A stretch of 64,000 nt of DNA from Octopus vulgaris (lineage: Eukaryota), in NCBI GenBank assembly GCA_951406725.2, contig OX597842.1, forward strand, positions 24,552,001-24,616,000, read 5' to 3'. Positions 1 to 64,000 of the stretch are shown here, piece by piece. Positions within the stretch are counted from its first letter, which is position 1; every line of letters starts with the position of its first letter. Below the pieces are notes generated by a model that had not been told where the DNA came from, ran no database searches, and saw only the letters and a list, made by a program, of their open reading frames with translations. The position numbers were made by a program, and so were the translations under genes.

Positions 1-599
1 ATTTAATATACAAAATACTTGGTGTTAGATGCTAAGATACAGTGATGAGAGATAAACGAAGGGATAAGTTCGTTCATTAAATGCTAATGATGGTGGTTAT
101 CTAGTGAATATGCGATGGAGCCATTGAGTAGATGGTAACCATGTGAGAGAAGGAGTGTGAAGGAAATATATTTCCCAGTCACTGATGAAATGTTAAAATA
201 AGACAATGGTAGGAAATTCTCAAGAGAGCTGAACAGCGGAAGGTCTTCGGAGAGGAAACCCTACTCAGGCAAGATCCAGAGGTCATGCGTTGACATATAA
301 GGTTAATTGAAGGAAAAGCTTGTAACATCAGATGAACATATTTTGGAACCACATCTCAAAGCAAAATAAGGCGAACACATGCACTTGCGGGTGTGTATAT
401 GCGTGACCTGAGTCAATGCATGTCTAGGAGTCAGGAGTCAACGCAAGGGTGACACAAAATTAGAATGCTCTGACTGCTATGTCATCTGGAAGTTTATAGG
501 AAGCTTCTAAAGTATTTATGAAGGTCGAGGGAGATTACTCTCATTAAATCCCATTTTAATTTTGCTTTCCTGTCTGACCGCCAGGGGTCACTCAGGTTT

Positions 600-790
600 T
601 AGTGAGCTGGCAGAAACGTTAGCACGCTGGGCGAAATGCGTAGCCATATTTCGTCTGCCGTAATCTTCTGAGTTCAAATTCCGCTGAGGTCGACTTTGCC
701 TTTCATCCTTTCGGGGTCAATATAACGAACTTAGCTTGTGCGTCTGTCCTCTCTGTGTTTAGCCCCTTGTGGGTAATAAAGAAATAAGTT
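600..790 (+). mobile_element. tRNA-derived SINE, family 1 (MetaSINE-like central domain). Other copies ~2355-2535(+), ~14160-14380(-), ~29860-30070(-), ~60985-61165(-), ~62025-62190(+)
   Basis: Head with A-box-like GAGCTGGCAGAA and B-box GAGTTCAAATTCC, then GCCTTTCATCCTTTCGGGGTC and an AATAAAGAAATA tail; recurs six times in the window. Confidence 0.75.
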
Positions 791-1211
791 ATACAAGATT
801 CCCTTGATTGTGTCGAGAATGATGAAAATTTGTGTGGGCCTCTGAGCAGGTATTGCCTCTGTTTGGCAAAATCTGATGCAGATTCTCCGCTAAACTTTCT
901 ATCATGCTCAATGTGACAATCACACGCTACACACCTTCCTTCCAAGCATTGCTGCAAACAGCAGAAGAGAGCTAGAATGTTAACACTTAGTGTGAATGCA
1001 CAGCAGAGTTTGGAGTCAATCTTTCCCAAGTGGCTTCACTCTGTGTATCTTAGCTTCGTTGCTATAGCAACAGTCTGCATATATGTACGTATACATGTAT
1101 GCCATTGTTCAGTTTTATTTCAAAATTTCTTGCCAACAGAGAAAGAGCCAATTTGTAACCTAAATCCAAGGATCCTTCATTGGAATTTCACCATCAACAA
1201 CAGAGTATGTA

Positions 1212-1612
1212 GGTCTTTTCGGTTTGAACGGCAGGTTTTAACATAATTTCTAGGTAACTAAACACTTTTAAACTTCGTATACTGGTAGAATGTGTTTATA
1301 AAACATCTTTATCTCTTGGCTCTATTGAGAAAATTCTACAGTTTGTAAGATATTTGTTGCTTTTTTTCTTCAATTTCAACCAATCAATGACGTTTATTGA
1401 GGTGAAAACATTCTGTGCCGTATGAATATGTCCCTCGTTTAAGAAACAGATTGGGCTTATTTACATTTGTGAAGAAAAAAAGATACCCTTCCCCACCACC
1501 ACTAAACCCTAAAAGAGATTGAAATGCAATAGATCGATACTAGGGTCATAATTATGGGTGACAATTTCATATGACACCACTAGAAAAACTGCCGTTCAAA
1601 CCGAAAAGATAC
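1212..1612. mobile_element. ~400-bp non-autonomous DNA transposon (MITE), monomer form
   Basis: Terminal inverted repeats GGTCTTTTCGGTTTGAACGGCAG ... CTGCCGTTCAAACCGAAAAGATAC; internal sequence shared with the elements at 15404, 41427 and 52650. Confidence 0.75.
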
Positions 1613-1659
1613 AATACATTTCTAAATATCTCAGAGATTTATGCAGTAGTGGTACGATA

Positions 1660-1990
1660 AAGATACCCTTCCCCCACCCTAACCCTAAAATAGATTGAAA
1701 TGCAAAGATCGATATTGATCTTTGCATTTCAATCTATTTCAGGGTTAGGGGTGGGGGAGGGTATCCGTTTTTCTTTGCAAATGTGAATAAACCCACTCTG
1801 TTTCTTAAACGAGGGACATATTCATACAGCACGGTATGTTTTGACTCCAAATGGACGTCTTTGATTGGTTAAAATTACAGAGATGCTCGATTTTAAAGTG
1901 GGAATATGTTACAAACTATAGAATTTTCTCAATAAAGCCAAGAAAAAATGATGTTTTATAAACACATTCTACCAGTATACACGAAGTTTA
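1660..1990. mobile_element. Rearranged fold-back fragment of the same MITE family
   Basis: Hairpin centred near 1714 (GAAATGCAAAGATCGATATTGATCTTTGCATTTC), followed by a reverse-complement copy of 1270-1535. Confidence 0.65.
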
Positions 1991-2116
1991 ACCCATTAGT
2001 GTTCAGATTACTCTGTTAAATGTAATTCTTTTTCACTCAAATTGTTTTGAATTAATCATGCAATATCTTATAGCTTTAAGGTTTCAATGACGTGATTGTT
2101 ATGAGTTCGTTGGATA

Positions 2117-2250
2117 TCAGTTCGTTTCGTCGACATTCCATGTCTATTTTTTGAGCTTCCTTTAAATTACGTTTCCCGCTGAATGGCTTTTTGGGTGTGG
2201 TTTGCGTTAATTGACTTTTAGCACTGATTTATTTATCATAACAGGTAAGA
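2117..2250 (+). promoter_or_regulatory. Putative non-coding first exon of ZNF A1 (Inr-like start to splice donor)
   Basis: TCAGTTCGTTTCGTCGAC at the start and CAG|GTAAGA at 2244/2245; homologous block found seven times, always upstream of and co-oriented with a ZNF gene. Confidence 0.55.
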
Positions 2251-2718
2251 TATCGTACATATTTTATTTTTAGTGAAAGCAGAAGAACCTGGAAAATTCG
2301 AAACTCCAGACAATAAAGAAAGTATTCAATGTTGCTAGTCTGACATCGATATTAATTTCGTCCGCCGTTACGTTCTGGGTTCAAATTCCGCCGAGGTCGA
2401 CTTTGCCTTTCATCCTTCGGGATCGATAAATTAAGTACCAGTTACGCACTGGGGTCAATGTGATCGACTTAATCCGTTTGTCTGTCCTTGTTTGTTTCGT
2501 CCGTATTTCGCCCCTTGTGGGTAATAAAGAAACAGATATTAATTCTATTTGGTTTGCAAGATTCTTTATATGAATTCGTGTATTGAAGCATATTCTGTTG
2601 TGTCGCGGAGAGTCATTTTCTTTTTGTGCCGTATAATTTAGCACACTCATCGGTAAAATTTTGCAGTTATTTCTTACTTATTTCCTTTTTTCCTAAAATT
2701 TTCGTTGCGTCTTGCAAC

Positions 2719-3295
2719 TGTAGTGGATGTGTGGATGTATTAATAAATACATAAGTTGTTTTGTAATAAATTAGAGATTTATTTGCACTACATCAATTTG
2801 TAAGCAATGCTACACATTGCTTGTACAGAATACATATTAAATAATGCTTGTACAGAATACATATTAAAGGATGCTTATACAGAATACATATTAAAGAAGA
2901 ATATGTTTGATGGTGTGTGTGTGTGAGTAAATCATGCAGGACAGTCACCTTTATGCATATTCTCTCGTTGTCTCCAAAAATGCGTAGCGTTCGTTTAGGC
3001 GTCGGCTCCGGTTCTCTCTAGATACCGATTTTTCCGTTCTATTTATAAAATCTCAAATAGCCAGAAAAATAGATATATCGCAAGAGAGTTATTGTTTAAG
3101 TAGGTCACTGGTCGTTCAGTTGAACTTCGCCTAACATGGCTCAGGTCGGAGGTCAAAAGGAGACGATCAATCACTTTTTGTCAGAACAAAGGAATTCTTG
3201 ATTTCGCGCCTTTGCATGCATTGGTATTTGACGACCGATGATTCTTGGATTTGATTTCGAATCCAAGCTTAGAGAAGGAAGTGCTAACTCTTACA
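2719..3295 (-). repeat. 3' LTR
   Basis: Direct repeat of 7982-8560; contains three tandem copies of TGCTT(G/A)TACAGAATACATATTAAA. Confidence 0.95.
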
Positions 3296-3310
3296 CTACC
3301 CCCCTTCTAG
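3296..3310 (-). other. Polypurine tract
   Basis: Minus strand CTAGAAGGGGGGTAG directly before the 3' LTR. Confidence 0.9.
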
Positions 3311-3871
3311 TGAGAAAGCCACAGAGATCGATATTGGAAATGTAATTTTTTTTTTTTTTTTGTGTGTATGCAGAAAAAAAATTTTTACACATTGAACGAT
3401 AAAAATATGAATGAAAGGTTTACAGTTTGTATGTGCTATATGGTGAGCAATATGTATATGTGCCCAGGCAGAATTATGTTGGCGCGTTGAAAGAGATGTG
3501 CGTCTATTGATTACTCGATCTACTAGGTCAAATAGAGGCAAGGTGTCTTTCAGTGGCGAAAAAGATCGAGTGATAGCACGCATGAGAACAAGATTTGTAA
3601 ATGTGTGTGGATATACAGTTAGCAAAAATATATTTATGAGAAAGCAAAACATTTTGAAGAGAAAACAAAAAATATGTACATGCAAAAATGAAAGAAATGT
3701 TCATCGGCAAAGTTCGATTTTGAAATGTTCCGTAAAAGTTCATACAGACGTTTTTTGTTTTCATTTTTTTTTTTCTTTATGTACACAAATGTTCTTTAAT
3801 TTCTCTGGGTTGTATGTGGGTGATGCAGTTATGTGTTCATTAGGAAGATGGATAAGTTAGGAGTTCAGAAC

Positions 3872-4915
3872 TTACCCAAAAAACTTGCACAAACCTTGCT
3901 GGCCATCGAACTGTTCTTTCTTCCTGATTTGGTGTGTCGGGGTTGTGCAGAATCTGTCGTGTTCGCTGGAGTTGCCGAGTCTGTTCGAGGAAAGGAGGGG
4001 ACTGAATGTAAGTCCTCCTCGATGAAAGCTTTTTTTTAAACGATCAATCGAGACCGTATTTCGTTTACCTCCAATATCGAGGACGAAATACTTGGGTTCT
4101 CTTTTGATGACCTTGTAGGGCCCGGAATATGGTGGTCGAAGTTGAGAGGGTATCCCATCATTCCTCACGAAGACATGAGTCCAAGTGTTGATATCTTTTG
4201 GGACACGTGAAACGACGTTCTGTTGTCTGGGGCCTGAAGGTGATAACTGCGACATGGATGTCTGTAATCGGTGCACATATTGTTGTGGGTCAGGAAAGTT
4301 TTGTGAAACAGGTTCGATCATCTGCCCAGGTAAGGTGAGTGTTGTGCCATAAACGAGTTCGGCCGGAGTATATCCCAGTTCTTCCTTAATCGTGGATCGA
4401 ATTCCAAGGAGGATGAGAGGGAGATGTTCCAACCAGTGAGAACTGTCTGGAGCTGCTTTGATAGATGCCTTGAGTTGGCGGTGAAAGCGTTCGACCATGC
4501 CATTTGCTGCAGGGTGGTAAGCTGTTGTGCGGGTGTGTTTACACCCGAGGAGACGAGTCAGCTCGGTGAAAAGGTGGGAATCGAACTGACCTCTGTCGGT
4601 GGTGATTGTTGCGGGTGTGCCAAAACGCGAAACCCATTGTGATATCAACGTTTTAGCGACCGTTTCTGCTGATATATCAGATAAGGGCCAGGCTTCGGGC
4701 CATCGCGAGAACCTATCTACGCAAGTTAGCAAATATGAATAGTTCTGCGAAGGTGGCAGGGGTCCAACGATATCAATGTGAACGTGCTGAAATCGTGCGT
4801 CAGGTTGCGAAAATGAACCGATTGGTGATTTTATGTGCCGGTGGATTTTCGCTTTTTGGCACGCAACACAGCACTTGGTCCATTCCTTCTGATATCCTTG
4901 TTGATACTGATCCAC
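3872..4915 (-). CDS. pol: Gypsy Pol integrase portion (frameshifted at ~4880 and ~4030)
   Basis: CVAC end of the HHCC motif, [29 protein letters not shown] (DDE core), GPY/F motif [11 protein letters not shown]. Confidence 0.93.
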
Positions 4916-6261
4916 ACAAAACGGGTCGATATTAGCTTTTGAGTGGAGTGAATACCAGGATGTGACAGAGAATGCAGAGCAGAGAAAACTTCTCGACGAT
5001 ATCTCTGTGGTACATAAGGGCGTTGGTAACCAGTGGAAATATCACACCAAATATGGGCTGTGGATGATGGTAGCGGAACATGCTGAAATTTCAGAGATGA
5101 CGAATTCCGGAGCTTTAGAAGTTCTTCGTCATTCTCCTGGTCAGCTGCTATATGTGCCAGTTCAATTGTAGACGTGGTGTGAATAGCATTGATCTGCGCA
5201 CGTGAAAGTGCATCGGCTGCCACGTTGGTCGTCCCTTTGATGTGGCGTATATCTGTCGTGTACTGCGATATGAAATCGAGGTGGCGTATTTCTCTTGGCG
5301 AATGGCGATCCGGTTTGGTGTTAAATGCGTATACTAATTGCTTGTGGTCGGTGTATATGGCAAAATTGGTACCTTCTAGCATGTGACGGAAATGCTTAAC
5401 GGCCAGGTATGCCGCCAATAATTCCCGACTGAATGTGCTGTATTTGGTTTCCGCGGGTTTTAACCGCTTAGAAAAGAAAGACAACGGTTGCCATATACCA
5501 TCAACAAGCTGTTGTAGCACACCTCCGATTCCGGAATCGGATGCATCAACGAGTAAACATCGTGGGGCGTCTGGTTTTGGATAAACCAACATGGTAGCGC
5601 TAGATAACGCTTTTTTCAGGGCAGCGAAAGAAACGAGTTGATCTTCGGTCAGAGCTATATCTGCATTTTTGCAGGTTCGCTGACGTAGCAAATCCGTGAG
5701 CGGTTGCGCTATTTCAGTGAGGTGGGGCACGAACCGTCGATAGAAATTCGCTAGACCGAGATATTCCCTTAATTTGCGGAGAGATGTGGGTGGTGGAAAA
5801 TCCACGATGGCCTTGACTTTCTTGGGAAGAGGACGAATTCCATTTTTATCGACTATATGCCCGAGAAAATGAAGGGAAGCAACTCCGAACAAACATTTAG
5901 TAGGGTTGATAACAATTCCAAATCGACGTAGACGTTCGAATAGCAGGTGAAGGTGTTGATTATGCTCTTCGTCCGAGTTACTGGCCACGAGTATGTCGTC
6001 TATGTAGGCATAGACGAAAGGCAAACCTCTAGTCACCATGTCGATAAACCTTTGGAATGTCTGTGCCGCGTTTCGTAAACCGAAAGGCATACGCAGGAAT
6101 TCAAACATTCTGAAAGGTGTAGTAACTGCTGTCTTTGGGATGTCTGCAGGTTCGACTGGGATTTGGTTGTATGCTCGCACCAGGTCGATTTTTGAAAAGA
6201 TGCGAGCTCCATGCAGCGAGCTCGAAAAGTCCTGAAGAAAAGGCACCTGGATAGGCATCAC
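4831..6261 (-). CDS. pol: Gypsy Pol reverse transcriptase, RNase H and start of the integrase zinc-binding domain
   Basis: [51 protein letters not shown]. Confidence 0.96.
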
Positions 6262-7087
6262 TGATAGTGCTTTTATTCAGTGATCGATAATCGCCGCAAA
6301 CCCGCCAATCGGTCGATGATTTTTTGGGGACGCAGTGTATCGGCGAGGACCAGTTGCTGCTGGAAACGCGGATGATTCCGAGGTCGAGCATGTGCTGGAA
6401 TTCCCGCTTGACGGCCTGGAGACGATCAGGTGGTAACCTTCTGGGCCTTGCAGCAACAGGTGGACCGCTGGTTTTGATGTGGTGGGTAACGTCGTGCTTT
6501 ATCGGCTGGTTATGAAAAACTGGTCGCGCGACATCTGGATATTCAGTCAGGATGGAACTGTGACGAGTCGTTGTCGTAAGCATTACAGTTGGGCTGACTG
6601 TGTCCATTTGAGCGGCTATACCGCGCACATTAAGGTTGGTGGTGGTGTCGACAAGTCGTCTGTTCTTTATGTCTACCAGGAGACCGAAATGATGCAGGAA
6701 ATCGGCACCTAAGATAGGGGTCGGCAATTTAGCGACGACGAATACCCACTGAAATGTTCGGCGTAGTCCTATGTTTAATGTTAGGGACTGTTCACCGTAG
6801 GTTGGAATGGGTGAATGGTTGACTGCCTGAAGACAGACTGATGTCTCTTTTCTTTTTCCAGAAGTGTTGGAGACTGGGATGATGCTGACTTCCGCACCTG
6901 TGTCAACCAGGAAACGCGTGCCTGTTACACAATCGCAAACGAAAAACAGGCGACTGTGTGGGTGCGAACCAGGAACTTCCGTCGCGTTCAATTCCTGGCT
7001 GTGCCGTTTCCCAAACTGGGTGAGGAAAACGAGCACGGTACCGTACATTTTTGTGCCCGTGTTCCGAATGTTCGGTGGTACCAACAC
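6101..7087 (-). CDS. pol: Gypsy Pol aspartic protease and RT N-terminus (frameshift to the next ORF at ~6258)
   Basis: [10 protein letters not shown] active site, [33 protein letters not shown]. Confidence 0.94.
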
Positions 7088-7959
7088 GTGTCATGTGAGT
7101 TGCGGGTAGCACTGGGGCTTCGGGACCGTCTGCCATCTCGTCGAGATCGGCTGGTGCTTCGACGCTGGGGACTAAACTTTAGGGCTTGTATTTGGGCTGT
7201 GAGGATTTGTATTTGCGCAGCTTGCTGCGTCATTAATGCACGCAAATCCGAAATCTCGGAAGAACTGGTTTGTGCACGGAAAGGATTGGTACTGGGAGCG
7301 GCTGGCGTCACCATCGATACGGTTGGATATCTGTGTGGTACTTCGGCTATTTTGTCAGCTAGCTCCGCCAGTTCTTCAAGGGATGTGTTTTCTCTGGTAG
7401 ACGCGAGAACAACCTGGGTATTGGAGGGCAGACGCTGGAGAAAAAGTTGCTTGAAAATTTTTTCTGGGAGTGTCTCATCTCCGAGAAGCTGCTTCATTCT
7501 ACGAAGAAGCTGGGACGGCATTTTGTCACCCAATTCTTCCGATATCAGAAGCTGGTGAAGTCTTTTTTGTTGGGATTCGGAGGTTCTGTTTATCAACGTG
7601 GTTTTAAAAACTTCGTATGAAACAGAACCGGGTGGTGCCATGATAAGGTCACGTATTACGTTCGTTATTTCTGGCGACAGAGAACTGATAACATGAGAAA
7701 GTCGAGACGCATCGCTCAATATTCTGTGAGAGGCAAACTGTGCCTCTATATGGTAAAACCACAATGTAGGGTCGTGGTCCAGAATGGTGGAATTTTTAAA
7801 GAAATCGCCGCTTGGAATGCCATGTCGATGTTGGCCGCTGGATTCTGTTCCGGGAGGTCCATTGTTTTCGTCGGAATTTTCAGTTGCTTGGTTGCTGGGT
7901 GATGTGCAAACTGTAATTCTTCGACGCGGTTGATGAAGCTGGTTCCGGGGAAGGCGCAA
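6988..7959 (-). CDS. gag: Gypsy Gag (N-terminus split by a 1-nt lesion at ~7775)
   Basis: DPTLWF...[41 protein letters not shown]; AAISLKIPPFW reads in a different frame just upstream of DPTLWF. Confidence 0.9.
   Translation of the reverse strand: MRLPRNQLHQPRRRITVCTSPSNQATENSDENNGPPGTESSGQHRHGIPSGDFFKNSTILDHDPTLWFYHIEAQFASHRILSDASRLSHVISSLSPEITNVIRDLIMAPPGSVSYEVFKTTLINRTSESQQKRLHQLLISEELGDKMPSQLLRRMKQLLGDETLPEKIFKQLFLQRLPSNTQVVLASTRENTSLEELAELADKIAEVPHRYPTVSMVTPAAPSTNPFRAQTSSSEISDLRALMTQQAAQIQILTAQIQALKFSPQRRSTSRSRRDGRRSRSPSATRNSHDTCWYHRTFGTRAQKCTVPCSFSSPSLGNGTARN
7006..7012 (-). promoter_or_regulatory. -1 ribosomal frameshift slippery site at the gag-pol junction
   Basis: G GGA AAC in the gag frame (L-G-N); the -1 frame reads GKRHSQ into the protease ORF. 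Confidence 0.8.
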
Positions 7960-7968
7960 TTCGTTTTA

Positions 7969-7979
7969 CGGGGTCACCA
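7969..7979 (-). other. Primer binding site, tRNA-Trp type
   Basis: TGGTGACCCCG 2 nt after the 5' LTR, complementary to the tRNA-Trp 3' end (CGGGGUCACCA). Confidence 0.85.
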
Positions 7980-7981
7980 AA

Positions 7982-8560
7982 TGTAGTGGATGTGTGGATG
8001 TATTAATAAATACATAAGTTGTTTTGTAATAAATTAGAGATTTATTTGCACTACATCAATTTGTAAGCAATGCTACACATTGCTTGTACAGAATACATAT
8101 TAAATAATGCTTGTACAGAATACATATTAAAGGATGCTTATACAGAATACATATTAAAGAAGAATATGTTTGATGGTGTGTGTGTGTGTGAGTAAATCAT
8201 GCAGGACAGTCACCTTTATGCATATTCTCTCGTCGTCTCCAAAAATGCGTAGCGTTCGTTTAGGCGTCGGCTCCGGTTCTCTCTAGATACCGATTTTTCC
8301 GTTCTATTTATAAAATCTCAAATAGCCAGAAAAATAGATATATCGCAAGACAGTTATTGTTTAAGTAGGTCACTGGCCGTTCAGTTGAACTTCGCCTGAC
8401 ATGGCTCAGGTCGGAGGTCAAAAGGAGACGATCAATCACTTTTTGTCAGAACAAAGGAATTCTTGATTTCGCGCCTTTGCATGCATTGGTATTTGACGAC
8501 CGATGATTCTTGGATTTGATTTCGAATCCAAGCTTAGAGAAGGAAGTGCTAACTCTTACA
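7982..8560 (-). repeat. 5' LTR
   Basis: Differs from the 3' LTR by roughly four substitutions and a few small indels (counted by eye). Confidence 0.95.
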
Positions 8561-9183
8561 CACAACCTTTTCAATAGTTTTGACTCTGTCCGTTATTTAC
8601 ACTGCTTTTCCTTTTGTTTGTTTGGGTGCATTGAAACTAAACTAGAGAAAGTATTAGATTTATGACTCAGGTCATTATAGACGAAAGTAATGTCTTGTGT
8701 CATGAGTATCATTTTAAAGTGTAATTTATTCGGGCAACAGTTTATATCCACAGTTTATCATTATGAAAATGTAGTTATAATTTTTATTGTTAAACCTTTG
8801 CTTTTTAAGTCTTTCCTATATCTTCTACTGTTTCTGTGTCATTTCAGATACTCGTATAAAGGAGTTTTACGTGAGATACATCATGAATATTGATCATGTT
8901 TTGAAAACGAATGTCAGCCGTTATAAATAATAGATAATAACTCTGTTTATATAATATATCTATGGTGAATAACGGTGAAATATTTCTTCTGAATTGATAG
9001 CAACATTTGTTTTCCTCATTGCCAGGAATATTTACAAAATTATTTTGCATTGTGTTTGAATGTGAGAAAATCTGGAAAGGTGTTTGTATCATTTTCAGAT
9101 ATTCAAGATCAGATTTGCTGTAGAAGATATATATAAAGAAGAAGGGGAAAATATATTTTCTGTCTCTATACTACAGAACAATA

Positions 9184-10341
9184 ATGAATGGTCTGGAGAT
9201 GTTAAAAGAAAGAGAAAAGTTATCAGACCAATGTGATATCTGTAAAAAGACTTTTTCTAATAAGGGAAATCTCACTCTTCACAAATGTATTGATCCAGGG
9301 GGAAAGAAATATTACTGTGATATTTGTGGTAAATCATTCTCTCAAAAAAGTTACCTTACTCATCACAAATTCGTTCATACTGGAGAGAAACCACATCACT
9401 GTGATATCTGTGGTAAATCATTCTCTGAAAAATATAACCTTACTAAACACAAATCCATTCATACAGGAGAGAAACCATATCAATGTTGTATTTGCGGTAA
9501 ATCATTCTCTCATAGAAGTTCCCTTGATTCTCACAAACACATTCATACAGGAGAGAAACCACATCAGTGTGATGTTTGTGGTAAATCATTCTCTCAAAAA
9601 AGTAGCCTTAATTCTCACAAATACATTCATACGGGTGAGAAACCGTATCAGTGTGATATCTGTGATAAATCCTTTTCATTAAAAAGTTATTTAACTACTC
9701 ACAAATCCATTCATACAGGAGAGAAACCATATCGATGTGATATTTGTGGTAAATCATTCACTCAGAAATGTAGCCTCACTCATCACAAATACACTCATAC
9801 TGGAGAGAAACCATATCAATGTGATATTTGTGGTAAATCATTCTCTCAAAGGAGAGGCCTTACTTATCACAAATACACTCATACAGGAGAGAAACCATAT
9901 AAATGTGATATTTGTGGTAAATCATTCTCTCAAAAAGGTCACCTTACTTATCACAAATCAGTTCATACAGGTGAGAAACCATATCAGTGTGATATCTGTG
10001 ATAAATCCTTTTCATTAAAAAGTTATTTAACTACTCACAAACTCATTCATACTAATGTGAGGCCATATCCCTGTGATATTTGCGGTAAATCATTCACTCA
10101 GAAATGCAGCCTCACTTCTCATATACCTATTCATACTGGAGAGAAACCATATCACTGCAATATATGTGGAAAATCATTCTCTCATAGGAGTGACCTTACT
10201 TATCACAAATCAGTTCATAAAGGAGAGAAACCATATCACTGTGATATCTGTGGTGTAGCATTCTCTGAAAAAAGTCGCCTTGCTTATCACAAATACACAC
10301 ATACAGGAGACAATCCATATCCCTGTGATATATCTGTGTAA
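9184..10341 (+). CDS. C2H2 zinc-finger protein A1, 13 fingers (first is C2HC-like); further fingers out of frame to ~10530, degenerate finger tail to ~10980
   Basis: Tandem CxxC-x12-HxxxH units with TGEKP linkers; no KRAB/ZAD/BTB-like N-terminus; candidate splice acceptors end at 8847 and 9098. Confidence 0.92.
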
Positions 10342-11579
10342 ATCATTTTCTTCTAGAAGCAGTTTAACCTCTCATAGATACATTCACACAGCAGAGAGAC
10401 CATATTCTTGCGATATCTGTGATAAGTCATTTTGTTTAAAAAAATATTTAACTGATCACAAACACGTTCATACAGGTGAGAAACCATATCGGTGCTATAT
10501 CTGTGGTAAATCATTCTCTCAAAAAGGTACTTAAATAGACACAAATGCATTAATACAGGGGACAAACCATAGCACTGTAGTATCTGCAGTAAATTATTCC
10601 GTTTAAGAAAATATTTAATTAATTACAAGTCTGCTCATACTGGAGAGAAACTATGTGACTTAGATGTCTGCAGCAAATCATTCTCTTGTGAATATGCTGT
10701 ATATACTTATAAACGTATTCATACAGGAGAGAAACTCTACTGCTGTGATATCTGAGGTAAATCATTCTCTGTGGAACAATATTGAACTCATCACAAATAC
10801 ATTCATACAGGAGAGAAATCATATCACTGTGACATCTGTGACAAGTCATTCTTTCATAGAGAGAAATAATAAACTAAACACAAACATATTCATACAGGAT
10901 AAGATTCTTATGACTGTGTAATCTGTGCTAAGTCATTCTCTCAATAATCTACCTTAACTAAACATATACTTATTCATATTGATCAATAACAATATCAATG
11001 ATAAAACAGATGTCCTGCTGAATAAAATACAGCAAATGTATTACTTTTTACAAAATAAATTCATTTTTCACATTTTCCTCATTTGCATCAACTCACTAAT
11101 TACGATTTGTATTTTTTATTCAAACAATATTGATTATATTAATTTGCTCTGTTTTCTTGTGGATATATTATTTTGACACAAATGTATTACACTCCAGTTC
11201 CCATCCATGATCAGTTATCCTCTGCTGGACACACTCAGGGATCCCAGGATCTGCACCCTTTGTGCTACTGCCCACATATTCTGGCACTAGCTGGAGGCTT
11301 ATTGCTGTTTGTCACAGTTTTGGGTGTAGAGTGGGAAATATTTTTCAAAAGCCTAATGCCCCACTCTACCTATGGTTCAAGCACATCCCCGCTCAACCCA
11401 TGCAAGGGATTATCATCATACTTATTTTTTGCTAAATCATTCTGTAGAGCAGGTTTTCATAGTCTTGTTCTTACCAGACACCAAGCAGGGATTTATGATG
11501 GGCATCTGGTTAGAATGGCACCTGTTGTGATGAGAGTTGCCATGTCCCCTTGTGAGAGATAGACTGGTCCGAGTAAAGT

Positions 11580-13190
11580 ATAAATAGTAACGATCTGAGT
11601 GAGTTTGCGGTTCAGAGTCAAGTGAAGTCGGAAGGTGTCGCTTGGTTTACTTCCTAAGGAATATTGAATATTGGTTCGTAAAAGATTTGTTAGTTCATTA
11701 GATTGTTGTTACAATTTTCTGGTTATCTTATTTATTGTACGGAACAATTATGTTACAACATCTGGCGATGAGGGTTTCGAAGCTCTTGCAGGTCAGTTAA
11801 CAAAGTTTTGTGATACAAAATTGTTAAATCATGGAAGACTAATTAGCTTCTTTAAAACTGTTGCAAAATCAACGACAAAGGCAGCAACAACAACAATTAT
11901 TGGAGCTTTATTCAAAGAAGTCCAAAAATGAGGGAAGTACATTTTCGCCAGACGACGTTTTGGACTCGATGAATCCAGTTATAACCCAGAGGACGGTATA
12001 ACTGTTGCATTGTACTACAGCAGGTAATTTTTAAGGAAGATTGTAAGACATGGTCAGACACAGAAAAAGTAAGGTTATTATGACATAAATGAGCCCCATC
12101 TGAGTATGAACATTATTTTAATTTCATATTACCCAAAAAAAAACTCAATGAAATTTGTTTTAAAGAAACAATAGAATTACTGTCTAACATATTTGGTGAT
12201 AAAACTTCTCTAACACTTGGATGGTGTTTTGGAATATAATGAAAAAAGAGGATGGTGATTTTATCACATAGGCAGGAACAATTGACAGAATGTGTGAATA
12301 TTTTTAAACTCAGAGAATTTACACCTGAGATGTTCAGGTGTCTTCTTTTTGTACAAGGCCTTACAACAACTGAATATACAGAAATTCACACTGCAGAACT
12401 AAATTCTGAAGATCAACCATTAAAGATCCTAGAGGGCTCTCAACAGAAACAAAATTCGACTCCCAAATGAGAAAATTTGTACATGTAAAAATGATTGGAA
12501 TACATATTAAACTTCAGTTCGATCCTGGAAGTGATATTTCAATAATAAATATGGATACATGGAAGAAAATAGGGGAACCTATCTATTTTAGATGTTTCAG
12601 GCATTTGACAGTGGCCATGCTGGAGCACCGCCTTTAGTTGAGCAAATAAACCCCAGGACTTATTCTTTGTAAGCCTTGTACTTATTCTATTTTTCTCTTT
12701 TGCCAAACTGCTATGTGACGGGTGTGTAAACACACCAGCATCGGTTGTCAAGCAATGTTGGGGGGACAAACACAGACACACAAGCATACATATATATACA
12801 TACATACATATATAACCAGAAAATTGTAACAACAATCTAATGAACTAACAAATCTTTTACGAACCAATATTCAATATTCCTTAGGAAGTAAACCAAGCGA
12901 CACCTTCCGACTCACAAGACTTTGGTCGACCCGAAGCTATAGTAGAAGACATTGAACCAATGTGCCACATTGTGGTACTGAACCCGGAACCTTATGGTTC
13001 ATAAGCAAGCTACTTACCACACAGCCACTCCTGCGCCTATGTTGAGAAAAACAGCAAAATTTCTTTGTAGCATGACAGGTGACAAATTAAATTTCATAGG
13101 CGAAATGTGGGGATATGTCACATTTCAAGTGAAAGCAAGCAAGGAGAATGTCTTCATCATTAAAAATGTTGATTATCTGTTTGGTACCTT
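11580..13190 (+). mobile_element. Old degenerate Gypsy-like remnant interrupted by SINEs; copies at ~26100-28420(+) and ~55170-57460(-)
   Basis: TATAAATAG, then ...ACAACA followed by PBS-like TGGCGATGAG (11762), and a protease-like LQ(F/L)D.GSDISIINMDTWKKIG.P relic at ~12510-12580. Confidence 0.6.
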
Positions 13191-13348
13191 TTTTTTTCTT
13201 CTTGTTTCAGCTCAGAGCTGTGGCCATGCTGATGCACCACCGTTCTGTGCTACAATGTTATTACGAAGAACTTCCTCTAATATGTGGCACTTGGTGAAGA
13301 ATGGAGTTTGATATAGCTACATACATACATATATATAAGTATATATAT

Positions 13349-13394
<46 letters not shown>

Positions 13395-13619
13395 TTTTTT
13401 TTCTTGCTTCACCTCACAGCTGTGGCCATGCTGATGCACCGCCGTTTTGTGCTACACTGTTATTACGAAGAACCACCCCCAATATGTGGCACTTGGTGAA
13501 GAATGGGGTTTGATATAGCTACTCTCATTTGCACCTCTTGCCGTGAGGTAGGTTCATCTGGGACTCTTGACAGGATGATGTCCAGCTTTGATTTAAAAAC
13601 CACTGCATCTACTTTGTGG

Positions 13620-13890
13620 ATCATCGTCTAGCGTTCGTTTTCCATGCTAGCATGGGTTGGATGGTTCAACTGGGGTCTGGGAAGCCAGAAGGCTGCATCA
13701 GGCCCAGTCTGATCTGGCAGTGTTTCTACGGCTGGATGCCCTTCCTAACGCCAACCACTCAATGAGTGTAGTGTGTGATTTCTATGTGCCACCGGCACCG
13801 GTGCCAGATGAGGCTGGCAAACGTCCATGATCGGATGGTGCTTTTTACGTGCCACCGGTACAAGGAGCCAGAGGAGGCTGGCAAACGGCC
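13620..13890 (-). mobile_element. Interspersed retroposon family 3 with a (GAT)n tail; further copies at ~14380, 14700, 16740-17010, 28860, 29295, 30070, 30395, 32000-32280, 37080-37325, 46900-47145, 51745-52030, 53780, 54180 and 54570
   Basis: Recurrent CATCATCGTTTAACGTCCGYTTTCCATGCTAGCATGGGTTGG...GGATGCCCTTCCTAACGCCAACCAC block. Confidence 0.7.
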
Positions 13891-14959
13891 ATCTAAACAT
13901 TTAATACCTTGTCTTTTGTAAATCAAATAATATCAACAAATTATAAAACAAACGCATAACAAGAAGAAATTTTGCAGAACAGACGTTATTTTAATGAAAT
14001 ATATCTTGTAATCACCTGAAAAGATACATCTACACTGTTGGATACTCATAAAGCAATTCTTCAATATTCCACTCATAAAGGATCAAAGCAAGATATGTTG
14101 AAACAATTGTAGTGATCAATAAATATTCTTGTATCTTCCATTAATTATATCATCATCATCTATTTCTTTGCTGCCCACAAGGGGCTAAACATAGAGGGGA
14201 CAAACAAGGACAGACAAAGGGATTAAGTCGATTACATCGACCCCCAGTGCGAAACTGGTACTTTATTTATCGACCCCAAAAGGATGATAGGCAAAGTCGA
14301 CCTTGGCGGAATTTGAACTCAGAACGTAACGACAGACGAAATACCGCAAAGCATTTCGCCCGGCCTGCTAACGTTTCTGCATCATCATCATCGTTTAATG
14401 TCTGCTTTCCTTGATGGCATGGGTTGGACGGTTTGACCGGGTCTCTGGGAAGCCAGATGGCTGCACCAGGCTCCAGTCTGATCTGGCAGTGTTTCTACAG
14501 CTGGATGCCTTTTTCTCCATGCCAAGCAGGGCCATCTCCCTCACAGGATCTGTCTTTGGGCTTTGCTAAATTTACTGTATGATTTTCAATCCAGATCTTG
14601 CTTCCATACCTGAAATTTGTTCTCTAATTGTGGTAGGGATTCAACAATAAGAACAAGTTCATCAGCTTGGAAGAGATCCCAAAGGCAGACAATCTTAAAC
14701 TCCTTCCTAATGCCAATCACTCCGTGGATGTAGTGGGTGCATTTTACATGCCACCAGCACAGGTGCCAGGCAAGGCTGGCAACGGCTATGATCGGTTGGT
14801 GCTTTTTACCAGCAAGGAAGCCAGTCAAGTTGGTGCTGGCATCAGCCATGTTCGGATGGTGCTTTTTACTTGCCACCGGCACAGGTATCACAACTACAAT
14901 TTCCATTTGATTTGATGTTGATATATATGACTCAATAGGTCTCCTCATATATAAATGTA

Positions 14960-16270
14960 AGTTCCATGGATCAAGGTGTAGAATTGTATCAAGTAGAAGC
15001 ACAAATGATGCTATCTTCCTGGTGAGGCAAAAGCAGAAGTACTTGGTCAAAGATATATCTTTGTATTTGGCTTTTGTTGACATGGAAAAAGCTTTGGACA
15101 GAGTCACCTACTCCATTATTTGGTGAGCAATAGAGAAGCTAGGGAGAGATGAGTGGTTGGTGAGACATGTAAAAGCCATGTATAGGGATGCTGTCAGTAA
15201 GGTAGACGTCACCAATGAGTATAGCGTGAATTTTAGTGTCAAAACAGGAGTCCACCAAGGATCGTTTTTCACCCCACTCTTGTTTATCATAGTCCTGCAA
15301 GCAATAACAGAGGAATTTAAGATTGGCTGTCCTTGGGATCTCTTCCAAGCTGATGACCTTGTTATTATTGCTGAATCCCTACCAAAATTAGAGAACAAAT
15401 TTCGGATCTTTTCCTTTGAACGGCACTTTGTAATATAATGTGTTTATAAAACATCATTTTTTCTTGGCTTTATTGAGAAAATTCTATAGTTTGTAAGATA
15501 TTTCGTCTGAAAATTCGAGTATTTTGGCAATTTTAACCAATCGCTGGAGTCCATTTAGGTAAACATTCCGTGCTGTATGAATATGTCCCTCCTTTAAGAA
15601 ACAGATTGGGTTTATTTACATTTGTGAAGAAAAAAAGATACCCTTACCACACCCCTAACCTTAACTCTAAAATAGATTGAAATGCAATAGATCGATACTA
15701 GGGCCATAATTATGGGTGACATTTTCATTTGACACCGCTAGAAAAAAATCCCACTTTCTGTAGCGGTGTCGTATGAAATTGTCATCCATAATTATGGCCC
15801 TAGTATCGATCTATTGCATTTCAATCTCTTTTAGATTTAGGGTTCGGGGTGGGGGAATGGTATCTATTTTTCTTCACAAATGTAAATAAACCCAATCTGT
15901 TTCTTAAAGGAGGGACATATTCATTAAGCACAGAATGTTATTTACCTAAATGGAGGTCAGCGATTAGTTAAAATTGCCAAAATACTCGAATTTTCAGAGT
16001 AAATATCTTACAAACTATAGAATTTTCTCAATAAAGCCAAGAAAAAATGATGTTTTATAAACACATTCTAATAGTATACGAAGTTTAAAAGTGCTTAGTT
16101 AACTAGAAATTGTGTTGAAAAGCACCGTTCTGGATTGAAAAACTATACAGTAAATTTAGCAAAGACCAAAGACAGATCTTGTCAGAGAGATGGCCCTGCT
16201 CGGCATGTAGAAAAGATGTCAGGAGAAACTCCATGTAGTGTACCCAGTACAAGATATGGACACATATTGT
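14960..16270 (+). mobile_element. RTE-like LINE reverse-transcriptase fragment interrupted by a MITE; copies at ~30650-31600(+) and ~52490-53720(-)
   Basis: AFVDMEKA(F)DR, GVHQGS..TPLLFIIVL, LFQADDL motifs. Confidence 0.8.
15404..16130. mobile_element. Fold-back (head-to-head dimer) MITE, right end truncated
   Basis: Arms ~15404-15740 and ~15760-16130 are inverted copies; same insertion site as the complete copy at 52650. Confidence 0.85.
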
Positions 16271-17327
16271 TCATTAGATTATAGGCTGCGGATCATGGGA
16301 TAGCCTAAGCATGTCCAGCAGAGAACAACTGATCATCGTTGGGAACTGAAATGTGATACAATGGTGTCAAAATAATATATACACAAGAAAACAGCAAATT
16401 AATGTAATTAAAATTGTTTGAATGAAAACCACACACATTATAATTAATGAGTTGATGCAAATGAGGAAAATGTAAAAAATTTATTTGTCTGAAAAAAAGT
16501 AATACAATTGCTGTATTTTATTCCCCATTTTATCACTGGTATTGTTATTGATCAATATCAATAAATACAGGTTTAGTTAAATTACATTAAGAGAATGATT
16601 TTGCACAGATAACACAGCAAGATGTCTTCTCTCCTGTATGAATGCATTTAAAATTAGTTAAACAACATAATCCTAAGAGAATGATTTACTACAGATATCA
16701 AAACCAAAAATCAAAATCATAATCGATCAACATCAATGGAATTTGTAGCTGTGATACCAGTGCCAGTGGCACATAAGTGAACCATCCGAACGTGGCCGTT
16801 TGCCAGCCTCGTCTGGCACCTTTGCCGGTGGCATGTAAAAGCACCCACTACAATCACGGAGTGGTTGGCGTTAGGAAGGGCATCCAGCTGTAGAAACACT
16901 CCCAGATCAGACTGGAGCCTGGCACAGCCTTCTGGCTTCCCAGACCCCAGTTGAACCATCCAACCCATGCTAGCATGGAAAGCAGACGCTAAACGATGAT
17001 GATGATGATGATCACAGTGATACAATATCTGCCCAATCTAAGTGGATTGGTGACAAAAATATTTTCTTACGCAGAATGATTTACTGCAGATATTACAGTG
17101 CTATGATGTCTCTCCTGTATGAATGTATTTGTAATTAGTTAAATATTGTTCCACAGAGAATGATTTATCACACCTCTTACAGTGAAAGGGCTTCTCTCTT
17201 GTATAAATACATTTATGAGTATATATAGCACATTGCTGAGATATAGTTTGTCTCCTTTATGAGTGGACTTATGATTACTCAAATATTTTCTTACACAGAA
17301 TGATTTACTGCAGATATCACAGTGCTA

Positions 17328-18546
17328 TTATTTCTCTCTTGTATGAATGTATTTGTGTCTATTAAAGTTACTTTTACGAGAGAATGATTTACCACAGATA
17401 TCACAGTGATATTGTTTCTCTCCTGTATGAATGTATTTGTGTCTAGTAAGGTTACTTTTTCCAGTGAATGATTTACCACATATATCACACTGATATGGCC
17501 TCTCATCAGTGTGAGTACGTTCATGAGCAGTTGAATAACTTCTTAATACAAAGGATTTATCACAGATATTGCAGTGATATGGTTTCTCTCCTGTATGAAT
17601 GGATTTGTGAGAAGTAAGGTTACCTTTTTGAGAGAATGATTTACCACAAATATCGCAGTGATATGGCTTCTCACCTGTATGTGTATATTTGTGAGTAGTT
17701 AAATGACTTTTTAATGGAAAGGATTTATCACAGATATTGCAGTGATATGGTTTCTCTCCTGTATGAATGTGTTTGTGTGTAGTAAGGTTACTGTTATGAG
17801 AGAATGATTTACCACAAATATCACAGTGATATGGTTTCTCTCCTGTATGAATGTATTTGTGATGAGTAAGATGATCTTTCATAGAGAATGATTTACCACA
17901 GATATCACAGTGATATGGTTTCTCTCCTGTATGAGTGTATTTGTGAGAAATAAGGCTACCTTTTCGAGAGAATGATTTACCACAAATTTCGCAGTGATAT
18001 GGGCTTTTCATGAGTATGGAAACGTTTGTGTCTAGTTAAATCACTCCTTAGTGAAAAGGATTTATCACAGATATCGCATTGATATGGTTTCTCTCCTGTA
18101 TGAATGTATTTGTGAGTTTTAAGGTGACTTTTTTGAGAGAATGATTTACCACAAGCATCACAGTGATGTTGTTTCTCTCCTGTATGAATGTATTTGTGAC
18201 AAATTAGGCCAGTCTTTTGAGAGAATGATTTACCACAGATATCACAGTGATACGGTTTCTCTCCTGTGTGAATGTATTTGTGACAAGTAAGGCTACCTTT
18301 TTGAGAGAATGATTTACCACAAATTTCGCAGTGATATGGTTTCTCTCCTGTATGAATGTATTTGTGATGAGTAAGATGATCTTTCTGAGAGAATGACCTG
18401 CCACAGATATCACAGCGATATTGCTTTCCACTTGGTTCAATACACTTGTGAACAGTGAGATTTGCTGTATTAGAAAAAGTCTTTTTACAGATATCACATT
18501 GGTCTGATAATCTTTCTCTTTCTCTTGTCATCTCCGGCGGATTCAT
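17328..18546 (-). pseudogene. C2H2 zinc-finger gene B1, 14 fingers, one frameshift at ~18005 (real lesion or assembly error)
   Basis: ORFs 17977-18678 and 17328-18011 form one continuous finger array; conserved ATG (MNPPEM) at 18546; degenerate tail to ~16560. Confidence 0.85.
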
Positions 18547-19765
18547 TATTCTTCTGCAGTATGCAACACCAAAATATATTTTTCTTTTCTTCTTTATAAA
18601 TGTCTTTGTAGATTCAAATACTTCTACTGCTATATTTACAGCAAATCTGATCTTCTCGAATATCTGAAGATAATACAAAGACCTACACAGATTTTTCCAA
18701 ATTCAAACAGAATGTAAAATACTGGCAATGAAGAAAACAAACGTTCGTATTAATTCCAAAGAAATATTTCACAGTTATTCACCATAGATTTGTAATAGAA
18801 ACAGGGTTATATATATTATTTATAATATCTTCCATTAGTCTTCAAAGGATGATCAAAGTTCATGATGTATCTGATGTAAAAACTCCTTTATACCACTAAC
18901 ATCTCATATTCTGAAATGACACAGAAACAGTAGAAGATATAGGAAAGACTTGAAAAGCAGAGATTCAACTATAAAAAATATTACTACATTTTCATAATAA
19001 TAAACTGTTTATAAACCTTAACCCGAATAATTAGTCTCTATACACAGACTTTTGTTCCTTTGCCTTCAGATATTATGTAAAATGTTAAACTACAAAATAT
19101 TGGACAATAACTTCCTACTATCTCCAGAAATGTGATAAGTCACTGTTGTTTAGCCCGGAATCATCCCTGGCTGATCAGGTCTATTAATGAAATTAGGTTG
19201 TGTTCACGACTTTTAAAATAATAATAACGAAATTACTGTATACAGTGCTCAGGTGCACCACAACTTGTCAAAAGTGCGTATAAATTATATACAGTAATGT
19301 ACAAATGTATGGGAAGTGAACAGTGTATGAGTCAGATAGATGCTTGCGTGTGTATGGAGGGGAGAAAATCAGGTGTAGTGGCGAATCTCAGGAAGCATGG
19401 AAAGAAGCCCGTCGTATATATGTGTACATGTATGTTTGTGTGTGTGTTTGTGTGTCTGTGTTTGTCACCCTAACATCGCTGGACAACAGATGCTGGTGTG
19501 TTTACGTCCCCGTAACTTAGCGGTTCGGCTAAAGGGACCGAATAGAATAAATCCTGGGGTCGATTTGCTCGAACGAAAGGTGGTGCTCTAGCATGACCAC
19601 AGTCAAATGACTGAAACAAGTACTAGAGATAATTATTAAAGCCAATCATTTTGACAAAATAAACAGCAAATAGTGATACGTAGCAAGTTATACCTCTATA
19701 ATAAAGCGACAGACAGCTTCGAATGGACACAAGTAACAAATGGAATATCTACTGTAATAAAAGAA

Positions 19766-20080
19766 GGCGATCTTACGGTATAAGTACCGGTGTACTTCCG
19801 GAAGTACCAGATACATTTAAAAAAAGTGGGTTTTTTCATATATGGGGCGTTAGGGTTAGGTTTAAAGTTAGGGTATGTGGCGATCCTTCGGTATATGTAC
19901 ACACGTGATTTTGTTTACATCTCTGAAGATATGAGTTCCAGCGTTGGTGCCCCAGCATGGCCGCGGCCTTCGGGCTAAAACATTTTTAATGATTTATAAC
20001 AGAAACCCTGACCCCAAACCCCATATATAAAAAAACCCACTTTTTTTTAATGTATCCGGTACTTATATCGTAACATCGCC
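19766..20080. mobile_element. MITE with GGCGATC termini; relatives at ~40493-40650, 43081-43233 and 62464-62616
   Basis: GGCGATCTTACG ... CGTAACATCGCC; imperfect 8-bp flanks TAAAAGAA/TAAAAACA; empty site visible at ~22510-22545. Confidence 0.7.
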
Positions 20081-20285
20081 TAAAAACATTAAAAAATTGG
20101 TGCTTTTTCATCGACATACCAAGTAAAAATTAAGATTAGATTTTCTTGGCATTATTCAAGAAGTTTAACGGAGAATGGAATTAATATCGAAATCAGATTA
20201 GCAACATTCAAAACTTTCACAATTGTCTGGAGTTTCCAATTAACCAGGGTCATCGGATTTTACCACAAACAAAACATGTATTGTA

Positions 20286-20420
20286 TCTTACCTGTGATGA
20301 TAAATAAATTAGTGTTTAATATGAATTAACGTTAATTACGGAAAGCATCGATCTGGCGGGAAATATAATTTAAAGGCACATTAGAAAAACCGACACGGAA
20401 CGTCAACGAAACGAACTAAA
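20286..20420 (-). promoter_or_regulatory. Putative first exon of ZNF B1
   Basis: Minus strand TTAGTTCGTTTCGTTGAC ... CAG|GTAAGA (exon ends at 20292). Confidence 0.55.
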
Positions 20421-21566
20421 CTCTGAATATTGTATCCGTCCTATTACTACGCATTTGTCGGATGCTAAAACTGAAGTGGTAAATTTTTAATGGTTTTTAT
20501 TGCTATAATTACGTTTACGAAATGTGAATTATAATGAAAAAACCCCGAATAATGGCAAAAAATACAAAAGTATATGCTGACTACTTATTTTCAGGTTTTT
20601 TGCTACTCTTACGATCTCCTCTTTAAACCTGTAGTGTCGTTCTTCGTTTATTTCTTTTTAAGGTTAAGGTGAGAAACCCGTGGGTTGTTTTCTAACCAAT
20701 ACCCAAGAAATTATGTAAAGCTGACTCGCAAAGTCTTATTCAATATTATTTTCATTAAATCCAAATTCAATCGTTTAAAGAATGTTAGAAATAAAAACGG
20801 GAGAGACCTCCCTTAGTTCTATTTATTTATTTTCAACTAGTTTCAGCTCACAAGCTGTGGCCATGCTGGGGCACCGCCATTTGTTTTAAGAAGGCGTGTG
20901 ATAAAAGGCATTTTCCTGATTCTTTTTCTGCTAAGAGTTTGCTTGATGAGAAGGACAAGTATGTAATGTGTAGTGTGATGGATGAAGAGGACAACAGAAG
21001 GAGAAGCAACGGGAGGAAGAAATACAAAAGGCCTTACCTCGGCGAAGATCCGAGGTCTCTTACGAATTTGACACGTCCTGTCGCTTCCTCGTCTCTGCTC
21101 GAACTGTCCCTTCGTCGATGACCACACGTGCGTCCTGCTTGACCTCTTCCGCCTCCTGCGACGCATGGGTTAGGCTTACACCGTAAACGGGTGGTGTGCG
21201 TATTCTTTACCCCCGCCCTCTTCCATTGCACAACTAAGTTACTGGAATATAAACAAACCAACAATGGTTTTCGAACACTGATGCCTGCATGTTTCCCCCT
21301 ATCCTCATCCAACATCACTCTGATAAGCTGTATTCGTTTCTTTCCGTCCCTGTAACTTACGGGTTCGACGACAGAACAGCGTAAAAGTAGCAATCGACTG
21401 GAAAATAAGCTTTAGTTTTGTATCTTTTGCCATCATTTGGATTTTTTCTTACAATTCAAAATTTTAAATAGTAATTATAGCAATAATAAAACATAAAAAA
21501 TTTACCAACTCAGTTTTATCATCCGACAAATGTGTAGTAATACGCGGCATACGACATCAGGATATT

Positions 21567-21700
21567 TTAGTTCGTTTCGTTGAGTTTCCATGCCGACTTT
21601 TATAGTGTGTTTAAACTATATTCCCGTTAATTGCTCTTTCGTGTAATTCACATTAATCTAATTATCGTAACATATGATCTATTTATCAAAACAGGTAAGA
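21567..21700 (+). promoter_or_regulatory. Putative first exon of ZNF A2, divergent from B1
   Basis: TTAGTTCGTTTCGTTGAG ... CAG|GTAAGA (21694/21695). Confidence 0.5.
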
Positions 21701-21810
21701 TGTAATATATATTTTATTTTTTAGCAGAAGCCGATTAACCTGGCTAATTCGAAACTCCAAACAAAAGTAAAAAGTTTTAAAAGTTGCTAGTTTGACATCG
21801 ATGTTAATTG

Positions 21811-21930
21811 GGTTAAACTAAAGGAAGTTTAGAAGCCATCCATGGCTAACCACTTTGGGTTGTTTTACACCTATTACACACATTGTTTTTGTTTTTTTTT
21901 CTTTGAATGGTGTAACGCTTTAGTTTAACC
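21811..21930. mobile_element. 120-bp MITE; a second, inverted end of the same family starts at 22618
   Basis: TIR GGTTAAACTAAAG ... CTTTAGTTTAACC. Confidence 0.7.
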
Positions 21931-22659
21931 CCTCCACCTTCAGATATTATGGAAAATGTTAAACTACAAAACGGTGGACAATAATATTCTACTATCTTCA
22001 GAAACGTGGCAACTCACTGTTGTTTAGTTCAAGGTCACCCCTAACTGAGCAGACCTCTTAATGAAATTCGCTTGTGTTCCCGACTGTCCTGACTTTTAGA
22101 ATACGTCAAACATAAACACAACTATAATTTAAACACCAACCCACCACGACTTTTCCTTCTGTAACCTTATTAATAATGTAAATCTTTTAAAGAAATTCTG
22201 CATTCACATGTGTTGAAGGTCTGGATCATAAATACGTTTGTGTATTCGTTTCTTTTCAAGTTTAAGCCATTTGCTGATTCTGTCTACGAAAAGGTGTATC
22301 TTGTTTTATCATCGCGGTACCACTGGCCTCATGTTGCAGTCAGCTATTTCTGTTTTATTAGATTGCAGATTATTCACAGGAGCAAAAATCAGACATAATT
22401 AACGTGGATTATTTCGACAGGAACAGCAAATATAGATGTTTAGCAAATAATACCTCTATGATAAATCAATCGACGGCTTTGAATCGACACAGTCAGCAAA
22501 TGGAATATCTACTGTAATAAAAAAAGCTAAAAATTTGGTGCTTTTTCATGGCCATGCCAAGTAAAATCCAAATTTTCTTGGCTTAATTAAAGACATTTAT
22601 TGGCGAATAGAATTAACGGTTAAACTAAAGCGTTACACCATTCAAAGAAACAAAAAAAA

Positions 22660-22945
22660 TATGAACGAATATGACAAAAAAAAATGCGCACTCGCGAAAG
22701 AGGGGTGGGGGAGAGGCCTCGGAAATTTACATCGGGAATTTCCGAAAGCGTCTGACCCGGGCACAAAAACAAAAATAGCGTAATAGGTGTAAAACAACTT
22801 GCTCTAAACGAATATGATAAAAAAAAATGCGCGCTCGCGAAAGGGGGTGGGGGAGAGACTTCGGAAATTTCACATCTTCAGTCCACGGCCTTTAAACTAA
22901 GAAAAAATAGTGTAATTGGTGTAAAACTACTTGTTCTAAACGAGT
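22660..22945. repeat. ~140-bp tandem repeat, about two copies
   Basis: AACGAATATGAYAAAAAAAAATGCGCRCTCGCGAAAG(A)GGGGTGGGG(G)AGAG at ~22664 and ~22807. Confidence 0.7.
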
Positions 22946-24132
22946 ATCAAGAACACACACTCACACATGAATCATAAACTCCGTATTTTTGTACATATTT
23001 CGCAAAAAAAAAAAAAAGGAAGAAATTCTGGAAAAAGTGAAGAAATGTCGGATCTCCGCTATATGAATCAAAATACGTGTCAGAAACATCTTGAAATACT
23101 ACAGAAATTATGTTACGAAAATGATAATGTATACATACCTCTTTGAGTGGTCCATCGACATTGATGATAAAGAAATGAGATGGGTTGGAGGAAAAAATTA
23201 TCTCGGGCCAGGATAAAGACTTGCTGCTGCCAATAAGAATACGTGTATTCTCTTGGCAGCAGGTTTGATGCTTTCCATAAATAGGAACTTGGAGAGGTAT
23301 TGCTTTAAGTAACAGGCACGAATGCCTGGGCGAACAACTGATCTCTTAACTGACCCCACAATCTCTCTATCTTCTGTATGTGCACCGACGCATTTGTCGG
23401 ATCAACAAAATTTTCACTGTGGTTGATGCCTTATAACTTAACACACTCATCGGTAAAATTTTGCAGTTATTTCTTACTTATTTCCTTTTTTCCTAAAATT
23501 TTCGTTGCGTCTTGCAACCTTTTCAATAGTTTTGACTCTGTCCGTTATTTACACTGCTTTTCCTTTTGTTTGTTTGGGTGCATTGAAACTAAACTAGAGA
23601 AAGTATTAGATTTATGACTCAGGTCATTATAGACGAAAGTAATGTCTTGTGTCATGAGTATCATTTTAAAGTGTAATTTATTCGGGTAAAAGTTTATATC
23701 CACAGTTTATCATTATGAAAATGTAGTTATAATTTTTATTGTTAAACCTTTGCTTTTTAAAGTCTTATATCTTCTACTGTTTCTGTGTCATTTCAGATAC
23801 TCGTATAAAGGAGTTTTACGTGAGATACATCATGAATATTGATCATGTTTTAAAAACGAATGTCAGCCGTTATAAATAATAGATAATAACTCTGTTTATA
23901 TAATATATCTCTGGTGAATAACGGTGAAATATTTCTTCTGAATTGATAGCAACAATTGTTTTCCTCATTGCCAGGAATATTTACAAAAGTATTTTGCATT
24001 GTGTTTGAACGTGAGAAAATCTGGAAAGGTGTTTGTATCATTTTCAGATATTCAAGATCAGATTTGCTGTAGAAGATATATATAAAGAAGAAGGGGAAAA
24101 TATATTTTCTGTCTGTATACTACAGAACAATA

Positions 24133-25077
<945 letters not shown>

Positions 25078-27053
25078 TAATACAGGGTACAAACCATAGC
25101 ACTGTAGTATCTGCAGTAAATTATTCCGTTTAAGAAATTATTTAATTAATGACAAGTCTGCTCATACTGGAGAGAAACTATGTGACTGTGATGTCTGCAG
25201 CAAATCATTCTCTTGTGAATATGCTGTATATACTTATAAACGTATTCATACAGGAGAGAAACTCTATTACTGTGATATCTGAGGTAAATCATTCTCTGTG
25301 GAACAATATTGAACTCATCACAAATACATTCATACAGGAGAGAAATCATATCACTGTGACATCTGGGACAAGTCATTCTTTCATAGAGAGAAATAATAAA
25401 CTAAACAAACATATTCATACAGGAGAAGATTCTTATGACTGTGTAATCTGTGCTAAATCATTCTCTCAATAATCTACCTTAACTAAACATATACTTATTC
25501 ATATTGATCAATAACAATATCAATGATAAAACAGATGTCCTGCTGAATAAAATACAGCAAATGTATTACTTTTTACAAAATAAATTCATTTTTCACATTT
25601 TCCTCATTTGCATCAACTCACTAATTACGATTTGTGTTTTTTATTCAAACAATATTGATTATATTAATTTGCTCTGTTTTCTTGAGGATATATTATTTTG
25701 ACACAAATGTATTACACTCCAGTTCCCAGCCATGATCAGTTATCCTCTGCTGGACACACTCAGGGATCCCAGGATCTGCACCCTTTGTGCTACTGCCCAC
25801 ATATTCTGGCACTAGCTGGAGGCTTATTGCTGTTTGTCACAGTTTTGGGTGTAGAGTGGGAAATATTTTTCAAGAGCCTAATGCCCCACTCTACCTATGG
25901 TTCAAGCACATCCCCGCTCAACCCATGCAAGGGATTATCATCATACTTATTTTTTGCTAAATCATTCTGTAGAGCAGGTTTTCATGGTCTTGTTCTTACC
26001 AGACACCAAGCAGGGATTTATGATGGGCATCTGGTTAGAATGGCACCTGTTGTGATGAGAGTTACCATGTCCCCTTGTGAGAGATAGACTGGTTCGAGTA
26101 AAGTATAAATAGTAACGATCTGAGTGGGTTTGCGGTTCAGAGTCAACTGAAGTCGGAAGGTGTCGCTTGGTTTACTTCCTAAGGAATATTGAATCTTGGT
26201 TCGTAAAAGATTTGTTAGTTCATTAGATTGTTGTTACAATTTTCTGGTTATCTTATTTATTGTACGGAACAATTATGTTACAACATCTGGCGATGAGGGT
26301 TTCGAAGCTCTTGCAGGTCAGTTAACAAATTTTGTGATACAAAATTGTTTAATCATGGAAGACTAATTAGCTTCTTTAAAACTGTTGCAAAATCAACGAC
26401 AAAGGCAGCAACAACAACAATTATTGGGGCTTTATTCAAAGAAGTCCAAAAACAAGGGAAGTACATTTTTGCCAGACGCCACTTTGGACTCGATGAATCA
26501 GTTATAACCTGAGGACGGTATAACTGTTGCATTGTACTACAGCAGGTAATTTTTAAGGAAGATTGTAAGACATGGTCAGACACAGAAAAAGTAAGGTTAT
26601 TATGACATAAATGAGCCCTATATGAGTATGAACATTTTTAATTTCATATTACCCAAAAAAACTCAATGAAATTTGTTTTAAAGAAACAATAGAATTACTG
26701 TCTAACATATTCGGTGATAAAACTTCTCTAACACTTGGATGGTGTTTTGGAATATAATGAAAAAAGAGGATGGTGATTTTATCACATACGCAGTAACAAT
26801 TAACAGAATGTGTGAATATTTTTAAACTCAAAGAATTTACACCTGAGATGTTCAGGTGTCTTCTTTTGGTACAAGGCCTTACAACACTGAAGATACAGAA
26901 ATTCACACTGCAGAACTAAATTCTGAAGATCAACCATTAAAGATCCTAGAGGGCTCTCAACAGAAACAAAATTCGTACATGTAAAAATGATTGGAATACA
27001 TATTAAACTTCAGTTAGACATTGGAAGTGATATTTCAATAATAAATATGGATA

Positions 27054-27441
27054 CAGTCAACTCTCCCTACTATGCCAGTTTTGCAGATGCCCAGAGAGCA
27101 TGGAGCACTATCCGAAAGTTTATGCAGCAGAAGAGCAGCGGAGAACCCAGGGTCATGCAGGCGTATGATAGGCTAGACAATGAAAACCGCCGAAAGTAGA
27201 TGCGTCAGCCGACAATTTTTGAGAGCTTCAGGATTAACTAAAAGCAATTTGAACTTAATTAACATGGATGTCTTCTTTTTACCATTGCATTGAACTTCTT
27301 ATTGGCCTTACTTCCTACCCTATGAATTTTTATTCGTATGTTCAGTAAATTTTTGGTTATGTAGTGTTTAGATAACAGACCCTCGGTACTATGCCACTCT
27401 GGCTCAGTCCCGCAGGGTGGCAAAGTAGCGAGAGTTGACTG
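27054..27441. mobile_element. Tc1/mariner (pogo/Tigger-like) MITE; mate at 56108-56504
   Basis: TIR CAGTCAACTCTCSCTACTWTGCCA with TA on both sides; empty site ATGGATACATGGAAG at 12551. Confidence 0.85.
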
Positions 27442-27469
27442 TATATGGAAGAAAATAGGGAAACCTATC

Positions 27470-27673
27470 TCTTCTACATGTTTCAGTCATTTGACAGTGG
27501 CCATGGTGGAGCACCGCCTTTAGTCGAGCAAATAAACACCAGGACTTATTCTTTGTAAGCCCAGTACTTATTCTATCAGTCACTTTTGCCGAACCGCTAA
27601 ATTACAGGGACATAAACGCACCAGCTTCAATTGTCAAGCGATGTTGGGGGGAGAAATATAGACATACAAACTT

Positions 27674-27708
<35 letters not shown>

Positions 27709-28265
27709 CATACATATATATGATGGGCTTCTTTCAGTTTTTGTCTACCAAATCCACTTACAAGGTTTCAGTCGGCCCGAGGCTATAGTAGAAAACACTT
27801 GCTCAAGGTGCCACGTAGTGGGACTGAACCCGGAACCTTATGGTTCAGAAGCAAGAAACTTACCACACAGCCACTCCTATGCCTATACTCTTTTACTTGT
27901 TTCAGTCATTTGACTGCAGCCATGCTGAGCACCGCCTTTAATCGAGCAAATCGACCCCAGGACTTATTCTTTTGTAAGCCCAGTACTTATGATATCGGTC
28001 TCTTTTGCCGAACCACTAAGTGACGGGGACATAAACACACCAGCATCGGTTGTCAAGCAATGCTAGGGGGACAAACACAAACAGGCACATATATATATAT
28101 ACGACGGGCTTCTTTCAGTTTCCGTCTACCAAATCCACTCACAAGGCTTTGGTCAAGCCAAGGCTATAGTAGAAGACACTTGACCAAGATGCCATGCAAT
28201 GGGGCTGAACCCGGAACCTTATGGTTCATAAGCAAGCTACTTACCACACAGCCACTCCTGCGCCT
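27470..28265 (-). mobile_element. Two tandem tRNA-derived CORE-like SINEs (family 2); other copies at ~12590-13040(-), 19405-19625(+), 36910-37560(+), 46685-47315(-), 55314-56075(+)
   Basis: A box TGGCTGTGTGG, B box GGTTCAGTCCC, CORE-like CACCTTGGGCAAGTG, internal (TA/TG)n, tail ...TGACTGAAACAAGTAAAAGA. Confidence 0.8.
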
Positions 28266-28479
28266 ATGTTGAGAAAAACAGCAAAATTTCTTTGTAGCAT
28301 GACGGGTGACAAATTAAATTTCATAGGCGAAATGTGGGGATATGTCACATTTCAAGTGAAAGCATGCAATGTCTTCATTGTTAAATATGTTGATTATCTG
28401 TTTGGTACCAATTTTTTTTTTCTTGTTTCAGCTCAGAGCTGCGGCCATGCTGATGCACCGCCGTTTTGTACTAAAATGT

Positions 28480-28780
28480 TATTACGAAGAACTTCCTCTA
28501 ATGTGTGGCACTTGGTGAAGAATGGAGTTTGATATAGCTACTCTCATTTGCACCTCTTGCCGTGAGGTAGGTTCATCTGGGACTCTCGACAGGAAGATGT
28601 CCAGCTTTGATTTAAAAATCACTACATCTACTTTGTGCAAGTTCCTCAGACTCTTTGGGAGAATATTAAAAAGCTGTGGGCCCTTGAAACCCAGGCTGTT
28701 GCAGAAGCTGGTCCTGAAGCATGATGTCATTGCCGGGATCTTTGGCACTATGCAATGTTGTCCCGTTCTAAAATTGCTGT
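28480..28780 (-). mobile_element. CR1/L2-like LINE 3' fragment; copies at ~13480-13620(-) and ~54800-55096(+)
   Basis: GPQLFNILP...FKSKLDIFLSRVPDEP C-terminal motif. Confidence 0.75.
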
Positions 28781-30835
28781 AGTTTACAATGCAATTAGTT
28801 AGAATTATTCAATATGGGACTTCCCTATAAATATCTATTGTAAAAATGTAAATGGTTCATCATCATCATTAACATCCACTTTCCATACTGGCATGGGTTG
28901 GACGATTTTGACTGAGGGCTGGTGAGCCAGATGGCTGCACCAGGTTCCAATCTGATCTGGCAGAGTTTCTACAGCTGGGTGCCCTTCCTAATGCCAACCA
29001 CTCCGAGAGTGTAGCGGGGCCGTCCAAGAATTTGGACCTGGAGATCTCCATTTCCAGCGACTTCAAGGGCCACCTCCCAGTGGTGTCGTGCGTCAATGGA
29101 AAGCGCCCTCGACTGCAACAAGACGACCACAGATTTTTTATTTCCCTTACCTGTCTTGTTGCTTAACAACAAGAGTGTAGTGGGTGTTTTTCAAGTGTGA
29201 CTGGCACGGAAGGGGGCGCAGCCAGATAGCACTGGCATAGATAAGGCTCAAATGGTAGTTCTTTTGTGCCAACTCATTATCTCACATTCACAGCATCATC
29301 ATCGTTTAGTGTCCGTTTTCCATGCTAGCATGGGTTGGATGGTTCGACTGGGGTCTGGGAAGCCAGAAGGCTGCACCAGGCCCAGTCTGATCTGGCAGTG
29401 TCTCTATGGCAGGATGCCCTTCCTAACGCCAACCACTCCGTGAGTGTAGTGCATGCTCTTTACGTGCCACCGGCACAGGTACCAGGGGAGGCTGGCAGCA
29501 GCCACGATCGGTTGGTGCTTTTTACATGCCACCGGCACAGGTGCTAGATGAGGCTGGCAAACGTCCATGATCGGATGGTGCAAATGGCCATCTTAACATT
29601 TAATACCTTGTGTTTTGTAAATCAAATAATATCAATAAATTATAAAACAAACGCATAACAAGAAGAAATTTTGAAGAACAGACGTTATTTTAATGAAATA
29701 TATCTTGTAATCACCTGAAAAGACACATCTACACTGTTGGATACCCATAAAGCAACTCTTCAATATCCCACTCATAAAGGATCGAAGCAAGATGTGTTGA
29801 AGCAATTATAGTGATCAATAAATATTCTTGTATCTTCCGTTAATTATATCATTATCATCATCTATTTCTTTGCTGCCCACAAGGGACTAAACATAGAGGG
29901 GACAGACAAAGGGATTAAGTCGATTACATCGACCCCAGTGCGAAACTGGTACTTTATTTATCGACCGCAAAAGGATGACAGGCAAAGTCGACCTTGGCGG
30001 AATTTGAACTGAGAACGCAACGACAGACGAAATACCGCTAAGCATTTCGCCCGGCCTGCTAACGTTTCTGCATCATCGTCATCGCTTAATGTCTGCTTTC
30101 CTCGATGGCATGGGTTGGACGGTTTGACCGGGTCTCTGGGAAGCCAGATGGCTTTACCAGGCTCCAGTCTGATCTGGCAGTGTTTCTACAGCTGGATGCC
30201 CTTTTCTCCATGCCGAGCAGGGCCATCTCCCTGACAGGATCTGTCTTTGGTCTTTGCTAAATTTACTGTATGGTTTTTCAATCCAGATCTTGCTTCCATA
30301 CCTGAAATTTGTTCTCTAATTGTGGTAGGGATTCAGCAATAAGAACAAGGTCATCAGTTTGGAAGAGATCCCAAGGGCAGCCAATCTCAAATTCCTTCCT
30401 AATGCCAACCACTCCGTGAGTGTAGTGGGTGCATTTTACATGCCACCAGCACAGGTGCCAGGCAAGGCTGGCAACGGCTATGATCGGTTGGTGCTTTTCA
30501 CCAGCAAGGAAGCCAGTCAAGGTGGTGCTGGCATCAGCCATGTTCGGATGGTGCTTTTTACTTGCCACCGGCACAGGTATCACAACTACAATTTCCATTG
30601 GTTTATTTGATGTTAATGTACTTGACTCAATAGGTCTCCTCATATATCAATGTAAGTTCCATGGATCAAGGTGTAGAATTGTATCAACTAGAAGCACCAG
30701 CAATGCTATCTTCCTGGTGAGGCAAAAGCAGAAGTATTTGGTCAAAGATATATCTTTGCATTTGGATTTTGTTGACATGGAGAAAGCTTTTGACAGAATC
30801 CCCTACTCTATTATTTGGGGAGCAATAGAGAAGCT

Positions 30836-31197
30836 AAGTTAAGTTAATTTTTTGGCTCAAAAAGCAAAAAGCAAGGCCATGTAGGGGGACATGGAATTAT
30901 GTACAGGGAGGGTAGTCATACAAAGTGTTCAGGCCATTTCTGGTCAAGAGGGACTTTGAACCGAGTGGTCGTCGGCATCTTCACTATCTCATCCGGCAGC
31001 TTTTTCCACGGATCCGCAACCCGGACTGAGAAAGCCATTCTCCATCGATTGAGATGAAATTGTCACAGATAGAGCTTTTCAGAGTGACCCTGCAGCCAAC
31101 GCTCTGGAGCAGGAGTGAAGAACAGCTCTTTCGAGAGGTTACACTTTCTGCTTATGATGTTGTGAGCAAGAATGAGATCACCACAGCATCGTCGTTT
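30836..31197 (-). mobile_element. CR1-like LINE 3'-end insertion found only in the left arm
   Basis: Interrupts AGAAGCTA|GGGAGAGATG, which is intact at ~15135 and ~53540; minus-strand RRCCGDLILAHNII...GHSEKL. Confidence 0.7.
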
Positions 31198-32367
31198 AGG
31201 GAGAGATGAGTGGTTGGTGAGACATGCAAAAGCCATGTATAGGGATGCTGTCAGTAAGGTAAATGTCACCAATGAGTATAGCATGAATTTTAGTGTAAAA
31301 ATAGGAGTTCACCAAGGATCGTTTTTCACCCCACTCTTGTTTATCATAGTCCTGCAAGCAATAACAGAGGAATTTAAGATTGGCTGCCCTTGGGATCTCT
31401 TCCAAGCTGATGACCTTCTTATTGCTGAATCCCTACCAAAATTAGAGAACAAATTTCAGGTATGGAAGCAACATCTGGATTGAAAAACCATTCAGTAAAT
31501 TTAGCAAAGACCAAAGACAGAGATGGCCCTATTAGGCATGTAGAAAAGATGTCAGGAGAAACTCCATGTAGTGTACCCAGTACAAGCTATGGACACATAT
31601 TGTTCATTAGATTATAGGCTGCAGATCGTGGGATAGCCTAAGCATGTCCAGCAGAGAACAACTGATCATCGTTGGGAACTGGAATGTGATACAATGGTGT
31701 CGAAATAATATATCCACACGAAAACACAAATGAAGAAAATGTAAAAAATTTATTTGTCTCAAAAAAAGTAATACAATTGCTGTATTTCATTCCCCATTTT
31801 ATCACTGGTATTGTTATTGATCAATATGAATAAATACAGGTTTAGTTAAATTACATTAAGAGAATGATTTTGCACAGATAACACAGCAATATGTCTTCTC
31901 TCCTGTATGAATGCATTTAAAATTAGTTAAACAGCATAATCCTAAGAGAATGATTTACTACAGATATCAAAACCAAAAATCAAAGTCATAATCGATCAAC
32001 ATCAATGGAATTTGTAGCTGTGATACCAAGGCCGGTGGCACATAAGAGAACCATCTGAACGTGGACGTTTGCGAGCCTTGTCTGGCACCTTTGCCGGTGG
32101 CATGTAAAAAGCACCCACTAGACTCACGGAGTAGTTGGCGTTAAGAAGGGCATCCAGCTGTAGAATCACTGCTAGATCAGACTGGAGCCTGGTGCAGCCT
32201 TCTGGCTTTCTACACCCCAGTTGAACCGTCAAACCCATGCTAGCATGGAAAGCGGACGTTAAACGATGATGATGATGAACACAGTGATACAATATCTCCC
32301 CAATCTAACTGGATTTGTGATAAAAATATTTTCTTACACAGAATGATTTACTGCAGATATTACTGTG

Positions 32368-33924
32368 CTATGCTTTCTCTCCTGTATGAATGTATTTGTG
32401 TCTAGTAAGGTTACTTTTTCCAGAGAATGATTTACCACAAATATCACACTGATATGGCCTCTCATCAGTGTGAGTACGTTCATGAGCAGTTAAATAACTT
32501 CTTAATACAAAGGATTTACCACAGATATTGCAGTGATATGGTTTCTCTCCTGTATGAATTGATTTGTGAGAATCAAAGTTACCTTTTTGAGAGAATGATT
32601 TACCACAAATATCACACTGATATGGTTTCTCTCCTGTATGAATGTATTTGTGTCTATTAAAATTACTTTTACGAGAGAATGATTTATCACAGATATCACA
32701 GTGATATCGTTTCTCTCCTGTATGAATGTATTTGTGTCTATTAAGGGTACTTTTTCCAGAGAATGATTTACCACAGATATCACATTGATATGGCCTTTCA
32801 TTAGTGTGAGTAAGTTCATGAGCAGTTAAATTACTTCTCACTACAAAGGATTTACCACAGATATTGCAGTGATATGGTTTCTCTCCTGTATGAATTGATT
32901 TGTGATAAGTAAGGCTATTCTTATGAGGGAATGTTTTACCACAAATATCGCAGTGATGTGGCTTCTCACCTGTATGTGTTAGTTTGTGAGTAATTAAATG
33001 ACTTTTTAATGAAAAGGATTTATCACAAATATCACAGTGATATGGTTTCTCTCCTGTATGAATGTATTTGTGTTTAGTAAGGTTACTGTTATGAGAGAAT
33101 GATTTACCACAGATATCACAGTGATGTGGTTTCTCTCTTGTATGAATGAATTTGTGAGAATCAAGGTTACATTTGTGAGTGAATGATTTACCACAAATAT
33201 CACAATGATATGGCTTCTCATGAGCATGAATAAGTTTGTGTTTAGTTAAAGAACTTCTTATTGAAAAGGATTTATTACATATATCACAGTGATATCATTT
33301 CTCTCCTGTATGAATGTATTTGTGAGAAGTCAGGCAACCTTTTTGAGAGAATGATTTACCACAAATATCACACTGATGTGGTTTCTCTCCTGTGTGAATG
33401 TATTTGTGAGAATCAAGGTTATATTTTTGAGAGAATGATTTACCACAAATTTCGCAGTGATATGGCTTTTCATGAGTATGTGAAAGTTTGTGTTTAGTTA
33501 AATCACTCCTTAGTGAAAAGGATTTATCACAGATCTCGTATTGATATGGTTTCTCTCCTGTATGAATGTAATTGTGAGTTTTAAGGTGACTTTTTTGGGA
33601 GAACGATTTACCACAGATGTCACAGTGATACGGTTTCTCTCCTGTATGAACTGAGTTGTGACAAGTAAGGCTACTCCTATGAGAGAATGATTTACCACAA
33701 ATACCACATTGATATGGTTTCTCTCCTGTATGAATGTATTTGTGATGAGTAAGATGATCTTTCTTAGAGAATGATTTACCACAGATATCACAGCGATATT
33801 GCTTTCCACTTGGATCAATACACTTGTGAACAGTGAGATTTGCTGTATTAGAAAAAGTCTTTTTACAGATATCACATTGGTCTGATAATTTTTCTCTTTC
33901 TCTTGTCATCTCCGGCGGATTCAT
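32368..33924 (-). pseudogene. C2H2 zinc-finger gene B2, ~18 fingers, in-frame TGA at 33295-33297 after finger 7
   Basis: ORFs 33295-34056 and 32368-32841 are in the same frame; MNPPEM ATG at 33924. Confidence 0.85.
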
Positions 33925-34868
33925 TATTCTTCTGCAGTATGCAACACCAAAATATATTTTTCTTTTCTTCTTTATAAATGTCTTTGTAGATTCAAATACT
34001 TCTACTGCTATATTTACAGCAAATCTGATCTTCTCGAATATCTGAAGATAATACAAAGACCTTCACAGATTTTTCAAATTCAAACAGAATGTAAAATACT
34101 GGCAATGAAGAAAACAAACGTTCGAATTAATTCCAAAGAAATATTTCACAGTTATTCACCATAGATTTGTAATAGAAACAAGGTTATATATATTATTTAT
34201 AATATCTTCCATTAGTCTTCAAATGATGATCAATATTCATGATGTATCTGATGTAAAAACTCCTTTATACCACTAACATCTCATATTCTGAAATGACACA
34301 GAAACAGTAGAAGATATAGGAAAGACTTAAAAAGCAGAGATTCAACTATAAAAAATATTACTACATTTTCATAATAATAAACTGTTTATATAAACCTTAA
34401 CCCGAATAATTAGTCTCTATACACAGACTTCCGTTCCTTTGCCTTCAGATATTACGTAAAATGTTAAACTACAAAATATTGGACAATAACTTCCTACTAT
34501 CTTCAGAAATGTGATAAGTCACTGTTGTTTAGCCCGGAATCATCCCTGGCTGAACAGGTCTATTAATGAAATTAGGTTGTGTTCACGACTTTTAAAATAA
34601 TAATAATGAAATTACTGTATACAGTGCTCAGGTGCACCACAACTTGTCAAAAGTGTGTATAAAGTATATGCAGTAATGTACAAATGTCTGGAAAGTGAAC
34701 AGTGTATGAGTCAGATACTTGATTGCGTGTGTATGGAGGGGAGAAAATCGGGTGTATTGTTGGCGAATCTGAGGAAGCATGGAAAGAAGCCCGTTGTATA
34801 TATGTGTATATGTATGTTTGTGTGTGTGCTTATGTGTCTGTGTTTGTCACACTAACATCGCTGGACAA

Positions 34869-35390
34869 CCATCCAGTGTCAAATTAATCACAGAACTTGA
34901 GGCAATCCAACGAAGCTACACAAAGAAGATAGCCTCTGTGCAGCATATGGGCTATTGGGAAAGACTCAAGAGATTAAGACTCTATTCCTTAGAGCGTAGG
35001 CGAGAAAGATATGCCATAATATACATCTGGAAGATCCTAGAAGGACTTGTCCCAAACTTTGGCATCGAGTGTTACACAAATACTAGAACTGGGAGCCACT
35101 GCATAGTGCCAAGGACTACAAATTTGCCATCAAGATATAGGACAAGATACTGTGATAGCCTGGGCTTCAGAGGTTCACAGCTCTTCAATATCCTCTCGAA
35201 GGACCTGAGAGACCTGCATGGGGTGGATGCAGATGTCTTTAAAATAAAACTGGATCTCTTCCTGTCAGGTGTCCTAGATGAACCAACTTCACGGCAGGAG
35301 GTGCAGATGAGGGCAGCTGCATCGAACTCTCTCATGCACAAAATGGCAATTGCTAAAAAGCATTCGTGAAGTAAAATCATATAGCAACAC
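34869..35390 (+). mobile_element. CR1/L2-like LINE ORF2 3' fragment; mate at ~48840-49355(-)
   Basis: LEAIQRSYTK...YWERLKRLRLYSLERRRERYAIIYIWKIL. Confidence 0.85.
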
Positions 35391-35799
35391 CAAATATAAT
35401 TTATCTAATTTTGACACAGTTTGGCTAACCGAATACGGTTGCTTAAAGCTCTAGTTAAGAATGCGAATGTCCAGTTCTATCTCATTATTATTATCATTGT
35501 TGTTGTTATTCTTTTGCACCGGCAGCCAGAGTGTTTGCCATTTCGTGGTGTGTCCGCCCATCCCACCCCCATCACCTATACTGGAAGTCCCCATGTTCTA
35601 ACCCCCATTGGATGCCTATCCCCTGAACACCTCCAATGGCTTAGATGCTCCCCCATCCATACTTAGTGTTTATCTCCTGTGGAATGCAGTGATAATTTAG
35701 TGCACAAAATAATGGTGTAGTGTGTGCAAGTTGAAGGCTATTGTATGTTTATGAGTTCTGTCAAATTCAAGCTTTCTTTTCAGGTACCTGATGCTGCTG

Positions 35800-36200
35800 T
35801 CCCCCACCTCAGGGTCTTGCAGGCCCACACCTTCCACAACCTCAGAATTGGCACATTGAAAGATAGGTCTGGTGAGATTGTTGAGATTCTTGAATGGAGC
35901 CATGTAGATTTGTGCTGCTTCCAAGAAGTAAGGTGGAGAGGAAGTTCTACTAGGTTCCTCACAAGCAAAGAACGTAGGTATAAGATTTTCTGGGTAGGGA
36001 ATACTGATGGAGTTGAGGGCATGGATATACTTCTTGCAGAGAGAATGGGTTGATAAGGTAATCAAGGTAGTCAGAGTCTGTGATAGAATACTTAAGCTTA
36101 GATTAGTGTTGCAACATGGGTTAGCAACCATAATCTTGGCTTATGCCCCTCAGCCAGGGTTACCTGATAAACAGAAAGACCGATTTCATGGCACCCTCTT
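35800..36200 (+). mobile_element. RTE-like LINE AP-endonuclease fragment; mate at ~48025-48430(-)
   Basis: IGTL...VDLCCFQEVRWRG, DRILKLRL...AYAPQ. Confidence 0.8.
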
Positions 36201-36580
36201 CTACTTACTTGTACTTGTGGCGACATTCACCCCAGGCGGGTTGAGTCGGCTTCTTCTACCACCCTCGAGGCATCTCAAACCATGGCAGCCCACGCACGAC
36301 GGTCCTGCGCCAGTTCACTGGAGATAGCAAGCCAGTCACGGTTCCATCGGCGCAGGCAGACCACCTGTGGACCCGTGAGCACAGAGAGGTCCTCCTTGAT
36401 CGTCGTAACCCAGGTCCTCAGCTGCCCGCCCATGCGTTTCCGCCAGTTGGGAAGTGGAGTTGGGAGGACATCACGGCTCAGTTCACCCACCGGATGCCTA
36501 CATGCATGTCCAAACCACCGCAAGCTCCGTTGCAGAAGGACAGATGGAAGGGGCCGCAGAGATTGGCGGTGGGAGTATAC
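36200..36580 (-). mobile_element. RTE-like LINE 3' end; mate at ~47645-48025(+)
   Basis: RWFGHACR...GGQLRTW...AQDRRAW with a (CAAGTA)n tail. Confidence 0.8.
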
Positions 36581-38018
36581 TTTACTCGGACCAGTCTACT
36601 CTCATCACAACAGGTGCCATTCTAACCAGATGCCCATCATAAATCCCTGCTTGGTGTCTGGTAAGAACAAGACCATGAAAACCGGATCTACAGAATGATT
36701 TAGCAAAAAATAAGTAGGCTGTATCATCCACTCTACACCAAACACTATGACAAAATGACACATCCACAAGAAAATAGAACAAATTAATTTAATCAATATT
36801 ATTTGAATGGAAAACACACATCATAATTAATGAGTTGAAGCAAATGAGGAAAATGGAAACAATTAATTTATTCAATAAAAAGTAATACAATTGCTGTATT
36901 TTATTCACCAGGCATAGGAGTGGCTGTGTGGTAAGTAGCTTGCTTACCAACCACATGGTCCCGGGTTCAGTCCCACTGTGTGACACCTTGGGCAAGTGTG
37001 TTCTACTATAGCTTCAGGCCAACCAAAGCCTTGTGAGTGGATTTCGTAGACGGAAACTGAAAAGAAGCCCGTCGTATATATCATCATCATCGTTTAACGT
37101 CCGTTTTCCATGCTAGCATGGGTTGGACGGTTCAACCAGAGTCTGGGAAGCCAGGAGGCTGCACCAGGCTCCAGTCGGATCTGGCAGTGTTTCTACAGCT
37201 GGATGCCCTTCCTAACGCCAACCACTCCATGAGTGTAGTGGGTGCTTTTTACCTGCCACCTACACAGGTACCAGACGAGGCTGGCAAACGGCAACGATCA
37301 GATGGTGCTTTTTACGTGCCACGTGTGTGTACGATTGTGTGCCTTTGTTTGTCCCCGCAACATCGCTTGACAACCGATGCTGGTGTGTTTATGTCCCTGT
37401 AACTTAGCAGTTCGGCAAAAGAGACAGATAGAATAAGTACTAGGCTTACAAAGAATAAGTCCTGGGGTCGATATGCTTGACTAAAGGCGGTGCTCCAGCA
37501 TGGCCACAGTCAAATGACTGAACCAAGTGAAAGAAAGAAAAGACATCTATTTCATGCCAGTTATTTTTATAGATCAATATGAATAAGAATATGTTTAGTT
37601 AAGGTAGATTATTGAGAGAATGATTTAGCACAGATTACACAGTCATAAGAATCTTATCCTCTATGAATATGTTTGTGTTTAGTTAAGTAATTACGAGAGA
37701 ATGATTAATCACTGATGTCACAGCGTTACGGTTTTTCTCCTGTATGAATGTATTCATGTTGAGTTAACCCACATGGTAAAAGAATGACAGTGCTATGGTT
37801 TCTTTCCTGTATGAATGAATTTGAGATTAGCTAAATATTGTTCCACAGAGAATGATTTAGCATAGTTATCACAGTGATAGGGCTTCTCTCTTGCATAAAT
37901 ACATTTATGAGTATATATAGCACATTCCCAAGAGAATGATTTACCACAGATATCACAGTTATATGGTTTGTCTCCTTTATGAATAGACTTTGAATGATTT
38001 ACTGCAGATATTAAAGTG

Positions 38019-39156
38019 CTAGGGTTTCTCTCCTGTATGAATGTGTTTGTGAGAATCAAGGTAACGTCTTTGAGAGAATGACATTCCACAGACATCACAT
38101 TGATGAGGTTTCTCTCCTGTATGAATGTATTTGTGTTTAGTAAGGCCTCTCTTCTGAGAGAATGATTTACCACAAATATCACAGTCATGTGGTTTCTCTT
38201 CTGTATGAATGGATGTGTGAGAAGAAACGTGACTTTTTTGAGAGAATGATTTACCACAGACATCACATTGATGAGGTGTCTCACCTGTATGAATGAATTT
38301 GTGAGTAGTTAAATTACGTTTTAATGAAAAAGATTTACCACAGATATCACAGGGATATGGTTTCTCTCCTGTATGAACAGATTTGTGATAAGTAAGGCAA
38401 CTCATTTGAGAGAATGATTTACCACAAATATCACACTGATATGGTTTCTCTCCTGTATGAACGGATTTGTGACAAGTAAGTCTATGCTTTTGAGAAAATG
38501 ATTTACCACAAATATCACATTGATAAGGTTTCTCCCGTGTATGACTGAATTTGTGATAAGTAAGGCTATGCTTAAAGGAGAATGATTTACCACAAATATC
38601 ACAGTAATATGGTTTCTCACCTGTATGAATGGACTTGTGTTTCGTAAGATTACTTTTATCAGAGAATGATTTACCACAAATATCACACTGATATGGTTTC
38701 TCTCCTGTATGAGTGGATTTGTGACAAGTAAGGCTAATCTTATGAGAGAATGATTTACCACAAATATCACACTGATAAGGTTTCTCTCCTGTATGAATGG
38801 ATTTGTGTTTAGTAAGGCTACTTTTATGAGAGAATGATTTACCACAAATGTCACATTGATATGGTTTCTCACCTGTATGACTGTATTTGTGAGAAGTAAG
38901 GTGAACCTTCTGAAAGAATGACTTTCCACAAATATCACAGTGATACCGTTTCGCTCTTGTATGAATGTAATTGTGTTTAGTAAGGTGACTTTTATCAGAG
39001 AATGATTTACCACAGACATCACAGTGATATGGCTTCCCCTCTGCATGAATGAATTTGTGAACAGTGAGATTTCTCTTATTACAATAAGTCTTTTTACAGA
39101 TATCACATTGGTATGATAAATTTTTCTCTTTCTTTTGTCATCTCTTGAGGATTCAT
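38019..39156 (-). pseudogene. C2H2 zinc-finger gene C1, 13 fingers, with a +1 insertion at ~39118 separating the ATG from the finger frame
   Basis: Minus strand GAAAAATTTATCATAC vs GAAAAATTAGCATAC in C2; finger frame appears continuous to the stop at 38019; degenerate tail to ~37575. Confidence 0.8.
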
Positions 39157-39634
39157 TATTGTCCTATAGTATACAAACAGAAAATATAATTTTGCTTCCT
39201 TTTTATATATTCCTATTGCTTATATTTCCAGCAGTTCCGATCTTCATCAAATACTGAAGATGATACAAACACCTTTGCAGATATCTCCCACTCCAAACAG
39301 AATGTGAAAGACTTTAGCAAATATTCCAGGCAATGATGGAAACAAATGTTGCCATTAATTCAGAAGATATATTTCACAGTTTTCCACCATAGACAAATTG
39401 TATAAACAGAGTTATGTCAAATATTTATAACATCTTCCATTAGATGATCAATATTCATGAAGTATCACTAACATTTCACCTCCTGAAATGACACAGAAAC
39501 AGAAGATATAGGAAAGACTCAAAAAGCAGAAATTCAACTATAAAAAAAATATAACTACATCTTCAAAATGATAAACTGTGGATAAAATCCTTTAATTTGT
39601 CTTTGAAATTTATTTATGGTAATTTATAATATGG

Positions 39635-40195
39635 TAACCCTTTTGTTACCATATTTCTTTTGAGATTCAGTGTGTTTCTTTCAATTATTTTAAATATAAT
39701 AAAGAATTTAGTAAACTAACTTAGTTATCATTCAACTAGTGTTAGCAACATAAATTGTAACTAAGGTTTCGTGGAAGATTTTAATTCAAAACTTATGAAA
39801 ACAAAACATTTTACCACTGAGTTAGAGCCCGTTTTGGCCGGGTTAGTAACAAAAGGGTGTGGTCTTTGAAATTTATTTTGTTATTAAAATTATATGATAC
39901 AACCTTGTGTAATGTCTACATATACATGGACTTCAGTTCCTCTTCCTTCAGATATTATGTAAAACATTATCCCTTTAGTGTTCAGATTATTCTGTTAAAT
40001 GTAATTCTTTTTCACTCAAATTGTTTTGAATTAATCATGCATTATCTTATGGCTTTGAGGTTTCAATGATGTGATTGTTTATTTCTAGAATGTCAATGTA
40101 GGTTAGGTGTGAGAGGCCAGATACCGCCAGTTTGAATATAAAACATGCAGAATATCTGGGCCTGATATGGCCGGTTTAAACAATAAAGGGTTCAA
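39635..40195. mobile_element. Two adjacent small TIR elements with CCCTTT...AAAGGG ends (~39635-39857 and ~39970-40192); copies at ~43530-44090 and ~62910-63463
   Basis: CCCTTTTGTTAC...GTAACAAAAGGG and CCCTTTA...TAAAGGG inverted ends; superfamily uncertain (piggyBac-like ends). Confidence 0.45.
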
Positions 40196-40982
40196 CTATA
40201 GGATATTGGACAATAATATGATAAGTGACTACTGTTTAACCCTAGGTTATCCCTGACTGAGCAGATCTATTATTAATGAAATTAGGTAATGTTCATGATT
40301 GTTACAACTTCTGTAACAGATCAAACATAAACATAAACTACAATTTAGTGAACCAACCCATCATGACTTTTCCTCTCGTAACTTTATTAATAATAAAAAC
40401 AAACTGCACTCACATATGTTGAAGGTGTGGTCACTAATTTAGAGAAAGTGTTCTGTGAATTGACGTATGAAGAGTAAAGCCAGGACAGAATGGCGATCCT
40501 TCGGTATAGGTACACAAGTGACTTTGCTTACATTTCTGAAGATAACAGAAACCCTTTTCTCCCCCCCCCCAACCCTAAATTACCCCCCACCCACATAAAA
40601 AACACCTTTTTGAAATGTATCCGGTACTTCCGGAAGTACACCGGTACTAGCTAGTCGTAAGTAGTCGATCCTATAACGAGAATTTTTTAAAGAAAGTAAA
40701 TAAATTATTTCTTAGAACAATGTATATGATTTTTTTACACAAATCAAATAAAATGTGTGTGATATATTCTTTTAGTTTTCATATTCTTTAGTAAATAATT
40801 TCTTTTTTAATCCAGCAAATGGATTATCTACCAAAATAATTGAAATTAAAAACCAGGTGCTTTACTGGACAATAGAATTAATATCGATTTCAGACTAGTA
40901 TTAATTAAAACTATCAATACTGTCTGGATTTTCCAATTAGCCAGATACATAGGCTTTTACTAAAAAGAAAATATGTATTACA

Positions 40983-41110
40983 ACTTACCTCTGATGATAA
41001 TTTAGTCGCTGTTTTATAAGAAATATTTTTAATTACACACTCGAACAAGCGGGAAATATTACTGGAAGACACATAGAAAAGCCGACACGGAAAGTCAACG
41101 AAACGAACTA
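40983..41110 (-). promoter_or_regulatory. Putative first exon of ZNF C1
   Basis: Minus strand TTAGTTCGTTTCGTTGAC ... GAG|GTAAGT (exon ends at 40989). Confidence 0.55.
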
Positions 41111-41426
41111 ACATTCCGGTTGTTGTGCGCTTCGTATTTACTCACTTTTGTCTGATGCTGAAATTAAGGTGGTGAACTGTTAATGTTTGTTTATAACTAT
41201 AATAAATTTTTGAAAATGTGAATTGGGCCAAGGTAACGAATAGCCACACCAACCGTTTTTGGCGGTTACGGTTACGCCGGAGTCACATAACATACTTAAC
41301 TTCTTTATTTTCATATAAAGGATATAAGCTTGTACAACTTATAGAACATTGCCATTTTATGAGATTTTGCTGGCAAATTTCAAATTAATGTAAACAATAG
41401 CGGTGTTGGTGGCAACAACAACATTC

Positions 41427-41588
41427 GGATCTTTTCCTTTTGAACGGAAGTTTTTTGCATAATTTCTAGGTAACTAAAAAATTTTAAACTTCGTATACTG
41501 GGAGAATGTGTTTATAAAACATCATCTTCTCATTTTTTACTTACATGGAAATTATTTTAAAAATCTGCCGGTCAAAAGGAAAAAATCC
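41427..41588. mobile_element. Internally deleted MITE (GGATCTTTTCC family) in the palindrome spacer
   Basis: GGATCTTTTCCTTTTGAACGG ... CCGGTCAAAAGGAAAAAATCC. Confidence 0.75.
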
Positions 41589-41619
41589 CTAAATTGCCTC
41601 TCAAAGAAAATTATTTACT

Positions 41620-41762
<143 letters not shown>

Positions 41763-42180
41763 GAAAAACTTCGGTACTGGTATAGATATGTGGTCTACCA
41801 GTGTTAAATAGTATAGCCAGGGTTATATACCTTATCTTTCAGATATTTCAGAGATGAAACACTTTGTACGTTATAAAGGAATTACAAAAACAGAAAGAAT
41901 AGATTTCTAAATATCTCACAGAGATTTATGCAGTAGTGGTACGATAAAGTAGTTGTATACTGTCAACTTAATGTGACAGTCCCATGAAGGGAATCATACT
42001 ACTGCTATTTAGCCCTAGGAAGCAGCAACGTTTCCTGTCTGCCTTGACACATTTCCTGTGTCCTTATGTTTGCAAGGAATTACACAAATAAGAAAAAATT
42101 AATCTTATATTATTTTATATGATAAAGAAATTACACAGATAATCAAGACGATCCATTTTAACAATAGACATTTATGGTTT

Positions 42181-42304
42181 TTCGTTTCGTTGACATTCCG
42201 TGTCGGCTTTTCTATGTGTCTTCCAGTAATATTTCCCGCTCCTTCGAGTGTGTAATTAAAAATATTTCTTATAAAACAGGACTAAATTATCATCAGAGGT
42301 AAGT
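42181..42304 (+). promoter_or_regulatory. Putative first exon of ZNF C2
   Basis: TTCGTTTCGTTGAC ... GAG|GTAAGT (42298/42299); the Inr-like TTAG is lost at the arm boundary. Confidence 0.5.
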
Positions 42305-44567
42305 TGTAATACATATTTTCTTTTTAGTAAAAGCCTATGTATCTGGCTAATTGGAAAATCCAGACAATATTGATAGTTTTAAATAATACTAGTCTGAAAT
42401 CGATATTAATTCTATTGTCCAGTAAAGCACCTGGTTTTTAATTTCAATTATTTTGGTAGATAATCCATTTGCTGGTTGTGTCCATTCAAAGCTGTTTGTT
42501 GTTTTATCACAGATGTATCATTTGCTAAACATCTGTATTTGCTGTTTATTCTGTCAAAATGATACACGTTAATAATTCTGTCCATTTCAGCTTCTCAGAA
42601 TAAATAATCTGCAACATCATAAAACATCAATAGCTAACTGAAACATGTGGCCAGTGATAGCACTATGATAAAAAGCAGATACAGCCTTTTGTAGACAGAA
42701 TCGGCAAATGTCATAAATTGGCGATGGGTACTACTCTAGAAGAGTGGTCCCGGTGTGCGCACTCGCGCTTGTTAGTCGTGACTAGTAGATCCTTACTTTG
42801 TGTTTTTGTTTTATTTAATTAGTTAAAAAAGAAATTATTTACTAAAGAAAATATCTCACACATTTTATTTGACTTGTGTAAAAAATCATATACATTGTTC
42901 TAAGAAATAATTTATTTACTTTCTTTAAAAAATTCTTTTATTTTATTCTGTAAAATCAACTCATTTGCATACGTGCAAGTCGTTGTAGGATCGACTACTT
43001 ACGACTAGCTAGCGCGTACCGTGTCCAGTCTTCGCTAGTAGTACCTGTGTTTTTGTGTTTTATTTACTTTCTTTTAGAAAGGCGATCTTACGGTATAAGT
43101 ACCGGTGTACTTCCGGAAGTACCGGATACATTTCAAAAAGGTGTTTTTTCATATGTAGGGGGTGGGGAAGAAAAGGGTTTCTGTTATCTTCAGAAATATA
43201 AAGTCACGTGTGTACCTATACCGAAGGATCGCCATTCTGTCCTGGCTCTCCTCTTCATGCGTCAATTCACAGAACACTTTCTCTAAATTAGTGACCACAC
43301 CTTCAACATATGTGAGTGCAGTTTGTTTTTATTATTAATAAAGTTACGAGAGGAAAAGTCATGATGGGTTGGTTCACTAAATTGTAGTTTATGTTTATGT
43401 TTGATCTGTTACAGAAGTTGTAACAATCATGAACATTACCTAATTTCATTAATAATAGATCTGCTCAGTCAGGGATAACCTAGGGTTAAACAGTAGTCAC
43501 TTATCATATTATTGTCCAATATCCTATAGTTGAACCCTTTATTGTTTAAACCGGCCATATCAGGCCCAGATATTCTGCATGTTTTATATTCAAACTGGCG
43601 GTATCTGGCCCCTCACACATAACCTACATTGACATTCTAGAAATAAACAATCACATCATTGAAACCTGAAAGCTATAGGATAATGCATGATTAATTCAAA
43701 ACAATTTGAGTGAAAAAGTATTACATTTAACAGAATAATCTGAACACTAAAGGGATAATGTTTTACATAATATCTGAAGGAAGAGGAACTGAAGTCCATG
43801 TATATGTAGACATTACACAAGGTTGTATCATATAATTTTAATAACAAAATAAATTTCAAAGACCACACCCTTTTGTTACTAACCCGGCCAAAACCGGCTC
43901 TGGCTCTGTGGTAAATTGTCTTGTTTTCATAAGTTTTGAATTAAAATCTTCCACCAAACCTTAGTTACAATTTATGTTCCTAACACTAGTTGAATAACTA
44001 AGTTAGTTTACTAAGTTCTTTATTATATTTAAAATAATTGAAAGAAACACACTGAATCTCAAAAGAAATATGATAACAAAAGGGTTACCATATTATAAAT
44101 TACCATAAATATATTTCAAAGACAAATTAAAGGATTATATCCACAGTTTATCATTATGAAGATGTAGTTATATTTTCTTTATAGTTGAATTTCTGCTTTT
44201 TAAGTCTTTCCTATATTTTCTTGTTTCTGTGTCATTTCAGGAGGTGAAATGTTAGTGATACTTCATGAATATTGATCATCTAATGGAAGATGTTATAAAT
44301 ATTTGACATAACTCTGTTTATATGATTTGTCTATGGTGGAAAATTGTGAAATATTTCTTCTGAATTGATGGCAACATTTGTTTCCATCATTGCCTGGAAT
44401 ATTTGCTATAGTATTTCACATTCTGTTTGGAGCGGGAGATATCTGCAAAGGTGTTTGTATCATCTTCAGATATTGATGAAGATCGGAACTGCTGGAAATA
44501 TAAGCAATAGAAATATATAAAAAAGGAAGCAAAATTATATTTTGTGCTTGTATACTATTGAACAATA

Positions 44568-45779
44568 ATGAATCCTCAAGAGATGACAAAAGAAAGAGAA
44601 AAATTAGCATACCAATGTGATATCTGTAAAAAGACTTATTGTAATAAGAGAAATCTCACTGTTCACAAATTCATTCATGCAGGGGGGAAGCCATATCACT
44701 GTGATGTCTGTGGTAAATCATTCTATGATAAAAGTCACCTTACTAAACACAATTACATTCATACAAGAGCGAAACGGTATCACTGTGATATTTGTGGAAA
44801 GTCATTCTTTCAGAAGGTTCACCTTACTTCTCACAAATACAGTCATACAGGTGAGAAACCATATCAATGTGACATTTGTGGTAAATCATTCTCTCATAAA
44901 AGTAGCCTTACTCAACACAAATCCATTCATACAGGAGAGAAACCTTATCAGTGTGATATTTGTGGTAAATCATTCTCTCATAAGATTAGCCTTACTTGTC
45001 ACAAATCCACTCATACAGGAGAGAAACCATATCAGTGTGATATTTGTGGTAAATCATTCTCTGGTAAAAGTAACCTTACGAATCACAAATCCATTCATAC
45101 AGGTGAGAAACCATATTACTGTGATATTTGTGGTAAATCATTCTCCTTTAAGCATAGCCTTACTTATCACAAAGTCAGTCATACAGGGGAGAAACCACAT
45201 CCCTGTGATATATGTGGAAAATCATTCTCCCAGTTAGGTGACTTAACTAGACACAAATACATTCATACAGGAGAGAAACCATATGAATGTGATATTTGTG
45301 GTAAATCATTCTCCCATAAGCACAGCCTTATTTCTCACAAATACATTCATACAGGAGAGAAACCTTATCAATGTGATATTTGTGGTAAATCATTCTCTCA
45401 AATGAGTTGCCTTACTTATCACAAATCCATTCATACAGGAGAGAAACCATATCCCTGTGATATCTGTGGCAAATCTTTTTCATTAAAACGTAATTTAACT
45501 ACTCACAAATTCATTCATACAGGTGAGAAACCATATGAATGTGATATTTGTGGTAAATCATTCTCCCATAAGCACAGCCTTACTTATCACATATCCATTC
45601 ATACAGGAGAGAAACCTTATCACTGCGATATCTGTGGAAAATCATTCTCTCAGAAAATTCACCTCACTTCTCACAAATACATTCATACAGGAGAGAAACC
45701 ATATCAATGTGATATTTGTGGTAAATCTTTTTCATTAAAAGGTAATTTAACGACTCACAAATTCATTCATACAGGTTAG
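44568..45779 (+). CDS. C2H2 zinc-finger protein C2, 14 fingers; five more in-frame fingers follow the TAG, to 46208
   Basis: 403-aa ORF; linker TGE changed to TG* (GAG>TAG at 45777); ORF 45822-46208 is in the same frame. Confidence 0.92.
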   Translation: MNPQEMTKEREKLAYQCDICKKTYCNKRNLTVHKFIHAGGKPYHCDVCGKSFYDKSHLTKHNYIHTRAKRYHCDICGKSFFQKVHLTSHKYSHTGEKPYQCDICGKSFSHKSSLTQHKSIHTGEKPYQCDICGKSFSHKISLTCHKSTHTGEKPYQCDICGKSFSGKSNLTNHKSIHTGEKPYYCDICGKSFSFKHSLTYHKVSHTGEKPHPCDICGKSFSQLGDLTRHKYIHTGEKPYECDICGKSFSHKHSLISHKYIHTGEKPYQCDICGKSFSQMSCLTYHKSIHTGEKPYPCDICGKSFSLKRNLTTHKFIHTGEKPYECDICGKSFSHKHSLTYHISIHTGEKPYHCDICGKSFSQKIHLTSHKYIHTGEKPYQCDICGKSFSLKGNLTTHKFIHTG

Positions 45780-48700
45780 AAACCATATCACTGTGATATT
45801 TGTGGTAAATCATTCTCTCAAATGAGTTGCCTTACTTATCACAAATCCGTTCATACAGGAGAGAAACCATATCCCTGTGATATCTGTGGTAAATCTTTTT
45901 CATTAAAACGTAATTTAACTACTCACAAATTCATTCATACAGGTGAGACACCATATGAATGTGATGTCTGTGGTAAATCATTCTCTCAAAAAAGTCACCT
46001 TTCTTCTCACACATCCATTCATACAGAAGAGAAACCACATGACTGTGATATTTGTGGTAAATCATTCTCTCAGAAGAGAGGCCTTACTAAACACAAATAC
46101 ATTCATACAGGAGAGAAACCTCATCAATGTGATGTCTGTGGAATGTCATTCTCTGAAAGACGTTACCTTGATTCTCACAAACACATTCATACAGGAGAGA
46201 AACCCTAGTAGTTTAATATCTGCAGTAAATCATTCAAAGTCTATTCATAAAGGAGATAAACCATATAACTGTGATATCTGTGGTAAATCATTATCTTGGG
46301 AATGTGCTATATATACTCATAAATGTATTTATGCAAGAGAGAAGCCCTATCACTGTGATAACTATGCTAAATCATTCTCTGTGGAACAATATTTAGCTAA
46401 TCTCAAATTCATTCATACAGGAGAAACCATATAACTGTCATTCTTTTACCATGTGGGTTAACTCAACATGAATACATTCATACAGGAGAAAAACCGTAAC
46501 GCTGTGACATCAGTGATTAATCATTCTCTCGTAATTACTTAACTAAACACAAACATATTCATAGAGGATAAGATTCTTATGACTGTGTAATCTGTGCTAA
46601 ATCATTCTCTCAATAATCTACCTTAACTAAACATATTCTTATTCATATTGATCTATAAAAATAACTGGCATGAAATAGATGTCTTTTCTTTCTTTCACTT
46701 GGTTCAGTCATTTGATTGTGGCCATGCTGGAACACCGCCTTTAGTCAAGCATATCGACCCCAGGACTTATTCTTTGTAAGCCTAGTACTTATTCTATCTG
46801 TCTCTTTTGCCGAACTGCTAAGTTACAGGGACATAAACACACCAGCATCGGTTGTCAAGCGATGTTGTGGGGACAAACAAAGGCACACAATCGTACACAC
46901 ACGTGGCACGTAAAAAGCACCATCTGATCATTGCCGTTTGCCAGCCTCGTCTGGTACCTGTGTAGGTCACAGGTAAAAAGCACCCACTACACTCATGGAG
47001 TGGTTGGCGTTATGAAGGGCATCCAGCTGTAGAAACACTGCCAGATCCGACTGGAGCCTGGTGCAGCCTCCTGGCTTCCCAGACTCTGGTTGAACCGTCC
47101 AACCCATGCTAGCATGGAAAACGGACGTTAAACGATGATGATGATATATACGACGGGCTTCTTTTCAGTTTCCGTCTACGAAATCCACTCACAAGGCTTT
47201 GGTTGGCCTGAAGCTATAGTAGAACACACTTGCCCAAGGTGTCACACAGTGGGACTGAACCCGGGACCATGTGGTTGGTAAGCAAGCTACTTACCACACA
47301 GCCACTCCTATGCCTGGTGAATAAAATACAGCAATTGTATTACTTTTTATTGAATAAATTAATTGTTTCCATTTTCCTCATTTGCTTCAACTCATTAATT
47401 ATGATGTGTGTTTTCCATTCAAATAATATTGATTAAATTAATTTGTTCTATTTTCTTGTGGATGTGTCATTTTGTCATAGTGTTTGGTGTAGAGTGGATG
47501 ATACAGCCTACTTATTTTTTGCTAAATCATTCTGTAGATCCGGTTTTCATGGTCTTGTTCTTACCAGACACCAAGCAGGGATTTATGATGGGCATCTGGT
47601 TAGAATGGCACCTGTTGTGATGAGAGTAGACTGGTCCGAGTAAAGTATACTCCCACCGCCAATCTCTGCGGCCCCTTCCATCTGTCCTTCTGCAACGGCG
47701 CTTGCGGTGGTTTGGACATGCATGTAGGCATCCGGTGGGTGAACTGAGCCGTGATGTCCTCCCAACTCCACTTCCCAACTGGCGGAAACGCATGGGCGGG
47801 CAGCTGAGGACCTGGGTTACGACGATCAAGGAGGACCTCTCTGTGCTCACGGGTCCACAGGTGGTCTGCCTGCGCCGATGGAACCGTGACTGGCTTGCTA
47901 TCTCCAGTGAACTGGCGCAGGACCGTCGTGCGTGGGCTGCCATGGTTTGAGATGCCTCGAGGGTGGTAGAAGAAGCCGACTCAACCCGCCTGGAGTGAAT
48001 GTCGCCACAAGTACAAGTAAGTAGAAGAGGGTGCCATGAAATCGGTCTTTCTATTTATCAGGTAACCCTGGCTGAGGGGCATAAGCCAAGATTATGGTTG
48101 CTAACCCATGTTGCAACACTAATCTAAGCTTAAGTATTCTATCACAGACTCTGACTACCTTGATTACCTTATCAACCCATTCTCTCTGCAAGAAGTATAT
48201 CCATGCCCTCAACTCCATCAGTATTCCCTACCCAGAAAATCTTATACCTACGTTCTTTGCTTGTGAGGAACCTAATAGAACTTCCTCTCCACCTTACTTC
48301 TTGGAAGCAGCACAAATCTACATGGCTCCATTCAAGAATCTCAACAATCTCACCAGACCTATCTTTCAATGTGCCAATTCTGAGGTTGTGGAAGGTGTGG
48401 GCCTGCAAGACCCTGAGGTGGGGGACAACAGCATCAGGTACCTGAAAAGAAAGCTTGAATTTGACAGAACTCATAAACATACAATAGCCTTCAACCTGCA
48501 CACACTACACCATTATTTTGTGCACTAAATTATCAATGCATTCCACAGGAGATAAACACTAAGTATGGATGGGGGAGCATCTAAGCCATTGGAGGTGTTC
48601 AGGGGAAAGGCATCCAATGGGCGTCAGAACATAGGGACTTCCAGTATAGGTGATGGGGGTGGGATGGGCGAACACACCACGAAATGGCAAACACTCTGGC

Positions 48701-50298
48701 TGCCGGTGCAAAAGAATAACAACAACAATGATAATAATAATGAGATAGAACTGGACATTTGCATTCTTAACTAGAGCTGTAAGCAACCGTGTTCGGTTAG
48801 CCAAACTGTGTCAAAATTAGATAAATTATATTTGGTGTTGCTACATGATTTTACTTCACGAATGCTTTTTAGCAATTGCCATTTGGTGCATGAGAGAGTT
48901 CGATGTAGCTGCCCTCATCTGCACCTCCTGCCGTGAAGTTGGTTCATCTAGGATACCTGACAGGAAGAGATCCAGTTTTATTTTAAAGACATCTGCATCC
49001 ACCCCATGCAGGTCTCACAGGTCCTTCGAGAGGATATTGAAGAGCTGTGAACCTCTGAAGCCCAGGCTATCACAGTATCTTGTCCTATATCTTGATGGCA
49101 AATTTGGAGTCCTTGGCACTATGCAGTGGCTCCCAGTTCTAGTATTTGTGTAACACTCGATGCCAAAGTTTGGGACAAGTCCTTCTAGGATCTTCCAGAT
49201 GTATATTATGGCATATCTTTCTCGCCTACGCTCTAAGGAATAGAGTCTTAATCTCTTGAGTCTTTCCCAATAGCCCATATGCTGCACAGAGGCTATCTTC
49301 TTTGTGTAGCTTCGTTGGATTGCCTCAAGTTCTGTGATTAATTTGACACTGGATGGTTGTCCAGCGATGTTAGTGTGACAAACACAGACACATAAGCACA
49401 ACACAAACATACATATACACATATATACGACGGGCTTCTTTCCATGCTTCCTCAGATTCGCCAACACTACACCTGATTTTCTCCCCTCCATACACATGCA
49501 AACATGTATCTGACTCATACACTGTTCACTTTCCAGTCATTTGTACATTACTGCATATACTTTATACACACTTTTGACAAGTTGTGGTGCACCTGAGCAC
49601 TATACAGTAATTTCATTATTATTATTTTAAAAGTCGTGAACACAACCTAATTTCATTAATAGACCTGTTCAGCCAGGGATGATTCCGGGCTAAACAACAG
49701 TGACTTATCACATTTCTGAAGATAGTAGGAAGTTATTGTCCAATATTTTGTAGTTTAACATTTTACATAATATCTGAAGGTAAAGGAACGGAAGTCTGTG
49801 TATAGAGACTAATTATTCGGGTTAAGGTTTATATAAGCAGTTTATTATTATGAAAATGTAGTAATATTTTTTATAGTTGAATCTCTGCTTTTCAAGTCTT
49901 TCCTGTATCTTCTACTGTTTCTGTGTCATTTCAGAATATGAGATGTTAGTGGTATAAAGGAGTTTTTACATCAGATACATCATGAATATTGATCATCATT
50001 TGAAGACTAATGGAAGATATTATAAATAATATATATAACCCTGTTTCTATTACAAATCTATGGTGAATAACTGTGAAATATTTCTTTGGAATTAATACGA
50101 ACGTTTGTTTTCTTCATTGCCAGTATTTTACATTCTGTTTGAATTTGGAAAAATCTGTGAAGGTCTTTGTATTATCTTCAGATATTCGAGAAGATCAGAT
50201 TTGCTGTAAATATAGCAGTAGAAGTATTTGAATCAACAAAGACATTTATAAAGAAGAAAAGAAAAATATATTTTGGTGTTGCATACTGCAGAAGAATA

Positions 50299-51435
50299 AT
50301 GAATCCGCCGGAGATGACAAGAGAAAGAGAAAAATTATCAGACCAATGTGATATCTGTAAAAAGACTTTTCCTAATACAGCGAATCTCACTGTTCACAAG
50401 TGTATTGATCCAAGTGGAAAGCAATATCGCTGTGATATCTGTGGCAGATCATTCTCTAAGAAAAATCATCTTACTCATCACAAATACATTCATACAGGAG
50501 AGAAACCATATCAGTGTAGTATTTGTGGTAAATCATTCTCTCAAAAGACTAGCCTTACTTATCACAAATACATTCATACAGGAGAGAAACCGCATCACTG
50601 TGACATCTGTGGTAAATCATTCTCCCAAAAAAGTCACCTTGATTCTCACAAATACATTCATACAGGAGAGAAACCATATCAGTGTGGTATTTGTGGTAAA
50701 TCATTCTCTCAAAAGACTTGCCTTACTTCTCACAAGTACATTCATACAGGAGAGAAACCACATCACTGTGATATTTGTAATAAATCCTTTTCAATAAGAA
50801 GTTCTTTAACTAAACACAAACTTATTCATGCTCATGAGAAGCCATTTCATTGTGATATTTGTGGTAAATCATTCACTCACAAATGTAACCTTACTTCTCA
50901 CAAATATATTCACACAGGAGAGAAACAATATCAGTGTGATATCTGTAATAAATCTTTTTCATTAAAAAGTTATTTAACCACTCACAAACTAACACATACA
51001 GGTGAGAAGCCATATCACTGCGATATTTGTGGTAAATCATTCTCTCAAAAAGGTAGCCTTATTTCTCACAAATCCATTCATACAGGAGAGAAACCATATC
51101 ACTGCAATATCTGTGGTAAATCCTTTGTAGTGAGAAGTAATTTAACTGCTCATGAACTTACTCACACTGATGAGAGGCCATATCAGTGTGATATCTGTGG
51201 TAAATCATTCTCTCGTAAAAGTAACTTTAATAGACACAAATACATTCATACAGGAGAGAAACAATATCACTGCAATATATGTGGTAAATCCTTTGTATTA
51301 AGAAGTTATTTAACTGCCCATGAACATACTCACACTGATGAGAGGGCATATCAATGTGATATCTGTGGTAAATCATTCTCTGGAAAAAGTAACCTTACTA
51401 GACACAAATACATTCATACAGGAGAGAAATCATAG
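50299..51435 (+). CDS. C2H2 zinc-finger protein B3, 13 fingers, uninterrupted; degenerate tail to ~52200
   Basis: ORF 50167-51435 with conserved ATG (MNPPEM) at 50299; candidate acceptor ending at 49934. Confidence 0.93.
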   Translation: MNPPEMTREREKLSDQCDICKKTFPNTANLTVHKCIDPSGKQYRCDICGRSFSKKNHLTHHKYIHTGEKPYQCSICGKSFSQKTSLTYHKYIHTGEKPHHCDICGKSFSQKSHLDSHKYIHTGEKPYQCGICGKSFSQKTCLTSHKYIHTGEKPHHCDICNKSFSIRSSLTKHKLIHAHEKPFHCDICGKSFTHKCNLTSHKYIHTGEKQYQCDICNKSFSLKSYLTTHKLTHTGEKPYHCDICGKSFSQKGSLISHKSIHTGEKPYHCNICGKSFVVRSNLTAHELTHTDERPYQCDICGKSFSRKSNFNRHKYIHTGEKQYHCNICGKSFVLRSYLTAHEHTHTDERAYQCDICGKSFSGKSNLTRHKYIHTGEKS

Positions 51436-52649
51436 CACTGTGATATCTGCAGTAAATCATTCTAAGTCTATTCATAAAGGAGACAAACTACGTCACTGTG
51501 ATATCTGTGGTAAATCATTCTCTTGGGAATGTGCTATATATACTCATAAATGTATTCATACAAGAGAGAAGCCCTTTCACTGTAAGAGGTGTGGCAAATC
51601 ATTGTCTGTGGAACAATATTTAACTAATCACAAATACATTCATACAGGAGAGAAAGCACTGTAATATCTGCAGTAAATCATTCTGCGTGAGAAAATATTT
51701 TTATCACAAATCCACTTAGATTGGGGAGATATTGTATCACTGTGATCATCATCATCATCGTTTAGCGTCCACTTTCCATGCTAGCATGGGTTGGACGGTT
51801 CAACTGGGGTGTGGGAAGCCAGAAGGCTGCACCAGGCTCCAGTCTGATCTGGCAGTGTTTCTACAGCTGGATGCCCTTCTTAACGCCAACCACTCCGTGA
51901 TTGTAGTGGGTACTTTTTACGTGCCACCGGCAAAGGTGCCAGACGGAACTGGCAAACGGCCACGTTCGGATGGTTCACTTATGTGCCACCGGCCTTGGTA
52001 TCACAGCTACAAATTCCATTGATGTTGATCGATTATGACTTTGATTTTTGGTTTTGATATCTGTAGTAAATCATTCTCTTAGGATTATGTTGTTTAACTA
52101 ATTTTAAATGCATTCATACAGGAGAGAAGACATATTGCTGTGTTATCTGTGCAAAATCATCCTCTTAATGTAATTTAACTAAACCTGATTTATTCATATT
52201 GATCAATAACAATACCAGTGATAAAATGGGGAATAAAATACAGCAATTGTATTACTTTTTTTGAGACAAATAAATTTTTTACATTTTCCTCATTTGCATC
52301 AACTCATTAATTATGATGTGTGTGGTTTTCATTCAAACAATTTTAATTACATTAATTTGCTGTTTTCTTGTGGATATATTATTCCGACACCATTGTGTCA
52401 CATTCCAGTTCCCAACGATGATCAGTTGTTCTCTGCTGGACATGCTTAGGCTATCCCACGATCTGCAGCCTATAATCTAATGAACAATATGTGTCCATAT
52501 CTTGTACTGGGTACACTACATGGAGTTTCTCCTGACATCTTTTCTACATGCCGAGCAGGGCCATCTCTCTGACAAGATCTGTCTTTGGTCTTTGCTAAAT
52601 TTACTGTATAGTTTTTCAATCCAGATCTTGCTTCCATACCTAAAATTTG

Positions 52650-53437
52650 GGATCTTTTCCTTTTGAACGGTGCTTTTCAACACAATTTCTAGTTAACTAA
52701 ACACTTTTAAACTTCGTATACTATTAGAATGTGTTTATAAAACATCATTTTTTCTTGGCTTTATTGAGAAAATTCTATAGTTTGTAAGATATTTCGTCTG
52801 AAAATTCGAGTATTTTGGCAATTTTAACTGATCGCTGACCTCCATTTAGGTAAATAACATTCTGTGCATAATGAATATGTCCCTCCTTTAAGAAACAGAT
52901 TGGGTTTATTTACATTTGTGAAGAAAAAAAGATACCATTCCCCCACCCCGAACCCTAAATCTAAAAGAGATTGAAATGCAATAGATCGATACTAGGGCCA
53001 TAATTATGGATGACAATTTCATACGACACCGCTACGGAAAGTGGGATTTTTTTCTAGCGGTGTCAAATGAAAATGTCACCCATAATTATGGCCCTAGTAT
53101 CGATCTATTGCATTTCAATCTATTTTAGAGTTAGAGTTAGGGGAGTGGGAAGGGTATCTTTTTTTTCTTCACAAATGTAAATAAACCCAATCTGTTTCTT
53201 AAAGGAGGGACATATTCATACATCACGGAATATTTACCTAAATAGACTCCAGCGATTGGTTAAAATTGCCAAAATACTCGAATTTTCAGACGAAATATCT
53301 TACAAACTATAGAATTTTCTCAATAAAGCCCAGAAAAAATGATGTTTTATAAACACATTCTACCAGTATACGAAGTTTAAAAGTGTTTAGTTAACTAGAA
53401 ATTATGTTACAAAGTGCCGTTCAAAAGGAAAAGATCC
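52650..53437. mobile_element. Complete 788-bp fold-back MITE with an 8-bp target-site duplication
   Basis: TIR GGATCTTTTCCTTTTGAACGG; flanks AAAATTTG (52642-52649) and GAAATTTG (53438-53445); arms inverted over ~380 bp; empty site at ~31450. Confidence 0.92.
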
Positions 53438-56400
53438 GAAATTTGTTCTGTAATTTTGGTAGGGATTCAGCAATAATAACAAGGTCATCAGCTTCGAAGA
53501 GATCCCAAGGGCAGCCAATCTTACCAACCACTCATCTCTCCCTAGCTTCTCTATTTCTCACCAAATAATAGAGTAGGGGACTCTGTCAAAAGCTTTTTCC
53601 ATGTCAACAAAATCCAAATGCAAAGATATATCTTTGACCAAGTACTTCTGCTTTTGCCTCACCAGGAAGATAGCATTGCTGGTGCTTCTACTTGATACAA
53701 TTCTACACCTTGATCTATGGAACTTACATTTATATATGAGGAGACCTATTGAGTCAAGTACATCAACATCAAAAAATCAAATGGAAATTGTAGTTGTGAT
53801 ACCTGTGCCGGTGGCAAGTAAAAAGCACCATCCGAACATGGCTGATGCCAGCACCACCTTGACTGGCTTCCTTGCTGGTAAAAAGCACCAACCGATCATA
53901 GCCGTTGCCAGCCTTGCCTGACACCTGTGCTGGTGGCATGTAAAATGCACCCACTACACTCACGGAGTGGTTGGCATTAGGAAGGAATTTAAGATTGGCT
54001 GCCCTTGGGATCTCTTCCAAGCTGATGACCTTGTTCTTATTGCTGAATCCCTACCACAATTAGAGAACAAATTTCAGGTATGGAAGCAAAATCTGGATTG
54101 AAAAACCATACAGTAAATTTAGCAAAGACCAAAGAGAGATCCTGTCAGGGAGATGGCCCTGCTCGGCATAGAGAAAAGGGCATCCAGCTGTAGAAACACT
54201 GCCAGATCAGACTGGGCCTGGTGCAGCCTTCTGGCTTCCCAGACCACAGTCGAACCATCCAAAACGGACACTAAACGATGATGATGCTGTGAATGTGAGA
54301 TAATGAGTTGGCACAAAAGAACTACCATTTGAGCCTTATCTATGCCACTGCTATCTGGCTGCGCCCCCTTCCGTGCCAGTCACACTTGAAAAACACCCAC
54401 TACACTCTTGTTGTTAAGCAACAAGACAGGTAAGGGAAATAAAAAATCTTTGGTCGTCTTGTTGCAGTCGAGGGCGCTTTCCATTGACGCCCGACACCAC
54501 TGGGAGGTGGCCCTTGAAGTCACTGGAAATGGAGATCTCCAGGTCCAAATTCTTGGACAGCCCCGCTACACTCTCGGAGTGGTTGGCATTAGGAAGGGCA
54601 CCCAGCTGTAGAAACTCTGCCAGATCAGATTGGAGCCTGGTGCAGCCATCTGGCTCACCAGCCCTCAGTCAAAATCGTCCAACCTATGCCAGTATGGAAA
54701 GTGGATGTTAAATGATGATCAACCATTTACATTTTTACAATAGATATTTATAGGGAAGTCCCATGTTGAATAATTCTAACCAATTGCATTGTAAACTACA
54801 GCAATTTTAGAACGGGACAACATTGCATAGTGCCAAAGATCCCGGCAATGACATCATGCTTCAGGACCAGCTTCTGCAACAGGCTGGGTTTCAAGGGCCC
54901 ACAGCTTTTTAATATTCTCCCAAAGAGTCTGAGGAACTTGCACAAGGTAGATGTAGTGATTTTTAAATCAAAGCTGGACATCTTCCTGTCGAGAGTCCCA
55001 GATGAATCTACCTCACGGCAAGAGGTGCAAATGAGAGTAGCTATATCAAACTCCATTCTTCACCAAGTGCCACATATTAGAGGAAGTTCTTCGTAATAAC
55101 ATTTTAGTACAAAACGGTGGTGCATCAGCATGGCCGCAGCTCTGAGCTGAAACAAGAAAAAAAAAAATTGGTACCAAACAGATAATCAACATATTTAACA
55201 ATGAAGACATTGCATGCTTTCACTTGAAATGTGACTTATCCCCACATTTCGCCTATGAAATTTAATTTGTCACCCGTCATGCTACAAAGAAATTTTGCTG
55301 TTTTTCTCAACATAGGCGCAGGAGTGGCTGTGTGGAAAGTAGCTTGCTTATGAACCATAAGGTTCCGGGTTCAGCCCCATTGCATGGCATCTTGGTCAAG
55401 TGTCTTCTACTATAGCCTTGGCTTGACCAAAGCCTTGTGAGCAGATTTGGTAGACGGAAACTGAAAGAAGCCCGTCATATATATATATATATGTGTGTTT
55501 GTGTTTGTCCCCCTAGCATTGCTTGACAACCGATGCTGGTGTGTTTATGTCCCCGTCACTTAGTGGTTCGGCAAAAGAGACCGATAGAATAAGTACTGGG
55601 CTTACAAAAGAATAAGTCCTGGGGTCGATTTGCTCGATTAAAGGCGGTGCTCCAGTCAAATGACTGAAACAAGTAAAAGAGTATAGGCATAGGAGTGGCT
55701 GTGTGGTAAGTTTCTTGCTTCTGAACCATAAGGTTCCGGGTTCAGTCCCACTACGTGGCACCTTGGGCAAGTGTTTTCTACTATAGCCTCGGACCGACTG
55801 AAACCTTGTAAGTGGATTTGGTAGACAAAAACTGAAAGAAGCCCATCATATATATGTATATATATATGTGTGTGTAAGTTTGTATGTCTATATTTCTCCC
55901 CCCAACATCGCTTGACAATTGAAGCTGGTGCGTTTATGTCTCTGTAACTTAGCGGTTCGGCAAAAGTGACTGATAGAATAAGTATTGGGCTTACAAAGAA
56001 TAAGTCCTGGTGTTTATTTGCTTGACTAAAGGCGGTGCTCCACCATGGCCACTGTCAAATGACTGAAACATGTAGAAGAGATAGGTTTCCCTATTTTCTT
56101 CCATATACAGTCAACTCTCGCTACTTTGCCACCCTGTGGGACTGAGCCAAAGTGGCATAGTACCGAGGGTCTGTTATCTAAACACTACATAACCAAAAAT
56201 TTACTGAACATACGAATAAAAATTCATAGGGTAGGAAGTAAGGCCAATAAGAAGTTCAATGCAATGGTAAAAAGAAGACATCCATGTTTATTAAGTTCAA
56301 ATTGCTTTTAGTTAATCCTGAAGCTCTCAAAAATTGTCGGCTGACTCATCTACTTTCGGCGGTTTTCATTCATTTCATTGTCTAGCCTATCATACGCCTG

Positions 56401-58503
56401 CATGACCCTGGGTTCTCCGCTGCTCTTCTGCTGCATAAACTTTCGGATAGTGCTCCATGCTCTCTGGGCATCTGCAAAACTGGCATAGTAGGGAGAGTTC
56501 ACTGTATCCATATTTATTATTGAAATATCACTTCCAATGTCTAACTGAAGTTTAATATGTATTCCAATCATTTTTACGTGTACGAATTTTGTTTCTGTTC
56601 AGAGCCCTCTAGGATCTTTAATGGTTAATCTTCAGAATTTAGTTCTGCAGTGTGAATTTCTGTATATTCAGTGTTGTAAGGCCTTGTACCAAAAGAAGAC
56701 ACCTGAATATTTTAGGTGTAAATTCTTTGAGTTTAAAAATATTCACACATTCTGTTAATTGTTACTGCGTATGTGATAAAATCACCATCCTCTTTTTTCA
56801 TTATATTCCAAAACACCATCCAAGTGTTAGAGAAGTTTTATCACCGAATATGTTAGACAGTAATTCTATTGTTTCTTTAAAACAAATTTCATTGAGTTTT
56901 TTCGGGTAATATGAAATTAAAATAATGTTCATACTCAGATGGGGCTCATTTATGTCATAATAACCTTACTTTTTCTGTGTCTGACCATGTCTTACAATCA
57001 TCCTTAAAAATTAGCTGCTGTAGTACAATGCAACAGTTATACCATCCTCTGGGTTATAACTGGATTCATCGAGTCCAAAACGTCGTCTGGCAAAAATGTA
57101 CTTCCCTCATTTTTGGACTTCTTTGAATAAAGCTCCAATAATTGTTGTTGTTGCTGCCTTTGTCGTTGATTTTTCAACAGTTTTAAAGAAGCTAATTAGT
57201 CTTCCATGATTTAACAATTTTGTATCACAAAAATTTGTTAACTGACCTGCAAGAGCTTCGAAACCCTCATCGCCAGATGTTGTAACATAATTGTTCCGTA
57301 CAATAAATAAGATAACCAGAAAATTGTAACAACAATCTAATGAACTAACAAATCTTTTAAGAACCAAGATTCAATATTCCTTAGGAAGTAAACCAAGCGA
57401 CACCTTCCGACTTCACTTCACTCTGAACCGCAAACTCACTCAGATCGTTACTATTTATACTTTACTCGGAGCAGTCTATCTCTCACAAGGGGACATGGTA
57501 ACTCTCATCACAACAGGTGCCATTCTAACCAGATGCCCATCATAAATCCCTGCTTGGTGTCTGGTAAGAACAAGACCATGAAAACCTGCTCTACAGAATG
57601 ATTTAGCAAAAAATAAGTATGATGATAATCACTTGCATGGGTTGAGCGGGGATGTGCTTGAACCATAGGTAGAGTGGGGCATTAGGCTTTTGAAAAATAT
57701 TTCCCACTCTACACCCAAAACTGTGACAAACAGCAATAAGCCTCCAGCTAGTGCCAGAATATGTGGGCAGTAGCACAAAGGGTGCAGATCCTGGGATCCC
57801 TGAGTGTGTCCAGCAGAGGATAACTGATCACGGCTGGGAACTGGAGTGTAATACATTTGTGTCAAAATAATATATCCTCAAGAAAACAGAGCAAATTAAT
57901 ATAATCAATATTGTTTGAATAAAAAACACAAATCGTAATTAGTGAGTTGATGCAAATGAGGAAAATGTGAAAAATGAATTTATTTTGTAAAAAGTAATAC
58001 ATTTGCTGTATTTTATTCAGCAGGACATCTGTTTTATCACTGATATTGTTATTGATCAATATGAATAAGTATATGTTTAGTTAAGGTAGATTATTGAGAG
58101 AATGATTTAGCACAGATTACACAGTCATCAGAATCTTCTCCTGTATGAATATGTTTGTGTTTAGTTTATTATTTCTCTCTATGAAAGAATGACTTGTCCC
58201 AGATGTCACAATGATATGATTTCTCTCCTGTATGAATGTATTTGTGATGAGTTCAATATTGTTCCACAGAGAATGATTTACCTCAGATATCACAGCAATA
58301 GAGTTTCTCTCCTGTATGAATACGTTTATAAGTATATACAGCATATTCCTGAGAGAATGATTTGCTGCAGACATCACAGTCACATAGTTTCTCTCCAGTA
58401 TGAGCAGACTTGTAATTAATTAAATATTTTCTTAAACGGAATAATTTACTGCAGATACTACAGTGCTATGGTTTGTCCCCTGTATTAATGCATTTGTGTC
58501 CAT

Positions 58504-60185
<1,682 letters not shown>

Positions 60186-61271
60186 TATTGTTCTGTAGTA
60201 TACAGACAGAAAATATATTTTCCCCTTCTTCTTTATATATATCTTCTACAGCAAATCTGATCTTGAATATCTGAAAATGATACAAACACCTTTCCAGATT
60301 TTCTCACGTTCAAACACAATGCAAAATACTTTTGTAAATATTCCTGGCAATGAGGAAAACAAAGGTTGCTATTAATTCAGAAGAAATATTTCACCGTTAT
60401 TCACCATAGATATATTATACAAACAGAATTATTATCTATTATTTATAACGGCTGACATTCGTTTTTAAAACATGATCAATATTCATGATGTATCTCACGT
60501 AAAACTCCTTTATACGAGTATCTGAAATGACACAGAAACAGTAGAAGATATAGGAAAGACTTAAAAAGCAAAGGTTTAACAATAAAAATTATAACTACAT
60601 TTCCATAATGATAAACTGTGGATATAAACTGTTGCCCGAATAAATTACACTTTAAAATGATACTCATGACACAAGACATTACTTTCGTCTATTATGACCT
60701 GAGTCATAAATCTAATACTTTCTCTAGTTTAGTTTCAATGCACCCAAACAAACAAAAGGAAAAGCAGTGTAAATAACGGACAGAGTCAAAACTATTGAAA
60801 AGGTTGCAAGACGCAACGAAAATTTTAGGAAAAAAGTAAATAAGTAAGAAATAACTGCAAAATTTTACCGATGAGTGTGCTAAATTATAAGGCACAAAAA
60901 GAAAATGACTCTCCCCAGACACAACAGAATATGCTTCAATACACGAATTCATATAAAGAAAATTGCAAACCAAATAGAATTAATATCTGTTTCTTTATTA
61001 CCCACAAGGGGCGAAACACGGACGGGACAAACAAGGACAGACAAACGGATTAAGTCGATTACATTGACTCCAGTGCGTAACTGGTACTTAATTTATCGAC
61101 CCCGGAGGATGAAAGGCAAAGTCGACCTTGGCGGAATTTGAACCCAGAACGTAACGGCGGACGAAATTAATATCGATGTCAGACTAGCAATATTGAATAC
61201 TTTCATTATTGTCTGGACTTTCGAATTTTCCAGGTTCTTCTGCTTTCACTAAAAATAAAATATGTACGATA

Positions 61272-61405
61272 TCTTACCTGTTATGATAAATAAATCAGTG
61301 CTAAAAGTCAATTAACGCAAACCACACCCAACAAGCCATTCAGCGGGAAACGTAATTTAAAGAAAGCTCAAAAAATAGACATGGAATGTTGACGAAACGA
61401 ACTAA
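61272..61405 (-). promoter_or_regulatory. Putative first exon of ZNF A3
   Basis: Minus strand TTAGTTCGTTTCGTCAAC ... CAG|GTAAGA (exon ends at 61278). Confidence 0.55.
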
Positions 61406-61782
61406 ATATCCGGATGTTGTATATATCGTAATACTATACATTTATCGGATGCTAAAACTAAGTTGGTAAATTCTCAATGTTTTTTATTGGTATAATTACT
61501 TTTCAAAAATGTGAGTTATGAGGAAAAATCCAAATGATGACAAAACATACAGAACTGACTGCTTATTTTCATATCTATTGGTACTTTTCCACTATCCTGT
61601 TACCGAACCCTTAAATTACAGGGACGGAACGAAACAAACTCGACTTTGTCAAAGAGGGACGGAGGGAAAACAGGAAGACTCGTGTGTGTTATTTCTACCT
61701 GTGTTCGAAAACCATTGTTACTTTGTTTACATTCCTGTAACTTCGTTGTATATATTACGATATATACAACATCAGTATATAT

Positions 61783-61917
61783 TCAGTTCGTTTCGTCAAT
61801 ATTCCATGTCTATTTTTTTGAGCTTTCTTTCAATTACGTTTCCCACTGAATGGCTTTTTGGGTGTAGTTTGCGTTAATTGACTTTTAGCACTGATTTATT
61901 TATCATAACAGGTAAGA
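61783..61917 (+). promoter_or_regulatory. Putative first exon (A-type) upstream of ZNF C3
   Basis: TCAGTTCGTTTCGTCAAT ... CAG|GTAAGA (61911/61912). Confidence 0.55.
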
Positions 61918-63941
61918 TATCGTACATATTTTATTTTTAGTGAAAGCAGAAGAACCTGGAAAATTCGAAAGTCCAGACAATAATGAAAGTATTCAATGTT
62001 GCTAGTCTGACATCGATATTAATTTCGTCCGCCGTTACGTTCTGGGTTCAAATTCCGCCGAGGTCGACTTTGCCTTTCATCCTTCGGGGTCGATAAATTA
62101 AGTACCAGTTACGCACTGGAGTCAATGTAATCGACTTAATCCGTTTGTCTGTCCCGTCCGTGTTTCGCCCCTTGTGGGTAATAAAGAAACAGATATTAAT
62201 TCTATTTGGTTTGCAAGGTTCTTTATATGAATTCGTGTATTGAAGCATATTCTGTTGTGTCTGGGGAGAGTCATTTTCTTTTTGTGCCTTATAATTTAAC
62301 ACACTCATCGGTAAAATTTTGCAGTTATTTCTTATTATTTACTTTTTTCCTAAAATTTTCGTTGTAGGATCGACTACTTACGACTAGCTAGCGCGTACCG
62401 GGTCCAGTCTTCGCTAGTAGTACCTATGCTTTTGTGTTTTATTTACTTTGTTTTAAAAAGAAAGGCGATCTTACGGTATAAGTACCGGTGTACTTCCGGA
62501 AGTACTGGATACATTTCAAAAAGTTGTTTTTTTATATGTGGGTGGGTGGGGGAGGGTTTATGTTATCTTTAGAAATGTAAACAAAGTCACGTGTGTACCT
62601 ATACCGAAGGATCGCCATTCTGTCCTGGCTCTCCTCTTCATGCGTCAATTCACAGAACACTTTCTCTAAATTAGTGACCACACCTTCAACATATGTGAGT
62701 GCAGTTTGTTTTTATTATTAATAAAGTTACGAGAGGAAAAGTCATGATGGGTTGGTTCACTAAATTGTAGTTTATGTTTGATCTGTTACAGAAGTTGTAA
62801 CAATCATGAACATTACCTAATTTCATTAATAATAGATCTGCTCAGTCAGGGATAACCTAGGGTTAAACAGTAGTCACTTATCATATTATTGTCCAATATC
62901 CTATAGTTGAACCCTTTATTGTTTAAACCGGCCATATCAGGCCCAGATATTCTGCATGTTTTATATTCAAACTGGCGGTATCTGACCTCTCACACCTAAC
63001 CTACATTGACATTCTAGAAATAAACAATCACATCATTGAAACCTTAAAGCTATAAGATAATGCATGATTAATTCAAAACAATTTGAGTGAAAAAGGATTA
63101 CATTTAACAGAATAATCTGAACACTAAAGGGATAATGTTTTCCATAATATCTGAAGGAAGAGGAACTGAAGTCCGTGTATATGTAGACATTACACAAGGT
63201 TGTATCATATAATTTTAATAACAAAATAAATTTCAAAGACCACACCCTTTTGTTACTAACCCGGCCAAAACCGGCTCTGGCTCTGTGGAAAAATGTCTTT
63301 TCATAAGTTTTGAATTAAAATCTTCCACGAAACCTTAGTTACAATTTATGTTCCTAACACTAGTTGAATAACTAAGTTAGTTTACTAAGTTCTTTATTAT
63401 ATTTAAAATAATTGAAAGAAACACACTGAATCTCAAAAGAAATATGGTAACAAAAGGGTTACCATATTATAAATTACCATAAATAAATTTCAAAGACAAA
63501 TTAAAGGATTATATCCACAGTTTATCATTATGAAGATGTAGTTATATTTTTTTTATAGTTGAATCTCTGCTTTTTAAGTCTTTCCTATATCTTCTTCTGT
63601 TTCTGTGTCATTTCAGGTGGTGAAATGTTAGTGATACTTCATGAATATTGATCATCTAATGGAAGATGTTATAAATATTTGACATAACTCTGTTTATACG
63701 ATTTGTCTATGGTGGAAAACTGAAATATTTCTTCTGAATTAATGGCAACATTTGTTTCCATCATTGCCTGGAATATTTGCTAAAGTATTTCACATTCTGT
63801 TTGGAGCGGGAGATATCTGCAAAGGTGTTTGTATCATCTTCAGATATTGATGAAGATCAGAACTGCTGGAAACATAAGCAATAGAAATATATAAAAAAGG
63901 AAGCAAAATTATATTTTGTGCTTGTATACTATAGAACAATA

Positions 63942-64000
63942 ATGAATCCTCAAGAGATGACAAAAGAAAGAGAAAAATTATCACACCAATGTGATATCTG
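63942..64000 (+). CDS. Start of C2H2 zinc-finger gene C3 (runs off the window)
   Basis: MNPQEMTKEREKLSHQCDI; 62359-64000 is a direct duplicate of ~42980-44625. Confidence 0.85.
   Translation, partial: MNPQEMTKEREKLSHQCDI

What the first reader, a model, noticed from the sequence alone, without database searches (positions are those of the whole stretch)
20090..62364. Three promoter-centred inverted repeats spaced ~20 kb apart, with breakpoints at the putative TSS
Seen: inversion centres near 21.0 kb (old; diverged arms ~20180-20600 and ~21410-21810), 41.6 kb (~18-kb arms) and 61.6 kb (~0.6-kb near-identical arms), each between two divergent first-exon modules. The inner boundary of the duplicated arm falls at the Inr-like motif (42181) or ~30 bp upstream of it (61753), and A1 homology also stops just upstream of it (~2112). 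Inferred: the cluster grows by repeated fold-back duplication starting at promoters, so each new copy sits on a bidirectional promoter. This is a candidate mechanism for the known cephalopod C2H2-ZNF expansion, and the main system-level observation in this window.
Basis: partly seen in the sequence, partly recalled or inferred. Interest (0 to 1): 0.8.

Follow-up and report, generated by a model that had tools for sequence, protein, structure and literature searches.

The report
Zinc-finger cluster breaking near gene starts
This likely octopus cluster of zinc-finger genes holds three recent copies of a three-gene block, one of them flipped, and most of the joins lie near gene starts, three almost on a conserved motif that likely marks the transcription start, so the copying likely swapped, clipped or deleted first exons rather than giving each new gene a shared two-way promoter.

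Summary
The three centres (21.0, 41.6, 61.6 kb) and the boundaries at 42181, ~61750 and 2112 are real, but they are three different things. Only 41.6 kb is a large fold-back (15.3 of 17.7 kb mirrored). 61.6 kb is a 0.6-kb inverted copy of one gene's first exon, grafted by 6-bp microhomology onto another gene's intron at a direct-repeat junction. 21 kb is an old divergent promoter pair between non-mirror genes. The ~20-kb spacing is the repeat-unit length; copies differ by 1-4%. Contigs from public runs show the 61.6-kb junction in another organism and indirectly support the module as a spliced first exon; no start site was mapped. Three of 14 hand-listed junction ends lie within 40 bp of the conserved 14-mer and 11 within 1.1 kb, and a fourth near-motif join appears in another organism's DNA. 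That is suggestive, but post hoc and not independent. 'Each copy sits on a bidirectional promoter' fails: one copy lacks the motif and its promoter, two lost their first exon, one has a foreign broken 5' end. Best reading: known template-switch duplication with 5'-biased breakpoints that shuffle first exons.

The parts
2112..2718 (+). A1 first-exon module (motif A at 2119, donor at 2245), promoter cut at -7; an 11-nt insert before it repeats 8 nt of the motif, preceded by an inverted piece of C intron (1988-2100)
2719..8561 (-). LTR retrotransposon in the A1 intron (LTRs 0.7% apart; RT, RNase H and integrase domains; ORFs in several frames)
8563..19487 (.). Block copy 1: A1 zinc-finger exon (+, ATG 9184) and B1 exon (-, ATG 18546)
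19488..23426 (.). Unique block with the old divergent module pair: B1's own first exon (-, motif 20417) and orphan module 'D' (+, motif 21569) whose intron is inverted (21931-22617, between 42-bp inverted copies) and interrupted
23427..41107 (.). Block copy 2 = left arm of the large fold-back: A2 (+, ATG 24133), B2 (-, 33924, no own first exon), C1 (-, 39156; module motif 41109, promoter homology to about -123)
41108..42180 (.). 41.6-kb spacer: about 120 bp of C1 promoter, MITE-like remnant 41417-41596, decayed zinc-finger fragment 41590-41767
42181..60894 (.). Block copy 3 = right arm (inverted): C2 (+, ATG 44568; module starts at +3 and lacks the motif's first bases), B3 (+, 50299, no own first exon), A3 exon (-, 60185; acceptor before 60521)
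60814..61749 (-). A3 first exon (motif A 61403, donor 61277), intron start with a SINE-like insert, and promoter homologous to module D out to -340; this promoter is the 61.6-kb spacer
61747..62364 (+). 0.62-kb inverted copy of the A3 first-exon module (motif A 61785, donor 61912), starting at about -38
62359..64000 (+). Direct copy of C2 intron and exon start (42980 onward), joined by 6-bp microhomology: chimeric gene C3 (A-type exon 1, C-type zinc-finger exon; cut by the window end)

Best explanation
Three recent copies of a 15-19-kb block of three zinc-finger genes lie here, two direct and one flipped, and they were likely made by microhomology-mediated template switching during replication or repair, with breaks that likely fall preferentially at gene 5' ends. 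Shown: the block map, the junctions, their short microhomologies, 1-4% divergence, and the 61.6-kb junction in a second organism. Inferred order: a direct duplication (copy 1 versus copies 2 and 3), a large fold-back at C's first exon (41.6 kb), then a switch that folded back at A3's promoter, copied 0.6 kb, and jumped 18 kb back into C2's intron, giving a direct 19.4-kb repeat with a chimeric gene. Inferred cause of the 5' bias: open, factor-bound promoter DNA breaks or stalls forks more often, and copies that keep a first exon and donor survive more often. The main result is first-exon swapping, clipping and loss. The 21-kb centre is an older divergent pair of unknown origin.
For: Block map and identities. 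Differences are mostly substitutions with transitions at least as common as transversions, e.g. 27 substitutions and 0 indels in 2,601 mirrored bases. Private substitutions B1 20, B2 8, B3 6; C1 26, C2 15, C3 9; A modules A1 11, A3 5, C3 5 fit the nested order. Microhomology TCGTTG at 62359/42980, a few bases at 61749/61440, and an insert copying 8 nt of the motif at 2101-2111. 3 of 14 junction ends within 40 bp of a motif (P 2e-4 if uniform; 0.007 among the 11 within 1.1 kb). A further opposite-strand joint at 61407/61713 (-4) in DNA of organism B. Guessed-RNA contigs of two studies start exactly at the acceptor (60521) with 30 letters off, depth peaks over the last 30 nt of the module (25.3 and 79.9 observed; 24.7 and 73.9 expected if those letters lie there), and run X18 has zero depth in four intron bins. 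The 14-mer is invariant in four old paralogs (135 of 20,000 column shuffles).
Against: The 14 ends were listed by hand after seeing the data, are not independent (the A1 and organism-B joins may be later deletions of the same fold-back), and come from one window. The A 3' flank gives no order (17, 15, 16 private substitutions), and gene conversion could blur it. The exon 1-exon 2 joint itself is not among the 15 joints listed (255 hidden). RNA status of X3 and X18 is the tool's guess, and X3 has intron depth. One X18 contig (depth 8) runs through the motif and the whole spacer, so some RNA starts upstream of it. Sequence alone cannot tell a breakage bias from selection.
Confidence: 0.6

Rival explanations
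1. Breaks fall without regard to promoters; the near-motif ends reflect survival of copies that keep exon 1 and its donor, plus later deletions at the centre of one unstable palindrome.
For: 11 of 14 ends are more than 40 bp from a motif. Secondary rearrangement of palindromic junctions is described for inverted copy-number variants (10.1101/2023.09.19.558550). The A1 junction joins an inverted C-intron piece to the A module, as a deletion from a C/A divergent pair would.
Against: The 42181 break removes the motif's first bases and all upstream promoter, which selection for function would not favour; it is a separate event from the 61.6-kb one. B2 and B3 persist without a first exon.
Confidence: 0.22
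2. One reading: the cluster grows by repeated fold-back duplication that starts at the transcription start, each new gene sharing a bidirectional promoter.
For: Both true fold-backs have inner ends within 40 bp of the motif. At 61.6 kb the spacer is A3's conserved promoter, and a guessed-RNA contig in organism B crosses it and ends exactly at the inverted copy's donor (record 7).
Against: Only 1 of 3 centres is a whole-gene mirror; two block duplications are direct; the 41.6-kb spacer is transposon-like and pseudogene debris; 4 of 9 genes (A2, B2, B3, C2) lack an intact own first exon with motif.
Confidence: 0.13
3. The inverted repeats are assembly or library artefacts (fold-back reads).
For: All 8 complete zinc-finger exons have fingers out of frame after the first ORF, which could be consensus errors; no run holds more than 0.55 of the sampled words.
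Against: Arms differ by 1-4% substitutions and by whole insertions; the 61.6-kb junction is crossed by a contig of organism B.
Confidence: 0.03
4. The module is the end of a mobile element, so homology stops near the motif because the element ends there.
For: Three copies begin within 40 bp of the same point.
Against: The three start points differ (-38, -7, +3) and four copies extend 120-340 bp further upstream. Module divergence among old paralogs (about 20-35%) resembles that of the exon-2 regions (24-29%). DNA contig depth over the module is like that of exon 2 (hundreds to thousands) and far below the neighbouring SINE-like insert (4e7).
Confidence: 0.02

Closest known systems
Cephalopod C2H2 zinc-finger clusters (PMC9068888, PMC9795677, PMC12513265)
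   Same: Clustered multi-finger C2H2 genes; the best-identity named hits at 59% include an Octopus bimaculoides protein. These papers report the expansion and, in PMC9795677, tandem duplication.
   Different: The passages seen give no junction-level mechanism; PMC12513265 has 0 occurrences of 'promoter', 'orientation', 'exon' or 'strand'. PMC12513265 predicts regulatory switching among duplicates, which first-exon shuffling could supply.
ODIRA, fold-back priming and FoSTeS/MMBIR inverted copy-number variants (10.1101/2023.09.19.558550; PMC10622511; PMC11790251)
   Same: Interrupted palindromes with spacers, microhomology junctions, secondary rearrangement of the palindrome centre, mixed direct and inverted copies.
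   Different: Described in yeast selections and human disease; here fixed or shared between organisms in a gene family. No origin or initiating inverted repeat was shown here.
Structural-variant hotspots at germline factor-binding sites in humans (10.1101/2021.06.10.447556, abstract)
   Same: Breakpoints near a conserved regulatory motif; a short insertion that duplicates the motif (2101-2111).
   Different: There shown with ATAC-seq and thousands of variants; here 3-4 junctions, with no binding factor or chromatin data.

Membership tests
Fold-back (inverted) duplication | Near-identical mirrored arms around a short spacer | tested here: met
   Met at 41.6 kb (15.3 of 17.7 kb) and, for 0.62 kb only, at 61.6 kb
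Fold-back (inverted) duplication | Mirrored arms at the 21-kb centre extending to the flanking genes | tested here: not met
   75% over 447 bp; flanking genes differ; 114 young inverted bases, all in finger repeats
Microhomology-mediated template switching (FoSTeS/MMBIR/ODIRA) | Short microhomology or templated insert at junctions | tested here: met
   6 bp at 62359/42980, about 3-6 bp at 61749/61440, 8-nt templated insert at 2101-2111; little or none at 42181
ODIRA specifically | Nearby replication origin and paired inverted junctions of a triplication | not testable with these tools
   No origin map; the block continues beyond the window and no genome is held
First exon with core promoter | Spliced from the module donor to the zinc-finger exon | tested here: inconclusive
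   Contigs start at the acceptor and depth fits the donor, but the joint is not in the shown rows and RNA status is a guess
First exon with core promoter | Transcription starts at the Inr-like motif | tested here: inconclusive
   Contigs only. The word budget of X18 record 7 allows full depth for at most about 120-177 nt upstream of the donor (motif is 126 nt up), but the same contig runs through the motif and the spacer. The Inr likeness is recalled, from no call.
Bidirectional promoter | Two intact divergent starts on one spacer, both used | tested here: inconclusive
   Intact motifs on both sides at 21 and 61.6 kb, not at 41.6 kb; strand and start not measurable from contigs
Cephalopod C2H2 cluster | Source organism is a coleoid | tested here: inconclusive
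   58-59% identity to an O. bimaculoides protein, matched by a lizard protein at 59%; organisms of the runs are coded; likeness of the SINE to octopus SINEs is recalled

The most novel reading that the evidence does not exclude
The conserved 14-base motif at the start of these zinc-finger genes is both their core promoter and a germline breakage hotspot. Breaks there seed fold-backs and template switches that amplify the block and swap first exons between paralogs, so the family's own promoter drives its expansion and rewires expression of the copies.
Probability: 0.25. Interest if true: 0.72.

Novelty: new member of a known kind. Interest (0 to 1): 0.42.

Why it matters
The mechanism of the cephalopod C2H2 expansion is stated to be unresolved (PMC12513265, introduction). 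This window gives base-level junctions and a testable prediction: duplication breakpoints cluster at gene 5' ends and shuffle first exons, which would explain why close duplicates fall in different expression modules. The mechanism class is well known from yeast and humans, and one window cannot carry the general claim, so the interest is moderate.

Tried and rejected
No genome is held, so no cluster-wide test. The degenerate module motif gave 0 matches in metagenome contigs. Earlier findings: nothing by place, sequence or words. No run is on record as RNA ('no RNA holder listed'); all are contigs, so table 6 lists no start places. A search with the N-terminal 44 residues of B3 found no candidate, and the LINE-like fragment gave mostly unnamed hits, so the species stays open. 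The first enrichment count (4 of 14) counted the 61749 end against the wrong motif and was corrected to 3 of 14. Contig depths (about 900-1200 on the A gene, about 50 on stray contigs) hint at many more copies, but the tool states that depth is no copy number, so this is not used. An early note that all copies arose in one burst was softened after one search showed nested private substitutions. Literature searches found no paper on junction mechanisms or promoters of cephalopod zinc-finger clusters; the library lacks most subscription papers, and no supplements were opened, so gene-orientation tables there could bear on novelty.
Full report
What the window holds. Nine C2H2 zinc-finger exons of three types, A, B and C, which differ by 24-29% in the region before the first finger: A1(+) B1(-) A2(+) B2(-) C1(-) C2(+) B3(+) A3(-) C3(+, cut), with start codons at 9184, 18546, 24133, 33924, 39156, 44568, 50299, 60185 and 63942 (Pfam confirms the fingers for B3). 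Copies within a type differ by 1.5-3.6% there. The organism is probably an octopus: an O. bimaculoides protein is among the two best-identity hits of 120 listed (59%), but a lizard protein ties it, and the likeness of the SINE is recalled.

The module. Seven copies share a core at +2121, -20415, +21571, -41107, +42181, -61401 and +61787, each followed 120-127 nt later by AG|GTAAG. In the four old paralogs (A3, B1, C1, D) the longest invariant run is the 14-mer TTAGTTCGTTTCGT (135 of 20,000 column shuffles reach 14) and the next is the donor. Its likeness to an initiator is recalled. Upstream homology runs to -340 (A3 and D), about -200 (B1) and about -120 (C1), and stops at -38, -7 and +3 in the three young copies C3, A1 and C2.

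The three centres differ. At 41.6 kb the arms 23427-41107 and 42181-60894 mirror each other (15,331 of 17,681 bases at 92% or more; mostly 1-3% substitutions outside finger arrays and insertions): a true fold-back. At 61.6 kb only 60814-61440 is mirrored; at 62359 the sequence switches through TCGTTG to a direct copy of 42980 onward, so C3 has A's first exon on C's coding exon. At 21 kb two 75%-identical modules face apart inside a unique 3.9-kb block, the flanking genes are B1 and A2, and 8563-19487 is a direct copy of 23515-34869. The even spacing is the block length (17.7-19.4 kb).

Promoters of the copies. C2 begins after the motif's AG and has no conserved upstream sequence; its spacer holds a MITE-like remnant and a decayed finger fragment. 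In B1 a SINE-like element is continuous across 19487 and leads on to module 20417, whereas in B2 and B3 it is cut there and joined to a LINE-like fragment, so these two lost their first exon. A2 joins at 23427 to module D, whose intron is inverted between 42-bp inverted copies and interrupted. A1 keeps the motif, but upstream lie an 11-nt insert that repeats 8 nt of it and an inverted piece of C intron. Thus 4 of 9 genes lack an intact own first exon with motif, against 'each new copy sits on a bidirectional promoter'.

Breakpoint bias. I listed 14 non-collinear junction ends by hand, leaving out transposon insertions, collinear indels and ends whose donor is outside the window. Three lie within 40 bp of a motif (binomial P 2e-4 if uniform), 4 within 150 bp and 11 within 1.1 kb (P 1e-6); among those 11, three within 40 bp has P 0.007 (correcting). 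The limits were chosen after seeing the data and the ends are not independent.

Outside evidence. One search listed 24 runs, all contigs, 20 holding part of the stretch, at best 0.55 of its words. Four were laid on 59950-61790. In guessed-RNA runs X3 (organism A) and X18 (organism B), 432-nt contigs lie on 60120-60521 with their first 30 letters off, that is from the base after the acceptor AG. Depth peaks in the bin holding the module's last 30 nt, at values that fit those letters lying there (25.3 and 79.9 observed, 24.7 and 73.9 expected), and X18 has zero depth in four intron bins. The joint itself is not among the 15 shown of 270, so splicing is inferred. X18 record 7 (492 nt, depth 8) crosses the spacer and the fold-back and ends at the last exonic base, so the junction exists in organism B. 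It also shows RNA upstream of the motif; its low mean depth allows the 25-41-fold spliced depth for at most about 120-177 nt above the donor, which fits, weakly, most starts near the motif. X3 has intron depth, so DNA or unspliced RNA is present there. DNA run X4 (organism B) has another opposite-strand joint, 61407/61713, 4 bases from the motif: a later deletion or an independent fold-back.

Mechanism. Private substitutions place B1, C1 and the A1 module outside their triplets, which fits a direct duplication, then the fold-back at C, then the double switch that made C3; the A 3' flank gives no order. Microhomology, a templated insert, spacers and mixed orientation are the marks of template switching and of secondary decay of palindromes. 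I infer a 5' bias from promoter fragility plus selection; these data cannot separate the two. All 8 complete finger exons have fingers out of frame after the first ORF (for example 0 of 14 in frame in C1, 14 of 20 in C2); whether these are pseudogenes or consensus errors was not tested.

Papers. PMC12513265: part 1 of 7 and term passages. PMC9068888 and PMC9795677: passages. 10.1101/2023.09.19.558550: part 1 of 4. PMC11790251: passages, which raise transcription-replication collisions as a possible driver. PMC10622511 and 10.1101/2021.06.10.447556: abstract and outline; the latter reports more structural-variant breakpoints, and motif-duplicating insertions, at germline factor sites in humans. 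Searches listed no paper on junctions or promoters of cephalopod zinc-finger clusters; no supplements were opened.

Verdict. Real and well placed, but over-read. It is a known kind of complex duplication in a zinc-finger cluster, with a suggestive pile-up of breaks at a conserved promoter-like motif that deserves a cluster-wide test. Interest 0.42; if the motif proves to be a break hotspot that shuffles first exons, 0.72 (probability 0.25).

Noticed in passing
window 2719-8561: Young LTR retrotransposon (LTRs 0.7% apart, RT/RNase H/integrase on the minus strand, ORFs in several frames) inserted in the A1 intron and absent from A2 and A3.
   Followed up: partly
window 9184-11000, 24133-25500, 58030-60185 and other finger exons: Sister copies differ by gains or losses of whole 84-bp fingers (gaps of 84, 168, 336 bp), so finger arrays change faster than their 1-3% diverged flanks.
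   Followed up: no
window 15431-16130, 52643-53444, 1214-1991, 41417-41596: An 800-bp palindromic MITE-like element; present in block copies 1 and 3, absent from copy 2, with remnants beside two promoter junctions (A1 upstream and the 41.6-kb spacer). 1604-1662 matches 41889-41949.
   Followed up: partly
window 33924 and 50299 (B2, B3): B2 and B3 have no first exon of their own but lie downstream of the C first exon on the same strand; they could be alternative last exons of C transcripts.
   Followed up: no
window 60185-60521: The A-type second exon has about 340 nt of untranslated leader with several upstream ATGs and a second acceptor-like AG near 60270.
   Followed up: no
window 61745-61770: The 61.6-kb inner junction forms a perfect 10-bp hairpin with a 6-nt loop, more perfect than in the source copy.
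   Followed up: partly
window 61610-61702: DNA run X2 shows a contig that skips 91 bases of the A3 promoter: another promoter deletion variant.
   Followed up: no
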